Source: a bacterium (GTDB taxonomy: Bacteria; Zhuqueibacterota; Zhuqueibacteria; Residuimicrobiales; Krinioviventaceae). From it: 64,000 bases of DNA. Each line of letters starts with the position of its first letter. Position 1 is the first letter of the stretch. Below the pieces are notes generated by a model. That model did no database searches, was not told the DNA's origin, and saw only the letters and a program-made list of their open reading frames with translations. The stretch covers positions 4,064,001 through 4,128,000 of the forward strand of contig OY843751.1 in the NCBI GenBank assembly GCA_963693055.1. Direction: 5' to 3'. The position numbers and the translations under genes were made by a program. Positions 1-64,000 of this stretch are shown piece by piece.

Positions 1-2807
1 AGGTACCAAAAGTGGGTTTGCCAATCTAATTCAATACCCTTTACATAAGAAGTTTCCTCTAAATTCGTCCAGGTATAAATTGTTGTAGGATCTCCTGTTT
101 GGATCAATGGATACCTGTTGTTAATCTTTTCAGAGTCCTTTGTATAATATTTAATAGAAGTAATTAAATTATCAATTTCTTTATAAAAGAATCCCGCTGT
201 AAACAATCCGATAAAATTCTGATAAACTGAAGCATAAATATCGTAATTTTGAGTTAACGCGGGTTTAATATAAGGATTACCCAAACGTAATATTGGAGAG
301 CTATATGTATCAATAAACAAATATGGAGAAACAGCACGGTAATCCGGATAAATTATACTTTTTGTGCTTGCTAAACGAAGATCCAGCCAATCTGTTGGTT
401 TGATACGCAGGTGCATTTGCGGGAACCAGTTATCACCTTTTGTTGAATCCCAATGCACAGGTTTATGGTCATAATAATACTCGCCCGGTGTTGTCAGACG
501 ACCAAATACATACGTGGAATCTGCCGTATAATCAAAATTAAAATTTTCGTATCTTACACCTGGCATAAATGTAATATATTTGCCAAAATTTAATTCCGAC
601 ATGAGGTAAAAGGCATAATAATCACGTGTATAATTATAATCATATTGTGTTGATTCTTGTGGTGATCGGAGATAGTAGCCAGACTCTTTGGCCAACTCTT
701 CCAAATGATTCATTTTCCAAATTGAAATTTTGTTATAAAAGATATCACCATTAACGCCCTCATTACCTGAGAGAAAATCACCAATATCATAGTTCGGATC
801 TTCAAATAAAGGAGCAACAATTCCATTATCATCTTTTTCCATGCCCAGATCCGGCCATAATTTTTCCCTTAAAAGGGTATTAAAATCAAGTGAAAGACCT
901 CCCCTATCCGTATCTATTCCCCACTGGGTCTCGTCATTTTCTCTTTTGTTTCGAACATACTTGCCGCCAAACTTGACATTTCCCGCCAGGTAATTTGTAA
1001 AAGTGAATGGTACTTTAAAGTTAAGCAGTGCAGATTGGGCAGTTTCATCAACATTTCGTTCAAGAGTGGTTGTACCGGTTGATATTTTATCTTTATCCAA
1101 AACGGTAACAGAATTCAAGAATGTACTGGGTGACATATTTTTAAGATCAGAAGCATCACTTTCCAATCCCTGAACACCACCAGATCTTGTTCTAATATCC
1201 ATCCTCAAATCACCAGGATTACTTTGCTTCGATATAGAATTTGACAATGAAAAATCCATATTGATATTAAAAAAATCAAATTCACCCTGCAGAGCATTAC
1301 TAATTACAGTATTATCAAATTCCCTGTCTGCTGCAAATCCCCTCCAATCATATGCAGTAGTAAAATAATTTTGCTGTTCTATTTGGTGTTGATACAGATT
1401 GCTAATAAAATTGTTCATGATTAACGAACCAGTAGAGAATTCATAATCCAAAACCAGACCACCGCCCATTCTCTTTCTTTCCGTATCATAATCGCTAATA
1501 GTAACCTCAGACAGGTAAACCGGAATCAAGCCACCAACCGTTATCTCTTCTTCATCTGTTGCATATTTAGCAGTTAATTTATCAGCGCCTCTGTCAAATC
1601 TGTCAATAAAACCAGAAACTTGAACGCCCAACTTTTTATTAAAAAAGCGGTTGCTCAGCAAGCCTGTACCCCTATAATTTCCATAAGTACCAGCCACAGA
1701 ACCATATCCACCTTGAACGGAAAAGTTTTTACGAAATCCTTCTTTAGCTTTACCAATTTTAAGATTAACCATACCACCAACAGCATCGGCATCCATATCT
1801 GCAGTCAATGCTTTGGTAACCTCAATACCTTCAAGAATATTGGGTGCAATCATATTCAGATCCACACTACGATCATCACGATCAGTGGATTGCATGCGAA
1901 CATTGTTTACCATCATCACATTGTATTTTGGAGACATACCGCGAATGGTAACTTTTTGCCCTTCACCACCACTTCTAACGATGGAAATTCCGGGTAAACG
2001 GCCAACAGATTCTGCCGCATTAACATCGGGCACTTCCTGAATCCGGTCAGCGGCAACAACATTTGTTATAGTGCGTGAAGATATTTGCTGGTTGATGGCA
2101 GCCATTTGGCCTTCAGCCTGTGCAGTAATCTCAACCGCTTCACCTGTAAGTGTTTCATATTCGAGTTCTATATCCTTTGTAATACTCCTCCCAGGTAAAA
2201 TCTGCACGGTTACATTTGCATCTTTATAACCAATGTATTTAACAACAATAACAAAGGTACCTACAGATATACGGGGAATAACATATTCTCCTTGCATATT
2301 TGTAGCGGCACCAATACTTGTACCTTCAATAAAAACATTGGCGCCTGGTAATGGGTCACCTGTAACCTTGTCTATTACCTTGCCTGAAATTTTTGAACTG
2401 GTTTTTTGAGAGGAGCCACCCCCAGCTTGTCCGGCTTCACGGGATATTGCGACATTTCCACCTTTAGTAAACTGTAAAGACATACCGGTATTTTTCAATA
2501 TACCGAGTAATGCTTCCAGAACATATACATCATCTAATTGAACATTAACCTTTTTTTCAGATGGAATAATGGATCTGTTATAATTCAGGTTCAGGCTATG
2601 ATCCATGTCCAGCGTATTTAACGCTAATTCAAGAGGTACATCCTGAAAATCTATACTTGTCTTTTCCAGTAAAGCTACCGGCATGAGTTGCCCTGTATAT
2701 TTATAGATATCAATATTACTATTGTTATCTATATTCTCCTGAGCCAAAATACTAAAATTTAGAATCAGAAATTGAATCAAGAATAGAATTATACTTTTGC
2801 GAACCAT
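1..2807 (-). CDS. TonB-dependent receptor with N-terminal STN-like signalling domain and carboxypeptidase-regulatory-like domain (3' end runs off the window)
   Basis: Not in the ORF track because its stop is outside the window. ATG at 2807 follows a GGAGG RBS. It reads MVRKSIILFLIQFLILNFSILAQ (signal peptide), then an STN-like segment (FQDVPLELALNTL), then ISGKVIDKVTGDPLPGANVFIEGTSIGAATNMQGEYVI, then a plug motif (NAAESVGRLPGISIVRSGGEGQKVTIRG ... IEVTKALTADMDADAVGGMVNLK). Confidence 0.9.
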   Translation of the reverse strand, partial: MVRKSIILFLIQFLILNFSILAQENIDNNSNIDIYKYTGQLMPVALLEKTSIDFQDVPLELALNTLDMDHSLNLNYNRSIIPSEKKVNVQLDDVYVLEALLGILKNTGMSLQFTKGGNVAISREAGQAGGGSSQKTSSKISGKVIDKVTGDPLPGANVFIEGTSIGAATNMQGEYVIPRISVGTFVIVVKYIGYKDANVTVQILPGRSITKDIELEYETLTGEAVEITAQAEGQMAAINQQISSRTITNVVAADRIQEVPDVNAAESVGRLPGISIVRSGGEGQKVTIRGMSPKYNVMMVNNVRMQSTDRDDRSVDLNMIAPNILEGIEVTKALTADMDADAVGGMVNLKIGKAKEGFRKNFSVQGGYGSVAGTYGNYRGTGLLSNRFFNKKLGVQVSGFIDRFDRGADKLTAKYATDEEEITVGGLIPVYLSEVTISDYDTERKRMGGGLVLDYEFSTGSLIMNNFISNLYQHQIEQQNYFTTAYDWRGFAADREFDNTVISNALQGEFDFFNINMDFSLSNSISKQSNPGDLRMDIRTRSGGVQGLESDASDLKNMSPSTFLNSVTVLDKDKISTGTTTLERNVDETAQSALLNFKVPFTFTNYLAGNVKFGGKYVRNKRENDETQWGIDTDRGGLSLDFNTLLREKLWPDLGMEKDDNGIVAPLFEDPNYDIGDFLSGNEGVNGDIFYNKISIWKMNHLEELAKESGYYLRSPQESTQYDYNYTRDYYAFYLMSELNFGKYITFMPGVRYENFNFDYTADSTYVFGRLTTPGEYYYDHKPVHWDSTKGDNWFPQMHLRIKPTDWLDLRLASTKSIIYPDYRAVSPYLFIDTYSSPILRLGNPYIKPALTQNYDIYASVYQNFIGLFTAGFFYKEIDNLITSIKYYTKDSEKINNRYPLIQTGDPTTIYTWTNLEETSYVKGIELDWQTHFWY

Positions 2808-2835
2808 TTAATAACCTCCGATAAATGTTATTACT

Positions 2836-3882
2836 TTAGAAAAACTCGATAAGCCTTCCATTACGGTTTACGTTGGTAGATGTCACTACTGAAATTACCC
2901 GTATAACTTCTTCGACATTCGCTCCACGGATATGTACGGAAATGATTTGATCTAGTGCCTTGGGGTCACGAAAGGAAAATTGGTAGTCGTACCAGCGTTC
3001 AAGTTGAGTTACAACTTCACTTACTTTACTATTAACAAAATGAACTTCATTTTGCATCCATCTAAAATATCGTTCAGCATCAATATTATAAAGATGTGTG
3101 AGAGGACCAGTTAAGGGTACGGTACTCTGTTCATTTTTTGTCAATATAACAGTATTTTCATCCCGGGTAGAATCAGTACGGCTAACAAGGACCTTTCCTT
3201 CAGCAACAGTGATAACAACATCGGGATTTGTTTCCCATGACCTCACATTAAACCGGGTACCAACTACTCGAACAACCGCATGTTCTGCATGCACATAAAA
3301 AGGTTTATTTTCATCATGTGCTACATTAAAGCAGGCTTCACCTTTGAGATACACATGTCTTTCATCTTCATATTTGGTAAAATATTTAATTTCACTACCA
3401 GCATCTACAGTCACCAAACTGCCGTCTGGTAGAGTAATATTTTGCCTTTCCCCGTTTTTCACTTTTACAGTTTGAAACTCTTTAACAATTGCATTGGTTT
3501 GCTGCTGCCAGGGTAATTTTGAAAACCCATTTGAAAAGAAATAAGGCAGGGATATTGCAAAAATAAAAATTGCCGCATAACGTAAAAACTGCAAAGACCG
3601 TCTGGGTTTATGATTATGGACATGAAAATATTTATTCTTGTCCTGCTTTTTATAAAATGATTTTGCGTTTTCCAAAACAATACGTTTCTCAAGCTGCTTC
3701 CACATCTCATTGGTATCAATAAATCTTGATGGATTCTCTTGTAGATTTGTTGAAATTTTTAGTTTCCTTATGGCTTTTGCAAAATCCGGATCAGATTTTA
3801 TACGATCTTCTATTAACTTTTTTTCTTCAGGGTTACATTCTTTTGCAATATACATCGCTATCAGTCTAGAGTCTATGTGCAC
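2836..3882 (-). CDS. fecR: FecR-family anti-sigma factor / transmembrane sensor
   Basis: Single TM helix (YAAIFIFAISLPYFF); FecR motifs ITLPDGSLVTVDAGSEI, VYLKGEACFNVAHDENKPF, VRVVGTRFNV; C-terminal LERWYD domain; lies between an ECF sigma and an STN-TonB receptor. Confidence 0.93.
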   Translation of the reverse strand: MHIDSRLIAMYIAKECNPEEKKLIEDRIKSDPDFAKAIRKLKISTNLQENPSRFIDTNEMWKQLEKRIVLENAKSFYKKQDKNKYFHVHNHKPRRSLQFLRYAAIFIFAISLPYFFSNGFSKLPWQQQTNAIVKEFQTVKVKNGERQNITLPDGSLVTVDAGSEIKYFTKYEDERHVYLKGEACFNVAHDENKPFYVHAEHAVVRVVGTRFNVRSWETNPDVVITVAEGKVLVSRTDSTRDENTVILTKNEQSTVPLTGPLTHLYNIDAERYFRWMQNEVHFVNSKVSEVVTQLERWYDYQFSFRDPKALDQIISVHIRGANVEEVIRVISVVTSTNVNRNGRLIEFF

Positions 3883-3930
3883 TTTAACCTCATTTGTTGT
3901 AACAGATTATATAATCATTTGATATCATAT

Positions 3931-3962
3931 ATAAAACAACTCAAACGCACGATACCCCTATG
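3931..3962 (-). promoter_or_regulatory. Putative ECF-sigma-dependent promoter of fecR/TonB receptor
   Basis: The minus strand reads TAGGGGTATCGTGCGTTTGAGTTGTTTTAT, resembling from memory the TAGGGG...TGT motif found between sigma and fecR genes in Bacteroidota-type systems. Only one instance in the window. Confidence 0.35.
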
Positions 3963-4065
3963 CGTTTAAGAATATTTTTTACTTTCAGGTGAATTAAATC
4001 GGGATTATAAAATTAATTATCAGGGGATGTTTGGTTTTGTAAAGGAATACTAAAACGTTTAAGGA

Positions 4066-4620
4066 TTAAAAACAAATAAATACAAAATATGCCAATTCTG
4101 AAAGATTCTTTTTTAAAATTTTGAGGGCTTTTCCCATCTGGTTTTCAACAGTCTTTACCGATATCCCTAAAATCTTGGCGATTTCTGCATAGGTGAGATG
4201 ATCATTTCTACTCATGAGAAAAATTATACGGCATTTTTCAGGCAAATTGTGTATTACTCTATTAACACTTTTCTCCATTTCGCAAAGGTCAAATTCTGTT
4301 TCAGGAGTATTGAAATCCGTCTCAATAATCGTGATTTTTTCTTTATAATCACGTTCAATTTTGGAATGTTTAACAGAATTGATCGCTTTGTTTTTAACTG
4401 AGGTATAAAGATATGTTTTGATATTGCCGGAAAAATCAAGATTTTCACGGTTCATCCAGACGTTTAAAAAGACATCCTGAACAATATTCTCCGCAAGGTC
4501 AAGATCATATAAAAATTTGTTTGCAAATAACACCAATGGCTTGAAAAATTGTCGAAATAAATTCTCAAATTCTTCCATATCCCCCAAGTGGCCCTGTTTT
4601 TCTATCCTAACCGGAAACAA
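4066..4620 (-). CDS. ECF RNA polymerase sigma-70 factor (FecI/Bacteroides-expansion type); alternative start ATG 4578
   Basis: Region 2 (LAENIVQDVFLNVW, YLYTSVKNKAIN) and region 4 (LPEKCRIIFLMSRNDHLTYAEIAKILGISVKTVENQMGKALK). Confidence 0.93.
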   Translation of the reverse strand: MFPVRIEKQGHLGDMEEFENLFRQFFKPLVLFANKFLYDLDLAENIVQDVFLNVWMNRENLDFSGNIKTYLYTSVKNKAINSVKHSKIERDYKEKITIIETDFNTPETEFDLCEMEKSVNRVIHNLPEKCRIIFLMSRNDHLTYAEIAKILGISVKTVENQMGKALKILKKNLSELAYFVFICF

Positions 4621-4773
4621 ATTATCATCAAAACTTTACAAGTAGTTACAATGATTTACATTTTCAATTTATTAATAAAAATTTAATATGCAAATACTTT
4701 TATTTACATTTTCTTAATAATGGTCAAATTAACTATTAATAACAAACGGATCTAAACTATTCTATTCATAAAA

Positions 4774-6903
4774 TTACTCTTGTTCATCTCTTGTTTTTAT
4801 GGCATCTAAAACCCGTTCCGGAATCATGGGCAACGTGTGCATCCTTATACCTATGGCATCGCTTACCGCATTGGCTATTACTGCTCCGCTGGTGGTAATT
4901 GCCGGTTCGCCACAGCCCTGCGGGGCAAGCTCGGGATTATCAATCAATATTGCTTCAACAACAGGCGCCCAACTGAATCGGGTGATTGAGTAGGTGTCAA
5001 AATTTTCGGTAAGAATCTCACCACCATTGAATTCAATTTCTTCACCCAAACAATACCCAATTCCCATGGTAATGCCACCTTCCATTTGAAGCCTGGCTCC
5101 CAATGGATTAATAATCTCACCCATGTCCTGCGCGCTTACCACGCGTTTGACTGTTACAACTCCTGTTCTTTCATCCACCTCTACCTCTGCCATTGTTGCA
5201 ACATAGGTATTGAGATAATCCGTACAGGCAATGCCGTATCCCTTTCCGCTGGGACCTTTGTAAAATGTTTTACCAAATTGATCGGCTGCGGCTTTTAACA
5301 CCCGCACCATCCGCTTATCCGACAAATTTTTCAATCGAAAGCTGAGAGGGTCCATTCCTGCCTCCCAGGCCATCACATCGGTATGCGATTCCATGGCAAA
5401 GACATTGGTATTGCTGCCGGGACCTCGCCATGCCCCGGTATCGAATGGATGTACATCACTGGCCCGGTTGGATAAAACACGATAATGGGGTATATCATAA
5501 ATGGGTTCTGCGCTACGGTTACCGGGATAATAGTGATCAAAATCCCAAAACGTGATTCGCCCCCGTTCATCAATTCCGGAGCGGGCATGAATGACTGCCG
5601 CAGGTCTGAACGCATCGTAGAAAAACTCTTCTTTGCGGTTAAAAGCAATCTGTACGGGTTTACCGGTAATTTGGGCCAATTGAGCAGCTTCAGTTATTTC
5701 AGTACCGGACTTTTTACCGCCAAATCCACCACCAATAAAAGGTGCACGCAAATGCACCTGTTCCGGTTTAACGTTAAGGATATCTGCAATTTTCTCCTGT
5801 ACACGGAATGGTGTTTGAGAAGAACACCAAACATCAATCATGTCAGCATTCACATCAACCAGGACGGTATGGGTTTCTATGGGTGCATGCGCAACATAGT
5901 GGTTATAATATGTTTCATCAAAAGTCTTGTCGCTTTTTGCACCTGCAATATCTCCTTTTTCTGTAACCGGTCTTTTTTCCGATTCCAGATTCAATAAATG
6001 ATCAAAAACCGTTTCATTATTCAATTCACTGGCAGGGCTATCATACTCTGCCATTACAAGATCAATGGCCTTTTCTGCCATGTCCGGCTGTTCATGCAAT
6101 ACGGCTATCAGACCATTCTGCTCTACAACGATCACACCGGAGACTGCCTTTGCCTGCGTGGTATCCACTGATTTCAATTTTGCAGCATGAGACGGGGGAC
6201 GTAAAACTCTGGCGTAGAGCATACCGGGTAAACGAATGTCCCCGGCAAATTTGGCGGCACCGGTCACTTTATCCCGGATATCGGAGCGTCTGACAGGTTT
6301 TCCGGATACCTTGTGCTCGCTAAAATGCTTGATTTTTGATTCCGCGTTGCGTTCAATACGCTGACCCTGAGCCAGCTCGGCATAAGACATGGATTTATCC
6401 GAATCTGATTTTACAGAGACCACGCCTTTGTCTACCCAAAGATCCTCCACCGGGACACCCAGCTTTTCTGATGCCAGCTGCATCAGCACTGCTCTGGCTT
6501 CCGCACCCGCTCGACGAAGCGCGGGACCAAACACTTTGGTGCTTCGGGATCCTGTGGTACCACCATCCCAGGGACACAACAATGTATCACCCATTACCAT
6601 ATCCACCTGGTCAAGCGCAACATCCAGTTCTTCTGCCAGCATTTGTGCCAGAGAGGTTATTATGCCCTGTCCCATTTCAATTTTGCCTGTATAGCAACTC
6701 ACCCGGCCATCTGTACCAATGAGCAGGTACGCATTAAAATCACTGGGGTATCTCCTGCGGTTTCCCTGCCCTACAGTAATGGTTGGATATAGCGAAAACA
6801 AAATAGCAATGCCGCCACTGGTTTGGATAAACTTTCTACGATCAATTTTTTGTGCATGTAATAATTCATCTAAAAGTGATGCAGAAATATTTTCATTTTT
6901 CAT
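4774..6903 (-). CDS. Xanthine-dehydrogenase-family molybdopterin-binding subunit (isoquinoline 1-oxidoreductase beta-like)
   Basis: Motifs GKIEMGQG, GGTTGSRST, KVTGAAKFAGDIRLPGMLYA, GGGFGGK, AWRGPG, QMEGGITMG, GCGEPA; N-terminal twin-arginine-like DRRKFIQ. Confidence 0.92.
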   Translation of the reverse strand: MKNENISASLLDELLHAQKIDRRKFIQTSGGIAILFSLYPTITVGQGNRRRYPSDFNAYLLIGTDGRVSCYTGKIEMGQGIITSLAQMLAEELDVALDQVDMVMGDTLLCPWDGGTTGSRSTKVFGPALRRAGAEARAVLMQLASEKLGVPVEDLWVDKGVVSVKSDSDKSMSYAELAQGQRIERNAESKIKHFSEHKVSGKPVRRSDIRDKVTGAAKFAGDIRLPGMLYARVLRPPSHAAKLKSVDTTQAKAVSGVIVVEQNGLIAVLHEQPDMAEKAIDLVMAEYDSPASELNNETVFDHLLNLESEKRPVTEKGDIAGAKSDKTFDETYYNHYVAHAPIETHTVLVDVNADMIDVWCSSQTPFRVQEKIADILNVKPEQVHLRAPFIGGGFGGKKSGTEITEAAQLAQITGKPVQIAFNRKEEFFYDAFRPAAVIHARSGIDERGRITFWDFDHYYPGNRSAEPIYDIPHYRVLSNRASDVHPFDTGAWRGPGSNTNVFAMESHTDVMAWEAGMDPLSFRLKNLSDKRMVRVLKAAADQFGKTFYKGPSGKGYGIACTDYLNTYVATMAEVEVDERTGVVTVKRVVSAQDMGEIINPLGARLQMEGGITMGIGYCLGEEIEFNGGEILTENFDTYSITRFSWAPVVEAILIDNPELAPQGCGEPAITTSGAVIANAVSDAIGIRMHTLPMIPERVLDAIKTRDEQE

Positions 6904-7382
6904 CGCACACCTCCTTTACGCATTTCATTTGCAGCAGCAGAAATTGCCTGTACAATGCGTTTATACGATCCACAGCGACAGAGATTGTCATCCATACCCG
7001 CAATAATCTCTTTTTCAGACGCAGAGGGATTTTCCATCAACAGGCTGTAAGCATTCAGGATCATACCGGGTGTGCAGAATCCACACTGGACCGCGTCATG
7101 TACAATAAAAGCTTTTTGCAGGGGATGAAGACTGTCATTTTGAGATAGGCCTTCAATTGTAATGACAGATTTGGATTGAAGCGATTTTATGGGTGTTTGG
7201 CATGAACGCACTGCACGGTCATTAACAAGGACGGTGCATGAGCCGCAAAGTCCCTCACCGCAGCCGAATTTAGTACCGGTAAGTTCAAACTCGGTCCGCA
7301 ATACCCACAACAGACTGCGGCTGCTGTCTGTTGTAATTGAAACTGATTTTCCATTCAAGGTTAAATTTTTAGTTTCATTCAT
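6900..7382 (-). CDS. (2Fe-2S)-binding small subunit (IorA/CoxS-like)
   Basis: GTKFGCGEGLCGSCTV...C and QCGFCTPG...NLCRCGSY; overlaps the large subunit start by 4 nt (ATGA). Confidence 0.95.
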   Translation of the reverse strand: MNETKNLTLNGKSVSITTDSSRSLLWVLRTEFELTGTKFGCGEGLCGSCTVLVNDRAVRSCQTPIKSLQSKSVITIEGLSQNDSLHPLQKAFIVHDAVQCGFCTPGMILNAYSLLMENPSASEKEIIAGMDDNLCRCGSYKRIVQAISAAANEMRKGGVR

Positions 7383-7553
7383 GGTGTGCTCCTGTAAAAT
7401 GACAAGAACGTTACCGTAAGCATAAAAGAAAGGTATATTTTAGTATAACAGAAATAGAACAAATGCACAATAGTAAAATGCACAAGGATTTGGCTTATCG
7501 CTGGATTTAACGGTAAAAGGATACTGAATAAATGATAAATCATCTGAATCAGG

Positions 7554-7681
7554 ACCCTGATTAAAGGATTTACCTGATTTACCTTGATTAGAACATATTT
7601 GATCGCCGGGTACATTTGTGCCCAGCGGTTTTTTAGAGCAGGACTTGAGTCCTGCATAATGCATGCAGGGACAAATGTCCC
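7554..7681. repeat. Composite intergenic repeat: 9-nt-period ACCTTGATT-like tract followed by REP-like hairpins
   Basis: accctgattaaaggatttacctgatttaccttgatt, then tgatcgccgggtacatttgtgcccagcggt and hairpins gcaggacttgagtcctgc and gggacaaatgtccc. A related element lies at 36183-36353. Confidence 0.7.
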
Positions 7682-7762
7682 AAGTAATACTCTCTCCTGT
7701 CTGAATTAGGATGCATAGGATTCAAGGATGAACAGGATGGGGGAATATCCGCTTTTTTTATT

Positions 7763-7899
7763 CTCGTGCCCTGGCTCTGCCTGGACACGCAATAAACTGA
7801 TTTTTGGGTTCCGCGGCAGAGCCACGGAACCAGGAATCTATCACCGGCCCTTCGATACTCTCGTGAGCTTGACGCTTACTCGAACTCAGGGCACGGTTC
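7763..7899. repeat. REP-like palindromes (ctcgtgccctggctctgcctggacacg; ggttccgcggcagagccacggaacc) and a cccttcga...ctcagggc element
   Basis: Visible inverted repeats; the cccttcga...ctcagggc frame recurs at 63041-63089. Confidence 0.6.
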
Positions 7900-8001
7900 T
7901 GTGCTCTTTTATCGCTTCTCAAGCTTTTACTGAAGACTGATTACTGACTACTGATAACTCCATACTTACAGCTAATAGCTTATAGCTATAGCCCATTTCA
8001 C

Positions 8002-8064
8002 CTGATAACTGATAACTGATAACTGATAACTGATAACTGATAACTGATAACTGACAACTGACAA
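8002..8064 (+). repeat. Heptamer tandem repeat (CTGATAA)7(CTGACAA)2
   Basis: Direct count. Degenerate relatives occur at about 7929-7958, 9950-9992 and 31791-31820. Confidence 0.95.
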
Positions 8065-8081
8065 CTCTAAACAGATACCTC

Positions 8082-8132
8082 TTGACAAACACATGTAAAA
8101 TTATTATATTCATTGAATGAAATTTCAATCAA
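8082..8132 (+). promoter_or_regulatory. Sigma-70 promoter (TTGACA-N17-TATATT) with a downstream palindromic operator TTGAATGAAATTTCAATCAA
   Basis: -35 at 8082-8087, -10 at 8105-8110; a 20-bp inverted repeat with one mismatch (8113-8132) overlaps the expected transcription start, as expected for TetR autorepression. Confidence 0.7.
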
Positions 8133-8148
8133 TAATCAGGAATTAATT

Positions 8149-8754
8149 TTGGCCAGGAATAAAGAATTAAATGAAAAACTCAAAGACGAGCGCAGAGACC
8201 TTATCCTAACAACTGCGCTATCCCTTTTTGCCTCGCGCGGACTCGCAGCCACAAAGATCACAGATATTGCCAAGGCTGCCAACATGTCACAGGGACTTTT
8301 GTATCACTATTATTCTTCCAAAGAAGAGATCTTTACCGAACTGGTAATCCGTGCGTTTGAACGGCTGGTCGCGGCAAGCCGGGGACTCGAATCAGATCCC
8401 TCTCCCCCAGCGGACAAGATCAAAATGGCAATCAAAGCCCTGCTGGAAGGATTTGAAAATAGCAAACACGCGGCCAATTATTACCTGCTCATTGCGCATG
8501 CGGAGCTGTCCAATGCCAGTCCGGATGAAGCCAAAACCGCAATTCAAAGATACTGGTACATCCCCTATCAGATCATGGAGGGGATTATGCGCAAGGGACA
8601 GCAGGACGGAACTATCAAAAATCACGATCCTGCTGAAATGGCCCAGTTGTTCTGGAATACCATCAATGGCATTGCCATGTACCGGGCCATGCACCCGGAT
8701 ATTTATCGTTCACCGGATATAAATATATTGTCCGGTATGTTTTTAAAAGAATAG
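8149..8754 (+). CDS. TetR/AcrR-family transcriptional regulator (probable start TTG 8149)
   Basis: HTH region ILTTALSLFASRGLAATKITDIAKAANMSQGLLYHYYSSKEEIF. AGGA RBS at 8138-8141. The ORF-track start (8113) overlaps the promoter/operator. Confidence 0.92.
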   Translation: MARNKELNEKLKDERRDLILTTALSLFASRGLAATKITDIAKAANMSQGLLYHYYSSKEEIFTELVIRAFERLVAASRGLESDPSPPADKIKMAIKALLEGFENSKHAANYYLLIAHAELSNASPDEAKTAIQRYWYIPYQIMEGIMRKGQQDGTIKNHDPAEMAQLFWNTINGIAMYRAMHPDIYRSPDINILSGMFLKE

Positions 8755-8770
8755 AATGGAGTAAAATAAA

Positions 8771-9706
8771 ATGCCCAGCTTTAAAAGTAAATTATTTGTA
8801 TTTATATTAAAAAACCGTCATTTGATGCAATTCAGATTCAAACGTACAACCTCTGTTGATGAAAGAACAGATGTACAAAAGTTACGCGCGCAGGTAGAAC
8901 GTGGAGGCGGATTCTGGGGCAAGCTTCCCAAGGATTACGAATTCATCCCTATCGACATTGACGGATTGGATGCCGAATGGATGTATCCACTCAATGCGGA
9001 CAAGAACAAAGCCATCCTTTATTTTCACGGAGGCGGACTCGTTTTGGGATCCATCAACGCACACCGCAGTATCGTAGTAAAATTTGTACAGGATACCGGT
9101 ATAGGTGCCATGTTGTTTGATTACGCTTTGGCCCCGGAAAATCCTTATCCTGCAGGATTAAATGACTCTGTCAAAGCATACCAGTACATGCTAGATAAAG
9201 GCATAAAACCGGAAAACATTGCGTTTATGGGAGATTCCGGCGGCGGAAATCTGGTTTACGCAACCATGCTGGCATTAAAAGAGAAAAACATTCCCCTGCC
9301 CGGAGCAGCGGTGAGCTTGTCCGCCTGGACCGATCTTACCAACTCGGGTGAATCGTGGCAGTTTAACGATGAAAAAGACACCCTCTGCTGGAAAGACGCG
9401 CAAAAAGTATTTAGCGAGTACTATTGCGGGGACAATAATGATCCTAAAAATCCATTGATCTCTCCCCTGTTTGGCGATTTGTCAGGCCTCCCGCCCCTGC
9501 TCATGTATGCTGGTGGCGACGAGGGTATGCTCAGCGATACCACACGCTTTGCGGAAAAAGCCAAATCCGCGGGTGTTGATGTGACCCTGCGCGTGGGTGA
9601 GGGACTCTTTCACTGCTATCCCGCTTGTGCGCCCATCTTTCCCGAAGCCACAGAAGCCAAAGACGAGATTTGCGCGTTTATTAAGGAAAAACTGAATATA
9701 AAATAA
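8771..9706 (+). CDS. Alpha/beta hydrolase (HSL-family esterase/lipase)
   Basis: HGGG oxyanion motif, GDSGG nucleophile elbow, DYALAPENPYPA, C-terminal Glu/His (GGDE, LFH). Confidence 0.92.
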   Translation: MPSFKSKLFVFILKNRHLMQFRFKRTTSVDERTDVQKLRAQVERGGGFWGKLPKDYEFIPIDIDGLDAEWMYPLNADKNKAILYFHGGGLVLGSINAHRSIVVKFVQDTGIGAMLFDYALAPENPYPAGLNDSVKAYQYMLDKGIKPENIAFMGDSGGGNLVYATMLALKEKNIPLPGAAVSLSAWTDLTNSGESWQFNDEKDTLCWKDAQKVFSEYYCGDNNDPKNPLISPLFGDLSGLPPLLMYAGGDEGMLSDTTRFAEKAKSAGVDVTLRVGEGLFHCYPACAPIFPEATEAKDEICAFIKEKLNIK

Positions 9707-9719
9707 GAAACGGCCTTTT

Positions 9720-9920
9720 AATTAACGCCGAGTGCGCAGAGTAAAGCATAGAAATCCTTTGCGACCTTTGCGGCCACTGCGTTAATTACTCGATCCCAAA
9801 CTCTGTTTATCCAATGACTTTTCCCCTGCTTGAATTAAGATTTAAGGATAATTAGGGTTCATATTGTCTGTTTTTCAAATCCGAGAATCTTATTCATCCT
9901 AAAAATCTTAATTCAGACAA
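9720..9920. repeat. Intergenic inverted-repeat cluster (aattaacgc...gcgttaatt element and tgaattaagattt...aaatcttaattcagac element)
   Basis: Terminal inverted repeats visible at 9720-9787 and about 9830-9918; the second element resembles those at 31599 and 38861. Confidence 0.6.
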
Positions 9921-10078
9921 TTATTCCCGTCTCACATCTGACGTTTCACCTCTCAACTGACAACTGAATACTGATAGCTTATAGCTGACAGCTTTTCTCG
10001 TAAAAAATAAACATTTCCAATTAACCCCCAAAATCACTAAATTACCCAATAAATACAAATATAATACGAGAGAAAACC

Positions 10079-11074
10079 ATGCCCACCCTTTTGATACAGA
10101 TTGCACCACAGCGCAGTACCCAATATTCCGAACTGGCAAGTCTGCTTGCACCCATTGAAATCCAGCTCTCTCCCCTGGGCAAACAGATTACATTCATTGA
10201 ACCCGTTGAACTGGGGGGACAAACATATCACAAATGCCAGATCGACACCGAACCGGATGAAAATCTTTTACAAGAGCTGGGCAGACTGGCCATGAGCAGT
10301 GCCAGCTTTACCTATTATGATCAAATCGGAGATCAGCAGGGGCCGTTTTTACGTCCGCTTGACACCCAATACCCAACGTTTTTCCCAAAAGACCTGATCA
10401 CAACCCGGCGTTACCAGGGCAAGACCAACGAGCTCTTTACCCAGTTCATGTGCAATATTGCCAGATACAGCAGTGATTTCGCAAACAAACCTTGGACCGA
10501 TCTACGCTTATTTGATCCCCTTGCAGGAGGGGGTACGACAATGTTTGTAGGAATGGTATACGGAGCAGAGACCGCTGGTGTGGAGCAGAATAAAAAAAGC
10601 GCACAAACAACTTCAGTTTTCATAAAACAATATATGAAACAACAAAACATACGTTGTATACTCAAAGAAGAACGCCTGAAAAAGATCAATGCCTACCGGT
10701 GGATATATTCCTTTGGCAGAGATCAGTCAATCCGTTGTTTCCTGGGTAAAGGCGAGATAGACCAATCCGTTCAACTGATATCAGGATTTAAAAAACCGCA
10801 TATGATCGTTGCGGACCTTCCCTACGGTATTCAACACAAGGGCGCATTAAACGATCTGCTTTCGAAAGCCCTCCCTATCTGGAACAATCTGCTGCTTCCG
10901 GGCGGAACACTGGTCTATTCCTGGGACTCTACCCGGTTTACCCGCGAAAAGATGGTTGATCTGGTCAAAAACGTATCGCCATTCCAGGTATTGGAAGGCG
11001 TTCCCTACGAAAACATGGGCCACCGTGTGGACCGTGTCATCAAAAACCGGGATGTGATTGTAGCAAAGGCATAG
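10079..11074 (+). CDS. SAM-dependent amino-methyltransferase (TRM11/RsmB-like Rossmann fold), substrate unknown
   Basis: Motif I FDPLAGGGTT, acidic GVEQN, motif IV VADLPYG. Confidence 0.7.
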   Translation: MPTLLIQIAPQRSTQYSELASLLAPIEIQLSPLGKQITFIEPVELGGQTYHKCQIDTEPDENLLQELGRLAMSSASFTYYDQIGDQQGPFLRPLDTQYPTFFPKDLITTRRYQGKTNELFTQFMCNIARYSSDFANKPWTDLRLFDPLAGGGTTMFVGMVYGAETAGVEQNKKSAQTTSVFIKQYMKQQNIRCILKEERLKKINAYRWIYSFGRDQSIRCFLGKGEIDQSVQLISGFKKPHMIVADLPYGIQHKGALNDLLSKALPIWNNLLLPGGTLVYSWDSTRFTREKMVDLVKNVSPFQVLEGVPYENMGHRVDRVIKNRDVIVAKA

Positions 11075-11150
11075 GGAATTAGATACAATCCTCCTGAGGG
11101 CTCGTGGTTTTTGGGAGGTTATGCTCTGTTTTTTCCAGTACAGAGCACTA

Positions 11151-11267
11151 GTCTGAATTAAAATTCAAACTCAAACAATCCTCTCTAATCAGGGTTATCC
11201 TATAATCCTGTGAATCTGGGTTCAATCCGGGTAATCTGGGTTAATCTTTTTTAATCCGGGTCAAGAT
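11151..11267. repeat. gtctgaat-initiated intergenic repeat with 9-nt-period aatcc(t/g)g tract
   Basis: gtctgaatt...aatcctgtgaatctgggttcaatccgggtaatctgggttaatc; same family as 7699, 31599 and 38861. Confidence 0.55.
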
Positions 11268-11397
11268 TTTATATTGCTTTTTTCTATAAAAATCACTTTA
11301 TTAGTATTCGCTGTAAAGGGGCGGGCCAAAAGAGAAACCTTTCTATTTTTTAAACCAAAATTTCCTGAATCAAAAACTCCAGTATTAGGGGAAAAGC

Positions 11398-14300
11398 GTG
11401 AATACAATAAAATACGTATGCCTGTACATCTTTACATTTATTTCAATAACACTATCTCAAGACATTCAAATTCAATGGGTCAAAAATTTTGATTATGCTT
11501 CTAGCATTGATTTTGCACATGATGGAGGATTTATTTTTCTGGCACGTGATGAAATATACAAGATTGATGATCAAGGCACGGTTAAAGATGTTTGGCCGCT
11601 GGATTCAGAACACGATAACCGACATTTTAGTAATCTCAAAAAGTGTAATGAAGGGTATATAATAATAGGTACTGATGTAATTGAAAGCGGATACCGAGAA
11701 CACGTATTGCTGAAAAAACTTGACAACCAGGGCCGGCTGGTATGGGAAAAATCAGGTTACTCTGGTGGTGAATGTAGTGGTAGACTAGTCAGACAAACAC
11801 GTGACAATGGCTACATTCTTTATTACACTTATTGGAATCCGGCTGATCCACCGGCAAGCGGCCCCGATGACGCTCGGATAATGAAAACGGACCCAAATGG
11901 AGAAGAAGAATGGGATTATGAAATTGGCTCTTTTGAAGGCGGTATCAGAGCATTTCATCAAACCACAGATGATGGTTATATAGTAGCCTATAATGTGTAT
12001 GGAGATTATAATGGCTTGTATGGTAGATTACTCCGGTTAACCGCAGATGGCCGGGAAATATGGAAGAAAAAATATAAAGAGTATTTACAAGACGCTTTAC
12101 CAATAGATGATGGTGGTTTCATTATATGCGGTAACAATTATTCAAAGGATAATCCTGTACGTAACACAGCTTATCTTAGAAAAGTAGATGAAAATGGAGA
12201 TGAAATTTGGAAAAAGACTTTTCATAGTGATATGTCTTATGCCTGGTTTTACAACATAACAAAATTGGAAGACAATAGTTATCTATTATATGGAAATATT
12301 TATGATACATATTCGCAAACAAAAGGCTGGCTGATTAAAACAGATAGTTTAGGTAATAAAATCTGGGAAAAAACATTTACAGAACTTGATAATATAAATC
12401 AAGTTTTAAAAATCTCCAACAATGAATTTCTTTTATTGGGTAAAAAGGATGATTATAAAACGTTAATAAAACTACAAGAAAATACCCAGCAAGATCCCAC
12501 AAGTTTTGCATTAATTGATCCTGTATTTTATAAATTGGGTGTTGGTAAACAACTTGTTCTCGACTGGACCAGCATTGCCAAAGCCTCATCATACCTCGTT
12601 GAATTGGATGATAACATTGACATGTCAAGCCCCCTTATCTCAAAAACGATTACAAACAGTTCAAGTTGTAACATCGATAGTTTGTCATATTCAACACAAT
12701 ATTATTGGAGAGTCAGGGCCCAATTCCCGGATGATTCAGGTCAATGGTCCGGAATTAGCACATTTACAACCATGCTCCCTCCCCACATAGAGTTTAATGG
12801 AAAAGAATACAATATGTCATATATTGATGTTGGTGATCGATACTATACAGACAGAGAGTATATTATAACAGAAATGCCAGATCCATTGAATAATTGTTTA
12901 TGGATCAAAACCCCAAACAGTGAAAAGTATATAACAGATGACAATTATATTCAATTTCAGTTAAAAAGGGATGCAACTATCTATATCGCCTACGACAACC
13001 GCGCCAGCGCTGTCCCATATTGGTTATCATCCGATTTTGAACAAACCGAATATACCATTCAGAATTCTGATGAAGAAAGTAATTTCACTATCTGGAAAGG
13101 CCAATTCTCAGCAGGTGATGTAACATTGGGAGCAAATTCAGCAAGCGGTGCAGAAGGTGTACTAACAAATTATATTGTGTTAATAGATATACCCATCCAA
13201 ATGCTCGACCCCAGGCACAACAAAACCGGGATTGGAAATGATTTATACTTTAGCTGGGAACCATTGGGCAATTACGGGTCTCATGATTTACAAATCAACA
13301 ATACACCTAATATGTCGTCGCCCTTGTATAATATTACTAATATTGGGAATTCCAGGTATCTATTTGAAGGATTGGAGTATAATAAAGACTATTACTGGAG
13401 GATTAAAGCGCATAATCGCAACGATAAGAATGCCTGGTCTCAAATACAAAAATTTCATACAATGAATGAACCTCCAATTGAAATAATATCTTATTATGAT
13501 GGGGATAAATATGTATTATCATGGCTTGAAGAAAATGATCAATACTATGTTGATCGAAATGATATAGTCCTTTCCATCCCCGATCCCTTGAAAAATTTGT
13601 TTTGGATTAAAACAGCAAATGATGATGCACAAAAAGCCTCTAATTATCATCTGCACATTCGATTAAAAAATGAAGCAACCATCTATGTTGGTTTTGATTC
13701 AAGGGCTACTTCCCTGCCCAATTGGGTAACAGATAATTTTAGTAATACCGGCTTGACCATAAAAGTTTCGGATGAAGCAAATGAATTAAATATATGGTCC
13801 AGAAATATTGATAAAGGCTATACCCACTTTGGGGGAAACATGGCAGAAGGTGCTGAAAATATCAAAAGCCATTATGTCGTTTTAATAGATACAAACCAGG
13901 TCCCTCCCCTGTCCGCTCATTTTGGTTCAGATGTAACCTCAGGAGTACTCCCGTTAACCGTTAATTTCGCAGACAGTTCTCAGGGTTATATAACGTCATG
14001 GTTATGGGATTTTGGTGATGGATCGACCTCTATAGAGCAGAATCCCTCACATACCTATGAAAACGCAGGCAGCTACACTGTTAGTTTAACAGTAAGTGGA
14101 CTGGGTGGTTCTGATACCATAACAAAAGAAAATTATATTACCGTAAAAAATGTGATAGCAAATTTCAGTGCGGATGTGACTATGGGAAAAGCACCGCTAA
14201 CCGTAAGTTTCACCGACAGCTCACAGGGTGAAATCGACGCATGGTTATGGAAATTTGGAGACGGACTCACAAGCACGTCGCAAAATCCAACGCATGTATA

Positions 14301-14691
14301 CACATCTGGCGACTCGTTCACCGTATCGCTTTTTGTGCGTGGACCAGGTGGATCAAATACAATTGTCAAATCGAATTATATAATAGTGGATCATCCAACA
14401 TCTATTGACGACATGGCCGGGATACCGGAAAAGTTCGATCTGCTTCCCAACTATCCCAATCCATTTAATCCGCAAACCACCATCCGGTATGCGGTACCGA
14501 AAAGGTCAGTTGTAAATATAACGATATATGATATCAATGGAAAATTAGTAAACAATTTATTCTCCGGAATCAAAAATCCGGGGAATTATGCTATCACATG
14601 GAACGCCTCAGGCTTTTCATCCGGCATGTATTTCATCAAAATGGATACGGATAGCTACTCGTCTGTTAGAAAATGTATACTGGTAAAATAA
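11398..14691 (+). CDS. Secreted multidomain surface protein, array copy 1 (SP, 7-blade beta-propeller, FN3, module X1, FN3, module X2, 2 PKD, T9SS-type-A/FlgD-like CTD)
   Basis: GTG start after TTAGGGG RBS; seven W-x-K...DxxG blades; YYWRVRA and YYWRIKA FN3 motifs; WDFGDG..NPSHTY PKD motifs; NYPNPFNPQTTI...KCILVK CTD. Confidence 0.9.
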   Translation: MNTIKYVCLYIFTFISITLSQDIQIQWVKNFDYASSIDFAHDGGFIFLARDEIYKIDDQGTVKDVWPLDSEHDNRHFSNLKKCNEGYIIIGTDVIESGYREHVLLKKLDNQGRLVWEKSGYSGGECSGRLVRQTRDNGYILYYTYWNPADPPASGPDDARIMKTDPNGEEEWDYEIGSFEGGIRAFHQTTDDGYIVAYNVYGDYNGLYGRLLRLTADGREIWKKKYKEYLQDALPIDDGGFIICGNNYSKDNPVRNTAYLRKVDENGDEIWKKTFHSDMSYAWFYNITKLEDNSYLLYGNIYDTYSQTKGWLIKTDSLGNKIWEKTFTELDNINQVLKISNNEFLLLGKKDDYKTLIKLQENTQQDPTSFALIDPVFYKLGVGKQLVLDWTSIAKASSYLVELDDNIDMSSPLISKTITNSSSCNIDSLSYSTQYYWRVRAQFPDDSGQWSGISTFTTMLPPHIEFNGKEYNMSYIDVGDRYYTDREYIITEMPDPLNNCLWIKTPNSEKYITDDNYIQFQLKRDATIYIAYDNRASAVPYWLSSDFEQTEYTIQNSDEESNFTIWKGQFSAGDVTLGANSASGAEGVLTNYIVLIDIPIQMLDPRHNKTGIGNDLYFSWEPLGNYGSHDLQINNTPNMSSPLYNITNIGNSRYLFEGLEYNKDYYWRIKAHNRNDKNAWSQIQKFHTMNEPPIEIISYYDGDKYVLSWLEENDQYYVDRNDIVLSIPDPLKNLFWIKTANDDAQKASNYHLHIRLKNEATIYVGFDSRATSLPNWVTDNFSNTGLTIKVSDEANELNIWSRNIDKGYTHFGGNMAEGAENIKSHYVVLIDTNQVPPLSAHFGSDVTSGVLPLTVNFADSSQGYITSWLWDFGDGSTSIEQNPSHTYENAGSYTVSLTVSGLGGSDTITKENYITVKNVIANFSADVTMGKAPLTVSFTDSSQGEIDAWLWKFGDGLTSTSQNPTHVYTSGDSFTVSLFVRGPGGSNTIVKSNYIIVDHPTSIDDMAGIPEKFDLLPNYPNPFNPQTTIRYAVPKRSVVNITIYDINGKLVNNLFSGIKNPGNYAITWNASGFSSGMYFIKMDTDSYSSVRKCILVK

Positions 14692-14707
14692 ATTTTAGGG
14701 GAAAACC

Positions 14708-17700
14708 GTGAATAAAATAAAAAATGTATGTCTGTTACTTATTTTAAGCTTTTCAGTAGTAATATCTCAAGACCTCCAAATTCAATGGTCAAAAACATAT
14801 GATTATAAATCCGGACATAACATTGATTTTTCACATGATGGAGGATTTTTTTTCACAAATAGTATTGAAGGGATTGTTAAGATTGATAATCAAGGAGCTG
14901 TGCAAGACGTCTGGCGTCCTGATTCTACATATGTATACTCGGTCTATAATAATGCACAAAAGTGTAATGAAGGATATATAATAATAGGTACAATTAATGA
15001 TGACAAAATCAAGGTAATATTAAAAAAACTTGACAATCAAGGGCGGCAGGAATGGAAAAAATATTTTTCCAGAGAAAATTATATTGATTATGAAGGTGCA
15101 GAAATTCACTTTCAAGACGAAGGTAAAATAGTCAAACAAACACGTGACAATGGTTACATTCTATTGAGTGAAGGACTCGAATCTGACAGTTTTTATTTCG
15201 ACTCTTACATTTGGTTAGTTAAAACAGACCCATACGGCAAAAAAGAATGGGATCATGAAATTGGCGTTGATAGCGGCTACATTAAAGCAATACATCAAAC
15301 ATCGGATGATGGTTATTTAGTAGCATATAACGAATATGACGACTATGATCGCGATTCTGGTATATTGCTCCGGTTAACATCAGATGGACAGAGAATCTGG
15401 AAAAAGGAATATGATGAGTTATTAGAATACGTATTGCCAGCTGATGATGGCGGATTCTTTATTGGCGGTAACATTTATTCAAGGTATAACCTTACACAAA
15501 ATACATCTCAGTTAAAAAAGGTAGACAAAAATGGAGATGAAATTTGGAAAAAGACGTTTCACTATGAATCTGCAGGTTCCCGTTTAAACAGCATGATAAA
15601 ATTGGATGACAATAGCTATTTATCAAGTGGTTACATTTATGATTCAGGTTCGCAATCAACAAAAGGCTGGTTAATCAAAACGGATAGTTTGGGTAATGAA
15701 ATATGGGAAAAAACATTTGTAGAGATTGATAATATAATACAAGCTTTACAAATCTCCCAAAATGAATTTATCTTACTCGGCAACAAGGGAGGCTATACAA
15801 CCATAATTAAAGCAAAAGAATACATACAGCAAGGTTCTACTATACTTGACTTATTAGAACCTGTAAACTATAAAATGGGGGTTGGTACCCAACTGTGTCT
15901 GGATTGGACCATCTATGAAAATGCTTCATCATACCTCATTGAAATTGATGATAACATTGACATGTCTAGCCCCTTCATTTCAAAAACTGTCTCAAGCAAT
16001 TCAAACTGCATCATTAATGGATTATCCTATTCAACACAATATTTCTGGAGGGTCAGGGCCAATTTACCTGATGGATCAGACCATTGGTCTAATACCAGTT
16101 CATTCAAAACAATGCGCGCACCCTCAATCGAGTTCAACCTACCGGAAGGCTATTGCAGTTCATATGTAGATGTTGGCGATCAATATTACACAGACAGAGA
16201 ATATACCATAACAGAACTGCCGGAGCCATTGAAAAATTGTCTGTGGATCAAAACCCAAAACAGCGATAAATATTTAACCGACGATGATTACATTCAATTT
16301 CAGTTAACCAGAGATGCAACCATCTATATCGCCTATGACAATCGTGCAAGCGCTGTCCCCCATTGGTTGTTATCCGGTTTTGAACAAACTGGATATACGA
16401 TTCAGAGTTCTGATGATGAAAGTACCTTTAATATCTGGAAGGGCCGGTTCCCGGCAGGTGATGTAACATTAGGGGCAAATTCGGCAACTGGAGCAGAGGG
16501 TGTGCAAACAAATTATATTGTTCTCATAGATATACCTATCCAAATGCTTGATCCCAGGGACAACAAATCAGGGATTGGAAATGATGTAATCTTTAGCTGG
16601 GAAACACCGGGCAATTTTGGATCATATGATTTACAAATCAGTGAAAATCAGAATATGTCGTCACCATTACAAAATATTAACAACATATTGAGTCCGAGGT
16701 ATCTATTAAAAGGATTGGATTATAATAAAGACTATTACTGGAGGGTCAAAGCGCACAATCGTAATGATGAGAACGCTTGGCACGAGACACAAAGAATCCA
16801 TACGATGGATTACCCGAAAGTTAGTATTTATTATAATAGAGATAACCAAGTATTAGCCTGGATTGAAGAAAATGATCAATACTATATTGACTGTAATGAT
16901 GTGGTCATTTCCATCCCGGATCAGTTGAAAAATTTATTATGGATTAAAACAGCAAATAATAAAGCAACATTAGAATATGATAGTTTTGAAATTCACCTGG
17001 GGAATAAAGCAACTATCTATGTTGGATTTGATTCAAGGGCCACATCCCTGCCCAACTGGGTAACTGACAATTATAGAAATACCGGCTTGACCATAAAAGT
17101 TTCGGATGAAGCAAATGAATTAAATATATGGTCCAGAAATGTTGATAAAGGCTCTGTCTACATGAGTACAATCATGGCAGAAGGCGCTGAAAACATCAAA
17201 AGCAATTATGTCGTTTTAATAGATACCAACCAGGTACAACCTCTTTTAGCTGATTTTGGTTCAGATGTAACAACGGGAGTGCTACCGTTAACCGTTAATT
17301 TGGCAGACAGTTCTAAGGGTTTTATAACATCATGGTTTTGGGATTTTGGTGATGGAACGACCTCTACAGAAAAAAATCCCTCCCACACCTTTAAAAACTC
17401 GGGAAACTATACGGTGAGTTTGACAATAAACGGTCCGGACAGTTCTGATACTATCATGAAAGAAAATTACATTTCAGTTAAAAATGTGATTGGAAATTTC
17501 AGTGCGGATGTGACTATGGGACAAGCTCCACTCACTGTGAGTTTTACCGACAGCTCGCTGGGCGAAATTGATGCATGGTTATGGAAGTTTGGAGACGGAC
17601 TCACAAGCACAGCGCAAAATCCATCGCACGTTTACACCTCTGGCGACTCATTCACCGTATCGCTGTTCGTGCGCGGACCCGGTGGATCAAATACAATTGT

Positions 17701-18025
17701 CAAAACTAATTTCATTATTGTAGACCACCCCACATCCATAAATGACATGGCCGGGATACCGGATAAATTCGATTTACTACCCAATTACCCCAATCCATTT
17801 AATCCGCAAACTACGATACGTTTTGCGGTACCGAAGAAATCATTTGTTAAAATTACAATATTTGATATAAACGGAAAACTGGTCCAGAACTTATTTTCCG
17901 GCACCAAAAATCCGGGGCATTATGCCATCACATGGAACGCCTCAGGCTTTTCATCCGGCATGTATTTCATCAAAATGGATACGGATAGCTACTCGTCTGT
18001 TAGAAAATGTATACTGGTAAAATAA
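14708..18025 (+). CDS. Secreted multidomain surface protein, array copy 2
   Basis: Same architecture as copy 1; 16-nt spacer containing TTAGGGGAAAACC-GTG. Confidence 0.9.
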   Translation: MNKIKNVCLLLILSFSVVISQDLQIQWSKTYDYKSGHNIDFSHDGGFFFTNSIEGIVKIDNQGAVQDVWRPDSTYVYSVYNNAQKCNEGYIIIGTINDDKIKVILKKLDNQGRQEWKKYFSRENYIDYEGAEIHFQDEGKIVKQTRDNGYILLSEGLESDSFYFDSYIWLVKTDPYGKKEWDHEIGVDSGYIKAIHQTSDDGYLVAYNEYDDYDRDSGILLRLTSDGQRIWKKEYDELLEYVLPADDGGFFIGGNIYSRYNLTQNTSQLKKVDKNGDEIWKKTFHYESAGSRLNSMIKLDDNSYLSSGYIYDSGSQSTKGWLIKTDSLGNEIWEKTFVEIDNIIQALQISQNEFILLGNKGGYTTIIKAKEYIQQGSTILDLLEPVNYKMGVGTQLCLDWTIYENASSYLIEIDDNIDMSSPFISKTVSSNSNCIINGLSYSTQYFWRVRANLPDGSDHWSNTSSFKTMRAPSIEFNLPEGYCSSYVDVGDQYYTDREYTITELPEPLKNCLWIKTQNSDKYLTDDDYIQFQLTRDATIYIAYDNRASAVPHWLLSGFEQTGYTIQSSDDESTFNIWKGRFPAGDVTLGANSATGAEGVQTNYIVLIDIPIQMLDPRDNKSGIGNDVIFSWETPGNFGSYDLQISENQNMSSPLQNINNILSPRYLLKGLDYNKDYYWRVKAHNRNDENAWHETQRIHTMDYPKVSIYYNRDNQVLAWIEENDQYYIDCNDVVISIPDQLKNLLWIKTANNKATLEYDSFEIHLGNKATIYVGFDSRATSLPNWVTDNYRNTGLTIKVSDEANELNIWSRNVDKGSVYMSTIMAEGAENIKSNYVVLIDTNQVQPLLADFGSDVTTGVLPLTVNLADSSKGFITSWFWDFGDGTTSTEKNPSHTFKNSGNYTVSLTINGPDSSDTIMKENYISVKNVIGNFSADVTMGQAPLTVSFTDSSLGEIDAWLWKFGDGLTSTAQNPSHVYTSGDSFTVSLFVRGPGGSNTIVKTNFIIVDHPTSINDMAGIPDKFDLLPNYPNPFNPQTTIRFAVPKKSFVKITIFDINGKLVQNLFSGTKNPGHYAITWNASGFSSGMYFIKMDTDSYSSVRKCILVK

Positions 18026-18041
18026 ATTTTAGGGGAAAACC

Positions 18042-21000
18042 GTGAATAAAATAAAAAATGTATGTCTGTTACTTATTTTAAGCTTTTCAGTAGTAATATC
18101 TCAAGACCTTCAAATTCAATGGGCAAAGACATATGATTATGAATCTGGTATTTACATGAACATTGATTTTGCACATGATGGAGGATTTGTTTTCACAACA
18201 TATGACGATAAAACTATTGTCAAGATTGACAAGCATGGTATTGTTCAGGAAGACTGGCCGCTGGATATTGGAAAAATTCCCATCTATGGTTATCTACAAA
18301 AGTGCAATGAAGGATATATATTAATAAGCACTGTTCGTCATGAAGGCAAATTAAAGGCATTACTGAAAAAACTTGACAATCAGGGTCGTCTGGAATGGGA
18401 AAAATACTATTACGAAGATGATCATGGTGAAGTTAGTGTCTGGAACTCGGGTGAATTTGTTAAACAAACACAAGACGAGGGTTACATTCTTTTTTGTACT
18501 TCAAACAATAATGCTGATCCATCCGGTTCCCGCTTGAGCTTTTGGTTTATTAAAACAGACCCCTATGGAGAAATCGAGTGGGAAAGTGGGGCCTGTGGTG
18601 ATTTTTATGGATCAAATACATCTATAGATGTACATCAATTATCTGACGGTGGTTATATTTTCGCATATAACAACGATGATGGCGGCTTGACCCGGCTATC
18701 ACCAGACGGTCAGGATATCTGGGAAAAAAGATATGACCAATATATAAAATACGTTTTACCAGCAGATAATGGTGGTTTCTTTATTGGCGGTAATTATTAT
18801 TTATCAGATGCTAATACACAAGGTACCGTCTATTTAAAAAAGGTTGACGAAAATGGAGATGAAATTTGGATTAAGACTTTTCAAAATGACTCGAAAGCTT
18901 TATATACAAAAAACATGATACTGTTGGATGACAATAGCTGTCTGTTGTGTGGAAGCGGTGCTGAACCAGGTTCGTATACATCAAATGGTTGGATAATCAA
19001 AGCTGACAGTTTAGGTAATAAAATCTGGGAAAAAAATTTCCCAGAAATTAATAACATAAATCAAGTTTTAAAAGTATCCGAAAATGAATTTCTAGTATTC
19101 GGTGAAAAAGATGATCGGGTAACCATAATAAAACTACAAAAAAACGACCCCAACGATCCCACAAAACTTGAATTATTGGATCCGGTAAACCATAAATTAG
19201 GGGTAGGCAATCAACTCTGTCTGGACTGGACCAGCGTGGCCAATGCTTCATCATATCTCGTTGAATTAGATGATGACAGTGACATGTCAAGCCCCCTCAT
19301 TTCAAAAACAGTTTCAAACAGTTCAAGTTGTATTATAAGCGACCTTGCATACTCCACGCAGTATTATTGGAGAGTCAGGGCCCAATTCCCGGAAGGCCCG
19401 GGTAACTGGTATGGTATTAACACATTTACAACCATGCTCCCTCCACACATGGAATTTAGTGAACAGGAAGGTTACTACTTGTCATATGTAGATGTTGGTG
19501 ATCAATATTATACAGACAGAGATTACACAATAACAGAACTGCCAGATCAATTTAAAAATTGTATATGGATCAAAACCCTGGATAGTGAAAAATATTTAAC
19601 AGATGACAATTACATTCAATTTCAGTTAAAAAGAGACGCAACCGTCTATATTGCCTATGACAACCGGGCAAGCTCTGTTCCCCAGTGGTTGTCATCCAGG
19701 TTTGAACAAACCGAATACACCATACAGAATTCTGATGAAGAAAGTAATTTCACTGTCTGGAAAGGCCAATTCACAGCAGGTGATGTCACATTAGGAGCCA
19801 ATTCAGCAAGCGGCGCAGAGGGTGTACTCGCCAATTATGTTGCATTCATAGATATCCCACTTCAAATGCTTGATCCCAGGGACAACAAATCCGGAGTGGG
19901 AAAAGATTTAAGCTTTAGCTGGGAAGCGATAGGAAATTTCGAAAATTACGATCTGCAAATCAGCGAGAATCAGGACATGTCAAGTCCCTTATCTTATATT
20001 ACCAACATAAAGTATACCCGCTATATTTTAAGAGATCTGGATTATAATAAAGACTATTACTGGAGGATCAAAGCTCACAATTGCAACGATGAAAATTCAT
20101 GGTACCAGACACAAAAGTTCCATACTATGGATGAACCTATAGTTAAATTGAGTGAATATGAATATTATATATTATCCTGGCTCGAAGAAAATGATCAATA
20201 TTATATTAACCAAAATGATGTAATTCTTTCCATTCCAGACCAGTTAAAAGGTTTACTGTGGGTCAAAACTGCAAATAATGATTTAGCCTTGGAATATGAT
20301 TCATTTTATATTCACCCGGAGAAAGAAGTAACTATTTATGTCGGTTTTGATTCAAGGGCCACCTCACTTCCAAACTGGGTAACAGACGACTTTAAAAACA
20401 CGGGGTTAACCATAACTGTTTCTGATTCAGCAAATGAATTAAATATATGGACCAGAAATTTAAACAAAAGCATATTTTCCTTTGGCGAATGCTGGGCAGA
20501 AGGCGCTGAAAACATTAAAAGCCAGTATGTCGTTTTAATAGACACCAACCAGGTACAACCTCTTTCAGCAAATTTCGGTTCAGATGTAACATCAGGAGTA
20601 TTCCCGTTGACTGTTAACTTTTCAGACAGTTCTCAAGGCCTTATCACATCATGGTTATGGGATTTTGGTGATGGCGCAACCTCCACTGAAAAGAATCCCT
20701 CCCACACCTATGAAAACTCGGGAAACTATTCGGTGAGGTTAACAGTACACACACCCGACAGCTCTGACACGATTATAAAAGAAAATTACATTACAGTTAA
20801 AAATGTGATAGCAAATTTCAGTGCAGATGTGACTATGGGAAAAGCACCGCTAACCGTGAGTTTTACAGACAATTCACTGGGTGAAATTGACGCATGGTTA
20901 TGGAAATTTGGAGACGGACTCACAAGCACAGAGCAAAATCCAACGCACGTGTACACATCCGGCGACTCGTTCACAGTGTCGCTTTTTGTGCGCGGCCCCA

Positions 21001-21344
21001 ATGGATCAAATACTATGGTCAAATCGAATTATATTATAGTGGATTACTCAACATCCATAGACGACATGGCAGGTATACCGGAAAAATTTGCGTTACTGCC
21101 CAATTACCCCAATCCATTCAATCCGCAAACTACAATCCGGTTTGCGGTACCGAAAAAATCATTTGTAAACTTGACAGTATATGACATAAACGGAAAACGG
21201 GTAAACAATTTGTTCTCCGGAACTAAAAATCCGGGATATTTTTCACTCACATGGGATGCAACAGGATTTCCATCCGGTATGTATTTCATCAAGATGGATA
21301 CGGATGCCTACTCGTCTGTTAAAAAATGCATGCTAATTAAATAA
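18042..21344 (+). CDS. Secreted multidomain surface protein, array copy 3
   Basis: Same architecture; signal peptide identical to copy 2. Confidence 0.9.
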   Translation: MNKIKNVCLLLILSFSVVISQDLQIQWAKTYDYESGIYMNIDFAHDGGFVFTTYDDKTIVKIDKHGIVQEDWPLDIGKIPIYGYLQKCNEGYILISTVRHEGKLKALLKKLDNQGRLEWEKYYYEDDHGEVSVWNSGEFVKQTQDEGYILFCTSNNNADPSGSRLSFWFIKTDPYGEIEWESGACGDFYGSNTSIDVHQLSDGGYIFAYNNDDGGLTRLSPDGQDIWEKRYDQYIKYVLPADNGGFFIGGNYYLSDANTQGTVYLKKVDENGDEIWIKTFQNDSKALYTKNMILLDDNSCLLCGSGAEPGSYTSNGWIIKADSLGNKIWEKNFPEINNINQVLKVSENEFLVFGEKDDRVTIIKLQKNDPNDPTKLELLDPVNHKLGVGNQLCLDWTSVANASSYLVELDDDSDMSSPLISKTVSNSSSCIISDLAYSTQYYWRVRAQFPEGPGNWYGINTFTTMLPPHMEFSEQEGYYLSYVDVGDQYYTDRDYTITELPDQFKNCIWIKTLDSEKYLTDDNYIQFQLKRDATVYIAYDNRASSVPQWLSSRFEQTEYTIQNSDEESNFTVWKGQFTAGDVTLGANSASGAEGVLANYVAFIDIPLQMLDPRDNKSGVGKDLSFSWEAIGNFENYDLQISENQDMSSPLSYITNIKYTRYILRDLDYNKDYYWRIKAHNCNDENSWYQTQKFHTMDEPIVKLSEYEYYILSWLEENDQYYINQNDVILSIPDQLKGLLWVKTANNDLALEYDSFYIHPEKEVTIYVGFDSRATSLPNWVTDDFKNTGLTITVSDSANELNIWTRNLNKSIFSFGECWAEGAENIKSQYVVLIDTNQVQPLSANFGSDVTSGVFPLTVNFSDSSQGLITSWLWDFGDGATSTEKNPSHTYENSGNYSVRLTVHTPDSSDTIIKENYITVKNVIANFSADVTMGKAPLTVSFTDNSLGEIDAWLWKFGDGLTSTEQNPTHVYTSGDSFTVSLFVRGPNGSNTMVKSNYIIVDYSTSIDDMAGIPEKFALLPNYPNPFNPQTTIRFAVPKKSFVNLTVYDINGKRVNNLFSGTKNPGYFSLTWDATGFPSGMYFIKMDTDAYSSVKKCMLIK

Positions 21345-21360
21345 ATATTAGGGGAAAACC

Positions 21361-24300
21361 GTGAACACAATAAAAAATATATGCTTGTTCCTTATCTTGA
21401 GCTTTACAGCAGTATTATCTCAAGACTTGCAAATTCAATGGTCAAAAACATATGATTATAAAGAGGGTAATTGCATTGACTTTACTCATGATGGAGGATT
21501 TATTTTTACACTCTTTTATAATTATTATAAGGGGGAAATTATAAAAATAGATGACCAAGGCGCTGTACAAGATGTTTGGCTCTCTGATCCTGCTTTTGAA
21601 GACCAGGAGTATTACCATGTACAAAAATGCAATGAAGGCTATATAGCAACCGGCTTTATAGAGCTGGATGATTCAAATAAAATGATGGCAATATTAAAAA
21701 AACTTGACAATCAGGGCCGACAGGAATGGGAAAAATTCTTTTATCATGATGATGTTTCGGAAAATGACTATACCGGTGGCTATAATGTTGACGACTATGG
21801 CATATTGGTCAAACAAACACGTGATAAAGGTTACATTCTCTTATGTGAAGAAATAGAAGATGATGGCAAATGGGGTATCGACAAAGACTTTTGGTTAATA
21901 AAAACAGACCCATATGGGGAAAAAGAGTGGGATTATAGGATTTGGGCTGATTACAGTTTTGTCGATGCTGCCCGAGCAATACATCAAACATCTGATGATG
22001 GTTATATTATCGCTTATAACGACATTGATGACGAATTTGGCCATCTGCTCCGGTTTACTGCAGACGGCCGGAAAATCTGGGAAAAAGAATATAAAGAGTA
22101 TATAAGATACGCTTTACCAACAGAGGATGGTGGTAACATTATATGCGGTAGCAGTTTTTTAAAAAAAGTAGACCAACATGGAGATGAAATATGGGAAAAG
22201 ACTATACAATATGAATCATTAAAACCTTATGTAAATAACATGACAAAATTGGATGACAATAGTTATTTATTTTGTGGGGTGGATTGGGATTCAGACACGC
22301 AATCACGAAAAGGCTGCATAATCAAAACGGACAACCTGGGTAATAAAATTTGGGGAAAAACATTTACTGAATTTGATGATTTAAAACAAGCTTTACAAAT
22401 CTCTAACAATGAATTTATTTTATTCGGTGATAAAAAAGAATATGTAACGATAGTAAAAATCAAGGTAAACGCCCAGCAAGATCCCACAACATTTGAATTA
22501 TTGGATCCTGTAAATAATAAATTGGGAGTTGGAACTCAACTTGATCTGGATTGGACCAGCGTCTCTAATGTTTCCTCATACTTTCTTGAATTAGATGATG
22601 AAAGAGACATGTCAAGCCCCCTCATTTCAAAAATAATAACAAACAGTTCAAATTATATCATTAATGATTTGTCTGATTCAACACAATATTACTGGAAAGT
22701 CAGGGCCCAATTCCCGGATGGATCAGGTTATTGGACAGAGACCGGCACCTTTAAAACAATGCCTCCTCCACATATCGAATTTAATGGACCTGATGGTTAC
22801 AATCTATCCTATGTGGATGTTGGCGATCAATATTATACAGACAGAGATTATACCATAACCGGGCTGCCGAATCAATTTAACAATTGTCTATGGATCAAAA
22901 CCCAAAACAGCGATAAATTTAATACATATGACGATTTTATTCAATTTTATTTAGAAACTGATGCAACCGTCTATATCGCCTATGACAATCGGGCAAGTGC
23001 TGTTCCCCATTGGTTGTCATCCAGTTTTGAGCAAACTGAATACACTATTGAGAATTCTGATGAAGAAAGTAATTTTAATGTCTGGAAAGGCCGGTTCCCG
23101 GCAGGTGATGTAACATTAGGAGCCAATTCGGCAAGCGGAGCAGAGGGTGTGCAAACAAATTATGTTGTACTTTTAGATATGCCGCTGCAAGGGCTCGATC
23201 CCAGGGACAACAAAACAGGTGTTGGGAATGATGTGATCTTGAGCTGGGAGACACTGGGCAATTTCGGGGCATATGATCTACAACTCGGTGAAGATCAGGA
23301 CATGTCAAATCCCTTATATAATAATACCAACATAAAGCGTACCAGGAATAGTATAAGAGACTTGGATTATAATAAAGACTATTACTGGAGAGTCAAAGCT
23401 CACAATCGTGACGATGAGGATGCCTGGTCCCAAACGCAAAAGTTTCATACAATGGATGAACCGCCAGTTGAAATAATTATAAGCTGGTATAATCCTGTAT
23501 TTGCCTGGCTTGAAGAAAATGATAAATACTATATTGACCGGAATGATGTGGTTCTTTCCATCCCGGATCAATTAAAGAATTTACTCTGGATAAAAACAGA
23601 TAATGATGATGCTCAAAACACTTTTAATTATTATCGTCTGCGTCTTCGATTTGAAAAAGAAGCAACCCTCTATGTGGGTTTTGATTCAAGGGCCACATCC
23701 CTACCAAACTGGGTAACAGACTATTTTAGTAATACCGGCTTGACCATAACTGTTTCTGATGCAGCAGATGAATTAAATATTTGGGCCAGAAATGTTGATG
23801 CAGGCGAAATCAAAATGGGGGCAAACATGGCTGAAGGCGCTGAAAACATCAAGAGTCATTACGTCGTCTTAATAGACACAAACCAGACACCACTCCTATC
23901 AGCTGATTTCGGTTCAGATGTAACATCGGGTTTGCTGCCTTTGACTGTAAATTTCTCAGACAGTTCACAAGGTATTGTTAATATAACAAACTGGGCATGG
24001 GATTTTGGTGACGGTGCAACCTCTTCGGAACAGAATCCCTCCCACACCTATGAAAATACGGGAAATTATTCGGTGAGTTTAACAGTACACGGACCGGACA
24101 GCTCTGATACAATCATAAAAGAAAATTATATTACCGTAAAAAATGTAATAGCAAATTTCGGTGCAAATGTGACCATGGGACAAGCTCCACTAACCGTAAG
24201 TTTCACCGACAGCTCACAGGGAGAAATTGACGCATGGCTGTGGAAATTTGGAGACGGACTCACAAGTACAGCGCAAAATCCTACACACGTGTACACATAT

Positions 24301-24684
24301 GGCGACTCATTCACCGTATCGCTTTTTGTACGTAATCCAGGTGGATCAAATACAATGGTCAAAACGAATTATATTATTGTAGACCATCCCACTTCCATAG
24401 ACGACATGGCCGGCATACCGGAAAAATTCGATTTACTGCCCAATTATCCCAATCCATTTAATCCGCAAACCACAATCCGCTTTGCGGTACCGAAAAGATC
24501 ATTTGTAAAATTAACTATATATGATATCAACGGAAAACAGGTAAGCAATTTGTTCTCCGGAATCAAAAACCCGGGGAATTATGCTATAACCTGGAATGCC
24601 TCAAGCCTTCCATCCGGTATGTACTTTATCAAAATGGATACGGAAACCTACGCGTCAGTTAGAAAATGTATTTTAGTAAAATAA
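21361..24684 (+). CDS. Secreted multidomain surface protein, array copy 4
   Basis: Same architecture; 16-nt spacer. Confidence 0.9.
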   Translation: MNTIKNICLFLILSFTAVLSQDLQIQWSKTYDYKEGNCIDFTHDGGFIFTLFYNYYKGEIIKIDDQGAVQDVWLSDPAFEDQEYYHVQKCNEGYIATGFIELDDSNKMMAILKKLDNQGRQEWEKFFYHDDVSENDYTGGYNVDDYGILVKQTRDKGYILLCEEIEDDGKWGIDKDFWLIKTDPYGEKEWDYRIWADYSFVDAARAIHQTSDDGYIIAYNDIDDEFGHLLRFTADGRKIWEKEYKEYIRYALPTEDGGNIICGSSFLKKVDQHGDEIWEKTIQYESLKPYVNNMTKLDDNSYLFCGVDWDSDTQSRKGCIIKTDNLGNKIWGKTFTEFDDLKQALQISNNEFILFGDKKEYVTIVKIKVNAQQDPTTFELLDPVNNKLGVGTQLDLDWTSVSNVSSYFLELDDERDMSSPLISKIITNSSNYIINDLSDSTQYYWKVRAQFPDGSGYWTETGTFKTMPPPHIEFNGPDGYNLSYVDVGDQYYTDRDYTITGLPNQFNNCLWIKTQNSDKFNTYDDFIQFYLETDATVYIAYDNRASAVPHWLSSSFEQTEYTIENSDEESNFNVWKGRFPAGDVTLGANSASGAEGVQTNYVVLLDMPLQGLDPRDNKTGVGNDVILSWETLGNFGAYDLQLGEDQDMSNPLYNNTNIKRTRNSIRDLDYNKDYYWRVKAHNRDDEDAWSQTQKFHTMDEPPVEIIISWYNPVFAWLEENDKYYIDRNDVVLSIPDQLKNLLWIKTDNDDAQNTFNYYRLRLRFEKEATLYVGFDSRATSLPNWVTDYFSNTGLTITVSDAADELNIWARNVDAGEIKMGANMAEGAENIKSHYVVLIDTNQTPLLSADFGSDVTSGLLPLTVNFSDSSQGIVNITNWAWDFGDGATSSEQNPSHTYENTGNYSVSLTVHGPDSSDTIIKENYITVKNVIANFGANVTMGQAPLTVSFTDSSQGEIDAWLWKFGDGLTSTAQNPTHVYTYGDSFTVSLFVRNPGGSNTMVKTNYIIVDHPTSIDDMAGIPEKFDLLPNYPNPFNPQTTIRFAVPKRSFVKLTIYDINGKQVSNLFSGIKNPGNYAITWNASSLPSGMYFIKMDTETYASVRKCILVK

Positions 24685-24700
24685 ATTTTAGGGGAAAACT

Positions 24701-27700
24701 GTGAATTCAATAAAAAACATATTCTTGGTTATCTTGTCAATTATTTCAATAACACTTTCTCAAGACCTTCAAATTCAATGGTCAAAAACATATGATTATA
24801 AATCCGGACATAACATTGATTTTGCGCATGATGGAGGATTTATTTTCACAGCAACTGGTAAAATATTCAAGATTGATGGACAAGGCACTATTCAAGAAGG
24901 CTGGCCACTGGATCCAGTACCTGATAATCAAGCCATAAGGTATCTCCAAAAGTGTAATGAAGGTTATATAATAACTGGTAGTGCTAAGCTGGAGGACGGA
25001 TATGATGACAGGGTATTGCTGAGAAAGCTTGACACCCAGGGTCGGCAAGTATGGGAAAAAATTCCTTACAGTGATTATGCTGATTCTCGTGGTGAATTTG
25101 TCAAACAAACACATGACAATGGTTACATTCTTTATTACACTATGGAAGATCTATCTGTTCCACCAGGTAACGACAACACAGACTATTGGATAAAGAAAAC
25201 TGACCCAAATGGAGAAGAAGAATGGGATTATAGAATTAATAATGAAATCGGAGGCCAAAATGCAATACATCAAACATCAGATGGTGGTTATTTACTAGCC
25301 TATAGCTACTATGAAAATTGGGTTAGCTTACCTGGTAAATTGGTCCGGTTATCACCAGCCGGCCGGGAAATCTGGGAAAAAAGGTATGATCAGTATATAA
25401 ATTTCGCGTTACCAACAGATGATGGTGGGTATTTTATTTGGGGCCGCATTTATTCAAAGGATAATCCTATATATGATACAGTTTGTTTAAAAAAGGTAAA
25501 CCAAATTGGAGATGAAATTTGGGAAAAGACCTTTCAAGGTGATATGGAATATGCCTGGTTAAGTAACATGATAAAATTGGACGATAATGGCTACCTGATA
25601 AGCGGTAACAAGTATGAAAAATATCAAGAAAAATATGGCTGGTTAATCAAAACGGACAATTTTGGTAATAAAATATGGGAAAAAACTTTTACCGAAATTG
25701 ATGTCATAAAACAAATTTTAATCATCTCACCAAACGAATATATCTTGTTTGGTAACAAGGGCGATTATGTAACGATTCTAAAAATCAAAGAAAACTATCC
25801 GGAAGACCCCACTAAACTTGAATTATTAGATCCTGTAAACTATAAATTGGGGGTTGGAACCCAAGTTTGCCTGGATTGGACCAGCATCGTCAATGCTTCA
25901 TCATACCTCCTTGAAATAGATGATGATAGTGACATGTCAAGTCCCCTTGTCTCCAAAACTATTTCAAATGAATCAAACTGTATTGTAGATGGATTATCCG
26001 ATTCAACACAATATTACTGGAGAGTCAGGGCCCAATTAACAGAAGGTCCTGGAAACTGGTCTAATATTAGAACATTTACAACAATGCTTCCTCCACACAT
26101 AGAGTTTATCGAACCAGAAGGGTACAACATGTCCTATGTGGATACTGGCGATCAATATTACACGGACAGAGAGTATACAATAACAGGACTGCCGGAAACA
26201 TTGAAAAATTGTCTGTGGATGAAAACCTCAAATAGAGAAAAATATTTAACAGATGAAAATTACGTTCAATTTCAGTTAAAAAGAGACGCAACCATCTTTA
26301 TTGCCTATGATAACCGGGCCAGCGCCGTTCCCTATTGGTTATCATCCGGGTTTGAACAAACCGAATACACCATTCAGAATTCTGATGTAGAAAGTGATTT
26401 TAATGTCTGGAAGGGGCAATTCTCAGCAGGGGATGTAACTTTGGGGGCCAATCTGGCAACCGGAGCCGAAGGTGTGCAAACAAACTATGCTGTATTAATA
26501 GATATACCGTTACAAATGCTTGATCCCAGAGATAATAAAACAGGTATTGGTAACAATGTTATCTTTAGCTGGGAAGCAATAGGTAATTTTGAGAATTATG
26601 ATTTACAAATCAGTGATAATCAGGACATGTCAAATCCCTTTTATAATATTACCGACATAGAAGACACCAGTCACAAAATAAGAAATTTAGACTATAATAA
26701 AGACTATTACTGGAGAATCAAAGCACACAATCGTGACGATGAGGATGCCTGGTACCGGACGCAAAAATTCCATACAATGGATGATCCCCATATTCGTATA
26801 TGGGGTAGTCGATGGAGTTATGTATTATCCTGGCTTGAAGAAAATGAACAATACTATGTTGATCGTAATCATGTAATTCTTTCTATCCCTGATCCATTAA
26901 AAAATTTACTATGGATTAAAACAAATAATGATGATGCAAATCTGGATACAGAAATAAATTTTGATTATGGTCGTCCTCTGGCAATTAAATTAGAAAATAA
27001 AGCAACCATTTATGTGGGTTTTGATTCAAGGGCTACATCCCTGCCAAACTGGGTAACAGACTATTATAAAAATACCGGATTGACCATATCAGTTTCTGAC
27101 AAAGCAAAAGAATTAAATATATGGACCAGAAAGGTTTACAAAGGTGAAACTGTCCTGGGCTCGAATATGGCAAAAGGCGCTGAAAACATAAAAAGTCAGT
27201 ATATCGTTTTACTGGATTTATACCCCCTGTTGGCTAAATTCGATTCAGATGTAACAAAAGGAGTGCTACCTTTGACCGTAAATTTCTCAGACAGTTCTCA
27301 GGGTAATATTAAAAACAGGGCATGGGATTTTGGTGATGGAACAACATCAACATTGCGGAATCCTTCCCACACCTATGAAAACGCGGGCAGCTATACAGTC
27401 AGCTTGACAGTGAGCGGTCCAGACACTTCTGCTACAATAACAAAAAAAGATTATATAGCAGTATACAAAACTGCAATTATTGCTAATTTCGGGTCAGATA
27501 TATCATCAGGGGTGCTGCCATTAACTGTCAGTTTTTCTGACAGCTCTCAGGGTGATATAACCACCTGGGCATGGGATTTTGGTGATGGGTCAACCTCTAC
27601 AGAAAAAAATCCCTCCCACACCTATGAAAACGCAGGCAGCTACACTGTTAGTTTAACAGTAAGTGGACTGGGTGGTTCTGATACCATAACAAAAGAAAAT

Positions 27701-28258
27701 TATATTACCGTAAAAAATGTGATAGCAAATTTCAGTGCGGATGTGACTATGGGAAAAGCACCGCTAACCGTAAGTTTCACCGACAGCTCACAGGGTGAAA
27801 TCGACGCATGGTTATGGAAATTTGGAGACGGACTTGCAAGTACAGCGCAAAATCCTACTCACGTGTACACATCTGGTGACTCGTTCACCGTATCGCTTTT
27901 TGTGCGCGGTCCCGGTGGATCACATACAATGGTCAAATCGAATTATATAATAGTTGACCATCAAACATCCATTGACGACATGGCCTGTATACCGGACAAA
28001 TTCGATTTACTGCCCAATTACCCCAATCCATTCAATCCGCAAACCACAATCCGGTTTGCAGTACCAAAAAAATCATTTGTAAATATTACAATATTTGATA
28101 TAAACGGAAAGCTGGTCCAGAACTTATTTTCCGGCACCAAAAATCCGGGACATTATGCCATCACATGGAACGCCGCAGGCTTTTCATCCGGCATGTATTT
28201 CATCAAAATGGATACGGATACCTACTCGTCTGTCAGAAAATGTATATTGGTTAAATAA
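24701..28258 (+). CDS. Secreted multidomain surface protein, array copy 5 (three PKD domains)
   Basis: Same architecture plus one extra WDFGDG..NPSHTY PKD repeat (1185 aa versus about 1100 aa). Confidence 0.9.
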   Translation: MNSIKNIFLVILSIISITLSQDLQIQWSKTYDYKSGHNIDFAHDGGFIFTATGKIFKIDGQGTIQEGWPLDPVPDNQAIRYLQKCNEGYIITGSAKLEDGYDDRVLLRKLDTQGRQVWEKIPYSDYADSRGEFVKQTHDNGYILYYTMEDLSVPPGNDNTDYWIKKTDPNGEEEWDYRINNEIGGQNAIHQTSDGGYLLAYSYYENWVSLPGKLVRLSPAGREIWEKRYDQYINFALPTDDGGYFIWGRIYSKDNPIYDTVCLKKVNQIGDEIWEKTFQGDMEYAWLSNMIKLDDNGYLISGNKYEKYQEKYGWLIKTDNFGNKIWEKTFTEIDVIKQILIISPNEYILFGNKGDYVTILKIKENYPEDPTKLELLDPVNYKLGVGTQVCLDWTSIVNASSYLLEIDDDSDMSSPLVSKTISNESNCIVDGLSDSTQYYWRVRAQLTEGPGNWSNIRTFTTMLPPHIEFIEPEGYNMSYVDTGDQYYTDREYTITGLPETLKNCLWMKTSNREKYLTDENYVQFQLKRDATIFIAYDNRASAVPYWLSSGFEQTEYTIQNSDVESDFNVWKGQFSAGDVTLGANLATGAEGVQTNYAVLIDIPLQMLDPRDNKTGIGNNVIFSWEAIGNFENYDLQISDNQDMSNPFYNITDIEDTSHKIRNLDYNKDYYWRIKAHNRDDEDAWYRTQKFHTMDDPHIRIWGSRWSYVLSWLEENEQYYVDRNHVILSIPDPLKNLLWIKTNNDDANLDTEINFDYGRPLAIKLENKATIYVGFDSRATSLPNWVTDYYKNTGLTISVSDKAKELNIWTRKVYKGETVLGSNMAKGAENIKSQYIVLLDLYPLLAKFDSDVTKGVLPLTVNFSDSSQGNIKNRAWDFGDGTTSTLRNPSHTYENAGSYTVSLTVSGPDTSATITKKDYIAVYKTAIIANFGSDISSGVLPLTVSFSDSSQGDITTWAWDFGDGSTSTEKNPSHTYENAGSYTVSLTVSGLGGSDTITKENYITVKNVIANFSADVTMGKAPLTVSFTDSSQGEIDAWLWKFGDGLASTAQNPTHVYTSGDSFTVSLFVRGPGGSHTMVKSNYIIVDHQTSIDDMACIPDKFDLLPNYPNPFNPQTTIRFAVPKKSFVNITIFDINGKLVQNLFSGTKNPGHYAITWNAAGFSSGMYFIKMDTDTYSSVRKCILVK

Positions 28259-28272
28259 TATTAGGGGAAACC

Positions 28273-31200
28273 GTGAATACAATAAAAACCATATGTCTGT
28301 TTATCTTGTCAATTATTTCAATAACACTTTCTCAAGACATTCAAATTCAATGGTCAAAAACATATGATTATGATTATGATATAACTTTTGATAATAGCAT
28401 TGATTTTGCGCATGATGGAGGATATATTTTCACAACAGGTCGTAAAATGTTCAAGATTGATGGACAAGGCACTGTTCAGGAAGATTGGCCGCTGGATCCA
28501 TTGCCTGATAACCAATCCATAAATTATCTCCAAAAGTGCAATAAAGGCTATATAACAACAGGTTATATTTGTCTTGAAAGTGAAAATAAAATTAAGGCAT
28601 TTCTGAGAAAAATTGACAACCAGGGCCGGCAGGAATGGGAAAAACTCTTTTTCAATAGTGATACTGATTATGCTGATATTAGTGATTATGGTATGTTGGT
28701 CAAACAAACTCATGACAATGGTTACATTCTCATTTTTGATGATTTCCAGATGGATTGGACCACATATGAACCTGACAATGACTATTGGATAATTAAAACA
28801 GACCAGTATGGGGAAATACAGTGGGATTATTGGATTTGGGGTGATTACAATTCCGGCGAACCTTCAGCAATATATCAAACATCCGACAATGGTTATATTA
28901 TCGCCTATAACTACGATTCCGGTAATCTGCTCCGGTTAACTGCAGATGGCCATAAAATGTGGGAAAAAAAATATGAAAATAATATAGGACACGTTTTACC
29001 AACAGAGAATGGGGGGTTCTTAATTTGCGGCTACAACTATATAAAAATGGTAGATAAATATGGAGATGAAATTTGGATTAATTCTTTTCAAAATGATCAT
29101 GCGTACTCTTTAACTTATATTAAAAGACCGGACAATAACAGCTATTTATTAAGCGGAAGCATTATTGATTCCTCAAATAGGTCAAAGGGCTGGTTGATCA
29201 AAACGGACAACTTTGGCAATAAAATTTGGGGAAAAACATTAACAGACATTACTAACATATATCAAATTTTAAAAATCTCCCAAAACGAATATATTTTATT
29301 CGGTTACAAGGGAGGTTATACAACTATAATTAAAATCAAAGAAGACTCTCAGCAAACTCCCACAACATTTGAATTATTAGACCCTGTGGACAACAAGTTG
29401 GGGGTTGGAACTCAACTTTGTCTGGACTGGACCAGTGTTGCCAATGTGTCCTCCTACCTCCTTGAAGTTGATGATGACAATGACATGTCAAGTCCCCTTG
29501 TCTCCAAAACTATTTCAAATGAATCAAACTGTATTGTAGATGGATTATCCGATTCAACATACTATTACTGGAGAGTCAAAGCCCTATTTTCGGATAATTC
29601 CGGCAGTTGGTCTGAAATCAGTACATTTAAAACAATGCAACCTCCCCACATGAAATTTAATGGACCTGATGGTTACAACCTGTCATATGTAGATGTTGGT
29701 GATCAATATTATACGGACAGAGATTACACCATAACCAGTCTGCCTGATCCATTTAAAAATTGTCTATGGATTAAAACCCAAAACAGCGATAAATTTAATA
29801 CTTATGACGATTTTATTCATTTTTATTTGGAAACTGATGCAATCGTCTATGTTGCTTATGATAACCGTGCAAGCTCTGTTCCCCATTGGTTGTTATCTCA
29901 TTTTGAGCGTACCCAATACACCATAGAAAATACTGATGAATACTGTAATTTCACTATCTGGAAAGGCCAATTCGCAGCAGGTGAAGTAACATTAGGGGCC
30001 AATATAGCAAATGGAGCAGAGGGTGTGCTAACAAATTATGTTGTATTCATTGATATTCCACTACAGTTACTTGATCCCAGGGACAATAAAACCGGTGTTG
30101 GAATTGATTTAAGCTTAAGCTGGGAAGCACTAAGCAATTTAGAAAATTATGATCTGCAAATCAACGATAACCAGGACATGTCATCGCCCTTGTATAATAT
30201 TAACGATATATGGAAGCCTTGGTATTGTTTAAAGGACCTGGACTATAATAAAGACTATTATTGGAGGATCAAAGCGCACAATCGTAATGATGAGGATGCC
30301 TGGTCCCAAACACAAAAATTTCATACAATGAATGAACCTCCAATTCATATTACATATTGGATTGATTATTATTATTTGGTAGAGTCATTGTCCTGGTTAG
30401 AAGAAAATGATCAATACTATTTTGACCGAAATTATATAATTCATTCTATTCCCGATCCCTTGAAAAATCTACTTTGGATCAAAACAGCAAATGATAATGC
30501 TCAAAAAGACTCTGATATTTATCTGAACTTTGGATCACAAAGTGAAATAACACTTTATGTTGGTTTTGATTCCAGGGCCACATCCCTGCCAAACTGGGTA
30601 ACGGACGATTTTAGCAACACAGGTTTGACCATAAAAGTTTCTGATGCAGCAAAAGAATTAAATATATGGTCAAGAACTGTTAAAAAGGGTTGGTTCTATC
30701 TGGAGTCAAATATAGGAGAAGGCGCTGAAAACATTAAAAGTCATTATGTCGTTTTAATAGACACCAACCAGGTACAACCTCTCTCTGCTCATTTTGGTTC
30801 AGATGTAACCTCGGGAGTACTCCCGTTAACCGTTAATTTCGCAGACAGTTCTCAAGGCCTTATCACATCATGGTTATGGGATTTTGGTGATGGCGCAACC
30901 TCCACTGAAAAGAATCCCTCCCACACCTATGAAAACGCAGGCAGCTACACTGTTAGTTTAACAGTAAGTGGACTGGGTGGTTCTGATACCATAACAAAAG
31001 AAAATTACATTACAGTCAAAAATGTGATAGCAAATTTTGGTGCAGATGTGACCATGGGACAAGCACCGCTTACTGTGAGTTTTACTGACAGTTCACTTGG
31101 AGACATTGACGCATGGTTGTGGAAATTTGGAGACGGACTCACAAGTACGTCTCAAAATCCAACGCACGTGTACACCTCTGGCGACTCGTTCACCGTATCG

Positions 31201-31563
31201 CTATTTGTACGTAATTCCAGTGGATCAAACACAATGGTCAAAACGAATTATATTATTGTTGACCACCCAACATCCATTGACGACATGGCCTGGATACCGG
31301 AAAAATTCGATCTACTGCCCAATTACCCCAATCCATTCAATCCGCAAACCACAATCCGGTTTGCAGTACCGCAAAAATCATTTGTAAATATTACAATATT
31401 TGATATAAACGGAAAGCTGGTCCAGAACTTATTTTCCGGCACCAAAAATCCGGGAAATTATGCCATCACATGGAACGCCGCAGGCTTTTCATCCGGCATG
31501 TATTTCATCAAAATGGATACGGATGCCTACTCATCTGTTAGAAAATGCATATTGGTTAAATAA
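28273..31563 (+). CDS. Secreted multidomain surface protein, array copy 6
   Basis: Same architecture; 14-nt spacer; followed by a terminator. Confidence 0.9.
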   Translation: MNTIKTICLFILSIISITLSQDIQIQWSKTYDYDYDITFDNSIDFAHDGGYIFTTGRKMFKIDGQGTVQEDWPLDPLPDNQSINYLQKCNKGYITTGYICLESENKIKAFLRKIDNQGRQEWEKLFFNSDTDYADISDYGMLVKQTHDNGYILIFDDFQMDWTTYEPDNDYWIIKTDQYGEIQWDYWIWGDYNSGEPSAIYQTSDNGYIIAYNYDSGNLLRLTADGHKMWEKKYENNIGHVLPTENGGFLICGYNYIKMVDKYGDEIWINSFQNDHAYSLTYIKRPDNNSYLLSGSIIDSSNRSKGWLIKTDNFGNKIWGKTLTDITNIYQILKISQNEYILFGYKGGYTTIIKIKEDSQQTPTTFELLDPVDNKLGVGTQLCLDWTSVANVSSYLLEVDDDNDMSSPLVSKTISNESNCIVDGLSDSTYYYWRVKALFSDNSGSWSEISTFKTMQPPHMKFNGPDGYNLSYVDVGDQYYTDRDYTITSLPDPFKNCLWIKTQNSDKFNTYDDFIHFYLETDAIVYVAYDNRASSVPHWLLSHFERTQYTIENTDEYCNFTIWKGQFAAGEVTLGANIANGAEGVLTNYVVFIDIPLQLLDPRDNKTGVGIDLSLSWEALSNLENYDLQINDNQDMSSPLYNINDIWKPWYCLKDLDYNKDYYWRIKAHNRNDEDAWSQTQKFHTMNEPPIHITYWIDYYYLVESLSWLEENDQYYFDRNYIIHSIPDPLKNLLWIKTANDNAQKDSDIYLNFGSQSEITLYVGFDSRATSLPNWVTDDFSNTGLTIKVSDAAKELNIWSRTVKKGWFYLESNIGEGAENIKSHYVVLIDTNQVQPLSAHFGSDVTSGVLPLTVNFADSSQGLITSWLWDFGDGATSTEKNPSHTYENAGSYTVSLTVSGLGGSDTITKENYITVKNVIANFGADVTMGQAPLTVSFTDSSLGDIDAWLWKFGDGLTSTSQNPTHVYTSGDSFTVSLFVRNSSGSNTMVKTNYIIVDHPTSIDDMAWIPEKFDLLPNYPNPFNPQTTIRFAVPQKSFVNITIFDINGKLVQNLFSGTKNPGNYAITWNAAGFSSGMYFIKMDTDAYSSVRKCILVK

Positions 31564-31570
31564 ATTTACA

Positions 31571-31597
31571 CCCCGGGCATCTTGCCCGGGGATTTTT
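31571..31597 (+). terminator. Rho-independent terminator closing the six-gene array
   Basis: Perfect 9-bp stem ccccgggca-tct-tgcccgggg followed by attttt, 7 nt after the stop of copy 6. Confidence 0.85.
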
Positions 31598-31598
31598 C

Positions 31599-31691
31599 GT
31601 CTGAATCAAGATTTAAAAGATGAATAGGATGATAGGATTTTAAAAAAAAACAGATCCCAACCATAGTAATCCTGTTATTCCAGGTTCAGAC
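31599..31691. repeat. MITE/REP-like element with gtctgaa...ttcagac termini and internal aggat/atcct 9-nt-period tracts
   Basis: Terminal inverted repeat gtctgaa/ttcagac; same layout as 38861-38957. Confidence 0.65.
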
Positions 31692-31934
31692 AAGTATCAA
31701 CGATCCTTCGATCCCCCACCTGCAGACGAAAGTACGCGGACCGGTTCCTGGCTTTACTTCCACTCTCTTATCTGCTATCTCTTGCTTTTCCTGATTACTG
31801 ACCACTGAATACTGACAACTTTTATCGCAAACATTTTTGAATTTTTAAAAACTTTTATTTATTCAAATTTATATTTATATTCTTATCTTGATTTATATAC
31901 CATCAATCCGTATACATTCAATGCAGGAGTACAT

Positions 31935-33143
31935 TTGAAAAAATTGCTTTTAGCATCATTAATTTTATCATTCTGCATGAACTGCAGCAAGGCAGACAAT
32001 ACCCCGTCCCCAAAAACGGACACGGTTACGGTTGCTTGTTATTATTTTCCCAACTATCATCCCAATGATGCCCGTAACCAAAAGCAAAAAGGTGATGGCT
32101 GGTCTGAATGGGAGCTTGTAAAAGCAGCAAAACCCCGTTTTCCAGGACATTTACAGCCCAATGTTCCTCTGTGGGGATATACGGATGAATCCAATCCTGT
32201 GCAAATGGCGCAAAAAATCGACGCTGCCGCTTCTCATGGTATTGACGCATTTATTTTTGACTGGTACTGGTTCAATGACGGACCATTTTTAGAATCAGGA
32301 TTAGACAAGGGCTTTTTACAGGCGGTAAATAATGATCAGTTAAAATTTGCGCTCATGTGGGCCAATCATGATTGGCTGGATATCCATCCCTATACACGGG
32401 GAGAAAAAGCCAAAATCCTCTATCCCGGCAAAATCACCAAAGAGACATTCGAGACCGTATGCAATCATGTTATCGAATCTTATTTCAAGCACCCCTCCTA
32501 CTGGAAAATCGATGGCAAACCCTATTTCTCCATCTATGAACTCAACAAATTGATGGAGAGCTTTGGCAGCATTGAGGCCACCCGTGCGGCACTGGATGCA
32601 TTCAGGGCCAAAGCGATAAAAGCTGGTCTTTCCGGAATTCATCTCAATGCAGTGGTCTGGGGCCGCTCTATTTTGCCTGGTGAGAAAAAAACTGCTGATC
32701 CCGCGGATGTTATAAATCAGCTCGGATTTGACAGCGTCACCTCGTATGTATGGATACATCATGTTCAATTGCCGGACATGCAGACAGATTACTCATATGT
32801 ACAGGACGAGTATTTCAAATACTGGACCAAAGCAGATGCCATGTTTAATGTGCCTTATTTCCCCAATGTGACCATGGGCTGGGATTCGAGTCCCCGGGCA
32901 AACCAGGAACAACCATACGGCAATTTCGGGTATCCGTTTATGCACACCATATCGGGCAATACGCCCCAACGTTTTGAGCAGGCTTTACATGCAACCCAAA
33001 ACCGCATATTCCAGCAAGACGGGCCCAAAATTATCACAATCAATTGCTGGAACGAATGGACCGAAGGCAGTTATCTTGAACCGGATACCCAAAACGGAAT
33101 GGCGTATCTTGAAGCAATTCAAAAGGTTTTTGAAAATCATTAA
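31935..33143 (+). CDS. Glycoside hydrolase family 99-like (WbsX-like) exported protein/lipoprotein
   Basis: TTG start after CAGGAG; motifs YYFPNYH, WSEWELVK, HGIDAFIFDWYW, FALMWANH, INCWNEWTEGSYLEPD. Confidence 0.85.
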   Translation: MKKLLLASLILSFCMNCSKADNTPSPKTDTVTVACYYFPNYHPNDARNQKQKGDGWSEWELVKAAKPRFPGHLQPNVPLWGYTDESNPVQMAQKIDAAASHGIDAFIFDWYWFNDGPFLESGLDKGFLQAVNNDQLKFALMWANHDWLDIHPYTRGEKAKILYPGKITKETFETVCNHVIESYFKHPSYWKIDGKPYFSIYELNKLMESFGSIEATRAALDAFRAKAIKAGLSGIHLNAVVWGRSILPGEKKTADPADVINQLGFDSVTSYVWIHHVQLPDMQTDYSYVQDEYFKYWTKADAMFNVPYFPNVTMGWDSSPRANQEQPYGNFGYPFMHTISGNTPQRFEQALHATQNRIFQQDGPKIITINCWNEWTEGSYLEPDTQNGMAYLEAIQKVFENH

Positions 33144-33182
33144 AAATATAAATTCAACATATACTAAAACTGGAGCCAGAAC

Positions 33183-36107
33183 ATGAAGAACAAGGAACGT
33201 CAAAAAATCCACTTAACACTATTTACTTTTGGATTCATCTTAATAACCTGGGCAGCTCTTTTAAGCGCAGCACCAACTGCAAAGGACTATACCACTCTGG
33301 TGGATCCGTTTATCGGTACTCTGGATTATGGAAACACATTTTCAGGGCCCGCCACTCCTTATGGCATGGTACAACTTACTCCCTATATGCATTTTGAAGA
33401 AGAGGATGGTTCCGGTATTCTCAAAGGATTTCAACATACCAGTAACAGCGGAAGCGCAGGCGGTGGAAATCGCGCGCGTGGAGAGATTGTGTTCATGCCC
33501 TTTGTTGTTGATGATGCAAGCAACCTTGCGGACATGAAATTCGAATCGCATTTTTCTCATGATCAGGAATCCGCTTCGCCCGGTTATTACAAAATCATTC
33601 CTGATGCTTATCCCCTGTCTGTGGAATTGACTGCATCTTTTCACTCCGGATTACACAAATACAATTTTGATGAAACCGGTAATGCCGGTGTAGCGCTGAA
33701 ACTCGACAATGGTTCCATTACCATGACCAAAGACGAGATTTCGGGATACGAAATTTCTCCCGCCAATAAAAATAAAGTATATTTTTATGCCAAACTCTCC
33801 AAACCGGCAGACAGTTACGAGTTTATTGAAAATGGAAAAACAGTCAACAACACTACCTCTCTGGAGGGAGAAAAGATTAACGCGCTTTTTAATTTCTCAA
33901 CTCAAGCCGGGGAATCTGTCATGCTCAAGGTGGGTATATCCTACGTGAGTGTTGATGGCGCAAAAAACAATGTTTTACAAGAGATCCCCAATTGGGATTT
34001 TGACCGCATTGTACAGGAAGCAGTTAAATCATGGAACACTGAACTGGGCAAGATTGAGGTCAGCGGTGGCACGGAAACAGACCAGACCATTTTCTATACC
34101 GCGTTTTATCATTCGCTCATTCATCCCAATCTCTACACAGATGTGGATGGAAAATATCATGGCGCGGATGGTAAAGTTTATACTGCAAAAGATTTTACAA
34201 ACTATACCACTTTTTCATTGTGGGACACATTCAGAGCGCTGCATCCGTTGTATACTATTATCAACCAGGAACGCACCTCTGATTTTATCAAATCCTTTTT
34301 GGAACGCTACGACCACCGGGGACGTATGCTGATCATGGATTTCCGTGGTGTTGAGGGTGAATCTGCTCCCATGATTGGATATCACTCAGTATCAGTTCTG
34401 GCAGACGCGTATGTTAAAGGTATTCGTGATTATGATATTACCAAAGCATATAAAGCCATGGTACATCTTGCAAAGAATTCCGGCAGACAGGGTATGGCTC
34501 TTTACCTGAATTACGGTTACATCCCTTCAGACCTGGTAGGGCAATCGGTTTCCAGAACCCTGGAATATTGTTATGACGATTGGTGCGTAACACGTATGGC
34601 AAAAGATTTCAACAATGCAGATTATCAGTATTTCAGCCGTCGCGGACAGTTCTTTAAAAACGTTTTCTCTCAGCAAGTTAATTTTATGCGGGGACGTAAA
34701 AGCAATTTCGAGTTTGTGCCCAACTTTGATCCTATGGAAACCATTAACCACTATACCGAAGCCAATGCTTATCAGTACAGTACATACGTACCTCAGGATG
34801 TTGCTGGGTTGATTAATCTGATGGGTGGCGACAAGGCATTTGAAGCCTGGCTGGACGCCTGCTTTACCACGCAGACCGATTTTTCAAAAATCAATGTTGC
34901 AGATGTTACCGGACTCATTGGTCAGTATGCTCATGGCAATGAACCCAGTCATCATATTTCCTATTTGTACAACTATGTGGGTACTCCCTGGAAAACCCAG
35001 GAAATGACCCGCAAGATCATGGCCACTCTGTACAAAGCTACACCGGATGGAATTGACGGCAACGAAGATTGCGGTCAGATGTCCGCCTGGTACGTAATGA
35101 GCGCTATGGGACTCTATTCCGTCACCCCCGGACAAACATATTATACCATCGGAAGTCCGGCTTTTAACAATATCAAGATCCATTTGGAAAACGGTAAAAC
35201 CTTTGAGATCGTTGCAAATAACAACAGTCCGGAGAATGTATACATCCAGTCCGCGCAGTTGAATGGTAAAAGCTATACAAAAACATTTCTGGAACAAGAG
35301 GATATTATGAACGGCGGTACGCTTGTTTTTGAAATGGCTAATGTTCCCAACAAAACCCGCGGAACAGCCAAAGCAGACCGTCCTTACGCACCTGAACATT
35401 CATTTGTTATTGCAAAAGCACCTGAAATATCATTCCCCAACATTCTGTTCCTGGACCATACCACCATTACCATGGCCCCTGCGGAACCGGGTGCCGAAAT
35501 CCGTTATACATTAGACGGATCAGAACCGAACAAGCTGTCCATGCTTTATACCCAACCCATAACTATCGGGCAGGAAACCCTTTTCAAAACAAAAAGCTTT
35601 GTAGATGGAAAACTTGCCAGCGATACCAAGACCGTGCATTTTAAAACCATTGCAATGCTGGATGCAGTTGCTGTGACCGGAGAGTTACATCCCGGTGTCA
35701 GCTATTTATACAAAGAAGGTGAGATTGCGAGTTGTCGTGATCTGCCCAATCACAAGACCCTGAAAACCGGTGTTTTGGAATATTTTCATGTAAACGAGAT
35801 TCCGGACTCTCGCCAATTCGGATACAATCTTACAGGGTATTTACTCGTTCCGGAAACAGGTGTATACAGTTTTGGATTGGAAGCAAACGACGGTGCGGTA
35901 TTGTACCTGAATGATAAAATCATCATCGACAATGACGGCGGCCACCGCGCGCAGCGATTAGATACCAAGATTGGACTTAAAAAAGGCTGGCACCCCATTC
36001 GGGTAGACTATTTTCAGCAAGGTCTGGCTAAAAGCCTGGATGTCTATTGGCAAGGCCCCGGCATCGAGTACCAGGCACTCTCCCCGGATGTGCTTTTTCA
36101 TAAATAA
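33183..36107 (+). CDS. GH92 alpha-mannosidase with C-terminal Fn3-associated (chitobiase C-terminal) and PA14 domains
   Basis: VDPFIGT, PYGMVQL, FSLWDTFRALHPL, SRTLEYCYDDW, GQYAHGNEPSHH, GNEDCGQMSAWY; IRYTLDGSEP; NDGAVLYL...IDNDGGH PA14 motif. Confidence 0.93.
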   Translation: MKNKERQKIHLTLFTFGFILITWAALLSAAPTAKDYTTLVDPFIGTLDYGNTFSGPATPYGMVQLTPYMHFEEEDGSGILKGFQHTSNSGSAGGGNRARGEIVFMPFVVDDASNLADMKFESHFSHDQESASPGYYKIIPDAYPLSVELTASFHSGLHKYNFDETGNAGVALKLDNGSITMTKDEISGYEISPANKNKVYFYAKLSKPADSYEFIENGKTVNNTTSLEGEKINALFNFSTQAGESVMLKVGISYVSVDGAKNNVLQEIPNWDFDRIVQEAVKSWNTELGKIEVSGGTETDQTIFYTAFYHSLIHPNLYTDVDGKYHGADGKVYTAKDFTNYTTFSLWDTFRALHPLYTIINQERTSDFIKSFLERYDHRGRMLIMDFRGVEGESAPMIGYHSVSVLADAYVKGIRDYDITKAYKAMVHLAKNSGRQGMALYLNYGYIPSDLVGQSVSRTLEYCYDDWCVTRMAKDFNNADYQYFSRRGQFFKNVFSQQVNFMRGRKSNFEFVPNFDPMETINHYTEANAYQYSTYVPQDVAGLINLMGGDKAFEAWLDACFTTQTDFSKINVADVTGLIGQYAHGNEPSHHISYLYNYVGTPWKTQEMTRKIMATLYKATPDGIDGNEDCGQMSAWYVMSAMGLYSVTPGQTYYTIGSPAFNNIKIHLENGKTFEIVANNNSPENVYIQSAQLNGKSYTKTFLEQEDIMNGGTLVFEMANVPNKTRGTAKADRPYAPEHSFVIAKAPEISFPNILFLDHTTITMAPAEPGAEIRYTLDGSEPNKLSMLYTQPITIGQETLFKTKSFVDGKLASDTKTVHFKTIAMLDAVAVTGELHPGVSYLYKEGEIASCRDLPNHKTLKTGVLEYFHVNEIPDSRQFGYNLTGYLLVPETGVYSFGLEANDGAVLYLNDKIIIDNDGGHRAQRLDTKIGLKKGWHPIRVDYFQQGLAKSLDVYWQGPGIEYQALSPDVLFHK

Positions 36108-36182
36108 AGAATTACCAGACCAAATCCAGAGTGACCACCACAGGTGGAGTATCGATGGATAAGGTCCTGAGTAAGAACAATT

Positions 36183-36353
36183 TGCTCGTCGGGTACATGT
36201 GTACCCGGCGGTATTATTATGCAGGACTTGATTCCTGCTTTTTTGTAGGATACATATCCTGAAAGAATATGTATCCCGCCACTAAAGTACCGGGCGATCA
36301 TTACCGGGAATTTCTTTAATCAAGGCAATCCGGTTAATCCTTTAATCAAGGGT
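36183..36353. repeat. Composite REP-like element related to 7554-7681
   Basis: gggtacatgtgtaccc and gcaggacttgattcctgc hairpins, an inverted tgatcgcccggtactttagtggc unit, and an inverted accttgatt-like tract. Confidence 0.7.
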
Positions 36354-37096
36354 TATATCACCCAGGACAGAATAAAGCTGACATTTCCCGCCTTGTATTG
36401 ATCCAATCCGAATGTATAGAATAGATTCATTTGAAAATAACGCTGATAATGCCCAAATCCCAGTTGGTATCGTCTGGACTGTTTGTATTGAATATGTGAC
36501 AATATAATATAATCATGGTCCAGGAATCTGTAAACCGTATTGATCGATTCTGAATACTGTTTACGGTAATAACGCAGTGATAGTTGGTTTTGCAGAAAGG
36601 ACATATTTATGGCCTGCCCATCCGGATAAACGGACGCGGATACGCTTGTCCCCAAAACCTGAGCAGGATATCTCATATGCAGTCCCGTTAAATTGGGATA
36701 TATATTATGAATTTTATATTTCTGCAATAGCGAGCGCGCACGCTTTGCGCCCTGCTGTGCAACCAGCCCGGCCATGACCCACCCCATAATATCCCGTTTG
36801 ATAGTTTCAGAATTTCGGTTCATTCGCCACGCAAACAACTCTAGAGGTTCGTAGAAATTCACAGCATTTCCTTTACTGAAACGGGTCAGTTTTATGAGAT
36901 TATACTTTAATCGTCGTTCATCCATATTTACACGAAATCCATTAAACAGGAAATAATTCAACGAATTCGTTTTCTGATAGGAACCCAAAGAATCCAGGAT
37001 GACGTAACGATCATACGATACTGGTTGAGCAGTCAAAATAGAATTAGCGAACAGGAATAGTCTGAGAATCATCCAAATTACAACTAGTTTTTTCAT
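36353..37096 (-). CDS. Hypothetical exported protein (probable start ATG 37096)
   Basis: MKKLVVIWMILRLFLFANSILTAQ signal-peptide-like start after a CCAGGA RBS; the C-terminal half has alternating beta-strand patterning and ends in SWVI. Confidence 0.6.
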   Translation of the reverse strand: MKKLVVIWMILRLFLFANSILTAQPVSYDRYVILDSLGSYQKTNSLNYFLFNGFRVNMDERRLKYNLIKLTRFSKGNAVNFYEPLELFAWRMNRNSETIKRDIMGWVMAGLVAQQGAKRARSLLQKYKIHNIYPNLTGLHMRYPAQVLGTSVSASVYPDGQAINMSFLQNQLSLRYYRKQYSESINTVYRFLDHDYIILSHIQYKQSRRYQLGFGHYQRYFQMNLFYTFGLDQYKAGNVSFILSWVI

Positions 37097-37320
37097 AGTT
37101 TTTCCTGGATGAATATATGTATTTTTTAACCCGGGTAAAATAACATCAATAACAGTTAAACGCAGAATCTGTGATTCGGTTCCTGACCTGATCAACAAAC
37201 TGAATTTTCGCTGATTCAGGCACCATTCAATGGGGTAAACAAGAATCTGAATATATTATTAAAACATTCTTGCAATACTTTAAAATTCTTAATATCTTTA
37301 AAAAAATCAGAGAAAAGACC

Positions 37321-38820
37321 ATGAAAACCTCAATATCCAGACGCAGATTTTTATCTGCCAGCGCCTCCACCATTCTATTGCCATATTTAATGAATTGTCA
37401 ATCCACGCATAGTAAACCCAATATCGTCTTTTTAATGGATGATCAACATCGATGGGATGCCCTGGGTTTTGTTGACAGCAAGACAATTACCCCGAATCTA
37501 GACAAATTGGCAAATAATGGAATTTTCTTTGACCAGGCTGTCTGCCAGGCACCCATGTGCACACCCAGCAGAAACTCGATGATGTTCGGGCTTTATCCGA
37601 ACCAGATTGGCGTTTTACGAAATGGAACCGGTATTCCGGACGATAAACTGCCTGCAAAAACACTCCCACAACTGCTCAAAGAAGCGGGTTACCAAACCGC
37701 AGGATTCGGCAAGACACATTGGGGACTGGACTGTTCCACACGTGGATTTGAAACCAGATACATCGCCCAATGCTTTGAATACGATGCAGTCATGATGAAA
37801 GACGATGTTCCGGAAGACAAAAAACTTTACGATGCCGAAAGTATTACCATGGGCGGAGGTGAAGAAAATAATCATGGTTATCTCGGATTTACCAGTGACC
37901 TGCCTGAAGAAAAACATCGTGACGGCTGGGTAACAAAAAAATGTTTAGAGTTTATCGAAACCGGTATTGATCCCAATCGACCTCTGTTTCTTTACCTGTC
38001 TTTTCTCAAACCGCATGCCGGGCACAATGTACCGGAAGGATATGAAGAAAAATACAATCCTGATCAGATCCAATACGCAAAACAGCCTCCCTGGAAGCAG
38101 GACAATTCTCCTCACGCGCTGGGTATCAACAGACGCGATATGTATATCAATTATTGGAGCAAAGCCACAGAAGAACAATGGCGATTGATGACCATGCGCT
38201 ACCGGGCCAATTGCACCTGGATAGATGACATGTTTGGCAGAGCGATAAAAGCACTTGAACAAAAAGGATTATTGAAAAACGCCTTGATTGTTTATTGTTC
38301 AGACCATGGAGAAATGCTGGGTGAACGGTTTTACAGATTTAACAAATATTGTCTTTATGAATCCAGTGTACGGGTACCTGTAATTTTATCAGGATCTGTA
38401 GTGCCTGCGGAATCACACGGCACGAAAGACCATAGACCGGCACAACTATTAGACCTTTACCCAACGCTTTTGAAAACAGCTAAACTGCAAGTTCCCCAAA
38501 CTGCTATGGGGCTGGATTTATTTAGCGATGATAAAAGGACTGCATCGTTCTGCGCACTGCACGAGCGTGAAACTGAAGCTTCTTTTATGTGGCGTACACC
38601 CGCATACAAATTAATACTGGTTATGGACCGTAAAACCGATGCAGGCACATATACTGTATCTGATATCAAAGACGGCGAATTTTATGATCTTGAAAAGGAC
38701 CCGCAAGAATGGAACAACCTGTACAAGGATCCTCTGGCGGCATCCGAAATCCAAAAAATGACCAAAGAACTGTTGTCACAACTCAGCGGATTATCACCTG
38801 TGACACCAAATCCTATTTAG
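37321..38820 (+). CDS. Formylglycine-dependent sulfatase (Cys type), Tat-exported
   Basis: SRRRFL Tat motif, PNIVFLMDDQHR, CTPSR catalytic motif, GYQTAGFGKTH, SDHGEMLGE, YDLEKDPQEWNNL. Confidence 0.93.
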   Translation: MKTSISRRRFLSASASTILLPYLMNCQSTHSKPNIVFLMDDQHRWDALGFVDSKTITPNLDKLANNGIFFDQAVCQAPMCTPSRNSMMFGLYPNQIGVLRNGTGIPDDKLPAKTLPQLLKEAGYQTAGFGKTHWGLDCSTRGFETRYIAQCFEYDAVMMKDDVPEDKKLYDAESITMGGGEENNHGYLGFTSDLPEEKHRDGWVTKKCLEFIETGIDPNRPLFLYLSFLKPHAGHNVPEGYEEKYNPDQIQYAKQPPWKQDNSPHALGINRRDMYINYWSKATEEQWRLMTMRYRANCTWIDDMFGRAIKALEQKGLLKNALIVYCSDHGEMLGERFYRFNKYCLYESSVRVPVILSGSVVPAESHGTKDHRPAQLLDLYPTLLKTAKLQVPQTAMGLDLFSDDKRTASFCALHERETEASFMWRTPAYKLILVMDRKTDAGTYTVSDIKDGEFYDLEKDPQEWNNLYKDPLAASEIQKMTKELLSQLSGLSPVTPNPI

Positions 38821-38860
38821 TCTAAACTACGCCGGGGGATATCCGGATGATCATTATAGA

Positions 38861-38957
38861 TTATTGTCTAAATTAGGATGAAAGGATTTATAGGATTTAA
38901 TTTCCCCATTCAAATCCTGTCATCCTTAAATCCTATAAATCAGAATTCAGACAATAA
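38861..38957. repeat. Palindromic MITE/REP-like element between convergent genes (may also act as a terminator)
   Basis: ttattgtctaaat...attcagacaataa termini with internal aggat/atcct arms. Confidence 0.7.
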
Positions 38958-38960
38958 AGA

Positions 38961-40799
38961 TTATTTCAACAAGATCATGCGTTTTGTTTCCGCAAAAGCC
39001 CCACTGGTCAACGTATAATAATAGATCCCACTGGATAAATCTGATGCCTGCCACTGTATATCATGCCAGCCTCCGGCTATTTCATTGTCAATCAAAGATG
39101 CGACACGCCTGCCATTGGTATTAAAAATAACCAGCTTTACCCGCTCCTGACGAGGCAGGTAAAACCGGATTGTTGTTTGAGGATTAAAAGGATTGGGATA
39201 ATTCTGCGCCAACTGGTATTCCGTTGGCAACGCAATCTGTACTGTAATCTCGTCCGTAAATGTATAGCTTCCATCAAGATCGATCTGTTTTAATCGATAC
39301 TGATAAGCAGATACCTGTGTATTTGAATTCATCAATACATCCGTATATTCATATTGTGCATGTTCAGAGAGTGTATTTCCCCCGGAGACAAAATCCAATA
39401 CTTGCCACCCGTCGCCTATGCTTCTTTCGATCTCAAAGCCATAATTACGGCTTTCGCTATAGGTGTCCCATGTCAGGTGAACCGTATTTTCATCAGGAAG
39501 ATAGGTCCCTTCCAGAGTTCCAAATTCCACAGGTGTGGTGGTGTTGAGGTCCGCGTCTCTTACTAATCGAACAAAATTAAATATACGGATTACATCTCCC
39601 TGCGGTCCATGACCGTAAGGATAATCGTTTGGATCCCCGGATTTAAAATCACTGCGTTGTGCTCCTGCACCATGTACATCCTGCAGCAAATAATTCCCAG
39701 AGAAATCCTGCATCCAGCCCAATGCTTCACCAAAACAGACATAAACTGCTTTATCCGGAGATGGGCCATCATAATGCGTCGTAGATGCCCAATAAAAGGG
39801 ATAATTGGCACCACCGCCTTCATCTACAATGACCGGCACATTAAACAGTGGCGAAATAGCAGCCGAGTTGGTGTATGACAAGCTTCGTTCATAATCCACA
39901 ATACTTTGTAATTCTTTGGCGTTGGGCAGACGCCAGTCAGAGTGCCCCAGATAACTTTTACTGTTTTTCTTTTGGGCCCAGGCAAGCGCCTCTTTCCACA
40001 CCATACCCTCGCTGCTGCCTGCCTGGTCCCACATTAATCCCGTTGCAAGATCGGTTATAGTACCATCCTTGTTATCTAAAAAATCGTTGGTACCATAATC
40101 CAATCTGCCCCTTACCACCTTGACCTCAAAATCCTTGTTCACAGGATAGCCCTTAATCCTTCCGTCTACAAAATTAACGCCGAACATGGTCTCATTCCCA
40201 CCCATGGTGGTACCTTTATAAATTGTCAAAGTTGCATACTGTGCATCAATAATCCGTTCATCCTCAATCACCGTACCGCCAAACCGGAAATCAAAGGCAT
40301 CTGTGTCGATATAGGGAATACACTGATCTTCTGTCATCATGGTTTTACCGCTAAACAGGATCAGTGAATAGAGTTCCTTAATCGTGGGTAATCGCCAATC
40401 CGTATAACCTCCAAGTGTACAGGTATCGGCATAGGTTTGGCAAACACTTTGGGGATATTTGCCTTCCGGCAATCCTTTTTGCCACATCAGGCCAGTTATA
40501 TTGTCTGTGACGGTTCCATCGCCATTATCAGTATAAGAGGGCTGATTCCCATTATATTGTGCATCCTGACCATAAAAATCACTCCCGGATGATGGCGCGG
40601 ATATAGCTCCCGAGTTGTTGTAGCATACAGTCTGACCGGTATCTACAATGGGATAGGTGATTGCGCTTTGGGTTGTTGGGGATGTTGCAACCGAAGAATG
40701 TGCAGTGACCACATCCGGGTAAACCCGGGCAAATACACTCACTGCATAGCTCAGCAGCAGGACAGTAAAAAATGTGATGTAAGTGATGTTCCGCTTCAT
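38961..40799 (-). CDS. Secreted DUF1566 (Lcl C-terminal) domain protein with T9SS-type-A/FlgD-like CTD
   Basis: Two copies of DNxDGT(V/I)TDxxTGLMW...DWRLP(T/N)xKEL; IVDTGQTVCY; YRLKQIDLDG Ig domain; QNYPNPFNPQTTI CTD. Confidence 0.88.
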   Translation of the reverse strand: MKRNITYITFFTVLLLSYAVSVFARVYPDVVTAHSSVATSPTTQSAITYPIVDTGQTVCYNNSGAISAPSSGSDFYGQDAQYNGNQPSYTDNGDGTVTDNITGLMWQKGLPEGKYPQSVCQTYADTCTLGGYTDWRLPTIKELYSLILFSGKTMMTEDQCIPYIDTDAFDFRFGGTVIEDERIIDAQYATLTIYKGTTMGGNETMFGVNFVDGRIKGYPVNKDFEVKVVRGRLDYGTNDFLDNKDGTITDLATGLMWDQAGSSEGMVWKEALAWAQKKNSKSYLGHSDWRLPNAKELQSIVDYERSLSYTNSAAISPLFNVPVIVDEGGGANYPFYWASTTHYDGPSPDKAVYVCFGEALGWMQDFSGNYLLQDVHGAGAQRSDFKSGDPNDYPYGHGPQGDVIRIFNFVRLVRDADLNTTTPVEFGTLEGTYLPDENTVHLTWDTYSESRNYGFEIERSIGDGWQVLDFVSGGNTLSEHAQYEYTDVLMNSNTQVSAYQYRLKQIDLDGSYTFTDEITVQIALPTEYQLAQNYPNPFNPQTTIRFYLPRQERVKLVIFNTNGRRVASLIDNEIAGGWHDIQWQASDLSSGIYYYTLTSGAFAETKRMILLK

Positions 40800-40855
40800 G
40801 ATGTTCTCCTAACATGATGTGATGTTTTCATAATGTTCTCTCGTTCTAGTAATTC

Positions 40856-40882
40856 TGACGCTGCTTTTGAGAAAACCTTGCG
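40856..40882 (-). promoter_or_regulatory. Putative ECF sigma promoter CGCAAGGTTTT-N11-CGTCA upstream of the DUF1566 gene
   Basis: Identical boxes and identical spacing to 41997-42023. Confidence 0.7.
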
Positions 40883-40901
40883 GTTGGTTGTAAAAAAAAC
40901 A

Positions 40902-40948
40902 ACCTTGATTTAACCTTGATTACCTTGATTACCTTGATTACCTTGATT
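40902..40948 (+). repeat. Nonamer tandem repeat (ACCTTGATT)x5
   Basis: Direct count; the first unit is separated from the rest by 2 nt. Confidence 0.9.
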
Positions 40949-40982
40949 ATAGGATTGGAGGATAACATTTGGAAAGGAAAAT

Positions 40983-41026
40983 AAAAAAAATCCCCCGAAA
41001 GGATTTGAATTTACCTTTAGGAGGAT
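40983..41026 (-). terminator. Probable terminator downstream of the Spy/CpxP-like gene
   Basis: Imperfect stem atcc..aaagg / ccttt..ggat followed on the minus strand by a T8 run. Confidence 0.5.
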
Positions 41027-41094
41027 GGAAATGAAAGCACAACTATCAGCTTTAACGTTTTACATTTCACAGCTACCGTATCACAAAATAAAGC

Positions 41095-41625
41095 TCAAAA
41101 CCGAGGCGGTCGTTGTCCTGCTGCAGGTGGTGCCGGTCTGCCACCTTCCTGCCCCTGTGGCGGATGCATCTGGAAAAATTCGCCCACCAGTTGTCGCAAT
41201 TTGTCAACCTGGTTTGCTTCGCAAAATGTTTTTAATTCCTGAAAATGAGCAAAGGTTAAACGTTCCATTTCAGTCTGCTTGTCACCAATTTGTTCAGATA
41301 ACATTTTAACCAGGGCACTGTCAACCGTATCTTCAAAAACCAAATCCATTAGTTGTTTTTTTAGAGTGCGTATCTCTACATTAATGTTTTGTGCTTTTCT
41401 TGCATGCTGCTGACGAATTCGGTCGAGCTGCTGCATCTGCTGATCAGACAATCCCAATTCGCTTTGCAAAAACCGGGATGTACGCTGTGCGGGTGGTCCC
41501 AGTGGCAAACCCGCAACCGGTTTATTTTTCTGCATATCCCAAATGATATACAGTGTAAATGCGTTCAAAATTACAAGCAGAACAATGACCAGCATGGGCA
41601 TTTTTTGTTTTAAAAAGATATTCAT
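41095..41625 (-). CDS. Spy/CpxP-like periplasmic protein (heavy-metal sensor/LTXXQ family)
   Basis: N-terminal TM ending in LNAFTL; ELGLSDQQMQQL helical motif; HFQELKTFCEANQ; Pro/Gly-rich tail. Confidence 0.75.
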   Translation of the reverse strand: MNIFLKQKMPMLVIVLLVILNAFTLYIIWDMQKNKPVAGLPLGPPAQRTSRFLQSELGLSDQQMQQLDRIRQQHARKAQNINVEIRTLKKQLMDLVFEDTVDSALVKMLSEQIGDKQTEMERLTFAHFQELKTFCEANQVDKLRQLVGEFFQMHPPQGQEGGRPAPPAAGQRPPRF

Positions 41626-41637
41626 GGTTTGCCTCTG

Positions 41638-41973
41638 TTAATTCTCAAAAATAAACAGGTTATTAGAAGTGCTGTTCAATGAAAACGTTTTGGCAAATTC
41701 AATTACCATCTGTTCACGCGATACCTCTTGAACGGTTTCAGGGCTGGCAAAATAACTACTAATGGTAAAAATATTGATTGCCGCAATTAAAACCAGTAAA
41801 GCGGGTTTTAAAATCGGCCATATCGTTTGCAGCCCAAACCTTTTATGACCAGGATTATCAATCTCTGCTTTGACCCGGTTGTAAAACCAGGCATCACCCT
41901 CTAGTCTTTCTGATTTCTCAAAACAAGACAGAGTTTTCTCTATTTCCTGCTCTATTTTTTCTTTTTTCTTCAT
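41638..41973 (-). CDS. Putative single-pass anti-sigma factor
   Basis: DAWFYNRVKAEI motif followed by one TM helix; directly downstream of an ECF sigma gene. Confidence 0.65.
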   Translation of the reverse strand: MKKKEKIEQEIEKTLSCFEKSERLEGDAWFYNRVKAEIDNPGHKRFGLQTIWPILKPALLVLIAAINIFTISSYFASPETVQEVSREQMVIEFAKTFSLNSTSNNLFIFEN

Positions 41974-41996
41974 TACAATACTCTCTCTGATATATT

Positions 41997-42023
41997 TGAC
42001 GTTGATAGTTTTAAAACCTTGCG
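41997..42023 (-). promoter_or_regulatory. Putative ECF sigma promoter CGCAAGGTTTT-N11-CGTCA upstream of the anti-sigma/Spy genes
   Basis: Begins 5 nt downstream of the sigma stop codon; matches 40856-40882. Confidence 0.7.
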
Positions 42024-42027
42024 CTGA

Positions 42028-42600
42028 CTAAATATTTTTTTCAAAATAATTGTATAATTTTTTATGTAAATTCTTTCTGGCGCGATGCAGTAACGACTCG
42101 ACAGAGGATACGGACGCATCCAATATATCCGCAATCTCTTTATTGCTGAATCCTTCATACTTGCTCAAAGTAATAGCGGTTTTCTGATTTTCCGGTAAAG
42201 AGTCTATTGCCGCATTCAGGATATCCGTACGCTCCTTTATTTCCAAATCTAGCAGCGGATCACTCTCACTTTTGATGTAAACGGGTTCAGCATCCTCCCC
42301 TTCTCCAAAAATCGATAAAACATAGCCAAACCGTTTTTTTCGTTTCTTTTTTCGCAGCAGATCCAGCGATTTATTGACCGCGATTCTATAAATCCAGGTG
42401 GAAAGCTGGGCATCACTTCTAAAGGAATGTACAGACCGGTACACCTCAACAAACACTTCCTGAGCGGTATCCTGCGCATCAAGATGATTGTGTAAAAAAT
42501 GAAAACAGGTGTTCAATACCTTATCTTTATACATCTCAACACAGGTTTGGAAAGCTCCTTCATTGCCTGCCTTTAATTTTTTGACCAGTTCGTTTTCCAC
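42028..42600 (-). CDS. ECF RNA polymerase sigma-70 factor (SigW/RpoE-like)
   Basis: DAQDTAQEVF, FRSDAQLSTWIYRIAVNKSLD, LPENQKTAITLSKYEGFSNKEIADILDASVSSVESLLHRAR. Confidence 0.93.
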   Translation of the reverse strand: MENELVKKLKAGNEGAFQTCVEMYKDKVLNTCFHFLHNHLDAQDTAQEVFVEVYRSVHSFRSDAQLSTWIYRIAVNKSLDLLRKKKRKKRFGYVLSIFGEGEDAEPVYIKSESDPLLDLEIKERTDILNAAIDSLPENQKTAITLSKYEGFSNKEIADILDASVSSVESLLHRARKNLHKKLYNYFEKNI

Positions 42601-42793
42601 TCGGATCCTGAATTAATAAATAATTTACAATATACTCAATTCAAGCCCATTAATGCAACCCATGAAATGCATCAATCCATTTAAACTATATATTCAATGT
42701 ATCGAAATCAACTCGCTATTGATATTGTTTTTAAATTTCAATAAATTACCAAATCCACCAAATTAACATAAAATGAACAGGAGAAATGCTTTA

Positions 42794-44938
42794 ATGAAAA
42801 GAAAACGAATTGTTGTATTCGGTTTATTGATTCTAGGGCTCGTTTTCAATCAGTCCTACTCGCAGGATGCACTAAAAAAGTATACAGCAGAAGATACCGT
42901 ATATGTTTCCGCAGATAAAGATCCCAGAATTGCAGAATTTAACAGCATTGCTATTAAAATGCCGCTAACCATGCAAAGAACGCCGGCAACAGTACAGGCA
43001 ATTACTCAATCCACGCTTGAAGATCAAAACAGCATGGTGCTATCGGACGCCATGGAAAACATTAGCGGTGTAAATCCCCAGAGTGGTTATGGAACACATG
43101 ATTATTTTATGGTCCGTGGTTTCGATACACTTGAAAACGGATTAATGCTGACTGACGGCACCATAGAACCTGAAGCCATCATCCACAACATGTACAACAT
43201 TGAACGCGTTGAAGTGTTAAAAGGGCCGGGAGCCTTTTTGTACGGTGGTAATCCTCTTTCAGGGACCATCAATCTGGTACGTAAAATGGCACAATATCAG
43301 AACTTTGCCAATGCCACTGTATCCGGTGGAAGTTTCAATACCATGCGTGGTGTTGCGGATGTTAACGTGAGCAATAATGAAAATCTGGCATTCCGATTTA
43401 ATGGTGTTTATCAACAATCAGACATGTACCGTGATGATAAAGAAAGCACAGTATACGGCATTAATCCCGCGTTCTCGTGGAAACCCGCACTGCAAAGCCG
43501 GTTGGATGTCAATTACGAATATCTGAACAGCCAGTACAGTCCTGATGCCGGTCTTCCTGTCAGTTATACCCCAGACGGTACCATGAATCCACTCAACGGA
43601 TTAGATAAAATTGCGGATGTACCACGCGACCGTTCATATCAAACCCCCTTTGATGAATCGGAACAGATAATGCAGCGACTCAAAATACATTACACCCATA
43701 CCTTTAATAATCATGTAAAATTGAGCAACCGTTTTTTCTATACCGATCTGAAATGGGACTCCCAGGGAACAATGCTGTCCGGTGCATATCCTACAGGTTA
43801 TATGACAACCATGGTTCTCCGAAGCATGCAAAAATTAAATGACCACCAGAAAATCACCGGCAACCAGTTTGAACTGACATTCAGCAAAGAATTTGGCAAA
43901 ACACAGTACCAGTTGCTCACTGGCATAGAGGCACACCATTTCACTGATGTGTATACCATTGATGTAAACGCCTACCTGCCACCTTTAGACTTGAACAACC
44001 CCGTTGAAACCTTTAACGGAGACATGTCTACCGCGTATCGGTACCAGCAGGGTGACGCGGTAACCAATACATTTGCACCATACATCATGAATATATTGAC
44101 CCTGCCTCAGGGTATCAATTTCATGGCAGGTGGACGTTTAGATCATGCCACATATACAGACGATCTCAACAATGCGGACAAGACCTACAAACAGTTCAGT
44201 CCCATGGTTGGTGCAGGTTATAGTTTGCTCAAAAACACTTATCTCTATGCCAATGCGGGGCAGGCATTTTCAACACCATCCGTACGCCTGATCGGCTCAC
44301 TTGATCCGGAAGAGAGCTTTCAGGTAGAAGCGGGTATTAAACAGAGTTTTCTAAAAGGAAAGATCAAATCTTCTCTTGCGGTTTATTCGCTCAAGAAAAA
44401 AAACATGGCTATTCCTGACCAAACCCGCCTAATCAAACAAACCGGTACACAAAAATCACAAGGAGTTGAATTGGAGGTTACCGCACAAATGACCAAACAT
44501 TGTGCAAGCATTTTCTCCTATGCCTATACTGACGCCAAAATGACCGAGTTCTCTAAAATGGAAACCATAGGACAGGATGACTGGGGAATGCCAATAGAGA
44601 TGAATGTCGATTATACAGACAACCAGGCCAAATTTGCTCCCAAACATATCGTCAATTTCTGGCATTGGCGTGAAATCGGTAAACATGTTGAAATCGGTTT
44701 TGGTGCACGTTATGTGAGCGAACAATACATCTATTATAACAACGTTTTGAAACTTGATTCTTACTATACGTTGAATGCAATGGCAAGCTATTCGTTCAAG
44801 AACCTAAAATGGTTCATCAATGCTAAAAACATAACCGATAGCGAATACGAGTTGAGCGGATTCGATGGTTATTCGGTTATTCCGGCTGCACCTTTTGCAA
44901 TTTATAGCGGCATACGCTTTAATTTGGATTCTTTATAA
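42794..44938 (+). CDS. TonB-dependent receptor (siderophore/metal-type)
   Basis: Signal peptide; TonB-box-like DTVYVSA; plug motifs FMVRGF and NIERVEVLKGPGAFLYG..SGTINLV; barrel motifs LDPEESFQVEAGIK and NAKNITD. Confidence 0.92.
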   Translation: MKRKRIVVFGLLILGLVFNQSYSQDALKKYTAEDTVYVSADKDPRIAEFNSIAIKMPLTMQRTPATVQAITQSTLEDQNSMVLSDAMENISGVNPQSGYGTHDYFMVRGFDTLENGLMLTDGTIEPEAIIHNMYNIERVEVLKGPGAFLYGGNPLSGTINLVRKMAQYQNFANATVSGGSFNTMRGVADVNVSNNENLAFRFNGVYQQSDMYRDDKESTVYGINPAFSWKPALQSRLDVNYEYLNSQYSPDAGLPVSYTPDGTMNPLNGLDKIADVPRDRSYQTPFDESEQIMQRLKIHYTHTFNNHVKLSNRFFYTDLKWDSQGTMLSGAYPTGYMTTMVLRSMQKLNDHQKITGNQFELTFSKEFGKTQYQLLTGIEAHHFTDVYTIDVNAYLPPLDLNNPVETFNGDMSTAYRYQQGDAVTNTFAPYIMNILTLPQGINFMAGGRLDHATYTDDLNNADKTYKQFSPMVGAGYSLLKNTYLYANAGQAFSTPSVRLIGSLDPEESFQVEAGIKQSFLKGKIKSSLAVYSLKKKNMAIPDQTRLIKQTGTQKSQGVELEVTAQMTKHCASIFSYAYTDAKMTEFSKMETIGQDDWGMPIEMNVDYTDNQAKFAPKHIVNFWHWREIGKHVEIGFGARYVSEQYIYYNNVLKLDSYYTLNAMASYSFKNLKWFINAKNITDSEYELSGFDGYSVIPAAPFAIYSGIRFNLDSL

Positions 44939-44968
44939 AAAAAAGGGAGCGAATGCTCCCCTTTTTTT
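44939..44968. terminator. Rho-independent terminator after the TonB receptor
   Basis: A-run, gggagc-gaat-gctccc stem-loop, T7 run. Confidence 0.85.
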
Positions 44969-45443
44969 ATTCAATAATTATTGCCGGGGGTGACTGGCCC
45001 CTGGCAAATTCTTTATCCTTGATACAAAATACAGCATATGGATTAGTGCCCTTTTTTGCTCCATTGCCCACATACCTTTTTATAAATCATAAAAAATCAA
45101 TCTCATGTAAACATTTTGAGAATTAAATTGTCTAATATTATATAAAACTTGTAACCTTGTTAAACATGTAAAGTTTTTAATATAAAGTATCTATTACTTT
45201 GAATATTTTTTATATTAAGGTTTATCAATATCAAGAACACCTTTATCACAGTCGACAATTTTTAACAAAATAAAAAATATTTTACCAGATATTGGAACGA
45301 ATTAACAGGAAATGTGGTTATATATAATAATCCACTCGAAGCAACATTTCTGTCACGGGCCGATATATTTAAATAGCTGAAAATTTAAGCATTGATTTAT
45401 TTTAATAGCAATGAGCCGTTTGCTATTTCAGCCGGAGAAGTCC

Positions 45444-45626
45444 ATGAAACCCATTACTCGCCAACAGGCGGAGAAACTGTTTGATCAGGCACAGGTCAAA
45501 ACCCACAAAATTGAGCAAAGCAAAAAAGAACTAACTATTTGTATAGCACTGGACAATGACAGATCCATATTTGTGGTATATGATAATAAGGAACATGAAG
45601 AAAAATATTTCTTCAAGGGGAACTAG
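45444..45626 (+). CDS. Small hypothetical protein (60 aa; probable start ATG 45444)
   Basis: GGAG RBS at 45434-45437; reads MKPITRQQAEKLFDQAQVKTHKIEQSKKELTICIALDNDRSIFVVYD...; followed by a terminator hairpin. Confidence 0.6.
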   Translation: MKPITRQQAEKLFDQAQVKTHKIEQSKKELTICIALDNDRSIFVVYDNKEHEEKYFFKGN

Positions 45627-45647
45627 AAAAATTCTACGAGAATGATA

Positions 45648-45678
45648 TAACCATTCGGGCACAATACCCGAATGGTTA
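45648..45678. terminator. Bidirectional hairpin between convergent genes
   Basis: Perfect 12-bp stem taaccattcggg / cccgaatggtta. Confidence 0.75.
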
Positions 45679-45684
45679 CAAGGT

Positions 45685-48108
45685 TTATGATACATTTTTA
45701 TATTTACTTACCTGGGTCAATTTAAATGAAGATACCAGCGCCTCAAGCTCACTGGCCTGACTTGCAAGTTCTTCGGAAGAGGTTGCAGATTCTTCTGAAC
45801 TGGCCGAATTCTGCTGGGTTACCAGATTCACTTCTTCTACCATTCCACTCAGCTCTTTAATACCCTCACGCTGCCGCTCAAAGATACCAACAACATTTGT
45901 TAAAACATCTGAAAGCTTGTTGATATGATCGTCCATCATATCAAAGTTGTCAGAAACCGTACTGTTCATTTTTACAACGTCTTCAGCCTTATTTATCACA
46001 TCGGCAATCATATCAGCCGTAGACCCCGCGGCGTCAGCGCTTCGCATGGCAAGGTTGCGCACTTCTTCCGCAACCACGGCAAATCCTTTACCGCTTTCTC
46101 CTGCTCTTGCAGCTTCTACCGCTGCATTCAGCGCAAGCAGATTGGTTTGAAAGGCTATTTCATCAATGGTATTGATAATTTTTGAAGTCTTGTCTGAAGA
46201 GTCTTTGATATCTTTAACGGATCTGGAGAGCATCTTCATATTATCCAGCCCCATTTGCACATTACTGTTACATGTAGAGATCATATTATTAGATGCCTGA
46301 ATTGTAGTTACATTCTGATTAATCAGATCTGCCATGGCTAATAAATTACTGCTCATGTTCTCTATGGATGCTGCCTGTTCTGCTGCTCCATTGGCCAGAT
46401 TTTGACTTCCCATACTAATATGATCTGATGCATTTGCAACCTGCATAGTGGAAGCAGCAACCTGGGTAAAGCCCTGCTCCAGATTTAACAAGGTAGTATT
46501 TAAAGCATTTTTGATCCGGGCATGGTCTCCAACATAATCCCCATGCATTCGTGGAGTCAGGTCTTTGTTTGCCAGCAAATCAAGTACACCTATTGCTTCT
46601 TCAATGGGTGTTAGTATATTTTGTATTGCATCGTTAAAACTGTTTATTAAATCCAGATATACACCCTGGGTATCATCTGAACTGGCTCGAGATTTCAGAT
46701 CACCGGTTTTGATGGAATCAGCAACCTGTTTAACCTGTTCCAAAGCCCGCTGTGAATTTCTGATTTCTGATTGAATTTTATCATTACTGCTTTTCAGATT
46801 ATCAACCATGGTTCTGTATGCATTGGCCAATGTTCCAATTTCATCATTTTGATAAATATCAATTTCCTGGTCCAGATCGCCCTGAGCAATTCGCTCAGAA
46901 ATCCGGGTCAATCGAATAACAGGTGCGGTCAATCTGTTACCGGCAATTAATGAGATGGCTACCCCGGCAAGTAATAGCACCAGACCAACCCCCGCAAAGG
47001 TGTATAAAAGCTGATTTAAAGAACCATGAACAACCTGTTGTGTCTCTAGAAAATCATCCTCATAAACACTGGCACCAATTACCCAATCCCATGGCTCAAA
47101 ATAAGCAAGGGCCGCAATTTTTTTACGTGCTGTATTTTCATTTATATTTTTCCAATAGTATTCCTGAAAAGCGATCTGCTTTTTATCTAATGCAAGTGCA
47201 GTGCTGATCATATTTTTGACAAAATAACTTCCATCTGCATCCTTTGCGTTGTATATATTCTCACCATCGCGAGTACCTCCGTAAGAGATAATATAGTTTC
47301 CTTTATTCATACCACTGCCTTCTAAAGCAAAGACATAACCGGTCTTGCCGACAGTAATATCCATAATCCCTTTGCGAAGATTTTCAACAGCATCTTGCTT
47401 AACCCCTACATATAACAGACCTATAATTTCTCCGCTGCTATTTTTAACGGGTTTGTAAACAGTAAGATACCAGGCATTTACAACAAAAGCGCGTCCATGA
47501 AAAGTTTCGCCACGCATTACAGTAGATATCACAGGATTAGCAGAACCATCCGGATTAACTGCCGGGATATAGGTACCAATAGCACGGGTTCCATCTTTTT
47601 TCTCAACATTGGTGCAAATTCTCAGCATATCACCGCTGCTGTTCATTCTTTGAAAAATAGTACATGTGCCCCCAACCAGGTCTTTAACTTTATCAACCAG
47701 GGGAGATTCGGTTGTCATCTCGTAATTTTTTCCCAGCCACTTTTCACCAATTTCAAATTGAGGCAGTTCTACTTTTAATGACTTGCCGGTATACTGGTTT
47801 ATTGCATTCCAGCTTGTGGTTTTGGTATTGTTCTCCCTCAACTTGCCCATGGATTGCAATTGAAATTCTGCAACATTTAGATTTTTGGTTAATTGATCTT
47901 TGATAATTTCATGCGATGTTTGACAATAGTTGTAAACATCTTTAGTGACTTGGGCAATATTTTGTTCTTTAAGCAAATCCAATTGACTCATAATTACAGA
48001 ATCCACGTCGTGTTGCTTTTCAAATGTTAACAAAAAAAGAACCAGTATAGTACCGAAAATTGAAATTACAGGTAAAGCTATAATCTTTTGTTTGATGGAT
48101 AATTGCAT
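45685..48108 (-). CDS. Methyl-accepting chemotaxis protein with Cache_3-Cache_2 sensor and HAMP domains
   Basis: Two TM helices; [32 protein letters not shown] Cache motif; HAMP (DEIGTLA); signalling hairpin [40 protein letters not shown]. Confidence 0.95.
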
Positions 48109-48660
48109 AATCTACTCCTTGTCTGCAATATTCACACTATCATTTCACTGTTTTATTATGAATATCCAACCCCCTATAAATAATTTTTTACACAAATTTC
48201 AACTGGATTGACGGGAATCCCCTATTTAATATATGCAAATTATAATCAGGAATTAAATCTGCATATAAACAAAATAGTGGATTTGAATCTAGTTCAATTA
48301 CAATTCAGTATCTACAAAAACCGAACCAAACCCCAAAACATCCACAATCGGGCAATTAAAATAATTTATTGTTTTTATATAACTTACAATATTAACATAA
48401 AATTAATATATTCAAAGTTTTAAAAAAATCGGTAAAACTAGTTCAAAAAGAAAAATTTGGGGAAAGCAGGAAAAAACTACTCGAGTAAGTAGAAATTTAA
48501 AATCCAATTATTTCTACAGGTATGCAATCATTTTGTAGTTTAAGATATATAAAAAAATAGGTGACTCTGGCTATCTGACATATTGCCCAAAACCCGCAGG
48601 ATTATTATATTATATATCTGTGTTAATACTGACAAGAAAGAATAAAAAACTGAGGAATTT

Positions 48661-49494
48661 ATGAGTATTCAATCCATATCAGACAAAACGACACTGAACA
48701 ATGGCGTACAAATGCCCTGGCTTGGGCTGGGGGTTTTCGAGTCCCGCGAAGGCGGCGAGATTGAAAACGCCATACATACGGCTTTTGAACAGGGTTACCG
48801 CAGCATTGATACTGCATCTTTTTATTATAATGAACGAGGGGTTGGTAAAGCAATCCAGGAAAGCAATGTACCCCGTAAAGAAATATTTGTAACCACAAAA
48901 ATCTGGAATGATGATGTTCGCGCCGGTCGCACAAAGCAGGCATTTGAAATAAGCCTTGAAAAGCTGGGACTCGATTACATTGATCTATATCTCATCCATT
49001 GGCCGGTGGGTGGACATTTTGTTCAAGCCTGGAAAGATTTGGAAGAGATTTATCAATCAGGCCTGGTCAAAGCCATTGGAGTCAGTAACTTTATGGTCCA
49101 TCATTTACAGGAGCTGATGGATAGCAGCGAAATCATCCCCACAGTAAACCAGGTTGAATTTCATCCACGGTTGGTGCAGCCCAAACTGCGACAATTCTGC
49201 AAAGAAAACAAAATCCAGTTTGAAGCCTGGAGCCCCCTTATGCGAGGAGAGATCTTTAGCATACCACAAATCAACGATCTGGCAAAAAAATATAATAAAA
49301 CCGAAGCGCAAATTGTTCTGCGCTGGGATTTGCAGCACGAGGTTGTTACTATTCCCAAATCTGCCAAACCGGAACGTATTATTGCAAATGCACAAATTTT
49401 TGATTTTGAATTGAAACCGGAAGAAATGGACCTGCTGGATGGACTTGACAATGCAACCCGAACCGGTCCGGATCCCAATAATTTCAACTTTTAA
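48661..49494 (+). CDS. Aldo/keto reductase (glyoxal reductase / 2,5-diketogluconate reductase-like)
   Basis: LNNGVQMPWLGLG, GYRSIDTASFY, LDYIDLYLIHWP, AIGVSNF, IPKS. Confidence 0.95.
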   Translation: MSIQSISDKTTLNNGVQMPWLGLGVFESREGGEIENAIHTAFEQGYRSIDTASFYYNERGVGKAIQESNVPRKEIFVTTKIWNDDVRAGRTKQAFEISLEKLGLDYIDLYLIHWPVGGHFVQAWKDLEEIYQSGLVKAIGVSNFMVHHLQELMDSSEIIPTVNQVEFHPRLVQPKLRQFCKENKIQFEAWSPLMRGEIFSIPQINDLAKKYNKTEAQIVLRWDLQHEVVTIPKSAKPERIIANAQIFDFELKPEEMDLLDGLDNATRTGPDPNNFNF

Positions 49495-49500
49495 TAAAGA

Positions 49501-49532
49501 TTCCTCCGGTCCCCCCTATATTACCGGAGGAA
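49501..49532. terminator. Hairpin between convergent genes
   Basis: Perfect 10-bp stem ttcctccggt / accggaggaa. Confidence 0.7.
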
Positions 49533-49539
49533 CAAATTC

Positions 49540-51471
49540 TCATCGTATCAATACCATTTTACGGGTATCTGAAAATTCATTTGAACGGATGGTATAATAA
49601 TAAACACCTGATGCAGCCTGGTTGCCAGATGCATCGGTCCCGTTCCACATGACCTCATAATGGCCGGCTGGTCTGTCTTCATCAACCAGGGTGTCCAGTT
49701 TTTCCCCCTTTACATTGTAAACACCAAGCTCTACAAAACCGTGTTCCTGTAATTCAAATGATATCCGTGTAACGGGATTAAAGGGATTGGGATAATTTTG
49801 ATACAATCGATATTGGTTGGGAGTGTGGGTGTTTAAATCCACAGCAGCATAAGTAGTTATATTTTCAACCAGTTGCGCGTCTGATTCCAGTGTAAGCGAA
49901 TCTCCCATGGTAGGATAAAGGGTTAATCTCAGTCCATAAAAACCGGGAGTCAAACCCTGTGTATTCCACAAGGCCAGCAAACCATTTTCAACAGGTTGCT
50001 TATGCACACCATCGGTATCCCACCAAACAGTACTGCTGTCTCTGCTTCCGGCTGCATATTCAATCTTGTATTGTTTGAACTCGAGCGGATTATCAGGACC
50101 GCTAAGAATTCTTGCCGAACCCACAACAGGTACCTGTTCATTTACCCTGTTGTCTACCCATCCAATCTTTTCCTCAAACAAGAGTGCGCCTCCATGTGCT
50201 TCAGGAACAGCCAGATAGCCGGTATTTAACAGCGCAATAGCGGCAGACTCGTCAGCGTCAATTTCCGTGCCCAACAAAGATGACATGGCAGCCACCAGAA
50301 TTCCGGTTTCTCGCGCAATGGTTTGAGACATGTTCAACGTACGGTACAGTACCATTTCACTTTTAGCAAAAGCGCCAATATACCCTCCACTGCCATCGCA
50401 CACACTGTTATCAACAACAACGTGAGAACTGTCCATTGACAAAATTTCACCAAACACACAATTTTCTACAGTCAGTTTTGCTTCTTTTGACGCGTAAAAA
50501 TTCCAGGTTTCTACTTTTGTATTTATCATGCGCATATTCCGATCAGGTACATCCAGCACCTTGTCTGAATATTTATATCCATTGGTCAAATTTGATATTG
50601 TCACAGAATCTGGAATATCCACATACAGCCCCGCCGCGCGTAATTTTGTATCTCTGAATATTGCATCACACCCACTAATGGCAATAGTTCCCCACCAAAC
50701 ATTTGTACAACTATCTACAGATACAGCATAATCAATGCCTACTACGCCGGGTGTTTCCCCAGAAAACTCGAAACCGGTAACCAATGAATCCGCAGGTAAA
50801 GCCATATCTACAACACTGTTTTCCGGTAATATAAACCAGAACAACAGAGAATCACATTGGCTGAATTTTATAGTGTTTTGATTAAAGCAAAGATACTCCC
50901 CCGGTAGAATGCTTCTGGCAATATCGGCGCTGCTGTTTTCCATCATTGCGGTTGTAATAAATCCTTTGGTGATATGAGAATCATGGATTTCAAGATACGC
51001 TTCGTTGGTCATACCAATATCCCAACTTTGATTAGAAGATGTAAAATTCACCCCGTTCATCAAAAACCTTCCATCCTCAATTATCAGAGATTCATGTTCA
51101 TAAATATATTCCTGATTAATAGTAAAATTACCACCGCGTACATCCAGCGTACCATTCCCCATGATATAAATATCACCATCGATATAAAAATCAGCGTTAT
51201 CCAATAACAACGTGCCATTATTCACAATTGCAAGATCACCATTCAGACGATAACTGCCGGTAATTGTAACCATCTCATTGGGATCAGGATACCCTACAAT
51301 GAGCTTGGCATCATTGGTTTTCTTTTGTTTCTTTAATTGTGGTAAAGAATGGAGTGATCTTGCAAAGGATTTTGCCTGATTTGAAGGAATTACCAATAAT
51401 GAATCCTGAGCAAGAGCTATCTCAGATATAACAAAACTAACAATTATTGCTACGAGCCCCAAATATCTCAT
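49540..51471 (-). CDS. Secreted protein with probable beta-helix region, Ig-like domain and FlgD/T9SS-type CTD
   Basis: Signal peptide; repetitive short-strand pattern (NGDLAIVNNGTLLL, DGDIYIMGNGTLDV); QNYPNPFNPVTRI...WNGTDASGNQAASGVYYY CTD. Confidence 0.75.
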   Translation of the reverse strand: MRYLGLVAIIVSFVISEIALAQDSLLVIPSNQAKSFARSLHSLPQLKKQKKTNDAKLIVGYPDPNEMVTITGSYRLNGDLAIVNNGTLLLDNADFYIDGDIYIMGNGTLDVRGGNFTINQEYIYEHESLIIEDGRFLMNGVNFTSSNQSWDIGMTNEAYLEIHDSHITKGFITTAMMENSSADIARSILPGEYLCFNQNTIKFSQCDSLLFWFILPENSVVDMALPADSLVTGFEFSGETPGVVGIDYAVSVDSCTNVWWGTIAISGCDAIFRDTKLRAAGLYVDIPDSVTISNLTNGYKYSDKVLDVPDRNMRMINTKVETWNFYASKEAKLTVENCVFGEILSMDSSHVVVDNSVCDGSGGYIGAFAKSEMVLYRTLNMSQTIARETGILVAAMSSLLGTEIDADESAAIALLNTGYLAVPEAHGGALLFEEKIGWVDNRVNEQVPVVGSARILSGPDNPLEFKQYKIEYAAGSRDSSTVWWDTDGVHKQPVENGLLALWNTQGLTPGFYGLRLTLYPTMGDSLTLESDAQLVENITTYAAVDLNTHTPNQYRLYQNYPNPFNPVTRISFELQEHGFVELGVYNVKGEKLDTLVDEDRPAGHYEVMWNGTDASGNQAASGVYYYTIRSNEFSDTRKMVLIR

Positions 51472-51553
51472 GCGTATCTACTCCTGATTTTATCCAACTT
51501 ATAGTACGAAAAAAAACAGAATTAGCGTGTGACCCTACGCACAGAGATAAAAT

Positions 51554-54500
51554 TTATTTATGAGAATATTGATAGGTTATATCAAAGCGGGTACCCTTGG
51601 AATTTGACACCTCTATTTTTCCACCAAGCTGCCCCACAAGGCTGTTAACAAGGCGTAGACCCAATGATTTAACACTGTTAAAGTCAATATCAGAATCCAG
51701 CCCAATTCCTTCATCCCATATTGATAGATTATGTTTAGAGCAATTTTCATAATCGTTATTGCACGGGCCAACTTTAAGCTGAAGATAAATATCACCCTTG
51801 CCATCAGGATATGCATATTTAAAAGCGTTTGTCATCAGTTCATTTACAATTAATCCACAAGGAATTGAACGATCAATATCAAGCCCCACATCATCAGGAA
51901 TATCAATATTGACCTTAACATTGTTTGCCTGTTCTTTGAAAAGATAGGAAATATGATCAACAATACCCTGCATATAAGATTTAAAATCAATTTTTGAGAG
52001 ATCATTCGTTTGATACAATCTCTCATGCACCAACGCAATTGTTTTTACTCTGTTACGACTCTCTTCTATAACGTTCTGTACATTATCTTCCGGATGGTTG
52101 CGTCCCTGTAAATAGAGCAGGCTTGAAATAATTTGCAGATTATTCTTAACCCGGTGATGTATTTCTTTGAGCAAAACTTCTTTTTCACTCAATGATTTCT
52201 TTAATTCATTTTCAAATAAAATCTGGTCTGTTACTTCCATTCCATAAATATTAAAATAAGATTCACCAGAAATTGGGGTAATGGTCAATTTGTAATAATA
52301 TTCTTCATGACATTGCTCAATATACTCTTGCACCTTGTTTTCACGCTCGGCTTTTAAAATTATTTCAAAAATATAATCTGGTACTGTATTGCCTATTTTA
52401 ACATCCCACTGTGATAAAAGCTGAAAGGATGACTCGTTTGCAAACAAGATTACACCCGTTTCATCAATGCGAATTACAGGACTCGGATTTTCGTTTGGAA
52501 AACGCGCCATACTTGCAATATTGACTTGAGCTTCCCGGATTGCAATCAACTGGTTTTCCAACAATTTGTTAATATTGGCAAGCTCCATATTTTTATTATC
52601 TACCAGTTTTTTGGCTTGCATCAACTCTTTATTCTGTGTTTCAAGCATTACATTATTTTTCAAGTTTCGGAAAATCAAAAATGTGATCACCAGTAATAGC
52701 GTCATCATCATTCCAACAAACCAATTTTGCTTCCAAATTGGAGGCAAAACATGAAAATGTATCTTTGCAGGAGTAGGATCTACATTCAGATCTTTATTCA
52801 TTGCACGAATTTGAATCGTATGCATTCCCGGTGACAGGTTCAAAAAAACATTATTTGTTTCAGGCGTGTATTCGGACCAGTTACCATCATCCAACTGATA
52901 TGAATAAAGCAATTCATTGTCATTATGGGGCTGCCAACGATCATTCCCATCCCATCTAATTACAACATTTCCCGGACTTGCAACTTTATCAAACGATGAA
53001 AAAATAGTGGTTTCAGGAATATTCTTTTCAAAAAACACACCTACACTAAATACTTTATCAAAGTCATAATCAATCTTGGGGTATTCCGGATTGGGTTGTA
53101 AAAACCAAAACTCGTTAAAAAAATTCAACCAAAGTTTTGAATCACTTTCTTTATAAAAATAGATATAATCTTTAATATCCAAATCAAATGGAAATTCCAA
53201 ATCAAACCATTGTGTCATTTCTATATCAATTTCATTCAAGATACCATAATTAATTCCTATTTTTGTAGAAATCACTACACGGTTGTTACTCAGGAATACG
53301 ACTTCACGAATATTATTATCAATCAAACCACCTGATGTATCTAATATCTTCCAATCATTGCCATTATATACAACAATACCATAGCCTCTGCTGCAAAACC
53401 ATAACCTGCCAGCAGGATCAAGCACTATATTATCAAATTTTGCCTTTTCAAGTCCGGGCACCAAGACATCTTGCCAGATCTGGCCATCAAACACTTTGAT
53501 TCCGTAATAACCGCAGCTCCATATACGACCGTCAGGAGACTGTTCAAGTCCATACGAAACATCCGGGGCATTGGGTTCAAGATGATGGTACCATTCTCCT
53601 CCTGTCTGCTCATTAGGAATAAACTCTAATAACCCACCCTTGAAATTTTCATCAAACGCAAAATCGACAGCACCGGATATCCATAAATGACCATCCTGAT
53701 CTTCAAGGATAGCGTTATATCCAATTGACCAGGAAAGATTTGGGTGTTTAGTTCGTACCCATTTATTATTTTCATAAAATGCAGTTGCTGCAACACCATT
53801 ATGCGAACCCATAGCCCAGACTTGCCCATTTTTCAGTCCAAAAAGATGTTGTGGGTGACTCATTAAACCCTCTTTAACACCAAAACGGGTTTGCTTTTCC
53901 TGCTTTACCTGAATAACATCACTATTATTATCAATATACCAGTTTGCACCCATATCATCTTTTAATTGAAGCACACCAGTATTCCAAAAGGCTTCTTCCT
54001 TGCTTGCATTTACAAATCTGGAGACAAACTGGTTTTCACCGCATAGCCAAACATCACCGTTTAAATCTACCAGTCCGAACGTTCTATTACTGGGAACTTT
54101 ATTTTTTAAGGATGAATAGGTATAAATTTTTATATCATCATTTTTTAAAACATGAAATGACTGGCTTCCGGTAATCCATATCTCATCATCTGCCTCAATT
54201 AAATCAGAATTTCTGTTAAAACCGCCAAGGCTTGTAAAATCAATATATCTCCACTTTTCATTCTCAAAAACATGAACACCACTGTTTTTATCTTCACTTA
54301 ATACCCAAATAGCTCCGTCTTGGGTCTGAAACAAATATGGAGTTTCACCATATACCAGGCCATCATTTTCAGTATAAAATGTATCAAATAATCTGCTATC
54401 ATCCTTATCTTTTGAAATCCTGAACCACCCAACATCACCATTCTGAACAGCATACCATATGCGATGATTAAAAACATCAAAAACCAGATTTCGGGGTTGA

Positions 54501-55225
54501 AACAAATCCTTATATTTTAAATCGATAACATCAAGATTCAACTCTACCGTATAAAGTGCGTTTGAAAATGTAATTTTTTGATCAGATTCAAATGAATCCA
54601 AATGAAAAGCTTGTCCATTTTGAAAATGAACTGAACGGTTAGGATTAACTTTAAAATCAAATATATTATCAGTCGTTGCATATAAATAGAATTCATTTCT
54701 ATACCAGCGCAATACTCCAAACCGTGTAGGAATCAATAGACTGCTGTCAGGTGATTGTACAATGTTATAATCCTGCCAAAAAAAGTCAGAAAATAAAAAG
54801 AGTGGAGTTAATACATTATTATCCACCATATATAATCCGGTTGTAGATCCCGCAATTAAGCTACCCTCCGATGTTTTTAGTAATGTTACAATTTTATCTG
54901 CCGGTTCTCCCATGCAAGAATCATATTTTACCCAATTCAACCCATTATAACTCACAAGCCCCTGGTTCACACCAAACCACAGGGTACTGTCAGGAGTTTG
55001 TTCCATACAATTTACACCCAAACCATCCAGACCATTAAATTTTTGCCAAAATGAAATATTATTTACAGGATCATCTTCAAGAGGTTGAAAAAACAAAACA
55101 GGCAAGGCTATGCCATAATAGAAAAACAAAACCAGCACTACCCCGAATAAAACTACGCCCCGACGCCACTTGAAATCCATCTGGTTCAATGCCTTATAAT
55201 TCAGATCTTTCATAAAAGATATCAT
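51554..55225 (-). CDS. Sensor histidine kinase: beta-propeller (Reg_prop) repeats, Y_Y_Y domain, TM, PAS-like, HisKA_2 and HATPase
   Basis: LWFG/IW repeats; [23 protein letters not shown]; [13 protein letters not shown]; [24 protein letters not shown]; [11 protein letters not shown]; DEGIG; SLGLRLV. Confidence 0.92.
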
Positions 55226-55397
55226 GAATTCAATTCAATGATGAATTTAATAAAAACATACTTAAACGCAAAGTATAAAATTAAATCCACCTATTAGTCC
55301 AAATATAATGTCACAATATTTATGCCGAACTCATTGTAACAACTATTTGGTAAAATATAAAAACAGAAAAGCCCCCTGGCAGGTAGCGAAAACCAGA

Positions 55398-58300
55398 TTA
55401 AATTATTTTTTTGGGATACTTGTATGAAATATCGAACCTTGTTCCGTTATCAACATTAATAATAATTTCACCATCCAGTTGATCAACAAGATTCTGTACC
55501 AGACGCAAACCTAATGTATTCATATTCTGATAATCGATGTCACTGCTGATCCCAACACCTTCATCCCAAACAGATAGTACATGCTTTGTAAAATCATCTG
55601 ATCCGTTACTTTTTCCATTTACATCCAATTTTAAATATACGACACCTTTTTTTTGAGGATACGCATATTTAAACGCATTGGTAACCAATTCATTCACAAT
55701 TAAACCACAGGGTATTGAACGGTCAAGATCAAGTTTAACATTTTCCGGAATATCTACAACTACATTTATACCTTTGACTTTATCTTTAAACAGATAACCA
55801 ATATGATCAACAATACCTCTCATATAGATCTTGAAATCAATTTTAGACAAATCATTAGACTGATACAACCTCTCATGTACCAGAGCAATGGTTTTGACAC
55901 GGTTACGGCTTTCTTCAATAATGTTTTGTACATATTCATTAGAATGATTTCTTGCCTGGAGATACAATAAACTGGAAATAATCTGTAAATTATTCTTTAC
56001 CCGGTGATGGATCTCTTTGAGCAGCACTTCTTTTTCACCAAGCGATTTTTTGAGTTGGTCTTCAAAAACAATCTGTGCCGTTATTTCCATTCCATAAATA
56101 TTATAATACTTTTCACCATAGATTGGAGTTATGGATAATTTATAAAAAATCTCATTACCGCATCTCTCGATATATTCCTGCACTTTGCCTTCGGTATTGG
56201 CTTTACGCATTAAATCCAGAATATGATCAGGGACCCGATTCCCCAACTGCACATTCCATTCAGATAACAATTGTACAGATGACTCGTTTGCAAACAAGAT
56301 GGTTCCCTGTTCATCAATACGTAATACAGGGCTGGGATTTTCGTTCGGGAATTTAGCCATACTGGCAATATTACTTTGTGCTTCCTGAATCGTCTTTAAC
56401 TGTTTTTTCTGGATTTCATTCTGTTTGCCCAGTTCAATATTTTTTCTAAAAATACTTGAAATCAATAAAAGAATAATGGATAAAAAAGTAATTAACAAGG
56501 TTAGAAACCAACCTTGCTTCCAAATGGAAGGCAATACTTTGAATTCAATGACTGCCGGAGTGGCATCAATATTTAAATCCTGATTCATAGAACGGACAAA
56601 AATTTTGTGCTTACCCGGTTCCAGCATATAAAAAGTTTGAGAACGTTGTTTGGAAAACAAAGACCAGGGTCCATCATCAATTCGATAGGAATAATAAATA
56701 TTATCGTTTGATTCCGGTTTTCCGGGTTCTATACCTCTCCAGTTTACTATAAAGCTCGTTTTATAAGATATTTCATTAAATTTTGTAATTATAAACGTTT
56801 CAGGAAACAACTTTATAAAAGTTAAACGTTGCGAATTAGGTTTTTGGATGACATGACTAATATTTTTATAATGCGGATGATTTTTCAAAATCCATTGTTC
56901 AGAGTATCTATTGATCCAAAAACTATTTTCACCCTCTTTAACCAGATAATTAAAATCTTTGGATGTGAGTTCTTCAGGTATTAACAAAGGGTACCACTGG
57001 ATTGATTCATAATCACTTGCATCACACCTTGCAAGATTAATACCCGTAATTGTTGACACAAGTACCTTGTGAATATCCATGAACAAAATATCACGAATTG
57101 TGTTATCTGAAAGGCCGTTAAGAATGTCTATATTATGCCAGGCTTTACCATCGTAAATGAAAATACCATATCCGCGGGTTCCCACCCACAAATTCCCATG
57201 AGGATCAACCTCTACAGCATCTACTCTTACTAATGTATCCGGGGGCAAATTGAATTTCTTCCAAACTCCATTTTCATAAACACGTAAGCCGAACAAACCA
57301 CCAATCCAAATTCGTCCATCCGGAGTTTGAGTTATGCTGTATGCAACTTTTTCGGTTGCGTTTATATCAAGATGTTTAACCCATTTACCTTTGTATTTAT
57401 CCTGAGGTATATACTCCAGTATACCCCCTTTGTAATTACTGCTTGTACGAAAATCAACAGAACCAGAGAACCATACGTGGTCATCTCTGTCAACAAATAA
57501 ACTGTTCATTTCGATTGACCAGGAAGTATCTCCATGATCCATTCGTTCCCACTTGCCGTTCCTAAAAACTGCGGTTGAGGCACGGCCATTATGAGAACCG
57601 GCAACCCAAACATTCCCATTCTTTTGCTGTACCATTTTAACAGGATCACTCATGATATTATCTTTGACACCATATCGTTTCCAGGAATTGTTCTTGAATG
57701 CTAATAGATAGCCATCATCATGAATGTACCAGTCTGTGCTATCCGCATCAGTGAATTGGAATATGGAATTATCATAATATACTTTACTCTCATACTGCAT
57801 GTCAAAGCGCACAACAAACTGGTCTTCACCGGCAAACCATATATTTTTATTATAGTCTTGAAAAATCGAAGTTTTGTTGCCCGGCACCCTTCCATCAAAC
57901 CTGGAGAAAGGATAAATTCCCCATTTATTGTTCTTGAGTATATGCAAGTAATGAGTGCCCGAAATCCAAATTTCATCATCAATTTCTAATAACTGACAAT
58001 TATTATCGTACCCCCCCAGATCACCCAGTTTGAAATGTTCCCATCGATTGTTCCGGTATATATTTACACCACTCGAGTTGTCATCACTTATTCCCCAGAT
58101 ACTACCATCCCGGGTTTGTCTTAAACGGGTCAATCTACCGGGTACAAGACCATCTTTACTTGTAAACAGTTTGTAATCAAAATCCTTTCCCTCCAGACAA
58201 TTTTTAAAATCAATATAACCAATATCTCCATTGGTCATTGTAAACCAGACCCAATCCCGTTGTTTATCATATACCATTTCACGAGGTTTGAGTTTAATAT

Positions 58301-59006
58301 TGTAGGTTTCTTCAACCTCATCTATTTTAAAAACAGTAACCCGTGTAGAAGAAAACGGATCACTCAAATAAACCGTGTCGTTTGTTTTAAGGGTATCTTG
58401 GGGGCCGAATAATTTACCATTGTCAAAATAGATTTCATTATTTTTTCTTCTTAAATATTCTCTTATTCTGTTTTCTGTGGTAAAAAAACGGATTTCATCA
58501 TGGATGATTTGTAGAAAACCAAATTGCATGGGTATCCATAGAGAATGGTCAGGTGCTTCCAAAACATCATAATAATACCAGAAAATATCAGGAAAAGCTA
58601 AATATGGTTGCCAGGTATTATTATTAAACAGGGTGAGTCCTGAATTGTTGGCTGCAAAAAATTCCCCATTACTACATGATAGAAAAGTAACAATTTCTAA
58701 ATTTCTTAATCCCAATGCGTTATTGTGCAATACCCAGTTAATTCCATCATAACTGACAGCCCCCTTGTCTGTACCAAACCACATGGTACTGTCACAAGAT
58801 TGCCCCATACAATTTAGCCCATAACCGCTTAGTTCTTTAAAAGAATTCCACCGGGTGATATTACTAAACGGATCTACTGTAAATGGCTGGTCATATTCAA
58901 TGGAAAAAGACTGGCATGAATAAAGTAATAAAAATACTACTATTCCCTTGAAAAGAATTGCATCCAAATCATACTTGAAATTCTTCACCGACAACCCCTT
59001 ATTCAA
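55398..59006 (-). CDS. Sensor histidine kinase, tandem paralog of 51554-55225
   Basis: Same domain order; near-identical kinase core ([20 protein letters not shown]) with a diverged propeller. Confidence 0.92.
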   Translation of the reverse strand: MNKGLSVKNFKYDLDAILFKGIVVFLLLYSCQSFSIEYDQPFTVDPFSNITRWNSFKELSGYGLNCMGQSCDSTMWFGTDKGAVSYDGINWVLHNNALGLRNLEIVTFLSCSNGEFFAANNSGLTLFNNNTWQPYLAFPDIFWYYYDVLEAPDHSLWIPMQFGFLQIIHDEIRFFTTENRIREYLRRKNNEIYFDNGKLFGPQDTLKTNDTVYLSDPFSSTRVTVFKIDEVEETYNIKLKPREMVYDKQRDWVWFTMTNGDIGYIDFKNCLEGKDFDYKLFTSKDGLVPGRLTRLRQTRDGSIWGISDDNSSGVNIYRNNRWEHFKLGDLGGYDNNCQLLEIDDEIWISGTHYLHILKNNKWGIYPFSRFDGRVPGNKTSIFQDYNKNIWFAGEDQFVVRFDMQYESKVYYDNSIFQFTDADSTDWYIHDDGYLLAFKNNSWKRYGVKDNIMSDPVKMVQQKNGNVWVAGSHNGRASTAVFRNGKWERMDHGDTSWSIEMNSLFVDRDDHVWFSGSVDFRTSSNYKGGILEYIPQDKYKGKWVKHLDINATEKVAYSITQTPDGRIWIGGLFGLRVYENGVWKKFNLPPDTLVRVDAVEVDPHGNLWVGTRGYGIFIYDGKAWHNIDILNGLSDNTIRDILFMDIHKVLVSTITGINLARCDASDYESIQWYPLLIPEELTSKDFNYLVKEGENSFWINRYSEQWILKNHPHYKNISHVIQKPNSQRLTFIKLFPETFIITKFNEISYKTSFIVNWRGIEPGKPESNDNIYYSYRIDDGPWSLFSKQRSQTFYMLEPGKHKIFVRSMNQDLNIDATPAVIEFKVLPSIWKQGWFLTLLITFLSIILLLISSIFRKNIELGKQNEIQKKQLKTIQEAQSNIASMAKFPNENPSPVLRIDEQGTILFANESSVQLLSEWNVQLGNRVPDHILDLMRKANTEGKVQEYIERCGNEIFYKLSITPIYGEKYYNIYGMEITAQIVFEDQLKKSLGEKEVLLKEIHHRVKNNLQIISSLLYLQARNHSNEYVQNIIEESRNRVKTIALVHERLYQSNDLSKIDFKIYMRGIVDHIGYLFKDKVKGINVVVDIPENVKLDLDRSIPCGLIVNELVTNAFKYAYPQKKGVVYLKLDVNGKSNGSDDFTKHVLSVWDEGVGISSDIDYQNMNTLGLRLVQNLVDQLDGEIIINVDNGTRFDISYKYPKKII

Positions 59007-59178
59007 AATAGCACTATGGAATTAAAGTATAATTGTTTATATAATTTTAGAACATACTACAAATATAATTAAAAATCAATTATCATCACTGCAAAATTAT
59101 TTTTTTATGCATTTTTTCCAGTATTTGTTTTCATTTCCTTTTTTTGTATATTTTAAAATGAATAATCAAGGTTGGATA

Positions 59179-60729
59179 ATGATCAAAAATAAAGAAATTT
59201 CCGGGTTTTATATTGTTTTTTTTACAATCATGTTACTGCATGTACTCTTGATGGCCTTTACCCGTCTGCTGCCTGCTGTTGACGCGCCTATGCATTTGGC
59301 ATCTGCAACTATCTTTAGGGAGTTTGGTAATTCTGCCTATGGCTTTCAAAACTGGTTTGTTTTAAAAAACATGGTCATGCAGCCCAACTCTATCCATCAT
59401 TTCTTTTGCGGATGGCCGATTTTCCCTTCAGTAGAAATTGCCAATACGGTCTATTTCATGCTGTATATGATCATCTTTCCCTTGTCTCTGTTGCTCGCAA
59501 TACGCAAATTTGGTGGTCACCCGGCATACGCGTTATTGGGCTTTCTGGTACTGTACAATAACAACTTTATCTGGGGATTTATGGGATTTTTCATGTCCGT
59601 GCCCTTTGTGCTTTTATTTCTTGTAACACTATCAGATTACTTTTTCAAGTCCCGCAAGCGGGATGCCCTGCTCATTACGCTTATGTTTATTGTTCTCTTT
59701 ATTATGCATGGTATTACCACCTTGCTGACTATAGGATTTTTTGGTCTTGCTCTTTTATGGCGTTACTGGAAAACCCCCAAAACCCTGATAACCAAAAGCC
59801 TGGTTCTGGTACCTGTGTTGCTGCTGCTTGTACGATTTTTCACCACACAGGGCGAAGAAGGCGGCAATGCCGGCGGTAAAAGTTTTCTCAAAGAACTGTT
59901 CTACTATTACAGAGATGATTACCTGGCAACATTGTTTGACCGCATGGGTATGCTTTACCGTAACAACTGGTTATTTAATGAAGGCAAATGGGCCATGCTG
60001 CTGGCAGCCTCGTTTTCCATATTGCTCCTTTTCATCATCATTTTGAACTTTAAATTCAGCAAACAAATTCTTAAAGCAGCCAGTCCGTCCAAGGCAACGT
60101 ACATCCCCATATTGTTTGCGGCTGCGGTTACCCTGTTATGGATTATCATTCCCGCACCCAAACGTTTTATCAGCTTTTCTTATGAACGGATTGATGTATT
60201 TGTATTCCTTGCACTCATTTTGTTTGCCAGCTTGTTTTTCAAAAAACCATTCAGCAAACCTGTACTGTACGGAATTGCAGTGGTTTGTTTGATCCACTTT
60301 GTTATGTGGATGGATTTTTATCGCGATTTTAATAAAGAGAACCAAAACCTGAACGCCGGCTTTTTCCCCAAAGCAGAGTCTCACCATGTGCTTACAGGAT
60401 TAATTTACGATGCCGAGTTCAGGGGGCACCCCTTGTATATCCATTTTCCCAATTATTATATTGTGTGGAACAAGGGCATTGCAACCCCCCGCTTTACGGA
60501 TTTGGGCCTCACCTGGCGCGTTGGCAGAAAAGACGATCTGCCCGAGTATAGTGAATGGCTCTACCGACGTATTCCCCGCGAGATGGAGTATTACCCCGAA
60601 TATGAAAATGTTTCATATCTACTGGTGCGCGGAAAAATGACCGACCGTGCTGCTGCCTTTTTCGACGATTTTCAACTCGTCAAAAGCGCCAGCAAATGGG
60701 AGCTGTGGGAACGGGCAGGAGAAAAGTGA
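59179..60729 (+). CDS. Polytopic membrane protein, possibly a GT-C-fold glycosyltransferase-like protein
   Basis: About 11-12 hydrophobic segments; PAVDAPMH loop after TM1; C-terminal soluble domain. Start uncertain (59107, 59158 or 59179). Confidence 0.6.
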   Translation: MIKNKEISGFYIVFFTIMLLHVLLMAFTRLLPAVDAPMHLASATIFREFGNSAYGFQNWFVLKNMVMQPNSIHHFFCGWPIFPSVEIANTVYFMLYMIIFPLSLLLAIRKFGGHPAYALLGFLVLYNNNFIWGFMGFFMSVPFVLLFLVTLSDYFFKSRKRDALLITLMFIVLFIMHGITTLLTIGFFGLALLWRYWKTPKTLITKSLVLVPVLLLLVRFFTTQGEEGGNAGGKSFLKELFYYYRDDYLATLFDRMGMLYRNNWLFNEGKWAMLLAASFSILLLFIIILNFKFSKQILKAASPSKATYIPILFAAAVTLLWIIIPAPKRFISFSYERIDVFVFLALILFASLFFKKPFSKPVLYGIAVVCLIHFVMWMDFYRDFNKENQNLNAGFFPKAESHHVLTGLIYDAEFRGHPLYIHFPNYYIVWNKGIATPRFTDLGLTWRVGRKDDLPEYSEWLYRRIPREMEYYPEYENVSYLLVRGKMTDRAAAFFDDFQLVKSASKWELWERAGEK

Positions 60730-60883
60730 TCTCTCCAATATATAATAAATTCAATATTGATGTAAATGGATAAAAGATAAAAGTCTTATTCCTTAAATTT
60801 GTGATTATTCGTTTCATTCGTGTACAACTTGAGTTTATCCACACATCTCAACAAATGTACCCCAAAAGAAAAAATCCCTAAAT

Positions 60884-61555
60884 ATGAACAACAACTTGAT
60901 TAACAGTAAATGGATATACTTTTTATTACTGGTCCCAGCAGTTTCCGCCATTCTGGCATTAAACCATTTTGGTTTTGTTTTCAAATCGGGCACAGCGGGT
61001 TCCGGTATCATCATTCTATTGCTATTATCAATAAAACAAACGCATTCCCAAGACATATTTATGCTGATGGCTGCGTTTGCGTTTTCCATTGTTGGCGACT
61101 GGTTTTTGTCCAACATGCATGGAAGCGCCAACATGTTTGTTACAGGAATCGCGTTCTATTTCTTTGCGCATCTGGGATATTTGTTTTACGCGTTGATGAA
61201 AGGAAACATGAACAGGAAATTCACTATCCTTTTACTTGTGGCATATTTGATCTTTTTTTATATCGAGCTTTATCCCGCGTTCAACAATTCCATACTCATG
61301 TGGGCAGTGCTGATTTATCTGATCGTTTCGTGTATATCTCTGGGGGCGGCGGTAGGATTGCGGGGTACGTTTGTTGCAAAATGGACCTATGTATTCGGTA
61401 TCTTTTTAATCTTATTTTCCGATACCATTATAGCCTATAAAGAATTTGTAGATTTTAACCAGCTCAATTTCCTCATTTTACCCACCTACTATCTGGCACA
61501 TATGAGTATTATCTTTTCAGTGATAAAAAGACATTTGGATAAAACAAACTTGTAG
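60884..61555 (+). CDS. yhhN: YhhN/lysoplasmalogenase-family membrane protein
   Basis: FSIVGDWFL, FFAHLGY, LFSDTIIA and LPTYYLAH motifs. Confidence 0.82.
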   Translation: MNNNLINSKWIYFLLLVPAVSAILALNHFGFVFKSGTAGSGIIILLLLSIKQTHSQDIFMLMAAFAFSIVGDWFLSNMHGSANMFVTGIAFYFFAHLGYLFYALMKGNMNRKFTILLLVAYLIFFYIELYPAFNNSILMWAVLIYLIVSCISLGAAVGLRGTFVAKWTYVFGIFLILFSDTIIAYKEFVDFNQLNFLILPTYYLAHMSIIFSVIKRHLDKTNL

Positions 61556-61601
61556 TTAAATCAAAACACTGTCTTGTTCAATAGCGAAAGTAAATCTTGC
61601 T

Positions 61602-62099
61602 CTACTTTTTTCCCCTGGCAAAGGCAATTCGTTCATTCAATAATTTGACAAATTCCTGCTCATTAGCAGGTGAAATTCCATACTTTTTGTTGTTTGTCTC
61701 TATCAGGATAACATTTTTGAGCATGCTGGTAGAGTACATTTTTACATTACCTTTATCCGTGTAATACACAGTAAACAAGGTATATCCCGGCAGCTTGAAT
61801 CCTGTTGATGTAATGGAATACGCCAAATCCGTTTCAAAAAATTTTTTCATTTCAGCGAAATCAATTTCATCCTTGAATGGACCGCATTGTAATATCAGAG
61901 AATTGCTGGTTAATGTGTAACGCATTGTGGGGTAAATGATTAAGAAAAAGAATGATATAAAAAATACAGCACCCATTAAAAACACAGTAACTATATTTAA
62001 TACAACAATTCCGGCAGAATTCCATTCTACAACAGAAAGATAAAAAACAATGTGTGCTATGAAAAACAGAGGAACCAGGATTATTAAAACCCACCCCAT
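61602..62099 (-). CDS. Bacterial PH-domain membrane protein (start possibly 62134 via an A-tract frameshift)
   Basis: Two TM helices, then YTLTSNSLILQCG ... YGISPANEQEF, typical of bPH domains. Confidence 0.75.
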   Translation of the reverse strand: MGWVLIILVPLFFIAHIVFYLSVVEWNSAGIVVLNIVTVFLMGAVFFISFFFLIIYPTMRYTLTSNSLILQCGPFKDEIDFAEMKKFFETDLAYSITSTGFKLPGYTLFTVYYTDKGNVKMYSTSMLKNVILIETNNKKYGISPANEQEFVKLLNERIAFARGKK

Positions 62100-62153
62100 G
62101 AGGGATGTTCTTGGTTTAAAAACATTTTTTTCATTTTCAACTCATCAACATTG

Positions 62154-62726
62154 CTAATTCAATCGATTAGAGATATCAAACTTTTTACTGATCTCTTGTA
62201 ATTCCTGTTCTGTAATGGCATTCTCATTTAAGAGCCAGTTTAATCGCTTCAACTCACCAGCACTATCTTTATGAGGATCGATATAAAAATACTGATCACG
62301 AAGGTATTGTCTTCGATATTTATAGATTTTCTCTATAAATGCATTTACTGTATTTTCATTTGGTTTATTCTTGAACAAAAACAACCCTGTACCGCCATTC
62401 AGCATAATAATCTTGTATCGCTTTTTGGAGATTTGATAAAATGCGCCAATAATAACAGTCATTATGATCCAAAATCCCAAGGGTCTTATATTCGCCCCGG
62501 TAATTATTTCATACGCAACGCCTATTACAGAAAATACAGCAAATGAAAGTGTGATATAAAACAGACGCGCACTTTTATCATACTGGTTACGAATATTTTG
62601 GGTAATATCCTCGTAACTGACAAAATACTCGGAATCACCACTGGCATCCTTTGCGTGACATTGAATACCGTTATTTTTCAGTACAAAAGATCTTTTTTCG
62701 AATAATGTTTTTTGTTTAAATTCCAT
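62154..62726 (-). CDS. Hypothetical membrane protein (2 TM, C-terminal SHOCT-like LNWLLNENAITEQE)
   Basis: 190-aa ORF with GAGGA RBS. Confidence 0.7.
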   Translation of the reverse strand: MEFKQKTLFEKRSFVLKNNGIQCHAKDASGDSEYFVSYEDITQNIRNQYDKSARLFYITLSFAVFSVIGVAYEIITGANIRPLGFWIIMTVIIGAFYQISKKRYKIIMLNGGTGLFLFKNKPNENTVNAFIEKIYKYRRQYLRDQYFYIDPHKDSAGELKRLNWLLNENAITEQELQEISKKFDISNRLN

Positions 62727-63040
62727 ATCATCATCCTCAAATTAAGAATTCATATGCGTTTATAAATCCAGGCAACTGATTTTGGTAATACACAGTAAAC
62801 GATAATATTTATTAATGATACAAAATGATTTAAAAAAAACTTGAATTCTAACCCCGGCTGAAATCAGCGTAAACTAATAAATGAAATAAAAAATAAAGAT
62901 GCAACAGGAATATGCAAAATAGTGCCAGCTATTTCGATTTAAACACCAAAGCCCTTTGATATGCCTCAAGAAGTTGCATTCCATTTCAGGCAATACCAAA
63001 GGGCCCGTCCCATGTGGTTTATTATCACATATATGCCGAA

Positions 63041-63095
63041 CCCTTCGACACATCCCGATCCGCCAACTGGTTGACGGGATACTCAGGGCCCGGTC
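63041..63095. repeat. cccttcga...ctcagggc hairpin element (relative of 7848-7899)
   Basis: Same terminal octamers and trailing cggt; internal atcccg/cgggat stem. Confidence 0.6.
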
Positions 63096-63106
63096 TTTTA
63101 CAACTT

Positions 63107-63616
63107 TCAAGCCGGAGTAAAATAACTCCGTATATCATCATTAAATTTTTCAAGTCCCCAAAACATATATCCCTTTTCCACGATCTTGTCTACTAACGGA
63201 GCAGGATAAAACGGAGTTGTCAGTTCTAAAATTTGTCCCGGTTCCAGATCTTTAACCTCGGTAGTCACCAGTCCCAATGGATGCTCTCCCCTTTCCAGCA
63301 TGGGACGCGCGTCAATACGCTTTACAATAGTCCCGGTCTTGAACCATACCGGGGGTTCATCCTGATTTTTGTTTATATTTTTAACATCAACGGGTTCTTG
63401 CCCTGCTTTGATTCGCAAAGCATTCAACAAAGTATACAACTCGATCTTGCCAACCAAAGCTGCCTGGTTCACAGAGGTAACTTTGGCAACCGTCCGTTTC
63501 AACATGGGATTTTTTAGTTTTCTAAAAGCCGGGGCCAGTTCTATCAATGTATCTTCAAGTTGGGGAAATTCATCCAACATTTCCCCGATTTTGGTATTGG
63601 GTCTTATATCTAACAT
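63107..63616 (-). CDS. DUF1858 domain protein with C-terminal DUF2249/TusA-like domain
   Basis: ATG 63616 after AAGGAG; IRPNTKIGEMLDEFPQLEDTLIELAPAFRKLKNPMLKRTVAK; IDARPMLERGEHP...PFYPAPL. Confidence 0.8.
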   Translation of the reverse strand: MLDIRPNTKIGEMLDEFPQLEDTLIELAPAFRKLKNPMLKRTVAKVTSVNQAALVGKIELYTLLNALRIKAGQEPVDVKNINKNQDEPPVWFKTGTIVKRIDARPMLERGEHPLGLVTTEVKDLEPGQILELTTPFYPAPLVDKIVEKGYMFWGLEKFNDDIRSYFTPA

Positions 63617-63620
63617 AGTA

Positions 63621-64000
63621 CTACTCCTTGTCAGTTTCATAAGATAATAAACGCTGTTCACCTTCAAGCGCACGGTATCCGCTCAGGTCTTGCGAGACCT
63701 CCAATGTTCCCAGATACTCGCCCTGCTCATTGCGCACAGCAAAATATTCGATATGGATAAATTTACCGTCCATATTGATCCAAAATGGCGCACGACTTTG
63801 TCTACCGCTTTTAAAATCATCCAGAATCTGCTCTACAATATGTACACTACCCGGGGGATGACACATTTGTACTTTACGATTGAGAATGGTCCGGTTACGA
63901 TCAAATATACGGTGGCTGCCCTGTGAAAAGTATTTCACATTATCATCCTTGTCTACAAAGGTCATATCCACTGGCAGCGTATTGAGCATGTTTACCAGTT
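63621..64000 (-). CDS. C-terminal PAS_10 domain of a DUF438/hemerythrin-type protein (5' end outside the window)
   Basis: LPVDMTFVDKDDNVKYFS...CHPPGSVHIV..ILDDFKSG..FWI..IEYFAVR..GEYLGTLEVSQD. Confidence 0.88.
   Translation of the reverse strand, partial: LVNMLNTLPVDMTFVDKDDNVKYFSQGSHRIFDRNRTILNRKVQMCHPPGSVHIVEQILDDFKSGRQSRAPFWINMDGKFIHIEYFAVRNEQGEYLGTLEVSQDLSGYRALEGEQRLLSYETDKE

Follow-up and report, generated by a model that had tools for sequence, protein, structure and literature searches.

The window analysed here, a stretch of 64,000 nucleotides, carries at 11398-31563 a tandem array of six same-strand paralogs with a DNA identity of about 76%. Structure models, fold matches and Pfam give every array gene the same architecture: a signal peptide, a seven-bladed beta-propeller, two modules of fn3 plus beta-sandwich, two or three PKD domains and a T9SS C-terminal sorting domain (CTD). 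Two further paralogs, d1 and d2, lie 475 kb from the array in the same genome and have exact tracts in common with it. For comparison, an independently assembled relative from the same genus (G001) was used, which has 7+2 family copies against 6+2 here. The genes and the elements associated with them are listed below.

11398-14691, + strand: copy 1 (c1), 1097 aa; from the ORF call, Pfam (PKD, fn3, Por_Secre_tail), structure models and fold matches
Within copy 1, in order: signal peptide, propeller (residues 21-372), fn3, beta-sandwich X (458-600), fn3, beta-sandwich X (688-836), two PKD, T9SS CTD
14692-14707, + strand: spacer ATTTTAGGGGAAAACC, 16 nt, followed by a GTG start
14708-18025, + strand: copy 2 (c2), 1105 aa; without a single ortholog in G001
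18042-21344, + strand: copy 3 (c3), 1100 aa; ortholog e5 in G001
21361-24684, + strand: copy 4 (c4), 1107 aa, two PKD domains; ortholog e6
24701-28258, + strand: copy 5 (c5), 1185 aa, three PKD domains
27221-27484, + strand: extra (third) PKD of copy 5; e4 has a colinear extra PKD (81% nucleotide identity)
28273-31563, + strand: copy 6 (c6), 1096 aa; without an ortholog in G001, its PKD region a patchwork
31571-31591, + strand: terminator-like hairpin 3' of copy 6, with nine pairs (eight G-C) and then a T run

Near-identical spacers (14-16 nt overall) also separate the other copies, at 18026-18041, 21345-21360, 24685-24700 and 28259-28272. The six genes likely form one co-transcribed operon, because the + strand has no strong terminator-like hairpin other than the one that follows copy 6. 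All eight copies, array and distal, are full-length open frames with a start codon, a signal-peptide-like N-terminus and a CTD. Elsewhere in the genome, a scan for exact repeats of at least 100 bp also found them at 1390219-1394313 and in many other clusters.

Several lines of evidence bear on the nature of the encoded proteins. Por_Secre_tail (Pfam) was recognised in 6/6 array copies at 48-52 bits (cut-off 27), and the NCBIfam model TIGR04183 scored 41.3 bits against a cut-off of 23. The genome encodes an SprA/Sov translocon gene (661.7 bits, cut-off 200), while PorP, another T9SS component family, gave only matches below cut-off in the genome. With both the CTD sorting domain and the SprA machinery gene present, the array proteins are predicted to be T9SS type A cargo. 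NCBIfam gave no match other than CTD and PKD. In Pfam at E-values up to 5, the propeller had only a weak PQQ_2 match (E 0.0031) and neither X domain matched; in the Protein Atlas search, the X domain reached a best score of 0.84, with unnamed clusters only. The array proteins are probably non-catalytic surface proteins, predicted to be attached through the T9SS and to bind glycans.

A sequence-only reading of the window had reported four exact tracts shared between non-adjacent copies and proposed that the copies are mosaics. All four tracts have 0 mismatches and are maximal, with no single-base extension on either side, but the list was incomplete, as the eight copies share 22 exact tracts that are 50 bp or longer. 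The four tracts and further ones discussed below are as follows.

13942-14060, + strand: 119-bp exact tract, c1 = distal d2, the d2 partner lying outside the window
14053-14267, + strand: 215-bp exact tract, c1 = c5 (27620-27834), in PKD1-PKD2
14593-14775, + strand: 183-bp exact tract equal to 17927-18109, spanning a gene junction
25930-26008, + strand: 79-bp exact tract, c5 = c6 (29481-29559), first fn3 domain
28068-28219, + strand: CTD region of c5 almost identical to c6, with 83 bp (= 31373-31455) and 68 bp (= 31457-31524) exact
30842-30936, + strand: 95-bp exact tract, c6 = c3 (20623-20717), from base comparison and a 95-nt short-read contig with the same exact ends
30913-31007, + strand: 95-bp exact tract, c6 = c5 (27608-27702), from base comparison

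These tracts are specific to pairs, have sharp edges within a background of about 76% identity, and change partner within 8-24 nt. In c6, arithmetic from the tract ends gives a 24-nt overlap at 30913-30936 in which the sequence switches from copy-3-like to copy-5-like, exactly where a crossover window had been placed. A second recombination joint lies in c1, where the d2-type and c5-type tracts overlap by 8 nt. Neighbouring tracts within one gene have different partners (c1 = d2, then c5; c6 = d2, c3 and c5), and the first 83 bp of the 215-bp tract are identical in c6 too (30925-31007). A further 58-bp tract of c5 (28008-28065) is shared with c6. One tract crosses a gene junction: the 183-bp tract runs from the c1 3' end over the spacer into the c2 5' end, and its partner does the same from c2 into c3.

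Identity drops abruptly outside the tracts, and the synonymous differences reported there are real. For instance, the 150 nt to the left of the 215-bp tract contain 31 nucleotide differences (16 synonymous and 10 non-synonymous codons) and the 150 nt to its right contain 19 (14 synonymous and 5 non-synonymous); in the columns of the tract itself, median identity over all paralog pairs is 83%. Overall, tract flanks show 19-39 nucleotide differences per 150 nt, and around the PKD and CTD tracts the changed codons are mostly synonymous. Nucleotide-level constraint on an embedded element was rejected as a source of the identity, as the tracts are pair-specific and not common to all copies. At the protein level, the peptides FNGPDGYNLSY and NSDKFNTYDDFIxFYLETDA are limited to copies 4 and 6, and YDYKSGHNIDF to copies 2 and 5, among 17 family members (8 in this genome and 9 in the relative), as the same reading had noted from the array.

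The proposal that the copies are recombination mosaics was borne out by run-length tests, the PHI test, conflicting segment trees with AU tests, and the same-genus comparison. In the run-length permutation test, 6/15 pairs had 29-64 concordant polymorphic sites in a row, where permutation gave a mean of about 10; globally, 0/2000 permutations reached these values. When restricted to 295 synonymous sites (2000 permutations, with d1 and d2 among the pairs), the test gave runs of 33 for c2-d1 and 27 for c1-c5, each reached by 0/2000 permutations, followed by c5-c6 at 21 (P 0.0175) and d1-d2 at 20 (P 0.03). The signal is present at synonymous sites and therefore does not reflect protein-level constraint. 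The PHI statistic was 0.4896 versus 0.5110 +/- 0.0020 under permutation (z = -10.5), and 0/1000 permutations reached it. Segment-wise trees recovered the conflicting clades (c1,c5), (c2,c4), (c5,c6), (c4,c6) and (c4,c5) at 93-99% ultrafast bootstrap. Across segments, 85/132 off-diagonal cells of the AU test fell below 0.05, P values that are somewhat post hoc, unlike those of the PHI and run tests, as the tree and AU segments were picked after viewing a sliding-window table. Separately, a 3SEQ-like triplet max-descent scan over all parent pairs returned 23 segments at permutation P <=0.0005; its parent assignments are uninterpretable when both parents are equally distant paralogs, and ortholog-based painting was relied on instead.

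Comparison with G001, whose flanking DNA is 91-93% identical, indicates where along the genes the exchange took place. The pairs c3/e5, c4/e6 and d1/f1 have 100% support in 4/4 5' segments, whereas three 3' segments pair instead within genomes: (c5,c6) at 97, (d1,d2) at 99, (c2,d2) at 97, (e1,e5) at 99-100 and (e4,e6) at 97. Clean orthologs have a dS of 0.04-0.12, but their signal peptide, PKD1, PKD2 and CTD have a dS of 0.4-1.9; paralog median dS across domains is 0.47-1.03. In both species, orthology persists in the 5' and central parts but has been lost both at the signal-peptide end and across the PKD-CTD part, and in converted segments within-genome paralogs are closer than between-species orthologs. 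This pattern places many exchanges later than the species split. For example, c3 is 92-100% identical to e5 across its first ~2.5 kb, up to the PKD region, and orthology is gone in the final ~0.7 kb. The 215-bp tract was compared with G001 in search of the direction of the event: the best copy is f1 at 89%, and neither e1 nor e4 resembles the tract.

Larger segments have also been re-paired. Copy 5 is orthologous to e4 from domain Xa to the PKD region, but its 5' ~40% (propeller and fn3a) is not; c4 has one patch that is nearer to copy 6 (87-89%), and a c2 patch near 16150-16500 is 94% identical to distal d1 and to f1, the ortholog of d1. Gene order differs as well, with e4, the ortholog of c5, preceding the orthologs of c3 and c4 in G001. 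In run X4, which carries another organism label, contigs match at 95-99%; in one of them a c5-like 3' end is followed by a c4-like 5' end, as would fit another gene order in a relative. The earlier suggestion that variable segments are reassorted combinatorially holds only in the form of large chimeras relative to G001 genes (c5, d2 and c2).

On this evidence, general (RecA-type) homologous recombination between paralogs is the most likely source of the patches shared among the six tandem and two distal genes, a reading in which we have high confidence. An alternative is that the patches are remnants of recent whole-gene duplication and loss followed by divergence, with no conversion at all. 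Copy number (6+2 versus 7+2), gene order and PKD number (two in c4, three in its 1190-aa ortholog e6) differ between the species, and therefore duplication, deletion or unequal crossover clearly occurred. As the whole explanation, however, this is very unlikely: a recent duplicate should be alike over its full length, yet tracts of 79-215 bp with a dS of 0 lie within genes whose paralog dS is 0.5-1.0, adjacent tracts in c1 and c6 have different partners, and the dS of positional orthologs is low in the body but high at the ends.

Import from other strains or species, by natural transformation or other horizontal transfer, could also have replaced segments, leaving the within-genome identities secondary. 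Copies 2 and 6 have no G001 ortholog, and parts of the family have their match in G001 copies of a different position or locus (c2, at its 5' end, with e7; d2, in its 5' 600 nt, with e3). Transformation from other strains, and not exchange within the genome, could be the origin of some large chimeric segments that lack an ortholog (c2, c6). Nevertheless, each exact tract has its identical partner, and with it the simplest donor, inside this one genome, the 3' segments pair within genomes in G001 as well as here, and the array has no flanking mobile-element genes; import as the general source of the patches is accordingly just as improbable.

An assembly or polishing artefact was also considered, in which paralog mis-mapping during polishing creates false identity or the assembler produces chimeras. 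Errors of this kind do arise where the members of a repeat family are most alike, and the tracts sit in such places. Short-read contigs from three runs of one sample were compared; these runs are perhaps the assembly's own data and so not independent of it. None of these contigs bridges a tract with 31 letters on both sides, and it is the deposited single-contig assembly that links the two sides of each tract. Still, contigs built without the assembly match it at 100%, including all of 30650-31100, and break at the tract ends, while depth in run X1 (9.6-10 for unique pieces, 16.7-18 for two-copy and 24.3 for three-copy pieces, or about 1x, 2x and 3x) fits the copy numbers in the assembly. Short contigs also cover joints specific to c6 (30825-30871, and 30907-30942 in run X3), and at the tract shared by c6 and c5 they comprise 30913-30954 and 30925-31007 in addition to the latter. 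No alternative, unconverted version was seen, the 'other letters' being positions where d1 and d2 match c2. In addition, the family in the independently assembled G001 is a mosaic of the same kind, with within-genome pairs of its own, and older patches carry a few substitutions (94% for c2 versus d1/f1), unlike a product of polishing. An artefact is therefore scarcely credible.

Least probable of all is programmed diversification, by cassette-type antigenic variation (one expression site with silent donors) or a diversity-generating retroelement: the combination of a variable head and conserved ends, with donors at a second locus, has a superficial likeness to cassettes, but 8/8 copies are complete ORFs and no silent truncated cassettes, the tracts are scattered pairwise among many copies with none aimed at one site, and conversions concentrate in the conserved parts and not in the variable head. 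The two candidates were rejected individually, the cassette system on finding complete ORFs in place of truncated or promoterless donors (six genes with 14-16-nt spacers and one terminator), and the retroelement on finding no reverse transcriptase family in 32/35 window ORFs of at least 150 aa. The same 32 ORFs held no recombinase, site-specific or other, and no transposase or IS family, in agreement with the initial remark that the window lacks a dedicated recombinase; the three unscanned ORFs overlap larger genes.

Homologous recombination between paralogs would have acted in two ways. Short, presumably non-reciprocal gene conversions would have copied the tracts, and unequal crossovers would have changed copy number, gene order and the number of PKD domains. 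The conserved ends may be hot because they still offer stretches of identity long enough for strand exchange. Exchange at the ends would in turn keep them alike, while divergent propeller 'heads' would be joined to other 'tails' and would change position or locus. With the two additional paralogs at a distance of 475 kb, the pool of donors extends beyond the window. Zero differences over 215 bp suggest that exchange may be ongoing, as had been proposed, and in a co-transcribed operon it would change a repertoire and not switch one expressed gene. Such shuffling may be adaptive. A more far-reaching idea, which we regard as doubtful, is that the unit of PKD-CTD tail, 16-nt spacer and signal peptide is a portable recombination handle for swapping propeller heads among array positions and the two loci, kept by selection for diversity and not a passive by-product of similarity. 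If so, an uncultivated KSB1-like bacterium would, with no dedicated machinery, express together a set of glycan-binding surface proteins that changes fast.

Homologous recombination among paralogs is a well-known evolutionary route for bacterial surface-protein families, and no new mechanism is involved here. The array provides a clean, well-dated example of such evolution, in which old duplicates (dS about 0.5-1.0) have ends held alike by recent exchange while their predicted binding heads grow apart and enter new pairings. In uncultivated environmental lineages, the members of such arrays cannot be taken for simple orthologs, and annotators and tree-builders are warned that single-gene trees are meaningless for these families. 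These regions also flag where short-read assemblies will break.

Other recombining surface-protein systems offer points of comparison. Neisseria pilE/pilS and Borrelia vlsE use one expression site and promoterless partial donors, and it is the variable part that is replaced. As in those systems, segments appear to be copied here between paralogous surface-protein sequences by homologous recombination; in contrast, all copies are complete and probably expressed together, and replacement falls most often on the conserved parts.

Another parallel is the lpl family of Staphylococcus aureus. As described by Tsuru and Kobayashi (2008, PMC2568036), these are tandem lipoprotein paralogs in which conserved stretches within the ORF are sites of homologous recombination, opposite ends of a single ORF yield conflicting phylogenies, and a 3' end, spacer and next 5' end can travel together. 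The present array shares co-oriented tandem paralogs for predicted surface-associated proteins, conserved recombination sites within ORFs and incongruent ORF ends. A possible counterpart of the co-travelling unit that spans two genes is the 183-bp tract (14593-14775 = 17927-18109), the sole junction-spanning tract, along with the near-identical spacers. On their description, the lpl conserved region is central and the ends vary, whereas here the signal peptide and PKD-CTD ends are conserved and exchanged and the N-terminal propeller varies. The proteins are also unrelated (T9SS cargo of ~1100 aa versus small lipoproteins), and a second locus 475 kb away takes part.

The RgpA, Kgp and HagA proteins of Porphyromonas gingivalis are, according to Dashper et al. 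(2017, PMC5266723), T9SS cargo with a CTD whose adhesin domains are rearranged by homologous recombination or gene conversion. The array proteins resemble them as predicted CTD-bearing T9SS cargo with repeated domains exchanged by recombination or conversion. As portrayed there, however, the P. gingivalis genes are dispersed in a host-associated pathogen and much of their variation is allelic exchange between strains, whereas the six genes described here lie in a compact array in a bacterium that is environmental and uncultivated, and their products differ in domain composition and lack a protease domain.

The six tandem paralogs (copies c1-c6) share one orientation, and all six open with a GTG start codon. 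They encode proteins of 1096-1185 aa and are separated by spacers of 14-16 nt with a near-uniform sequence, ATTTTAGGGGAAAACC.

Features of the paralog array (window coordinates)
11398-14691, + strand, open reading frame of c1
14708-18025, + strand, open reading frame of c2
18042-21344, + strand, open reading frame of c3
21361-24684, + strand, open reading frame of c4
24701-28258, + strand, open reading frame of c5
28273-31563, + strand, open reading frame of c6
31571-31591, + strand, terminator-like hairpin directly 3' of c6, the sole strong one on this strand

Because the spacers are short and near-uniform and a single strong plus-strand terminator follows c6, the array is likely one operon.

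The sequence-only reading described four exact tracts, three pair-specific peptide motifs and synonymous differences flanking the tracts. Base-by-base rechecking found all four tracts present, identical and maximal (c1 14053-14267 with c5 27620-27834, 215 bp; the others 95, 95 and 79 bp), and the motifs were as described. Identity falls off immediately outside the tracts: each 150-nt flank carries 19-39 nucleotide differences, which near the PKD and CTD (C-terminal domain) tracts are synonymous in most of the codons concerned. Pairwise DNA identity across c1-c6 is 74.8-78.0% overall. Two further full-length tandem paralogs, d1 (1096 aa) and d2 (1101 aa), lie 475 kb away in the source genome (G000:C1:4602682-4609293). 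They have a homologous upstream region, a spacer and GTG start like those of the array, and exact tracts in common with it; within the CTD, d1 and d2 are identical to each other over a 155-bp tract. Positions 13942-14060 of c1 are identical to 119 bp of d2, and since the d2-type and c5-type tracts overlap by 8 nt, c1 changes partner there. A further exact tract, of 183 bp, crosses a gene junction: it includes the 3' end of c1, the spacer and the 5' end of c2, and recurs identically at the c2/c3 junction.

The proposal that the copies are mosaics is supported by run tests, PHI, segment trees, AU tests and comparison with a relative. The first run test covered the six array copies, with 1467 polymorphic sites in an ungapped alignment of 3171 columns. 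Concordant-site runs of 29-64 were present in 6 of the 15 pairs, against a permutation mean of about 10, and none of 2000 permutations reached such lengths anywhere. A second run test was confined to codons encoding an invariant amino acid in all eight copies, which hold 295 polymorphic sites. Here, synonymous runs of 33 (c2-d1) and 27 (c1-c5) were matched in 0/2000 permutations, followed by c5-c6 (21, P 0.0175) and d1-d2 (20, P 0.03), with no global significance for the remaining 24 pairs. PHI was 0.4896 versus 0.5110 +/- 0.0020 when permuted (as low in 0/1000). Trees of 12 segments are not congruent, containing mutually exclusive clades with 93-99% support, and 85 of 132 segment-by-foreign-topology cells in AU tests fell below 0.05, for segments picked after the sliding-window table was seen and with two topologies coinciding.

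An assembly artefact is an unlikely source of the exact tracts. No short-read contig bridges a tract by the bridging criterion applied. Contigs from three runs, all of one sample, are 100% identical to the array and end at tract borders, and short contigs are present over c6-specific joints. Within 30650-31100, the multi-copy pieces 30842-30936 (95 nt), 30913-30954 and 30925-31007 (83 nt) have depths of 16.7, 18 and 24.3 in run X1, versus 9.6-10 for unique pieces; depth is not itself a copy number, but these values fit the assembly's 2, 2 and 3 copies. The contig evidence against an artefact is supportive, not decisive. An independent same-genus genome, G001, has the same mosaic pattern with its own partners, an outcome that no artefact confined to the G000 assembly could produce.

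G001 carries 7+2 copies (e1-e7 in the main array; the distal f1 is the ortholog of d1), and the two genomes are 91-93% identical in flanking DNA. Clear orthologs are c3/e5, c4/e6 and d1/f1, with c1/e1 partial; windowed identity is 92-100%, and clean segments have dS values of 0.04-0.12. Copy c5 matches e4 from the first beta-sandwich domain (Xa) to the PKD region and not in its 5' ~40%, d2 matches the main-array gene e3 only over the first ~600 nt, and c2 and c6 have no ortholog in G001. The two genomes also differ in gene order and in PKD number, c4 having two such domains against three in its ortholog e6. Orthology is gone at both ends of every copy, over ~60 nt at the 5' end and ~0.7 kb at the 3' end (PKD1 to CTD), where nominal orthologs have dS of 0.4-1.9. 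Trees of these end regions pair copies within G000, (c5,c6) 97, (d1,d2) 99 and (c2,d2) 97, and within G001, (e1,e5) 99-100 and (e4,e6) 97. Directly upstream of its array, G001 carries an inserted GH28 (pectin-type glycoside hydrolase) gene (L001:853-2478), which separates the conserved upstream gene from the first gene of the array; the window has none at this position. Separately, a contig from run X4, which carries another organism label, joins 28154-28341 to 21430-22560, placing the start of a c4-like gene after the 3' end and spacer of a c5-like gene, in a gene order unlike that of G000.

The lost orthology, high dS and within-genome pairing of the end regions indicate that exchanges there took place after the two species separated, in both lineages. 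With zero differences in 215 bp, given 3-8% between-species divergence, the age of the c1-c5 event is probably less than about one fifth to one half that of the split. A c2 patch near 16150-16500, by contrast, goes back to roughly the time of the split or beyond, since d1 and f1 each match it at 94% identity.

A silent-cassette system is ruled out because all eight copies are complete. The absence of a dedicated recombinase from the window was upheld: no recombinase, transposase or reverse transcriptase family match was found in the 32 ORFs scanned. They belong to a set of 35 ORFs that are 150 aa or longer, the other three of which overlap larger genes. Exchange is greatest in the most conserved gene parts, as it would be if it depended on stretches of identity. 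General homologous recombination is very probably the source of the mosaics: short gene conversions would leave exact tracts, while unequal crossovers would yield chimeras and changes in copy and PKD number. Exchange is presumably RecA-dependent and may continue today, and the resulting re-pairing of propeller heads with tails may be under selection.

Every copy has two or three PKD domains, fn3-type domains and a T9SS C-terminal sorting domain (Pfam). Residues 21-372 of c1 were modelled as a 28-strand, seven-bladed beta-propeller (mean pLDDT 85.8), closest in structure searches to the CylK propeller (TM 0.75), then to generic propellers. The ~145-aa domain after each fn3 has no Pfam match; its beta-sandwich model (pLDDT 77) resembles accessory domains of a GH2 beta-glucuronidase (6hpd, TM 0.77, E 7.5e-7) and of the GH138 enzyme BP0997. 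Genes near the array code for WbsX-like, GH92 and sulfatase proteins, and an SprA translocon is encoded in the genome. The array proteins are predicted to be non-catalytic, glycan-binding, T9SS-attached surface proteins. The whole architecture was found in G000, one same-genus genome and one 35%-identity protein labelled KSB1 by its source, and nowhere else; more distant N-terminal relatives include one source-named 'delta-60 repeat protein'. Outside the window, a tandem array of four ~1010-1040-aa proteins (G000:C1:3495163-3506005) is 40-52% identical to c1 in the X-domain, PKD and CTD part, with a different N-terminus.

G000 is rich in repeats: 197 exactly repeated segments reach 100 bp or more, and many other paralog clusters are among them. 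Of these segments, 57 are 1 kb or longer (lengths about 1.2-1.9 kb, in many copies) and look like insertion sequences. In many further clusters, neighbouring genes have exact repeats of 100-500 bp in common, for example at 342943-345304, 1486324-1490626, 2210878-2217046 and 6252227-6259853. On the minus strand, the window also encodes a further T9SS cargo protein (38961-40799; Lcl C-terminal domains and Por_Secre_tail), a methyl-accepting chemotaxis protein (45685-48108; double Cache, HAMP and MCP signal domains) and two adjoining paralogous ~1200-aa sensor kinases (51554-55225 and 55398-59006; Reg_prop propeller repeats, HisKA_2, HATPase_c). A weak CTD match is also present at 49540-51471. 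The genome has about 160 T9SS-CTD matches. It is unusual for classical Bacteroidota to have chemotaxis receptors beside T9SS; the combination fits another lineage of the wider Bacteroidota group.

A full-text literature search on gene conversion with type IX secretion paralogs gave a sole match, in which adhesin-domain rearrangement in Porphyromonas gingivalis T9SS cargo offers a parallel within T9SS proteins (PMC5266723). The nearest described case is the lpl tandem paralog cluster of Staphylococcus aureus, where conserved stretches within ORFs are the recombination sites and the conserved unit spans two adjacent genes (PMC2568036).
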